A stretch of 64,000 nt of DNA from Emiliania huxleyi CCMP1516 (GCF_000372725.1 NW_005202428.1:1163331-1227330); one strand, 5' to 3'. Shown: positions 1-64,000, numbered from the stretch's first letter. Notes: generated by a model not told the origin, from the letters alone. Numbers and translations: made by a program.

Positions 1-823
1 CGGCAGGGAGGGGAGGCGGAAGAGAGAGGCGCCACCTGCGGCATGCCCGCGCCCGTCCTCGCCGAGACGAGGTCGAGGGAGTGGAGGTGCGGCAGCGAGG
101 CGCGGCGGCACTCGGCGCGCACCCACCGCTCGACCGCTGGCTGGTGGATGCCCTTGGGTAGGAGGTCGACCTGTGGGGGGGGAGGGGCACACTTAGGCTG
201 AGGGTTGACCTTGTCCGCCACGAGCAGGAGGGGGGGGGGCACCTCTCGCCTGATCTCACCTATGCCTCGGCCACCTCTCGGCTAGATCTCGGCTAGATCT
301 CGGCTAGATCTCGGCTAGATCTCGGCTAGATCTCGGCTAGATCTCGGCTAGATCTCGGCTGGATCCCGGCCTTGTTTGCCACGAGCATGAGGGGGGAGTC
401 CTCGCCCACGATCGAGGGCAGCTCTGGCACGAGCGAGCCGTGGAAGTCGAAGAGGTCGACCAGGCAGACGACGACGCACTGGAGCGGGAGCTGGGGGTCA
501 GCTTCACTGAGTTGACGAGGCAGACGACCACCCGCACTGTGCGGCGGTGTGGCGGCGAGGGCGGCAGGGTGTGGACTGCGTGTGTAGCGACGTGTGCGCT
601 GGGTTGGCACCTGCTTCGACCGCAGCGATCGGATCAGCGCGCGGAAGTGCGCCGGCCGCAGCTCCGCGTGTGACGCTGCATCCGGGTCGTCGGCGCCCTG
701 CAGCGGGGGGAGGCGGCGGTGGAGGAGGGAGGCGGAAGGGAGGAGAGAGTTGGCTTGGAGGAGGAGGAGAGAGGGAGAGAGAGGAGAGGGGCGGCGGTGG
801 AGGAGAGAGCAGGAGGGAAGGGA

Positions 824-871
<48 letters not shown>

Positions 872-1530
872 GCTGGGAGGACCTGCACGCCGCCGCCCAC
901 ACGCAAGCCATCCGACGGCAGCCGGTTCTGGTAGCGCAAAGAGTGGCAGCGCTGGCACACCGCCTCCCTCCTGGGGCGGCTCGGAGGCCGCGCTGCCCCC
1001 GCCTCCGCCTCCGCCCCGCCGCCGCCCCCGACACCGCCCTGCTCCTCCTCGGAGGACGGCGCAAGCCTCTGCTGCAGCACGGACGCCGGCAGATAGCCTG
1101 GCGCGGCCTCGTCGTTCGCCTGGAAGCGGACGCCGCAGCCGCAACAGAAGCCGCGCGGCATCTCGATCGCCGCTTGCAGCGGTGCGCTCCCTGCAGGCCG
1201 GCCCGCCGGCCCGCCTCCGTAGCTGCCAAGCATCTCAAAGCCGGCGCCTGGCTGGCCGCGCCGCGCCGCCTCCGCCTCCAGCGCGCGCGGGTCCTCCTCG
1301 TCCGACCAGACGGCGAAGCCCGGCGGCGGCTCCCAGCCCGCCGCCCCGCCAGCCTCGTCGTCGCCGCCGCCGCCACCGCCCTTTGCGAGCGCGGACAGCG
1401 CTCTGTGCCGCGGCCGGAGCGTGGCGGAGGCGAGGCGTGGACACCGGGCGACGCCCGGTGCGGCGATCGAGCGGACGAGCGAGGCAGCCAGCGCGGCCGA
1501 GGTGACGAGACGGAAGCGGTGGGCGCGCAT
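1..1530 (-). CDS. YqeH/NOA1-family circularly permuted GTPase, 5' part, multi-exon, probably organelle-targeted; continues past window start
   Basis: N-terminal Zn knuckle FCCGCG...VCQRCHSL; exons read VVVCLVDLFDFHGSL...LMLVANK | VDLLPK...DLVSARTGAG (G4/G5-first order); hydrophobic N-terminal presequence. Confidence 0.85.
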
Positions 1531-1625
1531 CGGAGGCAGTGCTGCGGAGTACGCGTGCGCGAGGCGCTCAACAAACGCAAGAATGTTTTTTAAATTCTTT
1601 TACTCTCGATCCATCCTCTTCTGAA

Positions 1626-2075
1626 GTCGCCCTGCCTCGGGGGCGCGGTAGGTGGTAGCGGGAGGGGACCCGCCGGTGTGAAGCGGTAGCGGTAATCCGC
1701 CCGAGGTAGCGGTAAGGGGGACGGCCAGCAGCCCTCGGCTGGCTGTCCGTTCCTAGTAGCCCCGACGGTTACGGACGGCCGGCGAGCGCATCGGCCTCTC
1801 GCCGTCAGCGCGCTGCTGGACCCTACCGTCCGCGGTGCGTGAGCAAATGCTGACTAGGCCTGCTGCACCCATAAGTGACTGAGTGGGGTCTAGCGGTACC
1901 GCGCGAGCCGGTAGCGGTAAACAGCGGGTGGCCTCTGGCGGTAGCGGTAAAGGCGCAGCGTGTGATGGAGGTATTTTCTTCTCAATAACAAGGCTGTGAT
2001 TTCGGGGCCCGGGGTTGTGCGTTTACGTGAACGGTAGCGGTAACCTGAATCGCTCTCCCGCGCCCCAGGGCCGAC
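1626..2075. repeat. Intergenic block with 5 exact GGTAGCGGTAA copies plus partial copies and weak terminal inverted similarity
   Basis: Exact motif at 1685, 1705, 1910, 1940, 2033; lies between the divergent GTPase and J-domain genes. Confidence 0.7.
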
Positions 2076-2103
2076 CTGCCGGTTGCTAGCAGCGTCGCCA
2101 AAG

Positions 2104-3342
2104 ATGCTGTCGGGCGAGGCTCTCGCCGCCGCCGTCCTCGAGGCGAAGGATCGGTACGCGCTGCTCTCTCTAGGTCGCAGAGAGGGCGGCGAACCCATCC
2201 GTGTCGAGTCCGACGGGTATCTCAACCACGAGGACGAAGAGGTGCGGAAGTGCTACACGCGAATTGCCGCCCGCATCCATCCGGACAAGCTTCGCTGCGC
2301 GGAGGCCACCAAAGCGTTCCAGGCGCTCGTGCGTGCATATGAGCTCTGCTGCAAGCCCGATGTGCGTGCCGACGACTCTGACGACTCGCGCGAGGAGGAG
2401 GAGGAGGCGGCGGAGGCGGAGGAGGAGGAGGCGGAGGCGGAGGAGCCGCAGGAGCCGCAGGAGCAGCAGGAGCAGGAGCAGGAGCAGGACTCAGATGCCA
2501 GTCCCGCTGGAAACCCGCCCAAGCCCAAGCCGCCCACGCCCAAGCCGCCCAAGCACAAGCCCAGCCGGCCAAAGGCGAAGGCAAAGTCCAAGGAGGCGAC
2601 CGGCGGGAAGGGCGGCGCAGAGGCGCAGCGCACGGGCGTCAAGTGCCCTCGCTGTCGCGCCGACTGGGGCGAGCAACCCCGCACTGGACATGCACATGCA
2701 CATGCACATGCACATGCACATGCACAGTGACACGTCCCCGGCATCTCCCGCAGGCGACCACCTCCGCACCGAGGGCAGGGAGGGCATGTACACGCTCTTC
2801 ATGCGAGGCAAGCTGCAGGCGCGACGCCGACGCCGCCCTCGCCACTGCCTCCCTCGCCACCGCCGCCTCGCCGCCGCTGCCCTCGCCGCCACCTCCCTCG
2901 CCGCCAGCGCCGCCGCCGCCAGCGCCGCCGCCGCTCTCGGCACCGCCTCCCTCACCCCCGCCGCAGGTGCACTGCCTCCGCTGCCTGCTCGACTTCGGCT
3001 GCCTGACCGCGGAGCACCACTGCCCCTACTGCGAGCGCGGATTCGAGTGCCGACCGCGCGCTGCGGCCGCCGCTCCCTCGCTTGCACGCGTCCGGACGTG
3101 GTCCACGCGACCCCGCTAGGTATCGGCCCGCCCAGTTCCGCACCGCGCTGCGCTGCCCCAACGACAAGCGGCGCGGCGTGCCCGACTGCGGCCGCGCCTT
3201 CCGCGTGAGGCAGTTCGCGATGAGCCGGCAGACGCGCGAGGCGCTGCTGGCCAGGGCAAAGGAGGAGGCGGCGGCGGCCGAGCGGAGGGACGCGGTGAGC
3301 TCAGACCAGCTGGCTCAGACCCGCATGCTCATACCGCTGCCA

Positions 3343-3375
<33 letters not shown>

Positions 3376-5155
3376 TGAGATCACCAACATAACCTCCACC
3401 ACCACCACCGCCACCACCACCCACCATCGCCACCACCACCCACCGCCACCGCCGCCTTCCACCCAGGCGGCGGCCGCGCGACGCGCGCGCGTGGCGCGGC
3501 AGCGCGACGACGAGAGCGACTACAATCCGGAGCTCGGCATCCTCATCACCCCGTGAGCGCAGAGGCGGGTCACGGCGCGGGGTGACGTTGCGGCATTGCT
3601 GGGGCGTGCGTAGGCGCCTTCCTCGTGTCGGACGATTGCCCTCGCTGCGGGCTGCAGGTCACCTCGGGCCACGAGGCGCACCTGCGGGTCTGCCAGGGCG
3701 GGGGCAAGAGCGCACGCGCCAAGAAGGGCAAGGGGGGCGGCAAGGGAGGCGGCAAGGGAGGCGAGGGCGGCGAGGGAGGCGCCGGCTCGAGCGGCGCCAA
3801 GGCGAGGGCGGCGAGGGGCGGGCGCGAGAAGCGGAGGGCGGCGGTGGTCAGCTCCGAGGCGGAGAGCGAGAGCGAGGGCATCTCGGAGGAGGTGCTGCCC
3901 CCCACACCACCCACCCACCCACCCACCAACCCCCCCTGCGCGCACCGGGCCTTGCACTTTGAATGCCGTGCGGCTCCTGTCGTTGGACGTGGAGTTAGGA
4001 GGGAATGCCTGGCGCTTGCCCCACCGCCCTCGTGCGTGTGGAGAAGTGTGCCTTGCCTTACCTTACCTCAGGTGCTGCCGTCTTCGTCGCGAGCGAAGTC
4101 GGCCGCGGCGCCCAAGGCGGCGGCGGCGGCGCCATCACCGGCACCGGCGGCGGCGGCGGCTCGGAAGGCGGCGGCGGCGGCACCCAAGAAGAGGCGAGTG
4201 GTGGTGCACGACGACGACAGCAGCGAGGAGGAGGCGCAGCCGGCGCGGCAGAGGCCAATATCGGCTGATCTCGGCTGATCTCGGCTGATCTCGGCTGATC
4301 TCAGCTAACAGGCGCAGCCGGCGCGGCAGAGGCCGACGCCGCAGAAGGCGAAGGGCCGGGCTCCTGCGGCGGCGCAGCCAAAGGGGAGGGCGGCGGCGGA
4401 GGCCAAGAAGGCGCGGCGTGGCCAGTCGAGGACGTGGACAGAAGACCCGTGAGGAGAGACAAGCAAGATGTGAATAGGCGCGGCGCGGCGCGGGCAGTTC
4501 GGAGGAGCGGCCCGCGCTACGAGGGGCAGCTGTGATTAGACGGCCTTTGAACAGTTGTGTGGCGCGGAGTAGGAGGACGAGAGCTATGAGGCGGGCGGCA
4601 GCAGCGGCAGCGAGGAGAGCGACAGCGAGGAGAGCAGTTTCAGCGACGGCGGCGAGAGCGAGGCGGAGGGCGGCGGCAGCGACAGCAGCGACGAGGGCGG
4701 GCGCGCACACAAGCAGGCGAGCGCCGTGACCTCCCAATCCTTCGACATCGTTTTCCATTCACCAGACCTTCTGCTCTCAGGCGGGCGCCAAGCAGCAGGC
4801 CAGCGCCAGGCAGTCTGCCAAGAGGCCTGTCAAGAAGGCGCCGCCCAAGCAGGCGCCGCCCAAGCAGGCGCCTCCCAAGCAGAGTTCCGCGGCTGTGAAG
4901 GGCGCCGCGAAGCCCGCGGCCAAGCGGGCGGCGGCCAAGGGAGGGAAGCAGGCCACCAAGAAGAAGAAGAAGAACGCCAGGAGGGCGGCAGACAGCAGCG
5001 ATGGCGACTACGAGGCGGACTCCTCCCCTGAGAGGCTGCCGAGCAAGGCGCGCGCAAAGGCGTCGGCGTCAGGCCGCCCCTCCCGAGGCGGGCGAATCGG
5101 CGGCCGCAAGAGTTACGTCGAGAGCGATGGCGATCACTCAGACTCGTGGTCGTGA
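2104..5155 (+). CDS. J-domain (DnaJ-type) protein with several CxxC Zn-finger motifs and a Lys/acidic low-complexity tail, multi-exon
   Basis: [18 protein letters not shown]...[13 protein letters not shown] (HPD motif); later exons CPRC, HCLRC..HCPYC, CPN..DC, CPRC..H..C; ends ...DSWS*. Confidence 0.75.
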
Positions 5156-5416
5156 GAGAGCTGCGCCAAAACTTCCAAATAAGCGCCTCACGGGTGCACA
5201 AGCGGAGATCATATTTCTCGTTTCTGCATCAAATCCACATATGACATAAAGAAAAAGAGGTCCCTTGAAAAAGAGGATCCCCCCCCCTTTCGACATTCGA
5301 GGCAGCCCCCGCGCCCCACACACAGGCTGATCACGCTCACCCAGGAGTCAGGACACACAGGTCACAGCCACACACGACACACATTCGACATCCCCAAAAA
5401 TCTGAAGTTGGGCGCT

Positions 5417-5621
5417 GGAGCGGCCGCACATTGCTCGGTACCCCCCCTGCCCTTCTAAGCCCGTCCCTGCTGCTAGGGGGGGGGGGGTTCTGACCCCCAG
5501 CAGCAGAGCGCTGCTGGGGGGGGGGGGGGGGGCCCCCCGCAACAAAACGCTGCTGCTGGGGGGGGGGTCGGCCATGGGCTTAGAAGGGCAGGGGGGGAAC
5601 CGAGCAATGTGCGGCCGCTCC
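5417..5621. mobile_element. About 205-bp fold-back (MITE-like) element
   Basis: About 46-bp near-perfect inverted repeat, 5417-5462 vs 5576-5621, enclosing CCCCAGCAGC/GCTGCTGGGG hairpins; no clear TSD. Confidence 0.7.
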
Positions 5622-6304
5622 TGATGACACGTAAAAACCCGAGAGCAGAATGAGCAATATATGACACGGAACTAGTCCTTTGAGCGTCTCGCCAAAACAC
5701 AAACTTTCATGACAGCGGGCGAGCGCGGTTACCTGTTTGCCGCGAGCGCGATGTCCCTTTTATTTATCAAGCCGTATTTAGAGAGCTGCCTGACCCTATT
5801 TCTCTATGCCACCCCGTACAGTCGTATTCCACTGTCTTTTGCGCATAACGATAAAGACCATTTCGCATTGATTTTCCGACCCCGAGCATGCGCGAGCCCC
5901 GAGCGAGCGACGCTCGACGGGTCGGGGCTCGAGGCCGTGCCGTCGACTCTGTCGTGCTCGCTCGAGGCTACAGCCTGCACACGCGCGAGCCGCTCCGGTC
6001 TTTTATTTTTATCGGTACTATGAGATTTTGCTATGCCTCAGATCCTCTGAGATGCGCGCGGCTACTTGCGCGCACACCATGACAAACAGCCACCCTCCAT
6101 CTCTCCCCTGCCACCTCAAGAGGGGGCGGCCCCGCCGGCCCCGGGGAGGGGGGTCACACTGACTCGTACCCACAGGCACAGCGCGGCACGATAGAGTGAG
6201 CCGGCGCGATGAGGGCATGCGAAGAGTCCTCGTCGGGCGCGCCATGTGTCCTTGTCAGGACTTACTTCGCGAGCGCCGATTCCGAGGAGAGTCTCCAGAC
6301 AGAC

Positions 6305-7504
6305 TCAATCGAGATCGATTTCCTCGACAAGGAAGTCGGTGGTGACCGGAACTCCTGAGCGGCCGTCCGGGTCCTCGGCGTCGTCGGGCTCGTCCTCGCC
6401 CTCGGGCTCGTCCTCGGACGATGAGAGCCACTCCACCGCCGACGCCTTTCGCTTCTTGTTCTTCTTGCCGTCCGCCGTGGCTCGTGGCGACGTCGACGGA
6501 GGCTTGAGGCCGAGGAAGCGCTCGACCCCGAGCTTTGAAGAGAACTTTCCACCGTCCGGCGCGGTGACCACCAGTTGCGTCGACATTGCCCCGGCCTTCT
6601 TGCCGGCGCTGGCGGTCCACGCCCGGCACCGCACGGTCCAGTCGTCGGTGGACTCAGTGGCCTCCGACGTGGCCCCTTTGATGTACGCCGCGGATGCGCG
6701 CTCCTTGACGGTGTCGATGGCGGAGAGGAGGCGCTCGTCGCTCTCGCTGAGCGGGCGGAGTGGAGGTGGCTTGGACGGGGCGGCACGGCTCGGCTTTGCG
6801 CCCCCCGCCGCCTTTGGCGCCGCTGGTGGCTTGAGGCCGAGTTGCCGCTCGACCGCTAGGACGGACTGCAGCCGCGTGCCGTCTGGCGCCGTCACCGAGA
6901 GCGTCGTCGCGCCAGCGGGGCTCAGCTTCACCTTGACCGTCCATCCGTTGCTGCTCGACTCGGTCGCGTCGGCCTTGTGCTGCTTGACGCGCTGCTTGAC
7001 GCGCTGGATCATGTCGAGGATGAGCCGATCGGCGGGGCTAGACTGCCGGATTTGCATCAGAGCAAGGGCGGCGGCGGGGTCCGAGGGGGCTCCTCCGCCG
7101 AGCCCGCCGCCGCCGCCATCGCCGCCGCCATCGCCGCCGGTGCCGCCGCCCTCCCGTGCCTCACGCTCCCGCGCCAGCTGCGCCAGCAGGTTGTTGGGGA
7201 TGGGCGGCGGCTCATCGTCAGAGTCGTCGAGGTCCACCGAGTCGATGTTTTGCACCGCAGTGGCGGTCACGCGCCGCACCGCTCGCCAAGCGTTGGCGTT
7301 GTCGCACCGCTCCTGGATCAGCCCCTTGCGAGGGTGCTTATACACGCGGGCGCGGCCGCCTGGGACGTCGATCACGATCTCGTTGGAAAACGCAGCTTGC
7401 GCCGGCACCCAGGCCGCTTCGAGAAGCGCCGTAACGGATGGCGAGTACGGGCGGTAATTGATCTCGGTGGCGCCTCCGGCGTCCCAGCTCCACTGTGATG
7501 CCAT
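6305..7504 (-). CDS. Intronless 399-aa protein: WWE domain + two MBD-like repeats + basic/acidic tail (copy 1)
   Basis: QWSWD..YRPYSP...LLEAAW...LIQ....WRAVRR matches WWE; GW/DW...TAPDG...S...VER.LG occurs twice, resembling MBD; KKNKKRK is NLS-like. Confidence 0.7.
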   Translation of the reverse strand: MASQWSWDAGGATEINYRPYSPSVTALLEAAWVPAQAAFSNEIVIDVPGGRARVYKHPRKGLIQERCDNANAWRAVRRVTATAVQNIDSVDLDDSDDEPPPIPNNLLAQLAREREAREGGGTGGDGGGDGGGGGLGGGAPSDPAAALALMQIRQSSPADRLILDMIQRVKQRVKQHKADATESSSNGWTVKVKLSPAGATTLSVTAPDGTRLQSVLAVERQLGLKPPAAPKAAGGAKPSRAAPSKPPPLRPLSESDERLLSAIDTVKERASAAYIKGATSEATESTDDWTVRCRAWTASAGKKAGAMSTQLVVTAPDGGKFSSKLGVERFLGLKPPSTSPRATADGKKNKKRKASAVEWLSSSEDEPEGEDEPDDAEDPDGRSGVPVTTDFLVEEIDLD

Positions 7505-7589
7505 GTGTTGGGACGGTGGTTGCTCAGGCACTCGGAGAGCAAAGCAGCAATGAGTGAAATCGGAGGAGAGATGACAAGGCGGAAAAAAA

Positions 7590-8128
7590 TCCGCGAACGC
7601 GCGCAAGTTCAAGATCCTGCAGTCGCGGAAGTGGCAGGACACGGAGCTTGACGTGGCGCGCTTCATCAAGCTCTTCCCGTCGCAGATGCACGAGGGAAAG
7701 CGCAAGCGGCCGACGGTGTTGCGCGACGCGCTCCGAGTCAACGGCGTCGGCGTGGGCTTCGAAGCGGCAGCGCGCACCGACATCGCCATGGACAAGGCGG
7801 GCGCACGAGATCAAGCTGCGGGTGCTCGAGAAGCTCACGCCGGCGCTCGGGCGGCAGACGGCCGAGCTCCTCGGACGCTTCACCCTCAAGGCGTCGAACG
7901 CGCTCAACCACGTCGCCCGTGGCTGCGAGCCCTCGGTCACACGTGAGCCGCTCGAGTACGCGGGCGAGACGCAAGCGCAGCTCTTCCGCACGCTCACCGC
8001 CACCAGCCCCTCCGAGATCCGCGACGTGCAGCACGACGCCAACCCCGCCGGCCCGACGGAGCGGCGGTGCGAGGAGGCGATGCACCTCTCGCAGCGGAAT
8101 GGCGGCTTCGGCTGGGCGCACCCACGAC
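7590..8128 (+). mobile_element. Frameshifted fragment of a non-LTR retrotransposon RT (thumb region), CRE-like
   Basis: LRVNGVGVG, frameshift near 7800, then LLGRFTL...LNHVARGCEP...HLSQRNGGFG, resembling the CRE/R2-type L(P)xRxGGLG region. Confidence 0.55.
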
Positions 8129-8281
8129 TCATGGGGTCACACTGACTCGTACCCACAGCGCGGCACGATAGAGTGAGCCGGCGCGATGAGGGCATGCGAA
8201 GAGTCCTCGTCGGGCGCGCCATGTGTCCTTGTCAGGACTTACTTCGCGGGCGCCGATTCCGAGGAGAGTCTCCAGACAGAC

Positions 8282-9484
8282 TCAATCGAGATCGATTTCC
8301 TCGACAAGGAAGTCGGTGGTTTCCGGAACTCCTGAGCGGCCGTCCGGGTCCTCGGCGTCGTCGGGCTCGTCCTCGCCCTCGGGCTCGTCCTCGGACGATG
8401 AGAGCCACTCCACCGCCGACGCCTTTCGCTTCTTGTTCTTCTTGCCGTCCGCCGTGGCTCGTGGCGATGTCGACGGAGGCTTGAGGCCGAGGAAGCGCTC
8501 GACCCCGAGCTTTGAAGAGAACTTTCCACCGTCCGGCGCGGTGACCACCAGTTGCGTCGACATTGCCCCGGCCTTCTTGCCAGCGCTGGCGGTCCACGCC
8601 CGGTACCGCACGGTCCAGTCGTCGGTGGACTCAGTGGCTTCCGACGTGGCCCCTTTGATGTACGCAGCGGATGCGCGCTCCTTGACGGTGTCGATGGCGG
8701 AGAGGAGGCGCTCGTCGCTCTCGCTGAGCGGGCGGAGAAGTGGCGACGGCTTGGATGGGGCGGCACGGCTCGGCTTTGCGCCCCCCGCCGCCTTTGGCGC
8801 CGCTGGTGGCTTGAGGCCGAGGAGCCGCTCGACCGCTAGGACGGACTGCAGCCGCGTGCCGTCTGGCGCCGTCACCGAGAGCGTCGTCGCGCCAGCGGGG
8901 CTCAGCTTCACCTTGACCACCCATCCGTTGCTGCTCGACTCGGTCGCGTCGGCCTTGTGCTGCTTGACCCGCTGCTTGACGCGCTGGATCATGTCGAGAA
9001 TGAGCCGGTCGGCGGGGCTAGACTGCCGGATTTGCATCAGAGCAAGGGCGGCGGCGGGGTCCGAGGGGGCTCCTCCGCCGAGCCCGCCGCCGCCGCCATC
9101 GCCGCCGCCATCGCCGCCGGTGCCGCCGCCCTCCCGTGCCTCACGCTCCCGCGCCAGCTGCGCCAGCAGGTTGTTGGGGATGGGCGGCGGCTCATCGTCA
9201 GAGTCGTCGAGGTCCACCGAGTCGATGTTTTGCACCGCAGTGGCGGTCACGCGCCGCACCGCTCGCCAAGCGTTGGCGTTGTCGCAGCGCTCCTGGATCA
9301 GCCCCTTGCGAGGGTGCTTATACACGCGGGCGCGGCCGCCTGGGACGTCGATCACGATCTCGTTGGAAAACGCAGCTTGCGCCGGCACCCAGGCCGCTTC
9401 GAGAAGCGCCGCAACGGATGGCGAGTACGGGCGGTAATTGATCTCGGTGGCGCCTCCGGCGTCCCAGCTCCACTGTGATGCCAT
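8282..9484 (-). CDS. Intronless 400-aa WWE + 2xMBD-like protein (copy 2)
   Basis: Paralog of 6305-7504 with intact frame and several amino-acid changes. Confidence 0.7.
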   Translation of the reverse strand: MASQWSWDAGGATEINYRPYSPSVAALLEAAWVPAQAAFSNEIVIDVPGGRARVYKHPRKGLIQERCDNANAWRAVRRVTATAVQNIDSVDLDDSDDEPPPIPNNLLAQLAREREAREGGGTGGDGGGDGGGGGLGGGAPSDPAAALALMQIRQSSPADRLILDMIQRVKQRVKQHKADATESSSNGWVVKVKLSPAGATTLSVTAPDGTRLQSVLAVERLLGLKPPAAPKAAGGAKPSRAAPSKPSPLLRPLSESDERLLSAIDTVKERASAAYIKGATSEATESTDDWTVRYRAWTASAGKKAGAMSTQLVVTAPDGGKFSSKLGVERFLGLKPPSTSPRATADGKKNKKRKASAVEWLSSSEDEPEGEDEPDDAEDPDGRSGVPETTDFLVEEIDLD

Positions 9485-9824
9485 GTGTTGGGACGGTGGT
9501 TGCTCAGGCACTCGGAGAGCAAAGCAGCAATGAGTGAAATCGGAGGAGAGAGGACTCGGCGAAAAAAAAATACGCCTGCTCAAGTCCGAGTTCACCACAA
9601 ACTCACCACTTGGCGGTAAATGATCGCAGTGGGCGTCAGAAGAGTCATCCTTGCGCGAGGAGAGCTCGATAAACTCGAGGGGCCAGGATTGGGCCGCGAG
9701 GAGGGCAGAGTTACGCCGAGAGGCGAGAGCAAGGGATCGGCAGGCAGCGGCGTCGTCGCAGAACGAGGCAGAGGGGAGCGAAGCGACAGAGGAAGAAGCG
9801 ACAAGAGAAAGAACGACGAGAGTG

Positions 9825-10015
9825 GGAGGACCGCGAGGTGGTATGAAAGTTGCAGCGAGAATCGGAGAGGGACTGCGAAGAGAGATAGGAAGAGGCAGAC
9901 GCCCAAGGGTGGGCGACGGCTAGCGCACCACACCCCTCTTCTTAAAATCCCTGTGTGGTGGCGGCGTGCCGTCCTCCCATCCCTCCCTTGGGTTGCCTGT
10001 TTTCTTTCTTTTTTT
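9825..10015 (+). repeat. Dispersed repeat module R1 (core AAAATCCCTGTGTGGTGGCGGCGTGCCGTCCTCCCATCCCTCCCTTGGGTTG.CTGTTTTCTTTC)
   Basis: About 190-bp near-identical reverse copy at 35720-35915; further copies near 33945, 35980, 45810; partial or diverged copies near 30440, 35385, 38560, 43970, 45620. Confidence 0.9.
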
Positions 10016-10535
10016 CACAACCTCACCCGCCGCAGGCCTTGCTCAACCAGGTCGAGCACACATGATAGGGCGGATCTCTAAAAGAAAAACAAAGGTCCAT
10101 ACACACTTAACAAAAGAGGGGTGGGGTCGGTCCGCCACGTACCTAGGTACGGGCGAAAACCAGCAGTCCTCCTCCGGGAATGTTCGCCCCTGTCGCCTGT
10201 CTGTGTTGTTGTGCTGTTGTTTGTCTCTTGGCACCTTGGAGTGCTGGGGGGGGCGACAGGGGGGGGACGTGGCCTTGAGTGATGTGTACGCCCACTCAGG
10301 GTGTGTGTGGCAGCCCGCTGGCTGTGGTGTCTTGTGAGCTTGTTTGTGTCTGTGTGTCGCTCGTGCGTGTCGTCATCATCTGTCCAGCGTCCACCCATAC
10401 CGCGTTGGTGTCCAGTCCGAGCCTGACTGTTCTTCGCCTTCCTACATACATACGTAAGAGCTACATACACTACGTACGTACACTGAAATGAACGTGAGAA
10501 CACTCAAACTTGAGTCACGCTTGAAACCATCGACC

Positions 10536-11901
10536 ATGGCGCCAATCGCCGCCCCATCTCCCGCGCAATTTGTTGCGTCCATGGGGATGGGAATAAACCT
10601 CGGCAACGTGCTCGATGCGCCGAAGGAGGGCCAGTGGGCGGCGCCTGCAGAAGAGCGATACTTTGACTCTTATGCTGCGGCCGGCTTCCGGTCGGTGCGC
10701 GTTCCGTGTCGCTGGTCTCAGCACACGTCGACAACCCCTCCTTACATCACCGCACACAATCCATTCCTGGCGCGTGTATTTGAGGTCGCTGGCTGGTCAA
10801 TCTCTCGCAAGCTTCGGACTGTAATCAACGCGCACCACGATGATTGGCTCGATGGCGCGGCTGATGACGCGGCATTTACGAGGGCGCTGGACCGTCTCGT
10901 CGCCATCTGGCGTACCGTCGGCGAACGCTTCGCCCACGTCCCCGACAACCTGCTCGCCTTTGAGGTGTACAACGAGCCCCACTTAAACATGACGACCCGC
11001 TGGCTCAACCGGATGAATGCCGCAGTGCTCGCGGTTCTACCGAGTAGGGTTTCCCGGATTCCCGTAGGACCTCTGCGACACTTTGCTGCGCGTACGAGTA
11101 GGCCATCCGCGAGACCAGCCCGACGCGTACCGTCTTTCTGGGTGGGCTGCGGTGGATGAACCCGCACTGGATCGTGACCAACCCCGACGCCATCGACCTG
11201 TTGCCCGAGCCGGCGCCGTCGGACCCGCACGTGGCACTCGAGGCACCTGTCGATAACCACAGGAGCGCCTCGCATCGGGTCCGGCCCCCTAACCCTGTCG
11301 CCCTGCCTGTCTCTCGAGGTTCACTCCTACAATCCGTTCGACTTTTGTGGCGGCGACGGGGGTAGGCCGCCGCGCGTGCACTCGTGGCCCGTCGGCGCCG
11401 TAGAAGATTGGGCAACGCAGCTTCACGCGTGGGCGGAGCGGCGCAACGTCTCCATACTGCTCGGCGAGTTTGGATGCACGCGCCGGCAGAGCAACGCGAG
11501 CGGCCGCCTCGCGTGGTACGCCGCGTCTGCCGCTGCGGTCGCGCGGCACGGTTTTGCCGCGACGGTGTGGGACGATTCGGGCGACTTTGCCGTCTGGGTG
11601 CGCGTGCGTATTGCGACTTGCGTTGCGTGATGATGGTCTTCACGGCCCGCCCCGTGCCTTCCAGGACCGCAAGACCGGCGCGTGGGACGAGGCGGTGCTC
11701 CGTGCGCTAGGGCTCGAGGGCGCAGCAACATCGCCAGCGCGGGGCTGGCCCGGTTTCCCCGCTGCGAGGGGAATGGATGGGTTGCCGCCGCTCTTGGGCG
11801 ACACTCGGCTACCCGGGCCCTCGTGGCGCCCATTCGACTACGGGCAGGGCGGGAGCTTGGGCGGGGAGGTAGTGAGAGGTCGAGGCGCGCAGGTCGCGTG
11901 A
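10536..11901 (+). CDS. Glycoside hydrolase family 5 (endoglucanase/cellulase-like), 4 exons
   Basis: GINLGNVLDA, GFRSVRVP, INAHH, FEVYNEP (acid/base), HSYNP, LLGEFG (nucleophile), WDD. Confidence 0.9.
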
Positions 11902-12200
11902 AGAGGTGAGGCAATAGAGGTGACACATACAGGGAGCACTACTTTTCGTCTTCCCCCCCTCACAACAACACTCAACAGAAAGACAGACACAGCTACACCT
12001 CTTTGCAGGAGGCTTGCAAGGGAGGGCGAGGGAGGACGGCTCAAGGCACAGGGTCGGGAAATAAATAAAATGGAGCCAGGCAGGACCCACCCGTGAGTAG
12101 GAATCTTAGAAAAAAAAAACGGCGCACGCAAGGCGGTCCGTCGAGCGGCGGCTCCCGGCTCGCTCGGCTCGCACGGCTCGCACAGGCTCGTCCTATTCCT

Positions 12201-14414
12201 ATGGACACCTGCGAGTACGACGACAGCCTCCCATACAGGTACTTTCTGCCAAACGGCTCGCTGGTGACCCATGGCGTCTACACGGATGTCCCCGGCTACT
12301 CTGCACCGGTGTGCGTCTTCAGCACCGAGCTCTGTGTCAGCAACATGCGCGGCGAGACGTCCGACGAGTGCTGCAAGCCCAACTCGTCGCAGCCGCCCTT
12401 CTGGGTCCCGCTCGTCATCGGCGTGGTTGGCTACGAAACCTTGAAGCAGGTCGTCGGCTCTTGGTTGCGCGGCAAGGAGGAGGCCAGGTCGGCCATGGCC
12501 TTGGCCCGCGAAGCGCACGCCAAGGACGACGTGCTCTTCGTTGACTGGTACCTTCCGGATCTTGGCCCTGGGTGCAAGCTCCTGATACCGGGCCACGCCC
12601 ACGCCTACACTGTCAAGGCGCTCGGCCTCGGGGAGACGGCGAGGGCATCGGCGCTCACGGACGGCAGCCTGCCGATCACGCTCAGGGAAGGTCTATCTGC
12701 CGGCGCGAGCGCGGGCACGAGTGTCACGGAGAGGGAGGTTGACGACCCTATGGAGCATATGTTCCGACAGTACGACGGCCTCGGAATGCTCGTCCTATTC
12801 ATCGTCTTTATGCTCAGCCTCTCGGCGGGCATCATGCAGGGCTCAATCATGGCGCCAGAGATCCAGGCGACGCTCGACCCGACCGAGCGCTCCGCCGAGC
12901 TCGCAATCTCCTCATTTATCGCGCCCGTGCGCGAGATCTTTGCCTTCCTCGAGGACGGGATGGTGGTGCGCGTCTCGTACGCCATCGCCGCCGGCCGCAA
13001 CGCGGAGCTCAACCTGCTTCTGCACATCTCCATCGTCGGCGGCATCGCCACCGGCCTGCTCGCCTTCCTCTGCATGATGGCCATCGCGCTCTCGCCCTCG
13101 GCCGCGGTCCTCCTCGACCCCTCCTCCTCCTCCAACCAGCAGCTGCTCGAGGAGGGCTGCTCTCTCGTGCCGGAGCCCGCGACGCTGCTCGCCGCAGCGC
13201 GCTCGTACTGGCTGCTCGCCACCGCCGTCTGGATCGGCGGGTTCATGCGAAAGGGCGTCGACGGCTTCATGCTGGGCTCGGGCTACCTGATCACGTACCT
13301 GATGCCCTCGATCCTCAGCGGCGGCTTGCCGCTCGTAATCTGGTTCGTTGGCAAGCCGGCGACGAGCACAAACGGCTTCTCGCCGCTGACGCTGCTCGGC
13401 GTGGCGATGGGCACCGACGACTGGATCAACGCCATCGCGCTGCTCCTCTTCATTGCGTGCGCGCGCGACCTCCAGAAGCGTTACGACCTGCGGCTGCTCC
13501 TGCCGTGGCGAAAAGCACCCCCGGGCGCGCCGGGCGAGACGTCACCGAGGGAGGTCATGCTCAAGGTGCTGCGTGAGAGCTCCGAGCTGATGATCATCGA
13601 CCTGGTCATTCAGGTCTCACGCACCGCAACCATATACCTCGCCGCCAGCCAGTCGGCCGAGCTGGCGTACAAACTCTCCGCGCCAGCCGCTGCATATTGG
13701 GTCCTGGGTCCCGCAAACGTGCAAGGCTACATCATCATGTTCCGCACGATGGGCTCGAAGCTGATCGCAAACGGCCGGCACCGCGCATATCTGCAGATGT
13801 TCCTCGCCGTCTTCCTCCTCTCGCTCATCATGTCAGTCTACTCAGTCATCGCCTCGATCATATGGCGAGACGAGTTTACGCAGAGCTACGGCAAGACCGC
13901 ATGCGTCTACGCATCGAGCGCCAACTGCACGGGCGCGTACGCCAATGTCTTTATGACCCCCGGCGGTGGGACCGAGACGTCCGCCTTCAACCTCCCGGGC
14001 GTTTTCGTCGCTCTCGGGCCTGTCGTCGGGGTGCGAATGATCTTTATGACGGCCCGCGTCGGCCTCAACACGTCGCACGACTTCCGGTACATGTCGCTGT
14101 GCGCGCTGGCTGCAGGCATCGCCTTCATCCCGATGCTACTCGTTTGCCACTACTACTGGCGCAGTGCCCTCGGCTACTACCTGTCGATGAACCTGGTCGA
14201 GTTTCTGCTCGCGATTCTCTACGGCGCGCGCATGGTCGGCCACGTCCACAAGCTGATCAAGGGCGAGCCGGGGCCGTGGACCGAGCACATGGGCGAGGTC
14301 CGCCGGGCGACGGAAGAGCGGCTCAGCAAGGGGCGGGCGTCTCGAGGACCGTCAAGGCGCGACTCAAGTAGGGCGAAAGTCATGGACTCAAGGCAAGTCC
14401 TGGAGCTGGAATGA
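12201..14414 (+). CDS. Intronless polytopic membrane protein, MATE/MOP-superfamily transporter-like
   Basis: About 737 aa with roughly 12 hydrophobic segments; IFAFLEDGMVVRVSYAIAAG resembles the MATE TM2-loop signature. Confidence 0.6.
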   Translation: MDTCEYDDSLPYRYFLPNGSLVTHGVYTDVPGYSAPVCVFSTELCVSNMRGETSDECCKPNSSQPPFWVPLVIGVVGYETLKQVVGSWLRGKEEARSAMALAREAHAKDDVLFVDWYLPDLGPGCKLLIPGHAHAYTVKALGLGETARASALTDGSLPITLREGLSAGASAGTSVTEREVDDPMEHMFRQYDGLGMLVLFIVFMLSLSAGIMQGSIMAPEIQATLDPTERSAELAISSFIAPVREIFAFLEDGMVVRVSYAIAAGRNAELNLLLHISIVGGIATGLLAFLCMMAIALSPSAAVLLDPSSSSNQQLLEEGCSLVPEPATLLAAARSYWLLATAVWIGGFMRKGVDGFMLGSGYLITYLMPSILSGGLPLVIWFVGKPATSTNGFSPLTLLGVAMGTDDWINAIALLLFIACARDLQKRYDLRLLLPWRKAPPGAPGETSPREVMLKVLRESSELMIIDLVIQVSRTATIYLAASQSAELAYKLSAPAAAYWVLGPANVQGYIIMFRTMGSKLIANGRHRAYLQMFLAVFLLSLIMSVYSVIASIIWRDEFTQSYGKTACVYASSANCTGAYANVFMTPGGGTETSAFNLPGVFVALGPVVGVRMIFMTARVGLNTSHDFRYMSLCALAAGIAFIPMLLVCHYYWRSALGYYLSMNLVEFLLAILYGARMVGHVHKLIKGEPGPWTEHMGEVRRATEERLSKGRASRGPSRRDSSRAKVMDSRQVLELE

Positions 14415-14564
14415 CGGGCGGCGCGCCCTACGCCTGTGTGCGTGGGCGCGCGCGCACACAAATAATGTAGTCCTTTTATTATAGTTTATTATATGTAAAG
14501 CACACGGGCTAGTGCCATTTCACTGTGGCACAGCTCGCGTTACAAAACCTTGATTTGACCATTT

Positions 14565-14714
14565 GCGCCATTTTGTCCCTCTCGGTGCCTTCCAGAGGCA
14601 GCTGCGACCCCGCCAAGTGGACGGGGGCACCCGGCAGGTGGCGCGGAGTCCCCCCGTCCACTCGGCGGGGTCGCAGCTGATTCTGTGCGTCCTGGGGAGG
14701 GACAAAATTGTCGC
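14565..14714. repeat. About 150-nt imperfect palindrome (hairpin)
   Basis: 29-bp arms at 14599-14627 and 14651-14679 (1 mismatch), plus outer ATTTTGTCCCTC/GAGGGACAAAAT arms. Confidence 0.8.
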
Positions 14715-15306
14715 CGCCGGAGACGACTCGACGCCGCTGAGATTGGAGATCAAGCTCTGACAGGTCGCACGTCGCTCCTTTGACGCCGACGTGACTCACC
14801 CGTGCAGATCACATCAGGACACGGTCTCGACGCGCTCGGTACGACGCCTGCGACCCGTCTCGGGTAAGGTGGCACGACGCTCATCGCGCCTACCAGCGCT
14901 GCCGTACACGTTGCCACGACGAGGTCGAGCACGCTTCTATACGCTCGCCGAGCCTTCCTTTCCATCCAATTAGGCAGCCTGGGAACGGTGGCGGTCAGAG
15001 GCAAAGCCTACGAGGGGTGGTGGAACCACATGTCACGGCTACTGCCGGCTCGACCCCACGATAGCCTCCGAAGGCTGACTTTGCGGCACCATCATCGGAC
15101 GATGTCGACGAGTTGGGTCGCTCTCGCGGTAGCCAGATGACCTCTCTTTCTAGGAGCATCGGCCATGGCCGCAGGGAGCGCGGGGGAGGGCGCTGGAAGC
15201 AACACGGAGCTCCGTTGGAGACGTTTTCAAGAGATTAGCGTGTCAGAGTGAAATGGCACTAGCCACGCCATTCGATTCGCCCAGCGCTTATATATCGCGC
15301 CGCACA

Positions 15307-17241
15307 CTAATCGCGATGCCGCCGGGCAGCGAGCAGGCGGCGCGGCACCGCCGCCGCCAGTCTCACTGCGGCGCGAGGCAGTGCGAGGACCGCCTCCGCC
15401 GCGCAGAGAGCCGCGCTCATGCTACCGAAGACGAGCATCACCGCGAGGAAGACCAGGTTGGTGGCGATGCCGCGTCGCAGCACGGGGGCGTACAGCTCGG
15501 TCGCGGCGACCTCCCACGCCTCCTGCGACGCGAACGGCCCCTGCAGCCGGAAGAATGAGACGTAGGCCTGGCCGAGGCAGTAGGCGACGAGCACGCGAGG
15601 GCGGCGGGCGAGGGACCAGAGCGAAGGCACCGCGCCGAACTCCGCGGCCAGCTGGTGCATGTAGTTGCCGTAGTCGACCCCATACACCAGCTTCTTGCCG
15701 AGCAAGCCGTACGAGGGAGGGGCGTGCCCTGCGGCGATGCGGCCGCGCAGCTTCTCGATCCACCACAGCACCTGCAGCTCCGACATTGGCGGGATCGCGC
15801 CCACGTTCGGCCTGACGAAGCCGAGGAAGGCGAGGGTGGGCTCCTGCGGGCGAGGAGAGAGGGTCGCGAAGAGAGGCGCTGTGCCGCACAGCCGCCTCCA
15901 GCCGGGACGCGGCTGTACGCGAATACGGGGGAGGAGGGAGGGGGGGGGGGGTAGTACTCGGCATCTACGTCGCACCTCCGCAGACACGATGAAGTGCTCG
16001 CTCGGCAGCGGGTCCTCCTCCCCCCTCGCGCCGCTGCCGCCTCGCCAGCCGCCCGCCTCGCCTGCGCCGCCGGCAGCGGGCGGCGGGCAGGAGACGGGCT
16101 CGAGGAAGGGGAAGCGCTGGCAGTAGCCGGTCGCGTAGACGAGCACGTCCGCCTCGAAGGTGGTGCCGTCGACAAAGGTGACGCGGCGGCCGTCGATCTT
16201 TGCGGGGGCGGGGAAGGTGAGGATGTCCTTGTCGACCCGCTTGTGCGGCGGGTCGAGCCACGACCAGAGGCGGTGGCGCCACGTCTTCCTGCCTCGCGAG
16301 CGCGCCACAAGTCAGGTCGGCGGATGCGCGGAGCACCGCAGGAATACACGGGCGACGGGTACAGCGGACACAGTCAGTACAGCGGGGTACCGCAGGAATA
16401 CGCGTCACTGTGCTGGTTTGAGAGCGGTGTGTCTTCCGCATCTGGGCCCGTCTTCCGCTTGGCGGGCCGGTTCATGAAGGGCAGGGCGGCGGTGGACTTG
16501 CAGAGGATGTGGTGGCCGCGCTTGACCTGCTCGAGCCGGCAAGGGGGGGAGTGGAGCAGCTTTTGGAGGGGCGACCGCGTGAAGAGAGGCAGCGGACGGG
16601 AGAGAGGCGGCGGTGAGAGAGGAGGCAGTGAGAGCTGAGGTGGGGAGAGGCGGCGAAATGAGGCGGCGGGCAGGGCCAGGGCAGAGAGTGGAGCGGGAGA
16701 GGCGCCTGCTCGACGTGCCCCACCCACTCCTCGTTGATTAAGAGATTAATTAATAATCAATGAATGAAGAGGCGCCTGCTCGACGTGCCCCACCCACTCC
16801 TCGTTAATTAAGAGAGTACTTAATAATCAATGAATTAGAGGCGCCTGCTCGACGTGCCCCACCCACTGGTCCCACCCAGCGGAGCTGCCCGTCGTGAGCC
16901 AGAACCCGGCGCGGATGAAGACGGTTGTGACCGCCCACTTGACGTGGAGAGCGTGCAGCAACCAGTGCTCGTGGCAGTGCTCGAAGAGGTTGGCGATGAG
17001 CGTGTCGAGCGGCACGCCGCCCCACCCCTCGTATGGGACCGCCAGGAAGCCGCGCTTGACCGAGATGGCCTACACTCGCCAAAGAGAGTCGGTCCCACAC
17101 GGCGCGACCGTCGCGTGCGGAGCCTCGCGGGACGCAAGCGGCCGTGGCGGCCGCCGTGTGCACCGCGCGGTAGGCCAGGTCCATGCCTGTGGCAAGTACG
17201 CTCAAGAGGTGCGACTGGCTGAGTGTCTTGTCTCCGCGTGC

Positions 17242-17304
<63 letters not shown>

Positions 17305-18206
17305 GCTCCAGTGTGGCCGCCATCCCCGGCCCTCGCGTCCACCCAGATTATGCCGGTGTGCCAGTCGCTGGTCTGACTGTGTCTCGCCTCCCCATCTATC
17401 TGCCCATGCCCGTCTCGCCGCAGCCGAGCACGAGCACGCGCCGCCCCTTGAAGAGGCTCCGCTCCTAAGGCAATTCACAACTCTCGTCAACAGTTCACAA
17501 GGCAGCCCTCGCATCTCCACGCCCCATTGGAGACATTGGAGACGGGCGGCACGGCATTGAGAGTGCAAGGCGCAGTGCTCGTGGAAGTGTTGTGTCTCCG
17601 CTCCTTGTATTCGCACGAGTGGAGCGACACGCCGTCGAAGCTGTCGGCGCCGGCAATCGCAGGCGTGTAGGGCACCTCATGCAGCCCCGAGCAGACGCAC
17701 ACCGCGTCAAACTGCGCTGTCCGCGTCCTGCCCTCGCCCGCCTGCGCCGCGCCGCCTGCATCGGCCGGGTACGCCTCCGACGCCCGCGTCTCGACATTGT
17801 ACACGAGCGCGCCGTTCACCGTCTCGCGCGTCACGCGCAGCACCTCCGTCCCGAAGCGCATGAGGGACCAGAGCTCCTGCCGGTCGCAGTACTCTTCGAG
17901 GTAGGCGACGTACTCGGGCAAGCTCATGTGGTCGGCGGCAGTGGTCGGCGAGCGGAGGTCCGAGAAGGCTGTCAGGTACTTGGAGCTCACCAGCCGCGCG
18001 TCGTCGTACGCCTTGTGCACAAACGTGCCGCCGACCTTTGAGGACCTCTCGAGGACCGTCACGGTGTAGCCCACGTCCCTCAGATGCTTTGCCGCTACGA
18101 GGCCCGACGGCCCGGCGCCGATGACGCAAATGGTGCGCACCTCAGCTCGAGCTGACGGCTCGGCGGGGCGCGTCGCGAGGCGGTGCCAGGGAGTCAACGA
18201 CGCCAT
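15307..18206 (-). CDS. Flavin-containing monooxygenase (FMO), multi-exon
   Basis: VIGAGPSG (FAD), FDGVSLHSCEYK (FMO motif), LVLGCGETGMD (NADPH), VYATGY; hydrophobic C-terminus. Confidence 0.92.
16698..16867. repeat. Triplicated exon-end/donor unit with about 70-bp period inside the FMO gene
   Basis: AGAGGCGCCTGCTCGACGTGCCCCACCCACT at 16698, 16768, 16837 with AT-rich spacers. Confidence 0.9.
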
Positions 18207-18322
18207 CAGGAACTCGCTAGTCGAAAAAGAAAATACTCGTATGTGCGCCGTCGGCGGGCGACGCCGACAACATCAACAAGCAGGCGCGCAAGGAGCGTAC
18301 CGACGGGATCAACAAGCAAAAT

Positions 18323-18461
18323 GAACAAGCAAGTGGCGAACGGTTTCTTGTCCTCGGCCCCAGTGGGGGGTGCCCGCGCCGCCTAGCTCTGCAGACGGGC
18401 CCCTCCACCCTTCCTGTAATCATGTAGTCCCCACATTCGCAATCGTGGGATCGCTTGTCAT
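18323..18461. repeat. Conserved about 135-nt intergenic element, copy A (copy B at 30303-30433)
   Basis: Shared blocks GAACAAGCAA, CTCGGCC.CAGTGGGGGGTGCC, CATGTAGTCC, GTGGGATCGCTTGTCAT. Confidence 0.75.
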
Positions 18462-18518
18462 GTGCGAGGGCTCGTGGTGTTCTGGTTTCTATCCGTTTAC
18501 TCTCGTTGGTTCTGAGAT

Positions 18519-18968
18519 ATGGCAGTCTCCTCGAGCGCCAGCGCCACGCCGCTGCTGCTGCTGCTCGCGGCCCCGGGCTGTTTCGGCTTCGCCGCATCGC
18601 CCGCGCTCGCGCACCACCCCGCGTCGCGGCTCGCCGTCGGCCGACAGCCCTCCTCGCCGGTCGCCGCGCCCGTCGTCGCGGGCGCTGCCGTGCTCCACGC
18701 GGTGCCGCCGGGCCACTCGCGCTCCGCGGCGGCGGCGGTGCAGATGAAGGCGAACAAGGACATGCTCGAGCTGGAGGGCGTGGTGCTCGAGGCGCTGCCG
18801 AACGCGAACTTTAGGGTGCAGCTCGATGACACCGAGCAGGTCATTCTCGCCCACGTCTCTGGCAAGATCCGCAAGAACTACATCAAGATATTGGTCGGCG
18901 ACCACGTCACGTGTGAAATCTCTCCGTACGACTTGACAAAGGGACGAATCACCTTCCGGAGGCGGTGA
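18519..18968 (+). CDS. infA: Nucleus-encoded, plastid-targeted translation initiation factor IF-1
   Basis: [17 protein letters not shown]...[35 protein letters not shown], preceded by signal peptide (LLLLLAA..CFG|FA) and transit peptide. Confidence 0.95.
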
Positions 18969-19341
18969 GGCGCTGCCACGTCCGGCCAGTCATGACCACC
19001 AAGCAGGCCCCTCGGCTCTCGCGAGTGTGGTGACTGGTGTGAGCTGTGAAACACTGCCTCCTTCTTTTTGATACACAGCATGCGAGATTATTCACCAAAC
19101 ACAGGTTACAACACTGGGGCGTCGCCAGGGCGCGATGCAGGGGGCCGGCGATTTGACCAATACTCGGGCCTGAATCGTCGAGCGACGGCCCAGACGGTCG
19201 GGGCCGCACGGGGGTGTGTCGTGTGACCGTGTGTGCGCGTGCGCACACGTGACACGCCCGCGCCGAAATGTGTGCACACCCCCGCGAGTCGCCCCGCTCG
19301 CGAGCTTCGCGTGCGCCACCGCACGCACGGGCGCACCCTGC

Positions 19342-21723
19342 CTATAAGCCCGCCATCGGGTCGTCTGCCCGCTGCTTGGAGCGGTAGTACGCCTCCATCG
19401 CCTCCGCGCTCGTCTCGTCGGCCTGCGCGAGAAGGGTCCGAGGAGGGTCCGAGAAGGGTGCGGGTGCATGTCGCCGGGCGGGGGGCGAGGGTGGGCTCGA
19501 TAGGAGACGGGTCCGGTGGCCTCGCGGCCGCGGCTGGTGCGGCGAGGGAGGGCACGCGCCTGCATCGAGTTGAACTTTCTCTTGCGGTCGTCGACCTCTG
19601 CGCCCGAGCGGCGGATGGCCTCCGCCTCCATCGCGGCGCGCACCTGCCTCGAAGGAGGCCGTGTGTGAGGGGCCGCTCGCACGCGCCGCCTCGCCTCTCG
19701 CCCTCTCTCTCTCCCTCTCGGGGCGGCGGCGGCGAGGGTGCAAGCGAGGGCGGCGGCGAGGGCGGCGGCAAAGGCGGCGGTGAGGGGCGGCGGCGGAGAC
19801 GGACGCGGCCGCGAGGGGCGGGGGCGAGGACAGCGGGTGTGCGAGCGCGCGCCTTTGCCTCGTCGAGGTGCGCCTCGCCCAGCCCCTCCCCCGCGCCGTA
19901 GAGCGATCGCTGGTCGAGCGAGCCGCTGCTCGCCGCACTCAGCCCGCCAGCCGCCGCGCCGCCCGCCGCGTCGCCGCTGCCCGCCGCGGCGGCCGGCGCG
20001 GAGAGCGCCGCCGCCGCCATCTCCCTCGCGCGCCTGCCCGCCGCGCCCGTCGAGTACGAGTTGCGCAGCGTCGAGTGGTCGTCGGCGTAGCCCCAGCGAA
20101 AGGTCGTCGTGTCGAAGTGGGAGCCCCAGACGGCGAGGTGGTTTTGCTCGAGGACGTCCTCCTCGTAGCGCGACTTGGCGACCGCCTTCTCCTTGCCCGC
20201 GCGCAGCCCGCCCGAGCGGTCGTACTCGACGTAGTCCTCTGTCTGCGCGAAGAGCAGCTCCTTGGGCGGTGCGGCCAGGTGCTGCTGCCCTCCGTACTTT
20301 TCGAGGATCTTGTTTGAGCGCGTGTCCTTGAGCTTCTCCTTCTTCTCGCGGTAGATCTTGTTCATCATCTCGACCGTCGTCGGGTCGGCGTTCATCTGCA
20401 TCGACTGGCCCTTCTCGTACGCCTCAAACTCGTACAGCTGCAGCTGCGCCATCTGAACCGCGTCGCCGGTCGCGCGCTGGAAGTTGTCGCCCGCAAAGGT
20501 CGACGCGTCCGCGAGGGCGGAGCCGCGCAGCGGGTTGTCGCGCATGGAGCGCGTCTTCGGGTCGTAGTAGGCCGAGTTGACGTCGAGGTTGAGCAGGTAC
20601 TTGGCCGTGTCCTCGCGGATGCGCAGGTTGCGCACCGACGCCTTCGCCTTGCCGGCCGGCGCCTTGACGTCCTGCCCGATGATGACCTGCTCCGCCTCGT
20701 CTACCTTCTCGTCGTCCGACGGACCCACGCTGCCGTCCGTGTCGGTGTCGGTCGCCGAGTCGCCCTCGCCCCCCTCCTTGCCCTTGCCCCTGCGCTCGCG
20801 CTTCCGCTCGCGCGCCGCCAGCTCTCCGAGCTTCTTTTGCTGGGCGGCCTTGCGCCGCACCTCGGCCTCCGCCTCGTGGGCTCGGATCTTGTCCATGTGC
20901 GCGGCCGGGTCGAACTGCGCCCAGTGGTCGCGCTTGCCCGCGTAGTCGTACGCCATGTCGACCGTCACCTCGTCCGGCTTGATGTCCTTGCCAGAGTACC
21001 TTGCGCCCTTCTTGCGGGGCCGCTCGACGCAGTCCTGCGGGCGGAGAGGGGCTGGAGGGCTGGAGGGGGGGGGGGCCGGGGGGGGGGGCGCCTGAGGGGC
21101 GTCTGAGAGGCGTCTAGGAAGCGTCTGCGGACTCGGAGGTGTCTCAGAGGTGTCTCGGAGGTGTCTCGGAGGTGTCCACCTTGGTGGAGTGCGTCATCGC
21201 GCCGCAGTTGGTGCAGGCGCCCTTGCGGAAGTAGGTTGCGGCGGGGCCGGCCTTCTGTCCGCGCGGCTTGAAGTCGGTGGCGCTCGCGACTTGCCCTTTC
21301 TGCTTGAGGTTCTTCTGGTGCTTCAGGCCGGGCCCCTCGGCGTTGAGGTACCACGGAGCCTGGCGAGGGCGGGAGGGGCGGCGCGAGTCGCGCGGGGAGG
21401 CGGCACGGGCGGCTTGGGCGGCGGCGAGGGGCGCGACGTGGTGGTGTACGGTGGCGGCGGCGGGTCGAGGGGATGCGCGCCTGCGCCATAAACTGCGGGA
21501 TGTGCGGGTTGATCTCGTTGCCATCGGCATCGCGCTCGGCCGGGATGGTTCCCGCCTTGCGCGCTTCCTCGAGCTCCCTCTGTGCGCGCGGCGGCCGGAC
21601 ACGTGAGTGCAGGCGGCGCTCGCAGCGCTCGCGTGCGCGGCAGCGCGTGCGACGGCGTCCGAGGCTGGGCGCGCGACAGCGCACCTCGCGCCGGCGGTCC
21701 TCGCTCGATTTGAGGCCGCTCAT
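19342..21723 (-). CDS. SLU7: Pre-mRNA splicing factor SLU7, multi-exon
   Basis: EINPHIPQFM..APWYL; KGACTNCGAMTH..KDC.ERPRK (Zn knuckle); VRNLRIREDTAKYLLNLDVNSAYYDPKTRSMR; ends DDPMAGL*. Confidence 0.95.
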
Positions 21724-22443
21724 GGGGCACACTGCAAAGAGAGCCGGTGTTTCACGTCTTGGGCCCGTCGAGCCTCTCGAGCGGCGTCCGCTACCTGAGA
21801 GAAGAAATCGTGGCCTGCCTAAGGTATGGGAGGAGAAAAGAATTCAAACAGCGCCTGAACGCATGGCGTTCAGGCGGCACTTCTCTCGCGTCGGCTCCGC
21901 CGAGCGCTGCACAGAGACCATCTTCACTGACCACCAACGACAGGTGTGCGACTACGCGCTCGTCTACGCGGAGAAGAAGAACGACGGCGAAGCGCCGTAC
22001 TCGGTCTCCTTCACCGCGACGCAGAGCGGCGACGTCATCGTACAGCTGCACCCGCACTCGCAGCTCGAGCGCGCGGTGCGCCACGAGCGGCAGGCGCAGG
22101 CCACGGAGGCGCCTGCGAGCGCGAGCCCTGCGGCGCCGCCCGCCCCTGAGAGAAAGAAATCGTTCTGTTACACGCGTAGGGTATGGGAGGCCAAAAGAAG
22201 CCGGCATCGCAAAAATAAGAAAGAAGAACGGAACAGACAAGGCCGAGGGACCAACCAACCGACGCCGATGTGGCGATGAGGCTGCCGTCCGGCACTTCAA
22301 GCACGGCACTTCAAGCACGGTGCGGCCAAGCCGCCAGCGGCGGCGGCAGGGTCGACTGGCGCTGGGTCGACGGGTGGCGGCGGTGGTGCGGCTGCTGCAG
22401 CTCCGCGCTGGACGAGGCGGTGCCGCGTACCGACCGACCTGAT

Positions 22444-23879
22444 GAGTGATTCTGAGATCAGGTTAGTCGTTTCCCCTTTGGAGGCAGACATTTCAGAAAG
22501 CGAATCCCAGGCCGCATCTCCCCGCTCGAAGCGGGGAACCCGTCCCGGGCGCCCGCTGGAAGCGGGGGGGCGCCCGCTCGAAGCGGGGGCGCCCGCTCGA
22601 AGCGGGGGCGGCGCAGGCTGCCACCGCTGCCCGGGCGCGCCGAGCGGCGGCGGAGGGCCGCCCAGGCCACCACCAGTGCCTCTCCCACCGGCGGCGCGGC
22701 GGCAGTGGCGCCGACCGCCCCTCCATCAGCGGCGGCGCGAGGCTGTCGTCGGGACGCCGGCAGGTGACGCGCGAATAGGGTGCCACCGGACCGGCCGACG
22801 AGCACCCAGCGGAGCCGTCATCGTGCATGGCGAGCCGAGCACCGCCGCGTCGCTTCTCGGCGCATTGGAGAGCAGAGGAAGCTGCTGGCGTCGCGGCTGG
22901 GATCGGCAGCGGCGCCAGCAGCTTTCTCGGATCTGAAGCGACTTTGAGCGCCGATCGATCGATCTGAGGGCTGACCGATGGGCGGCGCTGGGAGGAAGAC
23001 CGCGCCACCCGTCGGCCAGCCCTCAGCTCCGCGACGGCGACTCGATAGTCGTGGCCGGCGCTCGGCTGCCACTCTAAGCTGTGCCGCGCCAGGCGCTCCT
23101 GGAACCGTGACGTCACTTCTTATGGATGCGGCACTAGGGACGCCCAATGTTTTCGTAAATATAGAAGCCACTCTCTCGCGTGTGGAAGCCACGACTGCGT
23201 AGTCGTGCTCCCCCGGAGCACGCCATAGAGCGCCGGTTTTGTGTACCGGGCGCACCCGCAGCCGTACACACCACTGCTGCCACTGCCAGGGGGTCGCCGC
23301 AGGCGCCCCAAGCGGCGCGGAGCGCCGCCGCAGGCGGCGGACAGCAGGTGCGCAAAATTAAACGCCATTTTCGGTTCCGCAGTTTTGCCACTAACGTCGA
23401 AATCCTGTACAAATCGAGACTTACGAGAGCCGAGCCTCCCACGAAAACCACAGAGGGGCGCGCGGACAGCGCGCCGCCAGGGGCGCCGCAGGCGCCTCAA
23501 GCGGTGCGGAGCGCCGCCACAGGCGGCGGACAGCAGGTGCGCGAAATTAAACGCCATTTTCGGTTCCGCGGTTTTGGCACTGTCTACCAACTTTGTGGTA
23601 CAAATCGACTTGCACTTGGTCTGAGCCCTGCGCTGCGTTTGAGCCTCCATTCTGAAAGTGTACGTAGAAGGGAAGGCAGCAGGTCCGGCTTGCGAACTCC
23701 GCTGTGCGCCGACAAGCGGTATGGCGCCGAGTAGAGGCCATTTTCCTATTAGAAAAGGCTGTCGAGAGCGCAAAATTTTCTTCGCTGCGCGCCCAACCAT
23801 GGTGGGCACGCAGCGGGCGCCTGCGGCGCCAAATTTTTGAAATGTCTGCCAGTCGCCCAACCTGATCTCAGAATCACTC
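22444..23879. mobile_element. 1436-bp non-autonomous TIR DNA transposon, GAG..CTC termini, TGAT TSD (possibly Sola-like)
   Basis: Perfect 21-bp TIR GAGTGATTCTGAGATCAGGTT (22444-22464 vs 23859-23879), second sub-terminal IR (GGCAGACATTTCA), TGAT on both flanks; internal about 100-bp direct repeat at 23290 and 23480. Confidence 0.8.
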
Positions 23880-24171
23880 TGATGGAGGTGCACAGACAGA
23901 CCCCGGCGACCCCGCGAGCGAGCGGCCGAGCCGCATTCCGTTAATGCCTTCAGGGCCACGCGCTTGCTCGGTCTGGCGGCGCCCTCGCCCCTGCGGAGAG
24001 GCCTCCATCTCTGTGCCTCGGGCCTCGCCGAGCGAACTGTCTGAGGTGGTCGACGCCTGCCTCGCTGCTGGAACGCGGGAGAAAAGCCGCTCCAAGCACG
24101 TGTGTGTGTGTGTTGTGTGTGTGTGTTGTGTGTGCGTGCGTGTGTGCGTGTGTAGGCAACAGAGCGCTAGG

Positions 24172-24580
24172 CAGCACTTGGAGCACTTGGAGTGCGGTCA
24201 GCAACCTCACGTCCAGGACCGGGGAGCTAAGAAGCGCATCCAGTTGGCCGGACGCTCGGCATCGGGTTGCGGGCAAGAGAGCCCTAGCCCCGGGGGTGCG
24301 CGGTCGCAGGGCCATAACACGTCTCCGAGGGATGGCTCCGTGTACCGGGTTACCCCTTAACTGCAGAACGCACCCTCTTCCTCGACCGTGGGGGGGTGCG
24401 CGGTCGCAGGGCCATGGTTGGCCCCGCGTACCAGGTTTCCCCTTAACTGCAGGACGCTGCCCTCTACTCGGAGCTAGTAATACGTCTACTCGGAGCTAGT
24501 AATACGAGATACTCTCCGAGAGGGCCCCGTGTACCAGGTTTCCCCTTAACTGCAGAACGCCCCCTCTACTCGGAGCTAGT
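24172..24580 (+). repeat. Dispersed repeat module R2 (GAGCACTTGGAGTGCGGTCA...GGGGAGCTAAGAAGCGCA) with tandemly reiterated CCCCTTAACTGCAG...CTACTCGGAGCTAGT tail
   Basis: Homologous to 33862-33933 and 34043-34275 (+), and to 38686-38760 and 45699-45768 (-). Confidence 0.85.
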
Positions 24581-25439
24581 GATACGAAAATACTGTACGA
24601 CCGCCTCCACGCAATACCATACTGCGCACGATAATACGATAATACGAGAATACCGGCCTCGAGACACGCAAAGCAAAGGACGGGCGCTTTTTGCCGCAGC
24701 GATGCCCGCGGCGGGGAGGAGGGCGGCGAGGGAGAGGGGTGCGGCGGGGGAGAGGACGGCGGGGATGGGGGCGGCGGAGAGGGGGGAGGCGAAGGGGGGG
24801 GCGGCGGAGGAGAGGGTGGCGGAGGGGGAGACGAAGGCGGCGGAGACGATGGTCGCGAGAAGGGGGGCGGCGGGGACGAGGGCGGCGGGGAGGGCGGTGG
24901 GGGGGAGGGCGGCGGAGGGGGAGGCGTCGGCGGGGGGGGTGGCGAGGGGGAGGGCGACGGGAAGGAGGGCGGCGGGGAGGAGGGCGGCGAGGGAGAGGAG
25001 TGCCGCGGGGGGGGAGGACGGCGGGGATGGGGGCGGCGGAGAGGGGGGAGGGGGGGGGAGGACGGCGGGGAGGGGGCTGCGGGGAGGGGGGCGACGGAGG
25101 GGGGGGAGCGGCGGGCGGGGGGGGGGGGGGGGGGGCCCAAGGGGAAACCCAGGCCGCGGAAAAAAAGGCCCCCAAGAAAGGGGCGCCGGGAAGGCCCCCC
25201 CCGGGAAGGCCGGGGGAAAAAGGCGGCCCCCCACCGCGATTTTTTATCGAAATTCCCCCCGGGCCTCTGGGGGCCAGGTCCCCCCTGCCGGTGCCAGCCC
25301 CGTGGCCGTCCACCAGGGACCGCCCCCCCCGGCCCGGGCCACCGGTGGGCACCCCCGAAGGGGGCCGCTTCGGTCCTTCCCCCCCCCCCCCCTTGGCGGG
25401 CTGGGGCCAAAGCGCTCCCCCGACCCGGGAAATTGGGGG

Positions 25440-25539
25440 NNNNNNNNNNNNNNNNNNNNNNNNNNNNNNNNNNNNNNNNNNNNNNNNNNNNNNNNNNNNN
25501 NNNNNNNNNNNNNNNNNNNNNNNNNNNNNNNNNNNNNNN
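25440..25539. other. Assembly gap (100 N) flanked by low-quality homopolymer-rich sequence (about 25000-25750)
   Basis: Run of N; garbled G/C tracts on both sides. Confidence 0.98.
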
Positions 25540-25749
25540 AATCGGGCCCCCCCTCCCGCGTTTTTTTTTCCCCGGGGGGGCAAAAGCCCCACAATTTTGG
25601 CCGACGCAATAACGCAACCGCAGATTTCGGCGTGGGGGAGAAGCCCCCTCCCTGGGCCCTACCCACCGACGGCCGAGTGGCGCGCTCACCAAGCAAAGGT
25701 TCCCGATCCAACCAGGGAATGCCCGTGACCAGCCAAGCCTGGTGACCCA

Positions 25750-26183
25750 GACCCGGCAGGCCAAGGCGGAGGTTGTTCCGTGGCGTTCGGCCCTAGTCAC
25801 CAAGGCGCTCAAGGAGCCCCCGCGCGCCCGCAAGAAGGTGAAGAACATTGTCCACTCTGGCTCCATCACGATGGATGACGTCATCCGGATCGCGCGCATC
25901 ATGCGGGAGAAGTCGCTGGCGAAGAAGTTCGAGGGGACCGTGCTCGAGATCCTCGGCACCGCCCAGTCCATCGGCTGCCAGGTGCCCCCCACCCCCACCC
26001 CCCCACCCCCCGGCTCGCCCCCTCTCCTCTCCGTGTGCACGGGCGCCGGCAAGACGCCCCGTGCTTGTTCTGCCCCTCTCCTCACCCCCCCCCCCCCCTC
26101 AAACGCAGGTGGACGGCGAGGACCCGCACGATATCATCGACCAGATCCACGACGGCGAGGGCCCCGAGATCCCCGACGAGTGA
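25750..26183 (+). CDS. RPL12: 60S ribosomal protein L12 (uL11), 3' part; intron 25982-26108; 5' end lost in poor sequence
   Basis: [19 protein letters not shown]...IARIMR.KSLAK...[15 protein letters not shown] | [11 protein letters not shown]. Confidence 0.93.
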
Positions 26184-26533
26184 GCGCTGCTGGTTGGACC
26201 GCGGCCATACCTGGTACCGCCCCTGCCACGGGTCGCAGGCTATCCGGAGTTGAGCCGCTGTCCCGTGCTTTCGCCGCTATATAAAGTACGTCGATTTTAT
26301 GCGAAAGCACACTTACAGACACAGTCCCATCAAATGGGAATCTAGCCCAAGGTCGGAGAGTCGTGTCATAGGAGAGGAGAGAGTGGGTGGAGATGTTTTG
26401 TGCGGGATCAGGCCCGAGTCCCTAGTGTCGCCGGAGCAGTAGCTCCCTTTTTCGAACAGAAAAATTTTTTTTTACAGACACAGTCCCCACGCAGAGCGCG
26501 CCCCCCGAGCCCGAGGCCACCTCTCTCCGCCCT

Positions 26534-27412
26534 CGCCGGGGCCGACGTTTTTTGATCTCTGGGTCAGTGGGGGGCCGAGCCACCTCGGGGTGGCGGGCGG
26601 GCGGGCGTTTTGAAAAACAGAAAACAGAAAACAGAGGGGGGCCAGGGCCCCCACTACGATTAGACACAAGCACCTGGCTCCTGGGACAAAGCGAGCAGCA
26701 GCAGCAAGCAGTTCAGCGGAGAAGGGGGGGGGGAGGAGCCGAGGGGGTGACGTCCCGACACGGCAGGTTGGAGCTGACCCAGGGAGAGAGAGAGAACAGC
26801 GATGGCAGCCCCCAATGACTGTAGACAGAAATGACGAGCCGACAGCGATGCAGCGGCAGCGAAAGCGGCGAGGAGGGCCCGCTGCAGAGCTCCGCTGGGC
26901 GGCAGCAGAGACATCGGCGGACGGGGGAGCACGCGGGACACGTCGGCATAGGAGCCAGGGGTGTGGGCTGGGCCTGCATCATGAATGGGCCTGATAGCGA
27001 CGGCGGCGACGTAGGCGAGACGGCGGCGAGGGTGGCGACGATGAAGCTGGCTTGACGAAATGGATGACGCCATCGCGCAACAATAGACATCCCCTCGATG
27101 TCGTCGTCGTTGCCGGAAGGGGCAGCGCACGCGCCTCTGAAGATCGAGGCGCGTGGCTCAAAGCCGGCGCTGCGCGGGTTCGTGCCCATCCGACTATTGT
27201 CTACTTTTCCATTTTTTTGGATGCCGTGGAGCGTGGTCGTGGGGGTCACTCACGACCCGCCGCACGAAGTAGGCGGCGCGCAGCGCCGCTCTCGCAGGCT
27301 GTTTTTGTCGGTTCTACATTTTGTTTTTGTTTTCAGTCTAGGGGGCCCGACCCCCTCAGAGGCGGCGGGCGGGCGCCCACTGACCCAGAGATCAAAAACG
27401 CTCGGCCCGGCG
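26534..27412. repeat. Inverted-repeat-bounded segment of about 880 bp (possible fold-back element)
   Basis: CGTTTTTTGATCTCTGGGTCAGTGGG (near 26546) is the reverse complement of CCCACTGACCCAGAGATCAAAAACG (27376), with more degenerate IR inward. Confidence 0.65.
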
Positions 27413-27699
27413 CCCCCGAGCCCCGACGCCTCCCCTGAGCTGGGTCAGCGGTCACCCCATCTCACACTGGTCCAGCCCGGGGGGGTGATGCTCCGATAAA
27501 CCCTAGGGCGAGTAGGTGAAGTTGTTTCTTTTTGTGTGTGAAAGAGATCTGGCTCTCATAGAATCGAGGACCGTTCGCTTTCTAGAAGACCCTCGGTGGG
27601 CTACCGTGAGTACAGTCGTACAGCCAAAGGACGCGTAGGACGCGTCCTTCAACTAACTAACAACACGCGAAACGGCCGTTTTTGGCGGTTGTGACGCGC

Positions 27700-28524
27700 A
27701 TGGAGGCGCTCGTCATGAGCGTCGCACTGCCTGCGCTGCTGGCACAGTATGCGCTGGTGTTCATGGCGGCCACCTCGGCTCACACGCGCATGCCCGAGTG
27801 TCTCCCCGTGCAGCTGGGCGGCTATGACGAGGCGTACCGAGCGTGGGATGCCGGCGTCTGCTTTACCGAGGAGCAGCTGTGGTGCGCATCGGCTGCTGCT
27901 GGAGAACACGCCCACACACACCACAATTCCCTTGCCAGCTGCCGCGGCTGCCGCACGACCAATGCGTATGCACGGTTCCGAGGTAGCTTCACCCTCTCTC
28001 CACCCCTGGCCCGGTGGCGCAGGTGCCGCGTGCACCCGGGCAGGCATGCAGCGTGCACGACGGCCGACTGCCGCGCGGAAGAGGTGCGCCTCTCTCTCCC
28101 CGGCCGGGACGGGGGCGCCGGCTCGGGCACCGGCTTGGGCGACTACTTTGCCGCTCTCGCGCCGGACGATTCGCTGAGAGAGCCCGTGTGGGGCGGCTGC
28201 TCGGCGTCGCAGGTTGGGAAGGCCGCTCGTGGGAGCTTGTGGTTTCTCACGCTAGAGCCCGGACCCCTCCCCGCCGGTGTGCCACAGGTGAACTCGATTT
28301 GGAGCAGGTTCGAGGCCGCCGGCGCCTGGCGGGGCGCGTGTGTCCCCTTTGGTGACAAGCGGTCCACCCTGCTGCGCCACTGCGGACCCGAGCAGGCGCT
28401 GGCTGACGGCGAGTTCTTCTGGCCAGTGGCGGATCTGCGCGAGGTTGGGGAGAGGGACCCCGAGCGAAACTGCACGACCGAGCATGGGGCGAGCGCCAAC
28501 GGGTGGAGTTGCAGTAGGTTGTGA
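27700..28524 (+). CDS. Intronless Cys-rich hypothetical protein with hydrophobic N-terminus
   Basis: About 274-aa open frame with natural composition; no family recognised. Confidence 0.5.
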   Translation: MEALVMSVALPALLAQYALVFMAATSAHTRMPECLPVQLGGYDEAYRAWDAGVCFTEEQLWCASAAAGEHAHTHHNSLASCRGCRTTNAYARFRGSFTLSPPLARWRRCRVHPGRHAACTTADCRAEEVRLSLPGRDGGAGSGTGLGDYFAALAPDDSLREPVWGGCSASQVGKAARGSLWFLTLEPGPLPAGVPQVNSIWSRFEAAGAWRGACVPFGDKRSTLLRHCGPEQALADGEFFWPVADLREVGERDPERNCTTEHGASANGWSCSRL

Positions 28525-28790
28525 TGTGTGTGAGAGAGATTTTTAGCAAACCAAACAACTTTTGTGTTGATGTGTGTCGCTGTGTCGTCGTCGGCAACAT
28601 CGTCGGCCAAACAATTTTCTGGGTAATAAAGGAATCTCGGAAAAAGAAGAAATACCAGGGCGGCGGGGCAGAGAACTAGGACGCGACTTCACGCAGGCAG
28701 GGACGCCTTCTTCGGCATCACAACTTCGCCGCCGACGACGATCGCCACCGCGATCCGTGCGCGGCACCGCGCGCGCACACGCATAGACGG

Positions 28791-29309
28791 ATGGCTTCGC
28801 GCCTGACGCTGCTGCTGGTCGCCCTGGCCAGCCGGCGCGGCGCAGCAACCATCCAAAAGCTTCCCACTTTGTCGCGCGCGGCAACCGCAGGCCCGGCGCC
28901 CGCCGCTCACCATCAATCGCACCTCGCTGTGCTCGTACGGCTGCCCGCAACAAGCACCTCGCCCATGCAGCCCGCGGTGTGCTTGGATGCGGCGTGGCGA
29001 GAGACGAGCGAGCAACGGAGCGGTGAGGCAAGAACGGTCGAGCCGTTCGCTGCCCGCTCGGCCGAGCCGTTCGCTGCCCGCTCGGCCTCCGTCGTCTCGC
29101 TCAAGACGGACTCGACCAAGGTTGGCCGCGTCGGGCCCGTGCAGTGGGCAGCCGCGAGCCTGCTTGCTTCGGCGTGGTTTTGCCTTGTCGCGGCCCTCTC
29201 CTTCCTTTTCCCTCCACTGCATCGGCACTCGGGGCGCTGGATCCGCACGGCGGCCGCGTGCACGCGGCAAGCCTTTTCTGGCGGCCCGAGTGTCGACGTG
29301 CTTCGCTAG
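28791..29309 (+). CDS. Hypothetical signal-peptide/TM protein (may splice to an exon near 29400)
   Basis: MASRLTLLLVALAS; later hydrophobic stretch WAAASLLASAWFCLVAALSFLF. Confidence 0.4.
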   Translation: MASRLTLLLVALASRRGAATIQKLPTLSRAATAGPAPAAHHQSHLAVLVRLPATSTSPMQPAVCLDAAWRETSEQRSGEARTVEPFAARSAEPFAARSASVVSLKTDSTKVGRVGPVQWAAASLLASAWFCLVAALSFLFPPLHRHSGRWIRTAAACTRQAFSGGPSVDVLR

Positions 29310-29851
29310 CGAAGGCACGAGGCACGAAAGGAGCGCCCAAGGAGGATCCGCCCCCCCCCCCCCCCCTTTGCCCCTGCCCCCCGCTGACGCCGTCCACCAG
29401 CCGGCGCGCGGGCGACTGGCACGTGGCGAAAGGGATGTCCATGCACTGCGAACCCGGTCGCTCGCGACTGGGCTCCCTGACTTTCAACGCACCTGTGATT
29501 TCTTGCGAGTGTCGGCGCGCGCCGGGGCGGTGTCCGTGTCGCGCCGATTCGCGTGACGCTGACGGTCTTCTGTCTGACAGTATTGTTGATCTGATTGTTG
29601 ATTATAAAAATATTTTCGCACTAGAGGCGTTTAGCAGGACTAGAGAAGGAGCTAGAACAGCCCGCAGGATCACACTCAAACCGACACACACACAGAGCAA
29701 GTGAGAGAGCGGGGGGCCGGGCGAACGCCTCCGGCAGACCGAGAAGTTGAGAGCGACACCATTGGGAAGAATGAGAGGGCCTGGATGGTTGAGACGCAGC
29801 CAGTATCGCTACTGTACACAAGGGCCAGTATCGCTACTGTACAGCTCACCA

Positions 29852-30142
29852 TCACTCAGGGATTGCGGGAGGTGGCGGCCGCCCTGCTCCGCGTCTGCTG
29901 GAGCCCGGCCTCCCCTCGCTCGTCGACGCATGCGAGCGCTGCTGCACAGCGCCGCTGTCATACAACGCCTGGAACATGTCCGAAAACACCTCGCGGCATA
30001 CCTTAGCATCCGTGCGCTCCAGCCGCTCGAACTCCACCTTGACGCTCGCGAGTGCCTTTGCCACCTTCCGGTCGTCCTGGTGCCGGTTGAGCTGGACCGC
30101 CAGGACAGGATCGACCACAGACCGCACGACACTCTCTTTCAT
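29852..30142 (-). CDS. Small hypothetical helical protein (96 aa)
   Basis: ATG-initiated ORF with GC3-biased codons; no family recognised. Confidence 0.4.
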   Translation of the reverse strand: MKESVVRSVVDPVLAVQLNRHQDDRKVAKALASVKVEFERLERTDAKVCREVFSDMFQALYDSGAVQQRSHASTSEGRPGSSRRGAGRPPPPAIPE

Positions 30143-30302
30143 CGCCGCCGCGGATTAGTCGGTCGAGGACAGCGGAGGAAAAGCCAGATCAGCGGAGGAA
30201 GGCGGATGGAAGCCAGTGCGCGGTCGCAAGGGCGGTCGCTCGCGTTTGTTACAGGTGGCAGGGGCGGTTCGGTTCTTTTTTCCTGGGTCGACTCCGTTTC
30301 AA

Positions 30303-30433
30303 GAACAAGCAACAGGCAAACGGCTTCTTACGCTCGGCCTCAGTGGGGGGTGCCGGCGCCGCCCCGCCGCCTCGTTCCGCGGGCCCTCAACCCTTCATGT
30401 AGTCCTCACCGACGCTGTGGGATCGCTTGTCAT
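30303..30433. repeat. Conserved about 135-nt intergenic element, copy B
   Basis: Diverged homolog of 18323-18461. Confidence 0.75.
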
Positions 30434-30776
30434 CTGAGAGAAAAAGAAAAACAGACAACCCAAGGGTGAGAAATCATGCGGACCGCGCTTTCTCTTTCTG
30501 GTGTACCTGTGTTAGTGCCAGTGCGCGCCAGTCCCGTGCCCAGTGAGCAGTGTTGTGCGAGGGAGTTTTGTTGTAAAATTCTCTTTCTCAGCGCCTGCCC
30601 CGGTTCGCACAGACAATTGCTTTTGCTATTCCTCCCGTCGCCAGTTCTCGCGCTGACGGTTCGCCTTTGTCATCGCCGCCACCCTGCTGTTTCTCTTTCT
30701 CAGCGCCTTGGCATCAACTCGCGAGCGGATCCCAGACTCTCTTTCCTCTCGTCGACAGTTCTCGCGCTGACGGTTC

Positions 30777-31646
30777 ATGGAGGATCTCAGTGACCTCGCG
30801 CTGATCTTCCCGACCGTCGAGCGAAGTTTACTGGGCGAGCTTCTCGCCTTCAACGGAGGCGACGTCGAACGCACCGCAGCCGCGATTCTAGACGTCGGGT
30901 TTCCTAGCGGCCAAGCGAGTGACCTGGACGACTCAGCAATGGCCGCTCAGGAGGCGCTGGATGCAGCGCTGGCGCGCCAGACGCAGCAGCAGTTTGACGA
31001 GGAGTTCATCGCCGCTCAAGAAGGCGCTGCTCAAGAAGGCGCCGCAAACGCAACGATGCCCTCGCCCAGCGGACGGCAGGACCCGGTTTCCGCCTCGGGC
31101 ACCGCCGCTGCGAAGGGGAAGCGGATGAATTTAAAGCTTGTCGCACTCAAACGCAAGAGCAAGGGCGCGAAGAAGGAGGGGCAGAGGAACAGCCTCCTGC
31201 CCCAAGGCGCCGATCCCAATCCCCCTCGCCACCGCTTATCCCTCCATCCTCTCTCGCACTCGCGGTTTGTTTGTCTTAGGCTACATCGGACAGAGCGACC
31301 AGAGCGACGCGCCCGGCAGCCCAGCGGCCGGCGCCGACAGCTTCCGCTCTCCGCCGGTACACCAGTCACGCCTGAGACGCGCGCCCGACACTGCGAATAG
31401 TGCGAGAGATGCCTCCGACTCCGCTCTGGCCGCCGGCTCACACACCGCCGCCCTTTTGTGCTCCTCACCCGGCTCCCTCGCCCCCCCCCCTGCGAGGCGG
31501 TGGCGCCGCCGCCAGCGTGGACCAGCTCGCCCAGCAGCGGGTCGAGCATCACCGCGGAGCAGTACTCGGCGCGCCTCAGCCGCGCGCGCGCGGCGAACCG
31601 CGCTTCGCAGAACCGCGCCTCGCTCAGCACGGGGCCGGCGAGTTGA
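30777..31646 (+). CDS. CUE-domain (ubiquitin-binding) protein, multi-exon
   Basis: LALIFPTVERSLLGELLAFNGGDVERTAAAIL (CUE FP motif and helical pattern), then the MIU/UIM-like DAALARQTQQQF. Confidence 0.75.
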
Positions 31647-31923
31647 ACGCGCAAGGTGGAGAGCGCAACGCAAGCCTGAAATAAAGGAAGGCACGGCGAG
31701 TCAGGCAGCAGTAGCAGGAGCTGTGTGTGTTATCTTTGAGGGACCTTTTGTGCGATGCGGCGTAATTGCTTTGGGATATGTGCCTTGGTCGGTGATCTCG
31801 CAATCCCCGCCTACCTCGAGATTGGTCGGTGATCTCGCAATCCCGGCGCGCTTTACTTGAACCCCAGCTTGAAATACCTCCCCCCCCACGCTGTGAACAG
31901 TGAACAGAGATTGTGTCGCAAAC

Positions 31924-32271
31924 CAGGTGGCGTTTATTTTTGCTAGGGCCGGGCATCATGCTGAAATTCTGCAAAAACCTGACCGGCCCCTGCCCTGCCC
32001 CTACCTACCTACCTACCTACCTACCCTACTTATGGGAAACTAAAAAATAAATCACCGGATGGGTGAAGGTGGGGTACTATACCAACTAGAGTGATGGTTG
32101 GTGGTACTCTCCTGCATCCACACTCCTTCTTGTGACATGGGAGGCCACTCTCAAGCCCTACAAGCATCAGATCACCCATTTGGGGAGGGTTGACATCGTG
32201 ATTTCCGCGGAAAATTTCTTTTTCTGCTGTGAAAATTCCAGCTTTGAAGAGAGGGAAATAAACGCCACCTG
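31924..32271. mobile_element. 348-bp MITE with 16-bp TIR and 7-bp TSD
   Basis: TIR CAGGTGGCGTTTATTT (31924-31939) vs AAATAAACGCCACCTG (32256-32271); CGCAAAC immediately on both sides. Confidence 0.85.
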
Positions 32272-32325
32272 CGCAAACAGCAAACACGGCGCTTGCCCCA
32301 AGACCCCCCCCTCAGCCGTCCATCA

Positions 32326-33515
32326 ATGGTCCGCCCATCACGACCGCCAATTCCTCCGCCGCCGCCGGCCGCCTTGAGCTACGACAGCTACCAGCAGGGC
32401 TCCGTGTGCGCCGAAGACACACGTCGCTGCGTCCAACACGCCATTCCACTGATTGTCGCCGCGGCTGTCCTGGGCCTCGTCTCTCTGCTCCTCTACCTTC
32501 GCAGGCGACGGCGGCGCCGCCGCCAGCGAGAAGAGACCGTCGCGCGCACACTTGAGCGAGTGCCGCACGACGCCATAACGATGGCTGTCCAGTGTCTCCC
32601 GGTCATGGAGCACATCGGCGGTGGCGAGGTTGAGGTGCGGGCCTCGCCGCCCTCTCCCTGCCGGCTTCCTTCTCCATGCCGTCAGGGGTTGCAGGACCCG
32701 AAACCCTCTGCGGTGTCTCTCGCAGGAATGCCGCATCTGCTGCGAGGAGTACGCGCACGGGAGTCGCAAGCGGATTTTGCCCTGCAACCACGGTTTGCAC
32801 CCTGCCGCCTGCCTCCGCCCTCCCACTATTAGTTCGCCTCACCCCCCGCTCCTCCATTCTCGCCCCATAGCCTTTCACCCGGCATGCGTGGACCTCTGGC
32901 TCCTGGGCAGCCGTGAGCAGGGCCCTCCCCGAGGAGAGCGCGTCTGCCCCATCTGCAAGGCGCGACCGCCAATCCCCCTCCCCTCGGCCCCGCACATGAC
33001 ATGGCGCGTGCCCCCAACAGTCTTGGCCCCCTCCTTGCCCCATTCTCTCTCACGCGCCTCCGACGCGGCGCCGGCGCTCCCTCTGACGCAGGCGCCGCCG
33101 CTCGACAGCTTTCTCCTGCAGGCGCGGCTCGGGCCCTTGAACTCGACGGCCACGAGCCGCGGTGACTGTCTTGCATCTCACCCTGATCGTCCCCCGCCCG
33201 CAGGCCTCTGCAGCGGCTCTGGTCGCCGGGAGGATGCGCAGTGGCGGAGCGGTGCGCTCGTCCCTCTCAGAGCAGCGGCAGCAGATGAGGCTTGCCTCCG
33301 CTGCTGCGGCCGACGCCGGCGCCGGCGCCGCGTCCGCCGCCCCTGCCGGTCGTGTGCGTAGGCTCGCTGCCGCGGCAGCTCGCTTCGCGGCCGGGCCGGG
33401 CTTGCGTTTCATTGATCCCCACGAGACGGCGCCGCCCGGAGCGATCTCGCGGAGGGCTCTTGCGAGGGCGCAGAGCCAGGCGAGGAGGGAGAGAGGCGCC
33501 GGCACCGAGGTCTAG
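32326..33515 (+). CDS. Transmembrane RING-H2 E3 ubiquitin ligase (ATL-like), multi-exon
   Basis: TM helix + RRRRR; spliced CRICCEEY...LPCNH|AFHPACVDLWL...CPICK. Confidence 0.85.
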
Positions 33516-33634
33516 CAAAAGAGGGGAAGCAAGGTGCTTGCGTGGGGATGACCGTGGGTGAGGAATTTAGATTAGCAAAGGGGCAAGGGCCCGTCAAGGT
33601 AAATTCTTCTTCACTTTACTCCGGGTGTGCGCGC

Positions 33635-34275
33635 GCGAGTCCCGTGCCCACGCAGTGAGCAGTGTCGTGTGCGAGGCCGGAGCTTCTTGTGAAATTCTTT
33701 TTTGTTAGTGCCAGTGCGCGCCAGTCGCGCAGTCCCGTGACCCGTGCCCAGCTAGCCCCGCGCGGAAACCGGAATTTTTGTGTGTATACCTGTGTTAGTG
33801 CCAGTGAGTTCGCGCCGCCAGACTTGGAGGTCCTCCCTCTTTTGGAGCGTCGTGCAGCATTTGGAGCACTTGGAGTGCGGTCACTAACCGCACGCCCAGG
33901 GCCGGGGAGCTAAGAAGCGCACCCAGCGGGCCGGCATCGGCCGAAAGAAAGAAAACAGACAACTCAAACGAGGGATGGGAGGACGGCACGCCGCCACCAC
34001 ACAGGGATTTCAAGGGGAGAAGTGCTACGGGCTAGAGACGAGTACTTGGAGCACTTGTAGTGCAGTTATCAACCGCACATCCAGGGCCGGGGAGCTAAGA
34101 AGCGCACCCAGCGGGCCAGATGATTGGTATCGGGTTACGGGCTAGAGAGCCCTAGCCCTGGGGGTTGCGCGTTCGCAGGGAAAGGGCCGTAAAGTAAACA
34201 CGGGTCTCCGAGGGTTGGCTCTGCGCTCCGGGTTTCCCCTAGGCAGCGGAACGCCCCCTCTACTCGGAGCTAGTA
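33635..34275. repeat. Cluster of dispersed repeat modules R3 (TGTTAGTGCCAGTGCGCGCCAGTC), R2, R1, R2
   Basis: Matches 30508-30580, 45995-46030, 24172-24580, 9944-10015. Confidence 0.85.
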
Positions 34276-35384
34276 GACACCGGACACTAACACGACAACA
34301 CACACACTCCTCACTGACATCTCCGCTTGGAGCCCTCCCCCGCGCCGTGCGGCCTCCTCACCCCCATTCCGAAGGGGCTCCTCCCTCCCCTCGGTCCTCC
34401 CTCCTGCTCGCCTTCCGATGGTCCCGCGACGATTGCGGGGCCCGGCCCCCCCTCCTAGCCTTTTTCGGATTTCGGTTGCGGCCCCGTCGCCGTCTCGTCT
34501 TCTCTGCTCGATCCTGTTGACTCCGCCTCCGGCGATCCCGTGCCCGACTCCCCGGGCAAAGGCGGCGGCGTTGGGTCGTGTCGCCTCCCCTCCCCGGGGG
34601 GTCGGGCCGGCTCTCCTTGGTCGACGAGTCGCGCCCGCATCCGCGGTCTCTCTATCGTACTCGGCTCGCCTCCTCCCTCCGCCGGCTCCTCGTCGAGCTC
34701 GGGGGGTCGAGGCCCTCCTTGTCGTAGTTCACGGTGGTCTGGCTGTCGCCGCGACGGGTCTACCCCCGGTGAGCTCGTTTGTCCCGACTCCACTCGAAGA
34801 GGTCGAGCCAGCTCGACTCTCACCCCCTCCGACAGTTGAAACGCGCAACGAGAGAGACCCCTGTCTCTCTCAAACAGCTCGGCCGCGCCTTGGCCCCGTG
34901 GACGCACGTAGAACTTCACGTGACAAGGAGCTTCTAATGAAACCGGGCGGCGACTTGATCCTTCCCTCGGAACGTCGCCGCAAAGTAACTTATCTCCTGC
35001 GTTCGCATTTGGGCGGCCATCGCAACACTCCCTAGCTCAACTGTCGACCCTAACGGGTCGCCAGCCGATCGTCATACCCGGGCCCCTCCGGTCCCGGCCT
35101 TCCGGTCCGCCGGCAGACCCGTTGTCGTCTCGCGGCACCTCCCCTCCCTCGGCCCCCTCCCTCGGGTAGCCCAGCCTCCGAAGGGGCGGCTCCAGGTTCC
35201 CCAAGGTTCGTGTGGGTCCGAGCGGTGACGGCCACGCCGGCGGCGGGGGTGGAGGCGGTGGCGGGGGGGGCGGGTAAGGTGGCGGTACTGGCGGCCGCAA
35301 CACCTGGTGTGGAGCCTCGGGGCGGCCCCCTGGCCCTGTGGCCGTTCCAGCCGCTGCTACAGGCATGGGAAGTGGGAGCGCTGT

Positions 35385-36058
35385 GAAAGAAAACAGGCAA
35401 CCCAAACGAGGGATGGGGGAGGAGGACAGGGTCCACACCTGCACGAGCAGGATTTTGGAAGGACGATCAGGGGCACAGGTGGGGCTCTCCTGCTCCTGAC
35501 AAGGGACACGACAGGCTCGCAGCGCGGTGCACGGTGGAATCCCAACTCCACTGGCGGTCTCATCTCAGTCTAGCGACCTTCCTCCGGCTTCTCATCGGCA
35601 GTCTCTCACTACCACGGGCACACTGACACAGGGGTGGCAGGGGCGGCGGCATGAGTCTCCCACATACTGAGCGCTGTGAAGTTCTCGTCAACGCACAACC
35701 AAAACTTGGAGCACTTGGAAAGAAAGAAAGAAAGAAAACGGACAACCCAAGGGAGGGATGGGGGACGGCACGCGCCGCCACCACACAGGGATTTTAAGGA
35801 GAGGGGTGTGGTGCACTAGCCGTCGCCCACCCTTGGGCGTCCGCCTCTTCCTATCTCTCTTCGCAGTCTCTCTCCGATTCTCGCTGCGATCTTCGTGCCA
35901 CCTCGCGGTCGCCCCCTGGAGCACTTGGAAAAGAAAGAAACAAAGAAAACAGACAACCCCAGGGAGGGATGGGCAAGTAAAGAAAGAAAGAAAACAGACA
36001 ACCCAAGGGAGGGATGGGAGTACGGCACGCCGCCACCACACAGGGATTTTAAGGAGAG
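35385..36058 (-). repeat. Cluster of 3-4 R1 copies
   Basis: Reverse complements of 9825-10015, with GAGCACTTGGA linkers. Confidence 0.85.
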
Positions 36059-36100
36059 GTGAGCAGTCATCAAGCGGACAAAATTTGTTTTTCTCGAAAA

Positions 36101-37584
36101 ATGTCCATCGCGGTGTCGGCAAGAGCACTGTTCCGGTCGCCAGTGCCGGTGGCTGCGCTGTTCCGGTCGCCGGCTCGGCGCGTGAGCACGGCCGATACGG
36201 TGACGGTCACAGTCGCCGAGGCTCAGTCGAAAACGGCTGCGGCGATGCGCAAGATCGGCTGGGACGCCGAGGACGCAGCGCTCCAAGCGGTGCGATCTCT
36301 CTCACATCTGACACCTTGACTCTCATGATCGACGACTCTCACGACCAGAGCTGTGCGCCCGCCGCAGGAGATCATGACGGCGGCAGAGCTTTGCGGCAAC
36401 AACCAGGGCCTCGTCAAGATGTACAACCCGTCGCTGATGGCGCCGTCGCCCGGCGCCGCAAAGCCAACGATCGAGCGGGAGACGCCCACCTCGGCAGTGG
36501 TCAATGCGAACCAGTCGCCGGGGATGCTCGCGGCGGTCAACGCCGCCGACTTGGCGCTGCAGAAGCTGCGCTCACAGGACGGACCGATCGCCATCGTCAC
36601 GGCGTACAACACTTCCACGTCAAGCGGGCAGCTCGCCTTCTACTGCGAGCGGATGGCGCGGCAGGGCGCCATCGGCATCGCCCTCGCCAACTCGCCGGAG
36701 TTTGTCGCCGCCGCGCCCGGTGGCAAGGTTTGTGCACACTTCTCATCTGGATCACACATACGCAGACCCCCCAGTCCGGCCCCCCTCTGCCTCAGCCAAT
36801 TTTTGGCACAAATCCCGTCGCCTTTGGCATTCCGCAAGCGGCGGGCCCGCCTCTCACATTCGACATGGCCACCTCGGCGATCGCGCTCTTCGGCGTGCTC
36901 ACCTCCAAGGCCAAGGGCGAGCCGCTGCCCGAAGGAGTCGCTTACGGCCGCGACGGCGGCTTCACGACTGACGCGTCCGAGGCGCTCATCGGGGGTTGCC
37001 AACCTCGGGTCTCGGCGAGTCTCGGAAGATCTCCAGAGTTTCTTCAGGCGCTCGAGGGCGGCGCCATCGCGACCTTCGGCGGGCACAAGGGCGCCGGCCT
37101 CTCGCTCTGCGTCGAGCTGCTGGCGGGTGTGCTCAGCGGTGGGGCGGTGGTCGGCCAGTGCGAGTCGAAGAAGCTTGCAAAGAGCTGGGGGTGCGTCTTT
37201 AGCCGCGGGGAATACGCGGGGGCCTCCCCCCGGCAGAGATCAGCCGAGTTTGCTCCCGAGATCCCCCCCCCCCCCCCCTTCTCGTGCAGACACACGATGA
37301 TTGCCATCCAGCCGGACCTCCTCGTCGACGGCTTCGAGGCCAAGGCAGCGGCGGTCCTCGCGGCGACCAAGGCGAGACACGCCGGAGCGGCAGATGAAGC
37401 GCGCTGTGGTTTCTCACGGTCGCTTCGTGGTCTCGGCTAGGCTTCCGGCCCGTCGATCCGCTTGCCCGGCGAGTCGTCGGCGCGGACAGCGGCGGAGCGT
37501 ACTGCCGCAGACGCGCTGCCCATCCCCAAGCAGATATGGGAGTCGATCTGCCGCACCGCGGAGCACGGCTTGCCCGAGCAGTGA
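36101..37584 (+). CDS. Type-2 malate/L-lactate dehydrogenase family (Ldh_2; ComC/AllD/YbiC-like) oxidoreductase, 6 exons, probable mitochondrial presequence
   Basis: PIFGTNPVAFGIP, FDMATS, FGGHKGAGLSLCVELLAG, IRLPGE. Confidence 0.9.
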
Positions 37585-39545
37585 GCCGAGAGGGCGCAGC
37601 TCGTGGTATGCAAGGCCTCGGCTGTGCGCCGTGTGCGGCATGGTGGGTACGAGGGATGTGTGCTGCATGGCATGCGCATGACGCGGTCCGTGCGCGCGTG
37701 TTGCTCCGTCACAGTTACAATACACACACATACCATACACATACACATATGTCATTGCGGTATTGAAGTGTTCTTTGGCACTTATTTAGGTACCTCTTAT
37801 TAAAGCTACATTCACTGACAAAAATCTTTGCAGAGTTTTCAAACTGCGTGTGGTCCGCCCCCGTGTCTCGCGTGTGGACAGAGTAACTCACTCGCTACTG
37901 GGCTGGGTGTTTTTAGCATTCATCTTTCATGGGCATTGTGGGGTTGGCACTCCCATCGATCCTCGTGACCTCCTGCGGTCTCTGAGATGGACACCAGTGG
38001 GTGTGGGACCACAGCCAGGGTACACTCGAAGGCTGGGTAAGCAGTAGAGGTCGATACTCGACGCGTCCCACATGGTCTGTGTCGCTGTCGGCACGCTGTC
38101 GACAGGACGTCGAGCGACACCGGTGGCAGTGCCACCCAGGAGTGGTCGGTCGGTCTCCCGTCACGAGAGAGCCACCATGTGATCCGTATGATGATTCCTG
38201 ACAACCGCCTCAGTCAACTTTCGTCACAGTTCCCGCTCTGAGAGGAGCTGCGGGTCAGTTCGACAGCTGGAGCTGTGTCGCCGGCGACCCGGCGTGCGGC
38301 GGCCTGCCTCCGGAGGTGCCTCTGAGGTGGACATTTTTTGGTCACCGTGAGAGAACGCGTTCGAATTTTCACTCCGGAACTTCAACTCCGCACGCGCACC
38401 GGCCAGGGCTACAATAGTGCCAGTGAGGCGGAGGCCGAGTCGGAAGAAGGCCGCGACCGTGATTTGGTCCCTCCACTGAGTCGGAAGGCCGCGACCGTCA
38501 AGTGTTCCCTCCATTTCCCTACTGTTGCGGCCTAAAGTCTGTGCAGGTTGGAGCGAAAAAAAGAAAGAAAGAAAACAGACAACCCAAGGGGGGGATGGGA
38601 GCGACAGCGACAGTCGCACGCGCCGCGCTTTCTTTGTTTGAAGTAAAAAGTCGAAGCAGAGCCCGTAGCCCGATCCCGATCATCCGGCCCGCTGGATGCG
38701 CTTCTCAGCTCACCGGCCCTGGATGTGAGGTTACCGAATGCACTCCAAGTGCTCCAAGCAGAGCGGCGTCGGCGTTGATCTTAGTTTTCCTCCCTCGTAC
38801 CGCCCGTCCGGTACCGCTCCGGGATGCACGCCGGCGAAGCACCATCAAGCTGCTGTACGGCCCCGGCATCGCCTTCCCAGGCTTAGCTAGACTGAGAGAT
38901 ATTGTGCACATGGATCATGGTCAGTCTCTACAATATACTCACTGACACTTTACCTTCCAGAGCTCGTCCCGGTCCGTCACGGCCATCCTCGGCCTCCGGA
39001 GGGCCCCTGGCCGCGACGCGGTACTTGGCGCGGTGCGGCGGCGTCACAAATCCGACCACAGAGCACCGGGACGCGGCCGGGCGATCTGAGGCCCGACTAG
39101 GCGTATGCATTGCCTATCCAGGGCTATCACTTCCTATCAACAGGCGCCTGCGGCGCCGTGGTCAGGAGCTGCTGTTCACACCTGCACAGACTTTGATACG
39201 GCACAATCGCTGTGAACCCAGCCACGTACGTACTCAGTACACACGAGTAGGTGACAGTCGCCCGCGGTTGACGGTTAATTCCCGAACAAGAATTCTTTCC
39301 TGAAGAAGAAAACTGCTGAACAAGTTCCTCTTGTAGCTCGATCGGTCACACCGCCATCGCCGCCGACGTCTCCCAGACGGTCTCAGACCTACATTCTATA
39401 TTCCAGAATGGCATTCTATAATATAGAACGGCCAGGTAGGGCTGAGACCGCAGAGTGAGACGATGGAGAGGGGGGACGACACTGCTTCAGCAGCGTGCAC
39501 CTCGATCCTGTACCGTGTTTGTTATGCCCCCCCCCCCCCCCCCCC

Positions 39546-40988
39546 ATGAACACACCAGCGAGGGAGGGCGATACGATCGAGGGGTCCCGTATCCAGTGCT
39601 CAAGTGCTCAAGAAGAAAAGAATTTATTCGGTCAAAGAATCGCTCGAAATGAATGTTTCCGGCTTGGAGGCGGACTCTCCGGCTTCGATCAAACCCAGCG
39701 CGCCGGCAGCAGCGCAAGGGCCGGCATGGGGTACGATAGAGCGCTTCTGGGCGAGTTCACGCCGCCCGCCGGGAGTGTCACGGCGCTCTCCTCCAGTGCC
39801 ACGCTCTTCAAGGCGGTCGTTGGCACAGGCATCTTCGCTCTGCCTCCCGCGATCCGTGAGGTGGGCTGGCTGGCCGGGAGCGTGATGGTGCTGCTCATTG
39901 CAGGGCTGAGCGCCTACACGATGAGCCTCGTCGTGAGCTGCGTGCAGGAGCTGAGGCGCCGCGGCCACAAGGGCGTCGGCGCCGGCGGCGCCATCGAGTT
40001 CACCGACCTGACCGCCTTCGTCTTCCCGGGCCTCAACCGGCCGATCCTATTTGTCTGCCTCATCGCCAACTACGGCGCCATCCTCGGTTTCTTCGACTTC
40101 GCCGTGGCTAATCTGCTTACCCTCACGCCCTTCCTCTCGCGCTGGCAGCTCATCCTCGCCATTGTTGCGTTCGAACTGCCCCTCTCCCTCCTGCGGTCCA
40201 CGTCTCACCCTGTCTTCAAGCTTGCGATGACATTTGGCAATCTGGCGGTAGCTGCGGCGTGCGCGAGCGTCGTCTATTCCGGCGCGATGTCCACTGAGCC
40301 TAGGCCCCTCAGCACGCTCCCGGCCTACGACAGCAGCGGCCTAGGCCTCGCCTTTGGGGTCTGCATCTTTATGTTTGCGGCTCACATGGAGTGCGTCAGC
40401 ATTGAGCAGGACATGCGCACCCGGCGCAATTTCCACACGATGCTGCTCTGGACCTTCGTCGTCATCGTCGTGCTACACCTCGCCTTTGGGATCTTCATCT
40501 ACAGCTGCTTCGGAGAAGCTGTCGGCCGCGAGTGGAAGGACGGCCACTGGGTCGACGCCACAATCTTGCAGAACGTCGGCGAGAATAGTGCAGTCAAGCT
40601 GGCCATGAGCGCCAATCTCTTGCTCATGACGCCAATGACGCTGCTTCCCGTCTCCAAGGCCATTGAGGACGCCTTCGGCGTCCACCAGAGCTACCGCCCG
40701 GTCGCATATAGCCGCTGCACTCGGCTTGGCCTCATCGCGTCGTTGGGTCTGCTCGCGGCCGTGCTATCCAGCTTTGAGGGCGTCTGCGCGCTCGTTGGCT
40801 GCCTCACAGGGCTGTCGTGCTTCACGGTGCCCGCTGCCTGCTACCTCCACATCTTCTCCCACCGTCTCGGCTCCCTCCGCCGGGTGTGGTTCGTGGGCCT
40901 GGTCTTGTTCGGCCTAGTTGGCACTGCCTTCTCCGCCGTGCAGGTTGTGGTTGGCATGGTCGCAGCGCAATCCCAGCCGGCTCAGTGA
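39546..40988 (+). CDS. Intronless amino-acid transporter (Aa_trans/AAAP family); alternative start 39726
   Basis: LFKAVVGTGIFALP.A...GW..G; FMFAAH; about 11 TM segments. Confidence 0.9.
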   Translation: MNTPAREGDTIEGSRIQCSSAQEEKNLFGQRIARNECFRLGGGLSGFDQTQRAGSSARAGMGYDRALLGEFTPPAGSVTALSSSATLFKAVVGTGIFALPPAIREVGWLAGSVMVLLIAGLSAYTMSLVVSCVQELRRRGHKGVGAGGAIEFTDLTAFVFPGLNRPILFVCLIANYGAILGFFDFAVANLLTLTPFLSRWQLILAIVAFELPLSLLRSTSHPVFKLAMTFGNLAVAAACASVVYSGAMSTEPRPLSTLPAYDSSGLGLAFGVCIFMFAAHMECVSIEQDMRTRRNFHTMLLWTFVVIVVLHLAFGIFIYSCFGEAVGREWKDGHWVDATILQNVGENSAVKLAMSANLLLMTPMTLLPVSKAIEDAFGVHQSYRPVAYSRCTRLGLIASLGLLAAVLSSFEGVCALVGCLTGLSCFTVPAACYLHIFSHRLGSLRRVWFVGLVLFGLVGTAFSAVQVVVGMVAAQSQPAQ

Positions 40989-41517
40989 GGCCGTGGCACT
41001 TTTGCGCGATCGGAGACACGGCCGTGCGGCTGCACGTGCTGCTGGGCGAGCACCAAAGAGAGTTCTCTGGGTCAGGGGGGGGGGGGGGGACTGCGAGCCC
41101 GAGGGCCGAGGGGCGCGAGGCCGAGGGGTGGAGGGGGTCGGAGCGCTGCACGGGGGCGTCCTGCCTCCTGCGTCCTGGGGGCGTTTCACCGTGTCGCGCC
41201 GCGCGGGCCGCGGCGGGCCGGCAGCTAGTGTGTCTCGAGAGATGGTGATGGACAATATCTCAAATAAAAAGAGGTATTTTCGTACATTCTTCGCGCGCAA
41301 CATCGTCGAACACATCGTAGATCGGCCTCTATCAGTCTCCCCCGTGCGTGGCCGAGCACAGGCCACGTCGGGGTGTCGTCGGCTGAGAACTCCGAACCCG
41401 GGTCTCAGTCACCCCAACGCAACCCTCGAACTCGCAACGACTGCGCAACCCGACACCCGCGGCATGCGGGGTTGCGGGCCGTCCGTCCCGACTGTGTGAC
41501 CAGAGCGCTGAGACGAT

Positions 41518-42929
41518 CTAAAGCGCCTCCAGGATTCGCGCTATCAAAGCGGCCTTCACGCCGGTGGCGACGAGGCCGCGGCGCTCGCACTCGCTGCGCA
41601 GCTCTGCCACCTTCAGCGCCTTGAGCCGCTTCTGCGCAGCCTCCCTGTCCTCCGCGGCGGCAGCTTCTGGCTCCGCTTCGCTGGCGGCAGCTTCTGGCTC
41701 CGCTTCGCTGGCGGCAGCTTCTGGCTCCGCTTCGCTGGCGGCAGCTTCTGGCTCCGCCGCCTCGCTGGCAGCTTGGGCGGGCGAAGGGGCCGGCGCGGGC
41801 GCAGCCTCGGCGACGGCTCGGCTGCGCTTCTTCGACTGCCGCTCGCTGGAAGGGGCCTCGGCGGGCCTTTCCTCCTCGGCAGCGGCGACACCGACGGACT
41901 CAGCGGCGCCCTCCGTCCCGTCACCCCCCGCTGGCGCGGCATCGGCGGAGGCCGCCTCGGTGGAGGCGGTATCGCCGGCTGCGGCGGGCAGCGCAGAGGC
42001 GAGCGGCTCCACCTTGGAGAGGCGAGGGGTGGCGAGGGGTGCGTGGCGAGGGGTGCGTGGTGAGAGGGGAGTGGCGCGTGGTACGTGTGGCAAGGAGGGA
42101 GTGTGAGTGGGCGAGTGGTGAGTGGGGGAGTGAAGGAGGGGGGTGGGGGAGAGGGGGAGTGGGAGCGGCGAGCAAACCTCGCGGAGAGCCTATGGGACGT
42201 GTCTCGGACATGTCATGGACGTGTGATGGACATGTCGCGCCTCTGTCGTCTCGCGGGAGCCGAGAAGCCCTCGGAGCCAAAGACACAGACGGGGGTGTCG
42301 GCGGGCAGGGCCCCTTGCTCGACCCACGCCGTCATGGTTGCGAGGCCGTACGGCCCCTGCACCGCGCCTGCCCGCGGAGCAGCACACAGCGTGAGGAGGC
42401 GCGGTACCGGGGGAGGGGGAGAGGGGGAGGGGGAGGGGGGAGGGGGAGGGGGGGACGCTAGCCCGAAGGGTCGCCGTAGAAGAAGCGTTGCTCTTCCGCC
42501 CCTCCGCCCTCCTCCGCCCCTCCGCCCTCCGCCGCCTCGCCCTCCGCCGCCTCGCCTCCCTCCTCCTCCTCCTCCTCCTCGTCCGAGTCGTCCGAGTAGG
42601 CAACGAGAGGCGCAGTCTGCGCGCCGCGTGCCGCCGCCGCCGCGGGAGGCTCCCACTGAGTCAGACCTGCTCACAGCTCGGCGTGTGAACAGACGCGGTC
42701 CGCAGCCGGACGCGTGCCTCTCGCGGCGCTGGCCGAGGGCGGCGTTTGAATAGTAGTAGCAGCCGTGCGCCGCCGACCACTCCGCCACCCAGCCGCCCCC
42801 CAAGGCCGTCCGCGAGGCGGCCGCCGCATGCGCCGCCGCCGCCGCCGCCGCCGCCGCCTCCCGGCTCTGGCGCAGCTCTCGTGCGCCGACCAGCGTGATG
42901 CGCTGGCCGGTTGGCGTGTAGTGGCTCAG

Positions 42930-42961
<32 letters not shown>

Positions 42962-43748
42962 GGAAGAGGAGGGCGGCGTAGCCGTCGCGGGTCGAGGTGA
43001 CCGACTCGACGTTGAAGGGGGCGAAGATGCGGCTGAGCGTGTTCGTCCCGTACGACCCCTCCCCGAGCGGGGCGCACAGCGTGCGCGCCTCGTCAAACCT
43101 TGCGACGCCGTGCTGGCCGCGTGCGTGCCCCGTCGCGGGTGCGGCCTGGCGCGGCGGAAGCATCCCGGAGCGGCCGTCGTCCGCCCGCCACGTGCGAGAC
43201 CCCTCGTCGATGAGCACGCCGCTCCGCTTGAGCGAGTCACGCAGCGCGTCGGCGCCGCGAAAGTCGCGCGCAGCCTTGGCCGTCTCCCGCCGCAGCAGCA
43301 TCGACAAGACCTGCTCGTCGCCGAGTGGCGGGCCGCGCGGCGGGGGCGCGCCGCCCGCCCCGCCCGCCGCCCCCGCCGGCTGCGACTCCGCCACCTTGCT
43401 CAGCGTGATCGTGCAGCCGTGCAGCTCGCGGCTCTGCAGCTCGACCAGCGCCTTGTCTCGCTCGCCCCCAAAGCGGAACTGCACGACGGCGGAGCCGCGG
43501 CCGCGCTCGAGCTGCACGCTGTCGACCGTGGAGTAGAAGCGCGAGAAGAACTCCTCCACCTGCGCCGCGCTCACGCTGGCGACGAGCCCGCTCACGCGGA
43601 GCCGGGCCTGCTGCTTCTCACCCGCCCTCTCCTTCTTCTGGCCGGCGCCGTCGGCGGCAGGCCTGAACCACGCGTGGACGGCGCCCATGTTGCTGCCGGA
43701 CGCGTCGATGCTGCTGCCCATGTTCGGGTTGCCCGCGGAGCGAGGCAT
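41518..43748 (-). CDS. Multidomain RNA-binding protein: RRM, CysRS anticodon-binding-like domain, degenerate RRM, WW, GYF, SAP; multi-exon
   Basis: LRVSGL..SAVVQF (RRM); RRETAKAARDFRGADALRDSL...GVLID; GW...YYYSN...|TQWEPP (WW); FFYGDPS|GAVQGPY....M.AW..QG (GYF); LKVAELRSECERRGL..TGVKAALIARI (SAP). Confidence 0.8.
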
Positions 43749-44077
43749 GTTGGTAGGGAAGGGGCTGGGAGATCGAGGGAGAGCAGTGAGCGCCAGGGCA
43801 GCGCGGCTTGCGAAATACAGAAAAAGAATTCCCCACGGGGTCATCCGGCCAAATCCCTCCCTTGATGCACGCCCTGCGAGCGGGGCGGGGTGCGCACTGT
43901 CCCTCTGTGTTCGTGTGCGTCGCCCATCTCTCCCTGGAGATGACTGCTCTATTTATTCCCTCGCTTTTGCAAAATCCTGCAAAGGTGGGGACGTGTCTGT
44001 CCTCGACCCAGCCCTAGCTTGGGATGTCCGTTGTATTTATTCCATCTCACAGTAGAGAGGTGTCCGTTTTTATTTAT

Positions 44078-44922
44078 TCACATCTTCTTCGCGTCAAGCT
44101 GGCCATCCTCCGTAAATGCCACCTCCTGGTTGCACCACGTGGGACAGGCAAGCCCCTTGTGCCGCTCCTCGCGCCGCTTGTTGTTCTTGGTCGACTCGTG
44201 AGAGATCATCACGCCCGGCTTCTGGTCCGGGTCGTCGTCGGTCGGAGCAAGCTTGCGCACGTTTTTCCGATCGAGAAGGAAGTAGTCGTGCGCCCGATCG
44301 CCATGGACAGTGCCCCCCTCTAGGTACAGCCCCGCTGACATCTCGCGTTGCGACGTCGGGTCGATGTGCTTGATCATCTCGTTGAAGACGCCAGTCGTCA
44401 GCGCCGGCGGCAGCCGCTTCTCCACACGCGCTACGGGCAGCTCACTCTGCACGTACTTCATCACAGCCGCAGTCCACCCGTCGTACATCGGATTGGCCAC
44501 GTTCACGCCTGGCCAGCGTCGCAGCTCCTCCTTGACCCAAATGCGCAATGCCGTCGCGTACTGCTGGATGCTCTGCAGCTTGAAGGGATCGTCTTTGTAT
44601 GGCCCCACCCAAACTTCCCCTTCTTCTCGAGCGGCATCTGGACCTCCGCCTGCGAGCGGCCATGGAGCGCCGTGGCGTACAGCTCCGTGTTAGCTCGCAG
44701 CTCCCTGCATCCGCCCTTCTCCACATCGCCGGTCATCATGCCGATGCAGAACTCAATCCACGCCTCCACCGCAAACACACGCGGAAGCCCGGTGACCGCA
44801 TCAACGATGATCTCCAGCTTGGCGAGGCCGTTTTCCATCACCACCTTGCAGAAGGACGGATACCCCTGCTTTTGAAGCCACGCATCGAAGCCCAGCACCC
44901 GCTTCTCGTACTGCGCGCTCAC
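44078..44922 (-). pseudogene. Frameshifted, C-terminally truncated tyrosine recombinase (Crypton/DIRS-type relic)
   Basis: Y.KR..GF.AW; SIQQYATALR..; GLYL....HGDRAHDYFLL....V (box I Arg); GVMISHESTKNN (catalytic Lys); frameshift near 44608; stops before HxxR and Tyr. Confidence 0.6.
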
Positions 44923-45614
44923 CCGCTGCTGCCGCTCCTATAAAGACAACCACACGTGTGAGCCTAAGGGAGCGGCGTGCTCTGCCCGCACCGCCGCACC
45001 ATCACGCGCCTTGCCTTGGAAGCTGCCTGCCTGGAGCCACACCTGGAACTTGCCGTGGTGCTCGGCGTCATTTGCTTAGTCCTTGCGTTGCGGCATCGAT
45101 GCGACCGACAAAGAGCCCGCTGGGGTCTCCCTTGCGATTGCCTCGGTGCCCCGCCAGCGTGCTTTTGTCATCATGCTGTCGTGCCTCTCCGCAGCCGCCG
45201 CGCTACCGCGGCCTCCGCCGCGGAAGGTGGCCCGCGCCTTCGCGAATCCCGTCTTGCGGCTTTTGCCGGATGCCCACCGCTTGGCCTCATTGCGGGGGCG
45301 GCCACCGGGCCGTGCCGTGGCCGCCCCCGTAGCTCGCGAAGCTGCGAACCGGGCTGCGTCCACTGCGCCGCGCCGGCGCGCCGCGACCGTCGGCCCCCGG
45401 ACTCGGTTTTTCGCGGCCTGCGCCGGAGAGTTGGCGGTCGTGTGCTGGGTGGTGATCGTCATCTGTCTGCTCTGCTGTGCTTCTCGCTCGTGCGTCCTTG
45501 GAAGTTGTGCTGACCTCCTTTCACCTCCTGCTCTCCTATGCCACGTGGCTGTGTGTGTTTGGGTTTCTATGTTTGCGATTTGGATTTTGGATTTTCCATT
45601 GCACTTTGTTTATT

Positions 45615-46030
45615 TATTTATTCCCTCCCTTGGCTTGTCTGTTTTCTTTCTTTCTTTCTTCAAATCCCTGTGTGGTAGTGTCTGTTCTTTTTCTTTCCGG
45701 CCCGCTGGGTGCGCTTCTTAGCTCCCCGGCCCTGGATGTGAGGTTACTCACTGCACTCCAAGTGCTCCTTTCGCACACGACACTAACCCTAGGCACGGGA
45801 CTCGGCGAGGGACCACTGCGAAGGGAGATAGAAAGAGGCAGACGGCCAAGGGTTAGGGTGGGCGACGGCTACGCGTACGGGCTAGCACCCGACACTCCTC
45901 TCCTTAAATAAAAATTAAAATCCCTGTGTGGTGGCGGCGTGCCGTCCTCCCCTCGCTCCCTTGGCTTGTCCGTTTTCTTTCTTTCTTTTAGGCAGGGGAC
46001 TGGCGCGCACACACTGGCACTAACAAGAAA
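45615..46030. repeat. Cluster of R1, R2, R1, R3 modules
   Basis: Matches 9825-10015, 33862-33933 and 33700-33735. Confidence 0.85.
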
Positions 46031-46212
46031 AAGATGAATCTCCCGCCTCCATAGCGGCCGCGGCCAGCTCCGCGCCGCCGCCGCGGCTTTCGCCACACCG
46101 CCGCCGCGCCCACCCTCGGGCTCGCCCCGCCGTGACGCCGAGCCAAATCCTCTCCTCGTTGAGCCCGCGAGAAGCCGGACCATCCCCTCCTTGTCCAACT
46201 GCGCGGGCTTTC

Positions 46213-47631
46213 TCACGGCCCCGGCGACCACACCTCGATCTTCTTGGGCAGCAGCTGGTTCGACAAGTCCTCTCCGTGGCCTAGGCTGCCATATTCACCC
46301 TTGCCCCAGCTCCAGACAGCGCCTTCGGCAGTGTTGGCGAGGCTGTGGTAGCCTCCAGCCGACAGAGCGACGACGCGCTGCCCAGCCAAGGCCTCGACCT
46401 TCTTGGGCAGCAGCTGCTTCTGCTCATCGCCGTGGCCTAACCGGCCGTTGCCTCCACCGCCCCAGCTCCAGAGGGCGCCGTCGGCGGTGAGGACAAGGCT
46501 GTGCGCCATTCCAGCCGACACAGCGACGACGCGCTGGCCAGCAAAGGCCTCGATCTTCTTCGGCAGCTGCTGCTGCTGCTGGTCGCCGTGGCCAAGCTGG
46601 CCAAGGCGTCCATCGCCCCAGCTCCAGACGGCTCCGTCAGCGGTGAGGGCGAGGCTGTGCCATGCTCCCGCCGACACAGCCACGACGCGCTGGCCAGCCA
46701 AGGCCTCGATCTTGTTCGGCAGCAGCTGCTCCTGCTCGTCGCCGTGGCCCAGCTTGCCAAAGAAGCCATCGCCCCAGCTCCAGGCGGCGCCGTCGGCGGT
46801 GAGGGCGAGGCTGTGCTGGCCTCCAACCGCCACACCGAGGACGCGCTGGCCATCAAACGCCTCGACCTTCTTGGGCTCCAGCTGCTCCTGCCCGTCACCG
46901 TGGCCCAGCTGGCCATAGGCTCCATAGCCCCAGCTCAAGACAGCGCCGTCGGCGGTGATGGCCAGACTGTGGTGCTCTCCAGCCGTAACAGCGACGACGC
47001 GCTGGTCAGCAAAGGCCTCCACCTTGTTCGGCAGCAGCTGATTCTGCTCGTCGCCGTGGCCCAGCTGGCCAAAGCCTCCTACGCCCCAGCTCCAGACGCT
47101 GCCGCCGGCCGTAAGGGCGAGGCTGTGCCCGCCTCCAGCCGCCACGCTCACAGCGCGCTCTCCCAGCGTCGAGGGAAGGCGGGTCGGCGTATTGAGCCGC
47201 GTCACGCCCTCGCCGTGGCCGAGGACCCAGGGACTGTTCGCTGAACCGCACGACGAGAGCCGCCCCTCGCCGTCGATGAAAAGGCTGTGCGTAAAGCCTG
47301 CAGACGCCCTCGCCGGCGGGTTGGCCTCGCGCAGCAGCGCCGAATAGCACAGCCACCGCACGACGCAGCCCTCGCCCTCTGGCAGCGCCGGCAGCTCGAA
47401 GCCGCGCTCTTGCGCCCACAAGCGGATGCCCTCCTCCGCAAGCGAGGCGTGAAAGAGCAGCGAGACGGCCGCGACGCGAGCGATGTCGACGGGGACGCAG
47501 CGAGAGAGGGCGCGCGCGAGGAGCTCCGTGGGGAGGTCGAGGAGGCGGGTGGGCGGCGGCGTGTCTGGCGAGGGAGCGGCGGTGGCGGCGGTGGCGAGGC
47601 GGCGCGAGCGGCGGCGCGGCGGGGTGGACAT
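46213..47631 (-). CDS. Intronless F-box-like + RCC1-repeat beta-propeller protein (472 aa)
   Basis: LLDLPTELLARALS; about seven HSLALTADGAVWSWG.G..GQLGHGD repeats of 52 aa. Confidence 0.92.
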   Translation of the reverse strand: MSTPPRRRSRRLATAATAAPSPDTPPPTRLLDLPTELLARALSRCVPVDIARVAAVSLLFHASLAEEGIRLWAQERGFELPALPEGEGCVVRWLCYSALLREANPPARASAGFTHSLFIDGEGRLSSCGSANSPWVLGHGEGVTRLNTPTRLPSTLGERAVSVAAGGGHSLALTAGGSVWSWGVGGFGQLGHGDEQNQLLPNKVEAFADQRVVAVTAGEHHSLAITADGAVLSWGYGAYGQLGHGDGQEQLEPKKVEAFDGQRVLGVAVGGQHSLALTADGAAWSWGDGFFGKLGHGDEQEQLLPNKIEALAGQRVVAVSAGAWHSLALTADGAVWSWGDGRLGQLGHGDQQQQQLPKKIEAFAGQRVVAVSAGMAHSLVLTADGALWSWGGGGNGRLGHGDEQKQLLPKKVEALAGQRVVALSAGGYHSLANTAEGAVWSWGKGEYGSLGHGEDLSNQLLPKKIEVWSPGP

Positions 47632-47679
47632 CGCGTGAAAAGAAAAAGAAAAAACGAAAAAAGAAACAATCCCTGCTTC

Positions 47680-48778
47680 ATGCCGCAGCGACCCCCGGAC
47701 CTGCGTTTCGGCGTCTCATGGTTCGCCGTCGCGGTCACATTCGCTGTGTGCGTCGCCTGTTGCTGCTTCGTGGGGCAGTGGGGACTCTGGCTCCATCGAG
47801 CACAAGGCGGGCCTGCGCTGCCGCCGGATCCGACCGTGCAGCAAACTCAGCTCGACTGCAACTGTGCGCGAGAGCACCTCATCAACCAGTACTTTGTACG
47901 TGCTGCCACGTCCACACGACCACGCACGCACGCACGCACGCACACACGTAGCCCTCACCTTGCCATAGGACCGGAAGTACGTGCTGCCAGAGGAGCTCCT
48001 CACCCTCGATCGTCCCGCCATCATCTGCGTCACGCCGCACAACATCCTTCCGTGGTCGACCAGTGGTGCCATCTCAAAGCTGTTTGGCGGGAGGCTGACA
48101 GACTGGGGCGGCGCTCCCGTCCTGTTCAAGCTGCCGATGCTCAGGCCGCTGTTGGCCCAGTTTGGCACCTTCCCCGCCGGCAAGAAGGGGATCCACCAAT
48201 CGCTCGCGGACGGCAACAACGTGGGCCTGGTCCTGGACGGCATTGCCGGCATCGTGTTCTGCCGGGCGCGCGGCCACGGGGACGAGCAGCTGTACCTGCG
48301 CAAGCGCAAGGCCGTGTGTGCCATTGCGCTGCAATCGGGAGCGCCCATCGTCCCAGCCTACTGCTTTGGCTCCAACGAGGTCGCGACGGTCCTCGCCGAC
48401 CCGCTCGGGCTGCTTCGCTGGCTGTCGATCCGCTTCGACGTCTCTCTGACGCCCTTCGTCGGCCGCTGGGGGGTTCCGATGGGTGCCCCGCGGCGGAAGC
48501 CGCTGCTTCTCGCGTTCGGGCCCGCCATCGAGTGCACACAGCTGCCCCTCGACTGCGACGCGGCCGCCGTGAGCGCCGCTGTCGACGCGAAGCACGCGGA
48601 ACTGCTCGAGGGCTACCGCACAATTTTCGAGACGCACAAGGAGGCGTACGGGTACACCCCTCCCTGGAAGCGATGTGCGCCTGCTCAAATTCTTTCCGAC
48701 TTTCGTTCCGCAGTTGAGCGTGAACACACGACGCCGGTCCACCTCTCCAGCCTACCCCATACGCCGGGACACGAGTGA
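47680..48778 (+). CDS. DGAT2/MGAT-family acyltransferase; intron about 47896-47968; 3' end uncertain
   Basis: ICVTPHNILP, GLVLDGIAG, LRKRKAV..IALQSGAPIVPAYCFGSNE, FVGRWG. Confidence 0.85.
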
Positions 48779-49175
48779 GCGCGCTGCTCCGACCCCCCCC
48801 CCCCCCCCCCTTTTTCCCGGAAGGAAGGGGGCAAGGGGGGAGACCCCCTGGTCACGGGGAATAGGTGGGGGGGTTCCCTCGTTTGCCGTCGCTGGGGGGG
48901 GGGTGGGTTTTTTTTCCCCCCCACGCCCCCCTTGGAGAAAGAGGAGAACCCCCCCCCCCCCCCGGCGGAGGGATTTCTTTTGGTTTTTCTTTTTTTGGTT
49001 TTGTTTCGTCGCTGGCTGGTGGTGGCTGGGCTTAGTTGTTTGCCACACACACCCCTTTAGGGTCACAGCCCCCCCCCCCCCCCCCGCGCTCGCGCGATTT
49101 CTTTTCCTTGTTCTTCTCGGTTCTTGTTTTTAAAACCATTGTTTTTTTTCTTACGCTGGACAGCGCAACGCGCGC

Positions 49176-52100
49176 ATGAACGCGATACCGGTGGCGGACG
49201 AGGACTCGGACGACCTTCCGCTGGTTCGGGTGCGCTGCTACGCGCGGCGGGCGCTCCACTGGCGGCTCGACGTGGCTCCGCTCTGCGCCGCGTATGCCGC
49301 TGCGTTTGGCGCCTACGCCCTTCGGCCCGAGCTAGAGGAGGTGGCTGTCGTCGGCACGCCGTGCCTAGTGCTGGCGCACCTGCTGCTCTTCCTCGCCACG
49401 CACTGGTCTGTCCGCGTCCGGTGCGCCACCCAGCTCTACGCCTGCCCTCCGGCCAGAGCATCGCTGGTCTGCGCCGAACCCGCCTCCGGAGCGCCGCGCC
49501 TCTGCCCGCTGGAGCGCGAGGCGGCCGCGCCGGACGCCTTCTTCTTCACCTACCACAAGCGCAAGTACCTCCTCGGTGCTGCTGGCAAGGGCGGCGGCTC
49601 GCCGTCATGCCGCAAGCTGCGGATGCCGTCGAGCGAGCCGCTCTCGCACTACGCCGAGTGCGCGGGGCTGCAGACGCCGGCGGCGGTCGAGGCGGCGCGG
49701 GCGCGGTACGGGTCGAACGACTTCTCCATCCCGCGGCCCGCCTTCTCCGAGCTGCTGCAGGAGCACGCGACGGCACCTTTCTTCGTCTTTCAGATGCTCT
49801 GCGTGCTGCTCTGGCGCCCGCGACTGCTAGCGCTCCGCGGCCGAGCCCAGCGCCTCTCCACGCCCACCGGCTGTGCACGGCGTGTGGCGTAGGTGCCTCG
49901 ACGACTACTGGTACTACTCGGTCTTCACGCTGCTGATGCTGCTCCTTTTCGAGTGCGAGATCAGTCGAGATCGGTCGAGATCAGTCGAGATCAGTCGAGA
50001 TCGATCGAGGTCGTCCGTCGCGCAGTCGTGCCCTCTGTGAAGGCAGCACTCCTCGGATCTCTCTCCCCCCCCGAGGTGCACCGTCATCAAGTCGCGCCTC
50101 CGCAACGTCGACGAGCTCTCCGAGCTAGCCACGCCCGCCTCGGCCGTGCTCGCCCGCCGCTGCGGTTGGGGGCGCATGTCCTCGTCCTAGCCACCTTTGA
50201 GCAGCGCTGGTTCATACCTCCGGCCGTGAACAGGCAAGTGGGAGCGGCTCTCGTCGACCGACTTGCTCCCGGGTGACCTCGTCGCGCTCGCGCGCACGCC
50301 GGCCAGCCGCCTCTAGATGCTGAACACAGGGCGTTGACCTCACACCGCTCGAGAGGCCACGTATTCGACGGGACTCGGCTGGATTCTACAGTGGATTCCC
50401 GCCCCGACTTTTCGACGCAGCGAGCCGCCCCATCTCGGCCATCTCTGCCCACATCCCCCCACAATTCCCCACATCTCCCCAACTCTCCATCCCACAGGCG
50501 AACCGCCTCCTCGGCCAGCCAGTCGACACCATCGTGCCGGCGGACGTGCTTCTGCTCCACGGCTCGAGGCGCCTAGATGCGGGAGAAGACACGAGGGTGC
50601 CCTCGCGAGCAGCCGACACGAACACTCCCGGAGACAGCGATGTGTCTCCGCGACACAGAGAGCTCTGCTCTCCCTCCCGGCGGCGGCGGCCTCGCGCACT
50701 AGTCGTGACTCGCCGGCAGACGGCGGAGGGGTCGTCAGAGAGCGAGCATTCGTCTCTAGCGAGCCGCAGACACGAGGGGACTCATCTCCACGGCACCCGA
50801 CGGCACCTTCGCGCCGTGTCCACGCCCTCGTGCCGACACACACACTGCTGCACGCAGCACACCGTCTCCGTCTCCGTCCCCCCCCCCCCCCCCCTCCCCT
50901 GGCGCAACCCCGCTCCGGGCCCGCTCGCCCTCCACGACTCCAAGACATGTCCATCCCCCGCCCACATAGACACAGACATGTCCCACGTCCCCACGACACG
51001 TCCACGACACGTCCCGCAGGCTCGCTCGCCCTCAACGAGTCCGCGCTCACCGGCGAGTCGACGCCGCAGCTCAAGGAGCCCCTCCCCTCGCTCGGCCTCC
51101 CCCCCTCCACGCGGCTCAACCTCGCCGAGCACCGCGCCTGCGTCGCCCTCGGCGGCACCAAGCTGCTGCAGCACTCCGCCGGAACCCAGCCGCGCTCGCA
51201 GCAGCCGCCCGGCGGCGGCGCCGTCGGCGTCGTCCTGCGAACCGGCTTCCACTCGTCGCAGGGCAAGCTGATGCTCTCCTCCTAGATGCCTACGGCAGAG
51301 CACATGTCTGTGCTCGTCGGCCTCGTCTTCTCGCGGTGCTGCGAGTGCACTGCACGAGCCCCCGTCCTCCCGCCCCCCCCTACAACTCTCTGCCGTCTCT
51401 CCACAGCGCAGGCGCACCATCCTGTCCGCGACGGAGCTCTGAGTTAATCAGTGGGCTGGTTACTTCACTAATCAGGCGAACGATCCTCTTCGCGACGGAG
51501 CGGGTAAACGGCTCTGACCGCGAGACGCTGCTCTTCATCCTCTTCCTGCTCGCCTTCGCCATCGCCGCCGCCGGCCACGTCCTCTCCGTCGGTCTTGCCG
51601 ACCCGGCTCGCTCGCGGCGAGCCTCAAGACTCAACCGACACACCTCCGAGACACACCCGACACACGGACCCGAGATCCGCGAGGCGCGTCCGAGACACGT
51701 CCTAGACACGTCCGAGACTCATACGACGAGACGGCCGCACTGCTCCGCACGGTGATCACAGTGCGGTGGTCGCGCCTCTCCACGCCTCCGCCTGTGTGGA
51801 CAGGCACAAGCTAAGGTAAGGTAAGGTAAAATTCTAGGTACAAGCTCGCGCTGCACTGCATGATGATCGTCACGTCGGTCGTGCCGCCCGAGCTGCCGAT
51901 GGAGCGCTCGCTCGCCGTCAACCTCCCGCTGCTGTGAGCGGCGTCTCTTCACACCTCCAGCTGTGAACAGGAGCTCTCCCTCGCCGTGAACCACTCGCTG
52001 CTCGCGCTGCACCGGCGGGACATCTTCTGCACCGAGCCCTTCCGCATCCCTTTCGCGGGCAAGGTGCAGCTCTGCTGCTTCGACAAGACGGGCACGCTCA

Positions 52101-53963
52101 CCTCGGACGACCTCGTCGTGCAGGGCGTTGCAGCCGTCCCGTCTGGCAGCGGCGGCGGCAGCAAAGGCAGCGATGGCGGTAGCGACGGCGGCGGCGGCGG
52201 CGGTAGCGACGGCGGCGGGGCGGCGTCCACAGGGAAGGCGGCCGCAGGGAAGGCCGCAGGGGGCGCGGGGACGGGGTCGGGCGGCCTCGTGTCGGAGCTG
52301 ATTTCGCCGCTCGCGCTGCCCGCGCCGAGCGTCGCCGTGCTCGCCGGCTGCCACCACCTCATGCTTGTCGACGGGTGCGGGGCGCAGCCTCCTCCCCCTC
52401 CTCCTCCATCCACCACCACCTCCTCCTCGATCAGCCACTCGAGATCCTCCCGAGACCCGCACAAAAACGCAATTGCGCTGCCACCCGCCCGCCACCGACC
52501 CCGCCGACGCCTCTGCACGCCGCCTCTGCCCGCACCGCCTCTGCACGCCGCCTCTGCACGCCGCCTCTGTCCGCACCGCCATGCCCACAGTTACACGCAC
52601 GCCTGCTGACGCGTCCGCGACACGCCTGCAGCGAGCTGCTCGGCGACCCGATGGACAAGGCGGCCGTCGGCGCGGTTGGCTGGAGCTACGCGCTCGAGGG
52701 GCTGTGCGTCAGCCGCGCGCCGAGCAGGCGCGGCTCCCTGCGCCTCCTGCAGCGCTTCGCCTTCGCGTCGAGCCTCAAGCGGTCGAGCACGGTCGTCGAG
52801 GTCGAGAGCCTCGACGGCGCGGCGCCTCCGCCGCAGCAGCGGCTCCGCGCGCTCTGCAAAGGCGCGCCGCAGCGCGCGTGCGTGCGTGCGCGCGCCGCTC
52901 GCTGCGGGAGGGGAGGGCCGCTGTCCACTCACCTCCGGCCGTGCCGCGAGTAGGAGCGCCGGAGACGGTGCGCGAGCTGCTCGGCCGCGTGCCAGAGGGG
53001 TGCGGCGCCGCCCAGCTCCTGGAGAGAGACGGCCCCCCAGACGGGTCTGCCGCCCGCGGGCAGGTACGACGCCGCCTACCTCCACCACGCGCAGCAGGGC
53101 AAGCGCGTGCTCGCGCTGGCGTACAAGATGCTGCCGCAGCTGCAGCCGCAGGAGGCGCGCAGGCTCTGTCCCTCTTCTCTTTTACTAGCTCGAGACGACT
53201 CGGCGTGTGCCCCATCGTTTCGTGTGCACGGCAACGACCCACCCCGGTGCGTTCACACACCCCCGGTGCATTCACACCCTCGTGCATTCACACCGCAGGC
53301 GCGCAGTCTGTCTCGTGAGGCGGTCGAGTCGGAGCTCACCTTTGCCGGCTTCCTCGTGCTGCACTGCCCCGCAAAGTCCGAGTCGGCGGGCGTGCTCGCC
53401 GCCCTCTCCTCCTCGTCGCACGGGCTGCAGATGATCACCGGCGACCAGATGCTGACGGCGGCCCACGCGGCGGCGCAGCTGCGGTTGATCACAAAGCCGC
53501 CCCTCCTCCTCGCCGCCCTCCCTCCTACCGAGGGCGCGGCGGGCGGGGGCGCGGCGGGCGCGGCCCTTCGGTGGGAGAGCTTCGGCGGCGGCGGCAGCGG
53601 CGGCGGCGAGGAGGTCACTGAGCCGTTCGAATCGAGCGGCGCCGCGATGCGGAGGCTCGCGGAGCGGTACGCCCTCTGCTGCGACGGCGCCGGCTTCGAG
53701 GCCCTCCAGCGGCTCGGCCTCCTCGCCTCGGCGCTGCCGCACGTGTCTGTGCTCGCCCGCATGGCGCCGGACCAAAAGGCGCCGCGCCGAGGCCGAGGCG
53801 CTTCTCCCCGCGCGTGACCCACACGCCACTCACCGCACGCGGTCTCTCGTGCGAAGGAGCTGGCCCTCAGCGAGCTCAAGCGCGCGGGCATCACGACGCT
53901 CATGTGCGGAGACGGCACCAACGACGTAGGCGCGTGCAACCCCTCCCCCTTCCCCCACCACAC

Positions 53964-54061
<98 letters not shown>

Positions 54062-54933
54062 CACACACACCGCCAGATCGCCACCACCATTTCACTCCAA
54101 GCGCCTCACGGGAGTCCGCACGGCCCGCTGCCGGCATCCGGAGCCGCAATGCCAGTGCCCATTGAGCCTCAGCGCCGGCGCCGGCAGGAGCGCTCAAGCG
54201 GTCGGCTGTCGGCGTCGCGCTGGTCAACGCGACACTTGTGGCGCCGCCACCGCGCGCCGCCGACGTCGCCGACGAGGTGGCCGGCGCGGAGGCGGCCAGC
54301 GCGGGGCAGAGCGGGCTGCGGCAGCGGCGCGGCAGGCCGGCGGGGCGGCCCGGCCTGCAGGCGGCGAGACTAGCCGAGATTCGCCGAGATTCCGCCGAGA
54401 TCCGCCGAGATGTGCCGTCGCCCCGGCCTGCAGGAGCGGCTGCAGGAGCACGAGCTGCCTCGGATGAAGCTCGGCGACGCCTCCATCGCCGCCGCCTTCA
54501 CCGCGCGCTCTGCGTCGGTCGGCTCGTGCGTCGACATTATCACGCAGGGTCGCTGCACGCTCGTGACGACGCTGCAGATGTGCAAGATTCTCGCGCTCAA
54601 CTGCCTCGTCTCCGCCTTCTCGCTCTCCGTCCTCCACCTGCAGGGCGTGCGCATGGGCGACACGCAGGCCACGTGCAGCGCTCTCGGCGCCGCTCCGCCG
54701 CACGCGCTTCGGACCCTCGCGAGCCGCGCTGTCCGCCTGAGCTAGCCTCCCTCTCCGCAGGCACGGCCCTCTTCTTCCTCTTCCTCTCCTCGTCGCGACC
54801 GCTCTCGCGCCTCTCGAAGCGGCGGCCGCCCGCGTCGGTGCTCTCGCCGTACGTGTTTTGCTCGATCCTCGCGCAGGTGGCGGCGGCGGCGGCGGCGGTT
54901 GTGTGGTGATGGTGTGTGTGTGTGTGTGCGTGC

Positions 54934-54988
<55 letters not shown>

Positions 54989-55622
54989 TGTGGGGGGGGG
55001 GGGGGGGGCGTGTGTGTGGGGGCGTGTGGCGGCCGTTGGCGCACACACCCGGTCAGACACCTGGCAGCACGCCTCCCGTCCCCGCACCGCGCGCGGGTTA
55101 GCGAGCGGCGAGAGGAGACCCGCCGCCCTTTCCGCCCTCTGCCTTGCAGGTAGCGGTGCATCTGCTCGTGCTGCTGCGCACCTCGGCGCACGGCACGCGG
55201 AGCCTGGCCGCTCGGCGCCCGCCCCTTGCGAGGTGGGGCGTGCCTCGGAATAGGCGCTCGGCGAGGAGCACGGGCCGAGCGAGCCGCCCGAGCCGGACGG
55301 CGAGTTCGAGCCCTCTTTGCCAAACTCGATCGTGTGGCTCGTCTCGACCGGGATGCTCATCACCACCTTTGTGGTCAACTACAAAGGGCGGCCCTACATG
55401 GAGAGCCTCGCCTCCAACCGCGGCCTGGCGGGCACGCTCGCCGCCTCGGCGCTGCTCATCCTCACCCTCGCCGCCGGCGCGCTCCCCGACCTCGCCGCCT
55501 ACCTCGAGCTGGTGCCGATCGAGAGCGAGGCGCTTCGCGGCGAGCTGCAGGCGCTGCTCGCGATCGACTTTGGCGCGTGCTGGCTGCTCGAGCGGGCAAT
55601 CTCGCGCCTTTGGTCTTACTGA
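49176..55622 (+). CDS. P5A-type ATPase (ATP13A1/Spf1-like), many short exons
   Basis: [68 protein letters not shown]. Confidence 0.95.
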
Positions 55623-55862
55623 GGCACCCAGTTGGGCGCCGGAAACCTCAGTCAGCGAAGCGGGGGCGTCCACAGATATTATAACGCCCGAGAGGAGCCG
55701 CGAGGGGTAGGGCTTGTGAACCGAAGAGGAACCAATTAAACGAAATCCAAATCCTTCAAAGTGAAAAACTTCAGAAAGAAAAAAGAAAAACGAAGCGCCG
55801 CTCCAGCAGCCAGCGGCTCGCTCCTTTTGAATCGTCTGAGCCGCCGCAGCCCTACACTACGT

Positions 55863-56833
55863 ATGAGCGAGAGGAGCAAAGGTCCGTGCGGCTTCCCACT
55901 CAGTATCCGCGAGTATGTGCAGGCCGCCTGGTCGATTGCCACAGGGCAATTCATGACCGTCGGCGACTCACCGCTGGCCGATCTCAAGGAACAGACCACC
56001 AACATGTCCACCAACATCGGCTTGATGTCAGCCTTGGTGCTCACCATGATTGTCCCGCTCATGTACGATGCAGGACTTGGTCCGCAAAACAACTCGTACA
56101 TGGTCACAGACCCTTTCTGGGTCGGCTCCCTGTACTTTGCACTTGCGTGTTCAGCGTCGTGGACCTTTGCAATCAGTACCGTTTTTGCTGTGCTCAAACC
56201 ATGGCACTGAACGAAACTGGGAGCTCTCGGGAGGCCAACCACTTCGTCATGATCGCGTCAACGGAACTTCGCACGACCAGCGATCTGTTCACTCTCTCGT
56301 GGGTCATGCTCGTTGGCGTTGTCGTCCTCTGGGCGAGCATCGTTTGCTTTGACCTGTCTGGAAACGAAGACTGCGATGAATCTTGCAACATGCCGGGAGC
56401 TTTCGCTGCTATGATTGTCACCTGCAACGCCATCAGCGCCTATGCGTGCTTCCGTGCATGCTCTTTGATAGCAAAACTCTACAAATGCAAGGAAAACAGC
56501 CCAATAGTGTCGTGGTGGCCTCGCCCTCCGAATGCGCTTACACCAACGGCCGACTGGATTCACGACCCCACGACGCAAGAGGTCCTGGGACTCTTGAGCG
56601 AGTACCTCGCGCATGACAAGGGCAAGGTGACACCAACGGGATTCAAAGAGTATCTGATCAACAGCTCGAGCAAAGGTGCCGGGGCCTTGAGCTATCTGGC
56701 CGAGCGAACTGCAGACAGAGTGTTCGAACGCGCAATCGATCTGATGATCGATTCCGATCTCAAGCACTGCTCAAACGAGGATGCAAACGAAGATGCAAAC
56801 GTGAGCCACCTGCGCGTCTGCACTGCTGAGTAG
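55863..56833 (+). pseudogene. Intronless 4-TM hypothetical membrane protein with a single frameshift near 56195 (pseudogene or sequencing error)
   Basis: NIGLMSALVLTMIVP...FAVL in one frame continues as TMALNETG...LSWVMLVGVVVLW in another; lower GC than neighbours. Confidence 0.55.
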
Positions 56834-57281
56834 CGAGTCGAGCGAGGACGCGTATGTCACTGTGAGTGGTCTCTATACTCTAAACGCGCCGTCCGTCCCC
56901 GGCCCGCCGTCTGGCCCGGCTCACCATCACAACTACCTTAAGGCCAACGACACCCCGCCCTCCGAAAACAACAAAATGCTCAATGGTCAAGATGCTCAAA
57001 AACGAAAACAAAACGACCGATACACACACCGGGCAATGTAGATACAAGGGAGCGTGTCATCCGCGCGTATGCAGCAACATGCAACATCAACGGCGAGGTG
57101 TTACGGCGTAATACCCTTACGGTGTTAGCTAGGAGGTTAGTGAGTACAGTGTGTACTCTGTACAGAGAGGCGAAGAACCTCTAACGTGTCAGGCTACACC
57201 GGCGCGGTATGGGTGGACGCTCGACAGGAGATGGTTAAAAACTTCTTTCGTGCTTGCGTGCCGTTGCGGCACTCCGGGAGT

Positions 57282-58115
57282 TTATTTCTTTTTCTGCCCG
57301 TCCCCGGCAAGGCACTTTCCAAGCTCATTGATGACAAACCTCGAGCAGTGGCCGCTGTCGCGCCCGCCCATCACGTGCGACGGGCAGTCGATCTGCGGCC
57401 CGACCGTCCCATTCGGCCCCTTGGCGAAGCAGCTCGTCACCTCGGAGAGTCGGCAGTGCTTGTCAGCGCGGATGGCGACGCGGCGCCCGTACTCGCTGCG
57501 CAGCTGCGCCGCAGATACCTCGCCGCCCACGTTGCCGCTGATCAGGGCTGGCGTGCCGCGATCGCCCGGCAGAAAGCGCAGCGCGTTGAGCGCCTCGGCG
57601 AAGTACGCGTCCGGGGAGAGGCCGCTGCAGGTGCCGTGCTTGACCCACTCGTGCCTGCGCTCAGGAGGGCCCGCGTGCCGTCGGCTCGGGCGGGGGAGAG
57701 GGCGACCACGCGGCGCGCTCACTTGGCGAGGTCGCCCACCTCCGCCTTGTGCTCCGCGGCGTTCCACCGCGTAAAGGACGGCGCGACGTCGATGTACTCG
57801 CGCGGCAGCTGCGATGCCAGGAGCTTTGCCTTGTAGCTGCAACTCGTGGGTGACGGGGAGCCGTGCTTACTGCCGTCGGGACGTGGCACCGCAAATGACG
57901 GCCACAGCCCATGCAGGCTGAGGTGGCGGGCGGAGAAGGCCCACGGCACGGTGGTGCACCTGTCGGGTGCCCAACGCAGGCTCGAGACGGAGGTCGGAGG
58001 AGAAGCACGGCACGGGTGGCTGCAGTCACCTGTCGGCCTTCTTGCAGCAGAACATTGGCGACCAGGTCTGCGCGAGCAGGTAGATGTCGTAGTCGCCGGG
58101 CTCCTCGCGTGGCAT
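57282..58115 (-). CDS. Ribonuclease T2 family, 3 exons
   Basis: YLLAQTWSPMFC; SLHGLWP (CAS I); HEWVKHGTC (CAS II). Confidence 0.93.
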
Positions 58116-58425
58116 ACGGCCCGAGGTAGCTGGAAAACTCCCTCGAATTGCGTGCTGTCAGCCCGGGACCTCTGGGTCACGCCCAGCTTAGCTCAAAAAA
58201 AAAAAGCAGACGGAACGCGGCGAAAAATGGACCGCAACATCCTTGTCCGTACTCGCTGTCAACGACTCAACGTACTCAAGCGGGGAAAGTACACGGCAAA
58301 CGCAAACAACGAAAGGTAGGCATGCACGACGTAGCGGCATGTAATTGCACAACTGTTCGGGCGCATGTATCTATCCACAAGTAGGAGCTCCCCTCAACCA
58401 CCTCACTCAAGGGTGGGGCCTGACG

Positions 58426-61400
58426 TCAAAGGTGCGGCTTGACGTCGATCACGTCCCAGCTGGCCCCGCCGACTGCTATCTTCTCGACGTTGCCGGTGGG
58501 GGCGAGGTAGGTGAGCGGCGGGAAGAGGAACTCGCGCTCCGCCGGGAAGGCGGAGAGGAAGGAGATGTCCGGGCCGCGCGAGATGAACGAGTCGGTGACG
58601 AGGCGGAGCAGCACGGCGTTCCGGCTGGCCGAGTACTTCATCGCCACCGCAAGCGAGGAGGTGGTCGACATGGGCGCCAGCTCCGTGCCGCCCTGCGCGA
58701 GGAACTCGAGCGGCGCACGCACGTCCTTCATGCCGCGGTAGAGGTGCAGCTCGCGCGGCGAGATGCGCGGCGAGGCGAAGGCGCCCTCGTCGTCGCCGCC
58801 GCCCGTCGAGCCTTGGTTGGCTTCGACCGCTCTGAGCTTGCCCAGCGCGTCGCGGAGCAGCGCCACCGTGACGGGAAGCTTGTGCGGCAGCTTGTTCTCG
58901 TAGCGGTCGCGGTCGCGGAGCGGGTCGTTGATCGAGCGGAAGGCCGCCGAGGTGTAGAGGCGCAGAGCAACCACGTGGGCCTTGGTCAGCAGCGACTGCC
59001 GCGCGCTCGGGTGCGCCACAAAGTCGTCGATCGTCATGCCGCGCTGGCCGCCCTTGCCATCCGGCACCAGGCGGCAGGCCAGCACCTCGCCCTCCTCGTC
59101 GCAGTCGCGCCTCAGCCCCCCCTGGAACCCGCGGTCGCTCGAGCCCGCCTCCGCGTCCAGCACGTATTGCAGGCACTCGAGGTCGCAAGCGTTGGCCGAG
59201 GCCGTCACTTCATCGACGATGGCGCTGACGCCGCAGGCGATGCGCGCCCCAAGGGTGCTCTCGTCGACGCACATGTAGTGGCAGATGCCGAGCGCCGCTT
59301 CGGCGGGGCGGCCAAAGACCAGGTCGCGGACGCCGACGTTGGCGAAGCGGTTGAAGGCGTCCTCCGATGCGGTGCCGTCGGTAAGGTCCACGCACACCAC
59401 GTCGCTCGCCCGGTCCGCCCACAGAAGGCGGGACTCGGCGCGCATGCGTCTCGCGAGCTCGCTGACCGTGGGCTCCAGCACGCATATCTGTGCTAAGTCG
59501 GCCGAGGTGAGAGCGCTGAGCCGGTCCTCTCTCTTGCCGATGCCCTGGTGCCGTCCAAGCCGCTTCAGCCGTTTCAGCAAGCCGGCTCCGGCGACCGCAC
59601 CAAAGATGCAAATGGAGCCCAAACCAGCAGCGATTGACCAGACGACGCCCGAGTACGCCGGAGTCGGGGCGATGCCTTGCCTGCAGGCACCCCGATCGAC
59701 TCCGCAGCACGGGTCCGACGCCGGGTCGCAGACGGACACGCTGATCGCCGGCGGGCCGGATGCGAGGCCGGGCGCCCCGAGAAAGTCGGAGGCGGCTTCT
59801 GCGGAGCCCGTCTGCTCCTCGATCTTTTGGACCACCTCCTCGCCAATCAGCCCCGTGGGTGCAGATATGATGAAGACGAAACGAAGGCTCGCGGCCGTGA
59901 GGCGCCTCCGACCAAGGACTGCGGCTGCCCGGCTGTCAGTGCTGCATGCTGGCACGGGTGGGGGTGGCGCTTCATACGCTTCCGGAAAGACGAGGTCTGC
60001 GCTACAAGAGCCAGCAGCAAGGCTGTTCTCAACCTCGATCCTGCGGCAAGTCTGTGCTCCCACCTCGGCCAGGCCTGCGATGAAGGTCACTCGCTCCTCC
60101 TCGCACCGCTCGTAAAAGTCGTCGAGGGTCTCGGTGAGCGGGAAGGAGATGTTGACCGTTGCCGGAAGGGACACAGGGAGATTCGGCGGCGGCGGCGAGG
60201 GCGGCGGCGAGGGAGGTGGCGGTGGTGACGGAGGACTCGGTGGCTCGGGTGGCGGGGGGGAGGGAGGGCGTGTGGTGAAGGTTGAGATGCGCACGTCCGT
60301 CACTCCGAGCCCCTCGAATGTGCTTTGCGCCTCCGCCACGGACGCCGGCAGCGCGTTCACCACGTCCTCGACCTCGAGTGCGGTCGGCGTCGTAGTGGTG
60401 AAGACGAGGCGCACTTGGTCGGTTTCCCCCTCCTGTAGCCGCCTGCCTCCTCCAGACTCTGGCAAATTCTCAATGCGATAGCGGCAGCTGCCAGCGGCGA
60501 GGTTTGCCTGCGCCTCAATCCGAAGGCAGTCGGAGCGGCCTGCCTCGTCGACCCTCTGAATGAAGTCCGTCCGATCAAATGGCTCCATGGCGGCGAGGTC
60601 CTGGGTGGTGACGTCGAGCGGCATCTCGAGTAGCACCGTCGCGGGTAGGTTAGCCGGTAAGCTCGGTGGCGCCGGCAGCGGCGGTGGTGGGAGTGGTGGC
60701 GGCGAGGGCGGTGGCGGAGGCGTCGAGGGCAGTGGCGGTGAGGGTTGCGGCGGCAGGGTCGGTGGGGGCGACGGCTGCGGCGGTGATGGCGGCGGCGGCG
60801 GCGGCGATGCGGAGGGCGGCGGTGGGGTAGGCGGCGGAGGTGAGGGCGGCGGCGGCGTGGGCGGCGGAGAGGTAGGTGGCGGTGGCGCGGGAGGCGGCGG
60901 CGAGGGTGAGGTGGAGGGCGGCGGAGGTGAGGGCGGTGGAGGGGCAGGTGGCGGCGGCATGGGTGGCGGTGTGCAGCAGCTCAGACTGTACCCGAATGCT
61001 GGGTAGTCTGATAGTGGCAGCTGTGCGACACATTCCCCAGTTCCTCCGCCATGCTGTGGTTGGGGCGAGAGGCATTTGGCTGGAATATTCGCATACTCAC
61101 AGTTGTCATCGGGTGCGTCAGCGCAGTAGGTCCAAGAGCAGCAGTCGTCGAGGCAGCCGTTGCTGGCTGCAGCAGCGCAGTCGCTTGATATGCTCGATGG
61201 CAGGCTCGGTGGCGGAGAGGGCGGCGGCGGCGGTGATGGCGAGGCGGACGGCGGCGGCGGCGACGGCGAGGCGGAGGGAGGCGCGGCGGGGGGCAAGCAC
61301 GCGCTCTTCTTCCAACACTCCTGCGTTCCGCCGTTCAAAGCGCAAGCAGACGACCAGCTGCCTGTCAAGGTATGCCCTCCCGTCTCGCATGCCTCGTCGC

Positions 61401-61713
61401 TCTCCTGAAGCTGGCATGGATATGCTGTGTTCGCCTGGTCGTAAAAGGCCTTGAAGCATTGCTGGTCGGACTTGCACGCTTCGAAACACTCCGCCTCGGT
61501 TGTGCCCGCGAACAGAACGCTGTAACTGAGGAGGCAACGCAGCGCGTGATCGTCGTCGTATAGGCAAAGTGACGGCGGCGGCAGCGGCGGCGACGGCGGC
61601 AACGGCGATGCGGAGGGAGGTGGCGGCGACGGCGACGTCATGGCGAGCCGAAGCTGCAAGGTATATCGCGTGCGAATTGGGAGCGAGTTGCAATCGAAGG
61701 AGGCGTTGTTCAT
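58426..61713 (-). CDS. Receptor-like single-pass membrane protein with a cytosolic mono-ADP-ribosyltransferase domain; intronless; frame open to 61986 and true start uncertain
   Basis: Cys-rich and SPPP ectodomain, two RRL-containing repeats, TM VVWSIAAGLGSICIFGAVAGAGLL + KRLKR, then LRLYT...IN..LR, LYRG, MSTTS, FPAEREFLFPP. Confidence 0.85.
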   Translation of the reverse strand: MNNASFDCNSLPIRTRYTLQLRLAMTSPSPPPPSASPLPPSPPLPPPSLCLYDDDHALRCLLSYSVLFAGTTEAECFEACKSDQQCFKAFYDQANTAYPCQLQESDEACETGGHTLTGSWSSACALNGGTQECWKKSACLPPAAPPSASPSPPPPSASPSPPPPPSPPPSLPSSISSDCAAAASNGCLDDCCSWTYCADAPDDNCEYANIPAKCLSPQPQHGGGTGECVAQLPLSDYPAFGYSLSCCTPPPMPPPPAPPPPSPPPPSTSPSPPPPAPPPPTSPPPTPPPPSPPPPTPPPPSASPPPPPPSPPQPSPPPTLPPQPSPPLPSTPPPPPSPPPLPPPPLPAPPSLPANLPATVLLEMPLDVTTQDLAAMEPFDRTDFIQRVDEAGRSDCLRIEAQANLAAGSCRYRIENLPESGGGRRLQEGETDQVRLVFTTTTPTALEVEDVVNALPASVAEAQSTFEGLGVTDVRISTFTTRPPSPPPPEPPSPPSPPPPPSPPPSPPPPNLPVSLPATVNISFPLTETLDDFYERCEEERVTFIAGLAEVGAQTCRRIEVENSLAAGSCSADLVFPEAYEAPPPPVPACSTDSRAAAVLGRRRLTAASLRFVFIISAPTGLIGEEVVQKIEEQTGSAEAASDFLGAPGLASGPPAISVSVCDPASDPCCGVDRGACRQGIAPTPAYSGVVWSIAAGLGSICIFGAVAGAGLLKRLKRLGRHQGIGKREDRLSALTSADLAQICVLEPTVSELARRMRAESRLLWADRASDVVCVDLTDGTASEDAFNRFANVGVRDLVFGRPAEAALGICHYMCVDESTLGARIACGVSAIVDEVTASANACDLECLQYVLDAEAGSSDRGFQGGLRRDCDEEGEVLACRLVPDGKGGQRGMTIDDFVAHPSARQSLLTKAHVVALRLYTSAAFRSINDPLRDRDRYENKLPHKLPVTVALLRDALGKLRAVEANQGSTGGGDDEGAFASPRISPRELHLYRGMKDVRAPLEFLAQGGTELAPMSTTSSLAVAMKYSASRNAVLLRLVTDSFISRGPDISFLSAFPAEREFLFPPLTYLAPTGNVEKIAVGGASWDVIDVKPHL

Positions 61714-62081
61714 GAACGCTATTTCGCCTCCTTGGGCCACGCGCTCAGTGCGATTCCCTTGCTTGGCGGCACGTCCAGCACAACCATCCCATAAGAATTT
61801 GCCAACGACAAACCCAAACAACAAACACAACACATAATAGTCGTGCGGAACGTTCCCGAGCGAGACAGAGGAGAAAGAAACGACAGCCGGCACATCATTT
61901 GGGATCTTGGGCTGGGTTTTGGTTGTTCTCGGCAAAATATTAGAAAAAGAAATCTGACCCCGCGCGGCCGAGGCCTGGAATCGCACGAGCGCGAGTACGG
62001 CCTGGCGCCCGAGCCCGGCAGGCGGTCGCTCGCAGTTCGTGCAGGCCGGTTAGGCCGCGCCGAGGCTCCCCGAAGCCAGAC

Positions 62082-63828
62082 ATGCTCGGCAGCAGCGGCC
62101 ACAGCGGCAGCGCTTGCAGCAACACGCGCCGCTCGGAGGTGGAAGCAACTCGCTCGTTGATCGCCGACCTGTCCTGGAACAATCTGTCCTGGCAACAAGC
62201 AAAGACGGTGCTCCTCGGCGCGCAGAAGGCACCGGACAGCCGCTTCTTCGAGCTGCCGCAGGTACTAGTGCCGAAGATTTTGAAAATGGCGCACCGGCCG
62301 CAGTGGCAGCCGAGGTTCACTGGTCTGCGCGCTGTGCCGCGAAGGATGGGCCTGATCAGCGCCCGAGGCACCAGGCTCTCCTTCCGGGCGAACCCGAGCC
62401 TGGTGGAGAGCGACGACCCGCGCTCGACGCCCTCGGTCGAGCTCGACGGCGAGGGCGTGCAGGCGTGCGTCCTCCGGCTGAGCGAAGTCGGGATCGGCAG
62501 CGTCGTCCGCCTGTTTCGCGTCTCTGACGGCGGCGAGCAGCTCGCCGTCTGCTTCTCGGTTGACCCTCGCTGGGACACCAGCCCCGAGCGGGAGTTCTCC
62601 CAGGAGGAGGTGCACGTCCTGTTTGACGCGCCCCGGTCGCGCGCCACCTCGGAGTGGGCCACGCTGCTGCCGCAGCACGAAGGGCGGGCCGTGCCCGCAG
62701 GCCGCGTCGAAAAGTACCTCGCGCACGTGGCCGGCTGGTCTGGCTGGTCGTCCGGTCGATGCAGCGGGGCTGGCCCGGATGGGCGCGCGCAGGACGTCGA
62801 GCTCCACTTTCTGTTTGATTTTGAGCGGCGGACAGTGCGGCTCGGCCTGTGCGCAGAATGGGCGGTGGACGGCATGTCGGATTGGGGCGTGACGGGCTGG
62901 CGCTTCTTTGGCCGCGCCTTCCCGCTGGGCGAGGGGCGGCTGCGGCTCGGCATCGCGGGCTTCTACGGCGACGCGGGAAGGGTCGCGCAGCCGCGACGGC
63001 GGTGTCCAACTCCCGGAGCCTTCCGTGTACCTTCTAGGAAGCTTCCGAGTAGGTGGTGCAGCCTGACGGCGGGGTGGAGATCAAGCGGGTGAGCGCGACG
63101 GTGTCTGCCCCGCACCCGAGCGGCGAGTTCTACACCGCGTTCGCCGAGAACTTGTGCGAGGAGGAGGGGGTGGCGCCCCAGGTGGTGGCGGAGCTCCGCC
63201 GGGCGTTTGACACGGCGGTTGTGTCGGGCACGCCGTGGAGCTGGGTGGAAGCGGTGGTACCGCTTCTCGGAGCCCTCTGATCTCGGAACTTTCCCTAGGC
63301 ATAATCGAGCCGGAGCGGTGGAGCCCGTGCGAGGAGGAGCCCAGCGAGCGAGGAGGCTGGACTATGCCCAGCAATGGCGAGCGCGGCCGCGCCCTGATCT
63401 GCGCCAACCGGAATGCAGAGGCGTGCGCTCTCCGTCTCCGGCCGAGTGCCCTCCGTGTGCCGTTAGGAGCCTTCTAGGAGCCTTCCTGTCTGCAGGCGTG
63501 CAACCCGGCCGAGTGCGTGTCGTGCCAGTTCGCAAACAGCAACGGTTGGCAGGACTTTTGCTTCTCGACGGGGTGCGACGGCGGGGGTTGGGGACAGTCC
63601 GCTAGCACGAGCACTTGGAACTGCGACGTCCGCCGCTCAGGCTGCCGCAAGCCGGCGCCCCACTCCGACCCGTGGCGCGCAGACCAGCCGCTCGAGTGGT
63701 GGTGCTGCGCCGGAGACGGCGAGGAGGAGGGGTGCGGCTTCGCGGTGTGCGGTCCCTGCCATGCCGCGGCGCCCGACGCGCACGCGCAGACGGGTTGCAC
63801 GATGCCGCTGCTGCAGCGGTGGTGGTAG
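62082..63828 (+). CDS. Hypothetical multi-exon protein with F-box-like motif and C-terminal ZZ/DC1-like Cys finger
   Basis: FFELPQVLVPKILKM; last exon WNCDV...C...WWCC....CGFAVCGPC. Confidence 0.5.
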
Positions 63829-64000
63829 GAGAGACTGAGAGTCGATTTGAACGTGCGTGGGTGTTGGGGGAGGCGAACTGACTTGAGAGTACTCCCCCCC
63901 GCGCGGCGTGTGGCCGTGTCCCGTGCGCCGTGTGAGTGGGCGTCGACCGTCGAGCGCTAAGCGTCGAGCGTCGTGTGCGCGTGTGGGGTGTGCCGTGTGC

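Follow-up and report, generated by a model that had tools for sequence, protein, structure and literature searches.

In Daphnia, short direct repeats flank 43% of gained introns and have been interpreted as the outcome of staggered-break repair (PMC3443670; statements drawn from this and the other articles cited here refer to the portions of their text available to us). Introners (transposon-derived introns) of Micromonas, Aureococcus, dinoflagellates and Chrysochromulina duplicate the exon-intron junction and obtain a splice site from the duplicated target, and their known duplications are 3-9 bp, fixed within a family and often accompanied by inverted ends (PMC9860276, PMC11282704). When a segment carrying AGGT is duplicated in tandem, the donor or acceptor copies the AG|G site of the neighbouring exon, and GA or GC donors can have their origin in exon sequence (PMC3443670). 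For Emiliania huxleyi, the available portion of PMC3174169 reports no detectable conservation of intron positions with other eukaryotes. Our literature search on direct repeats at E. huxleyi intron splice sites returned no matching paper, and the accessible portions of the introner and intron-gain literature on E. huxleyi yielded no description of junction repeats in this species.

We analyzed a 64-kb stretch of E. huxleyi CCMP1516 nuclear DNA (the window), which is the sole sample for all counts given here. As with the gained introns of Daphnia, repeats in the window overlap splice junctions in unrelated genes, the filler between them is unrelated to the flanks, and the coding sequence is restored by removing one repeat together with the filler (PMC3443670). 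Unlike those of Daphnia, the E. huxleyi blocks reach 20-33 nt, older copies lie buried within introns, some copies cross the spliced junction, and the filler is often a species-typical 10-11-bp array. The novelty of the Daphnia introns was shown by their absence in relatives, whereas gain in E. huxleyi is inferred from the sequence of one genome. As in introners, the exon-intron junction is duplicated and a splice site comes from the duplicated target; as in AGGT-segment tandem duplication, a donor or acceptor copies a neighbouring AG|G site, and exon sequence could be the source of a GA or GC donor. These features fit a model in which introns are gained through insertions accompanied by target duplication, a kind of event with precedent in Daphnia and in introners. 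We consider it probable, though by no means settled, that the direct repeats are footprints of insertions, each of which duplicated an exon edge over 8-33 bases and thereby created or enlarged an intron.

Our test set comprised 25 introns; coordinates of those discussed individually are given in Table 1. Eight of the 25 rest on joints, listed or implied, in contigs that behave like RNA and are labelled 'RNA?', none being on record as RNA. These contigs skip GY-AG stretches that a DNA-like run, X15, spans, and they provide at least 7 intron joints among those listed plus 1 implied by pieces. Acceptor-side pieces start in RNA-like contigs for 3 more introns, and the remaining 14 are absent among the listed joints. 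The RNA-like joint tables were dominated by low-complexity joints, and the joints listed include none for r1, r2, r3, r5 or any ATPase intron. Five of the seven introns named in the initial annotation are without direct RNA proof of both ends. Twelve of the 25 constitute a model of one gene, the ATPase, which was chosen because the initial annotation had flagged it; the model combines coding score, homologue matches and cDNA length counts, and some of its boundaries have near-equal alternatives.

Several other sources of gene structure were tried. An ab initio gene finder was rejected because it ran genes together and overlooked known exon ends. Length-constrained models based on coding score alone gave many near-equal solutions; homologue matches, which extend over into introns, helped. 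No single 435-nt intron fits positions 16844-17595 in these models. A repeat-first scan with a coding check returned mostly coding repeats, and a metagenome scan for other alleles or cDNA returned a single distant locus only. The deposited model EMIHUDRAFT_460972 joins two genes into one and continues through introns, and it was therefore not used as junction evidence.

Table 1. Introns with junction repeats or exon-edge copies in the E. huxleyi window. Repeat sequences of d and e are given on the gene strand.
Feature	Position	Strand	Ends	Length (nt)	Repeat, copy or array	Span	Splice joint or gene
r1	3892-4071	+	GT-AG	180	10-bp exact repeat AGGTGCTGCC at 3890-3899 and 4070-4079		
r2	4234-4311	+	GC-AG	78	exact 25-bp repeat at 4232-4256 and 4310-4334		
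r2 filler	4261-4306				10-bp array TCGGCTGATC, 4.6 copies		
r3	36982-37047	+	GC-AG	66	8-bp repeat AGGCGCTC at 36980/37046	36980..37053	type-2 malate/lactate dehydrogenase-like gene
r4	53155-53298	+	GC-AG	144	10-bp repeat AGGCGCGCAG at 53153/53297	53153..53306	
r5 (candidate boundaries)	54361-54433	+	GC-AG	73	13-bp repeat CCCGGCCTGCAGG at 54349/54422	54349..54434	
r5 filler	54365-54411				array of CCGAGAT-type 10-11-bp units		
r6	63421-63495	+	GC-AG	75	8-bp repeat AGGCGTGC at 63419/63494	63419..63516	
r7	51902-51970	+	GA-AG	69	first 32 nt a diverged copy (27/32) of the next exon's first 32 nt	51901..52002	P5A ATPase gene
a	171-370	-	GC-AG	200	buried copy 203-235 of spliced junction -26 to +7 (29/33); 11-bp array TCTCGGCTAGA, 8.6 copies at 276-370	164..396	169>370 in X8 and X1
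b	479-610	-	GT-AG		buried copy 511-539 of spliced junction -3 to +24 (24/27, 2-nt gap)		478>611
d	16289-16455	-	GA-AG	167	8-bp repeat GGAAGACG at 16282-16289 and 16449-16456		16281>16449, 8 bases common to both ends
e	16527-16844	-	GC-AG	318	9-bp repeat TCGAGCAGG at 16526-16534 and 16844-16852; 70-bp tandem repeat 16698-16867, 2.4 copies	16526..16867	16525>16844, 9 bases common to both ends
p3 (modelled)	50302-50497	+			buried copy 50420-50441 of next exon's first 20 nt (18/20)	50302..50517	ATPase gene
p4 (modelled)	50562-51019	+			buried copy 50912-50941 of spliced junction -8 to +23 (26/30)	50562..51042	ATPase gene; homologue match starts at 51019
p10 (modelled)	51273-51475	+			buried copy 51412-51437 of next exon's first 26 nt (22/26)	51273..51501	ATPase gene

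The recurrent structure is an exon, a repeat, unrelated filler, the same repeat and an exon, with duplicated lengths of 8, 8, 8, 9, 10, 10, 13, 20, 25, 26, 26-33 and 32 nt. When one repeat and the filler are removed, from G(C/T/A) to AG, the reading frame is restored, and the RNA-like contigs omit exactly these two elements where joints are listed. The initial annotation had named six exact repeats at introns of unrelated genes, and all six are present as maximal exact matches. Likewise, the diverged copy that it placed at 51902/51971 is there, with 27 of 32 positions identical, and the 78-nt intron that it described as filled with a tandem repeat does hold the 10-bp array of Table 1.

A rival account of these repeats is chance. 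In a GC-rich genome in which donor and acceptor both approximate (G)CAG|GCGC, matches of 6-10 bases would occur with no shared history. The window holds 3825 pairs of direct repeats of at least 8 bp at an intron-like spacing of 40-1000 bp; such repeats being common, single 8-mers prove little. When true splice sites were paired with the wrong partner (240 pairs), a score of at least 6 was reached in 11% of pairs (0.1125) and of at least 8 in 1.4-1.7%, and a score of at least 10 had P = 0.008. With a probability of about 0.017 for 8 or more, one or two 8-mers are therefore expected by chance per 60-100 introns. In Drosophila, the share of introns flanked by repeats of at least 5 bp is 25% among gained and 26% among conserved ones (PMC3443670). 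The 25-, 13- and 10-bp repeats and the 32-nt diverged copy are, however, not expected by chance, which is unable to yield a 25-bp exact repeat, a 32-nt diverged copy or out-of-register buried copies of 20-33 nt.

Eight RNA-supported introns from positions 1-20000, none of which is in the initial annotation, served as an independent set. Their junction repeats are 3, 3, 6, 3, 8, 9, 6 and 3 bases long; a score of 6 was reached by five of the eight (null 0.1125, p = 7.5e-4) and a score of 8 by two (null 0.0167, p = 7.3e-3). We also used a cognate test, for which the junction-proximal exon 30-mer of each intron and 48 foreign 30-mers were matched inside that intron. The intron's own edge beat all 48 foreign edges in 10 of 25 introns, where about 1 is expected (p = 2.4e-8), in 6 of the 18 introns outside the initial annotation's claims (p = 5.6e-5) and in 3 of 8 in the RNA set alone (p = 3.3e-3); 15 of the 25 show no significant exon-edge copy in this test. 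Controls were flat, with 1/25 for exon segments 30-60 nt away and 1/25 for reverse complements, and unverified ab initio pseudo-introns gave 2/38. Thus, the excess is specific to junction-adjacent exon sequence in direct orientation, and junction direct repeats exceed the background of unrelated splice-site pairs both in the 25 introns and in the independent RNA set. The junction-repeat pattern as a whole is real. Chance is already rejected for the long and buried copies and is highly improbable as the source of the pattern; single 8-mers remain compatible with it, and in the cognate test r1 (p 0.18), r3 and d are unremarkable.

Among the introns of the initial annotation, r2 interrupts its reading frame with stops, the frame continues once it is removed, and its own edge outscores all 48 foreign edges. 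In the ATPase gene, RNA-like contig pieces start at 51970 in X1, X2 and X8, and the 739-nt cDNA count is satisfied only with the 69-nt intron r7. For r4, RNA-like pieces start exactly at 53297, X15 continues through the intron, and a 366-nt cDNA count is satisfied with this intron (the dR 0 solution); when a 2-nt indel is allowed, the repeat lengthens to 14 identities. At r6, RNA-like pieces start exactly at 63494, the length count allows more than one donor, and a further 12/12 match follows an indel (63438-63449 against exon offset 9-21). With r5 as given in Table 1, the modelled exons are 30 nt short of the 653 nt in an RNA-like contig; an alternative 43-nt intron at 54357-54399 agrees with the cDNA length count. 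Alignment of the r3 host to PDB 1wtj opens two gaps, of 10 and 12 residues (22 in all), that cover exactly 36982-37047; the r3 8-mer by itself is within chance. A PDB alignment of the C-terminal portion of this gene was uninformative about a second intron. Since r1 is in frame and has no stop codon, frame logic is unable to confirm it as an intron. Its sole support is P0122, the protein of a 98%-identical relative, which has a frame shift at about 3897 and a stop inside r1; a protein search with exon 3586-3891 gave no match among longer proteins.

The initial annotation had proposed that introns arise by duplication of an exonic AG|G site plus filler or minisatellite expansion, and the repeat-filler-repeat arrangement indeed recurs in a, b, d, e, p3, p4 and p10, which it had not listed. 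Intron a is joined in the RNA-like contigs with 109 letters on the shorter side, and its 11-bp array separates the buried copy from the exon end. The p3 copy sits directly behind a pseudo-acceptor, GACGCAG, and the p3 acceptor is stable in all model solutions and agrees with a homologue match start at 50498. The p10 copy likewise lies behind a pseudo-acceptor, GCGCAG; the 38 nt after it are AT-rich filler, at the end of which stands the acceptor currently used. Copy identity ranges from 100% to about 84% (r2, 23/23 plus AG; e, 24/24; r7, p4 and p10 as in Table 1), as expected for events of different ages. The copies inside a, b and p4 cross the spliced exon-exon junction, and their sequences look like fossils of an intron-free state. 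Every duplicated block has one of its edges at what is, or once was, an exon edge. As a counterpoint to the insertion view, nothing would make DNA breaks respect exon edges, unless selection eliminates every other outcome.

Exon-edge blocks are what would follow if spliced or partly spliced transcript fragments were reverse-transcribed and recombined into the gene: block edges would then be exon edges, and buried copies would cross spliced junctions. Block edges do match exon edges, current or past, in every in-register case as well as in p3 and p10, and the junction-crossing copies of a, b and p4 agree with such a route. Nevertheless, serial insertions at one site account for those copies just as well, the copies then being remnants of an exon not yet interrupted, and by eye the fillers show no poly-A or other mark of a retro-copy. 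Reverse transcription is putative, and we judge this route quite unlikely. A broader proposal is that most E. huxleyi introns are young and that one RNA- or cDNA-based insertion process, copying 13-33 exon-edge bases, both makes introns and repeatedly enlarges them, leaves fossils of intron-free junctions, knows the exon edges because of its RNA or cDNA basis, and supplies GC and GA donors. This we regard as speculative and unlikely.

The fillers themselves bear on two further alternatives. They have no relation to the flanks, of which only one is copied, and simple repeats aside, no second copy of any intron occurs in the window. The only sequence that introns share within the window, besides simple repeats, is a 10-11-bp unit with the core CCGAGAT. 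Arrays with this core number 25 in the window against 8.2 expected, and none of 100 shuffles reaches 25. Such an array could be the body of a short non-autonomous element that transposes and is spliced out, with the repeats as its target site duplications. Gozashti et al. (2022) list 653 introner elements for E. huxleyi CCMP1516, in five families with mean lengths of 37-70 bp; in their supplementary tables 5 and 6, the status of target site duplications and terminal inverted repeats is entered as '?' in four of the families and as 'N' in the fifth (PMC9860276), and introners of another haptophyte, Chrysochromulina sp., have 4-bp duplications and co-opt a splice site (PMC9860276). Moreover, r2, r5 and a, whose fillers are arrays of a single 10-11-base unit, have long duplications (25, 13 and 26-33 nt, respectively). 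In contrast to known introners, though, the E. huxleyi repeats range from 8 to 33 nt with no fixed length, terminal inverted repeats exceeded shuffles at p<0.05 in 0/26 introns, and the shared sequence does not extend past the unit and simple repeats. The majority of repeat-bearing introns (d, e, r4, r6, r7, p3, p4, p10 and b) have fillers without an array, whereas p9 and p11 carry an array but no repeat. A transposing element is thus possible but doubtful.

The second alternative, the Rogers model, is that an exon segment with AGG(T/C) was duplicated in tandem, so that the whole intron began as exon sequence. Tandem duplication is the sole mechanism shown in vivo according to the available text of PMC3443670, and the window is rich in tandem repeats (110 TRF rows). 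r7 opens with its 32-nt copy of the next exon, and the 70-bp tandem repeat of e includes the exon end and donor, the exon's last 23-24 nt and the donor site recurring inside the intron. The model predicts, however, that an intron's 3' part repeats the end of the upstream exon and its 5' part the beginning of the downstream exon, the two jointly making up the whole intron. What we observe, unlike AGGT-segment tandem duplication (PMC3443670), is one-sided copying with unrelated filler between the copies that aligns to neither flank; r7 and e fit in part, and the 38 nt between the copies in p10 are by eye unlike the sequence before the first copy. We give this model little credence as a general explanation.

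Under the insertion reading that we favour, the ancestral gene would have been free of filler. An insertion, often of 35-135 bp, would have been accompanied by target duplication, the insert in three young-looking cases being an array of the CCGAGAT-core unit. The spliceosome would then use AG|G within or beside the duplicated block; the donor would derive from where the first copy or the filler begins, and the acceptor from the second copy or the filler end. Later insertions at the same junction may displace older copies into the intron interior. Staggered-break repair or template switching with captured filler would be a likelier source than a fixed-stagger transposase.

All 25 introns end in AG, with GC donors in 16, GT in 7 and GA in 2; they show the E. 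huxleyi-type U2 pattern of a G(T/C/A) start and an AG end in the proportions reported for the species, 56-65% GC, 35-40% GT and 4% GA (PMC4028052). The suggestion that the donor is simply a copy of the next exon's first bases, and that this explains the GC and GA donors, stands only in part. Both GA donors in the set, those of d and r7, are copies of the next exon's start. In a, e and r5, on the other hand, it is the end of the upstream exon that is duplicated, and the filler supplies the GC donor. Donor dinucleotide and first two bases of the next exon are identical in 12 of 25 introns, a count that includes the cases chosen in the initial annotation. Exonic AGGN has C at 0.38, A at 0.25, G at 0.22 and T at 0.14; set against the donors used, these frequencies indicate that copying alone fails to give the donor spectrum.

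The origin of new spliceosomal introns is a long-standing open question, and since footprints of it decay, clear ones are seldom seen. E. huxleyi, an abundant alga that is well sequenced and has many strain genomes, appears to retain them in a large share of its introns, 10 of the 25 here, and they are of several ages, some nested in one another. The finding also carries a warning that deposited gene models are unreliable at splice junctions. Should the pattern extend across the genome, E. huxleyi would lend itself naturally to studies of the rate of intron gain and the source of the inserted DNA, and would be suited to asking whether GC and GA donors derive from exon sequence.

Each of 25 introns was aligned to the 30 exon bases on both its sides and to the equivalent 30-mers of all the other introns. 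We observed that the intron's own exon edge outscored all 48 foreign edges in 10 of the 25 (a, b, e, p3, p4, p10, r2, r5, r6 and r7; binomial p = 2.4e-8). The excess is also seen without the introns claimed by the initial annotation (6/18, p = 5.6e-5) and in the RNA-supported set alone (3/8, p = 3.3e-3). The test was flat with exon segments lying 30-60 nt from the junction (1/25), with reverse complements (1/25) and with unverified, ab initio pseudo-introns (2/38). These introns come from a single window; 8 of the 25 have RNA joints, and 12 were modelled in one gene, chosen because the initial annotation had flagged it. Several exon-edge copies are buried in the intron interior rather than placed at its ends. 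In a, b and p4, the buried copy covers the joint between the two spliced exons; in p3 and p10, it is immediately preceded by a pseudo-acceptor.

Introns and their repeats (r, introns listed by the initial annotation; a, b, d and e, RNA-supported, minus strand; p, modelled introns of the ATPase gene)
Intron	Position	Junction repeat	Buried copy, identical columns	Other features
r1	3892-4071	10 bp, exact		
r2	4234-4311	25 bp, exact		CCGAGAT run 4268-4294
r3	36982-37047	8 bp, exact		
r4	53155-53298	10 bp, exact		
r5	54361-54433	13 bp, exact		CCGAGAT run 54374-54411
r6	63421-63495	8 bp, exact		
r7	51902-51970	51902/51971, 27/32 identical		
a	171-370		29/33	CCGAGAT run 286-358
b	479-610		24/27	
d	16289-16455	8 bases		GA donor copies next exon's first seven bases
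e	16527-16844	9 bases		70-bp tandem repeat places exon end and donor again inside intron; AT-rich filler 16775-16844
p3	50302-50497		18/20	CTAGATGC at 50313
p4	50562-51019		26/30	CTAGATGC at 50573
p10	51273-51475		22/26	CTAGATGC at 51282; AT-rich filler 51438-51475

The initial annotation had described exact repeats at six introns, one of them (r2) a 78-nt repeat-filled intron, and a diverged copy at a seventh. All of these were recovered: each of the six is a maximal exact match, the diverged copy is present, and the r2 stretch holds a 10-bp array. Such repeats have a considerable background, with 3825 pairs of at least 8 bp at a spacing of 40-1000 in the window, where G+C is 62-71% and tandem repeats are abundant (110 TRF rows). 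Among 59,887 local G/GY...AG/G pairs, P(L at least 8) = 0.0064 and P(L at least 10) = 0.0018. For a wrong-partner null of 240 mismatched pairs of real donors and real acceptors, P(score at least 6) = 0.1125, P(at least 8) = 0.0167 and P(at least 10) = 0.0083. At these rates, chance alone should yield one or two 8-mers among the window's 60-100 introns; lone 8-mers (r3, the first block of r6, and d) are no proof by themselves.

Among the other repeats, two tandem, near-identical gene copies (6213-7810 and 8190-9919, about 1977 bp apart) agree in ORF pattern and in their CCG repeats, at 7104-7150 and 9084-9130. A 156-bp tandem repeat (46303-47145; 5.4 copies, 80% matches) lies within a long minus-strand reading frame, 46216-47715, which, from its sequence, looks like a protein of 52-residue repeats. 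An assembly gap of 100 N occupies 25440-25539.

The RNA-like contig runs X8 and X1 omit stretches ending GY-AG on the gene strand, and the DNA-like run X15 continues through such stretches. From positions 1-20000 we obtained eight introns, seven as long-sided joints among those listed and one implied by pieces; 0/8 were on the initial annotation's list. Their junction repeats measure 3, 3, 6, 3, 8, 9, 6 and 3 bases. Against the wrong-partner null, a mismatch-tolerant score of at least 6 was reached by 5/8 (p = 7.5e-4), and one of at least 8 by 2/8 (p = 7.3e-3). Two of the RNA-supported GC-AG introns are carried by a Slu7 splicing factor gene at 19853-21034 on the minus strand (Pfam PF11708, E = 3.3e-81). 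One RNA-like contig (X1 record 4) spans a plus-strand gene, 12163-14437, and the 3' end of a minus-strand FMO-like gene, 15303-15711, with 94 nt separating the two parts; the convergent transcripts may overlap, or this may be an assembly join.

For the introns listed by the initial annotation, RNA-like pieces from three runs start at 51970, 53297 and 63494, which is the leftmost-register alignment outcome if the repeats described there flank a skipped stretch. The ATPase gene (49134-55640) is P5A-type, and a 17-intron model of it gives a single open frame of 1229 codons that is colinear with haptophyte homologues. Its exon at 49167-49811 has 100% identity to EMIHUDRAFT_460972 (Emiliania huxleyi CCMP1516; 1305 aa, window 47680-55619). 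In this deposited model, the ATPase gene is joined to the gene upstream of it, 47680-48676, and several introns are treated as coding sequence, with identity there dropping to 46-79%; mispredicted junctions in deposited E. huxleyi models are described by Feldmesser et al. (PMC4028052). The 739-nt cDNA length between anchored pieces is satisfied, among the alternatives listed, by one boundary combination only (123 + 203 + 221, r7 = 69 nt), and an r7 of 72 nt would shift the piece start to 51973, versus the 51970 seen. With r4, the 366-nt cDNA count is satisfied. With r5 and a homology-supported 74-nt intron, the model is 30 nt too short for the 653-nt count, which a 43-nt alternative to r5 fits and an extra unseen 30-nt exon would fit too; the boundaries of r5 are thus only putative. 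The length count does not uniquely fix the r6 donor. Intron r3 corresponds exactly to a 22-residue gap relative to a solved homologue, and r2 contains in-frame stops, while its removal lets the frame run on over about 60 codons. Intron r1 keeps the frame and contains no stop; the protein of a 98%-identical relative has a frameshift at the r1 start and a stop inside r1, which would weakly suit a non-coding r1.

Within the window, CTAGATGC occurs only three times, 9-11 nt into each of three modelled ATPase introns that follow one another; three matches anywhere were reached in 6/100 shuffles. Two further ATPase introns hold a (CA)56 tract (53959-54070) and, in the later one, a (TG)n tract (54900-54992). 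On one pre-mRNA, with about 850 nt between them, these tracts make up a long inverted pair.

A layout of repeat, filler and repeat is common among the introns. The fillers gave no alignment to their flanks and, simple repeats excepted, no match elsewhere in the window. A fixed-stagger transposase would offer one source of the junction repeats, but the evidence speaks against it: the repeats are long and variable in length, 0/26 introns have inverted ends, and the fillers are unrelated DNA. The fillers of r2, r5 and a consist of a 10-11-bp unit, repeated as an array, that has CCGAGAT at its core. This core has 25 occurrences in the window versus 8.2 expected, and its clustered runs fall in these three introns; a mobile array element may lie behind a subset of introns. 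In small samples, CCGAGA-oriented units, arrayed or single (a, r5, p5, p11), occupy the 5' intron part, averaging 0.33 in relative position over 18 sites in five introns, and TCTCGG-oriented ones (r2, r3, p3 and f, a further intron of the set) the 3' part, averaging 0.64 over 7 sites in four introns. Against a genome G+C of 65%, e and p10 have AT-rich fillers, containing for example TTAATTAA and TTAATCAG; capture of foreign or organelle DNA might be their origin. Identity between copies spans 100% down to about 84%, as expected for events of differing age.

The initial annotation had also proposed that the donor is a copy of the next exon's start, explaining GC and GA donors. Donor use in the 25 introns is GC 16, GT 7 and GA 2; Feldmesser et al. 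(PMC4028052) give 56-65% GC, 35-40% GT and about 4% GA for E. huxleyi. Both GA donors are indeed such copies, but GC donors are also filler-derived (a, e and r5). In exonic AGGN, the last base is C at a frequency of 0.38, A at 0.25, G at 0.22 and T at 0.14, which departs from donor use. Copying may contribute to the donor spectrum without being its explanation.

As for intron birth by duplication of an AG/G site plus filler or minisatellite, the layout and the excess of own-edge matches fit this proposal. Judged on sequence, the data fit target-duplicating insertions that were later spliced out. An insertion would duplicate its exon target, splicing would use an AG/G within or adjoining the duplicated block and so remove the insert, and further events at one junction would leave older copies buried. 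Every duplicated block has one edge that is a present or former exon edge, a coincidence that may reflect either selection for exactly excisable insertions or an RNA-mediated process. A footprint of the same kind is described in Daphnia (PMC3443670), and the junction repeats resemble introner target duplications (PMC9860276, PMC11282704); the first of these introner sources lists 653 candidate introner elements for E. huxleyi CCMP1516, giving their target duplications as undetermined. Intron positions are reported not to be conserved in E. huxleyi (PMC3174169), which agrees with many intron gains.
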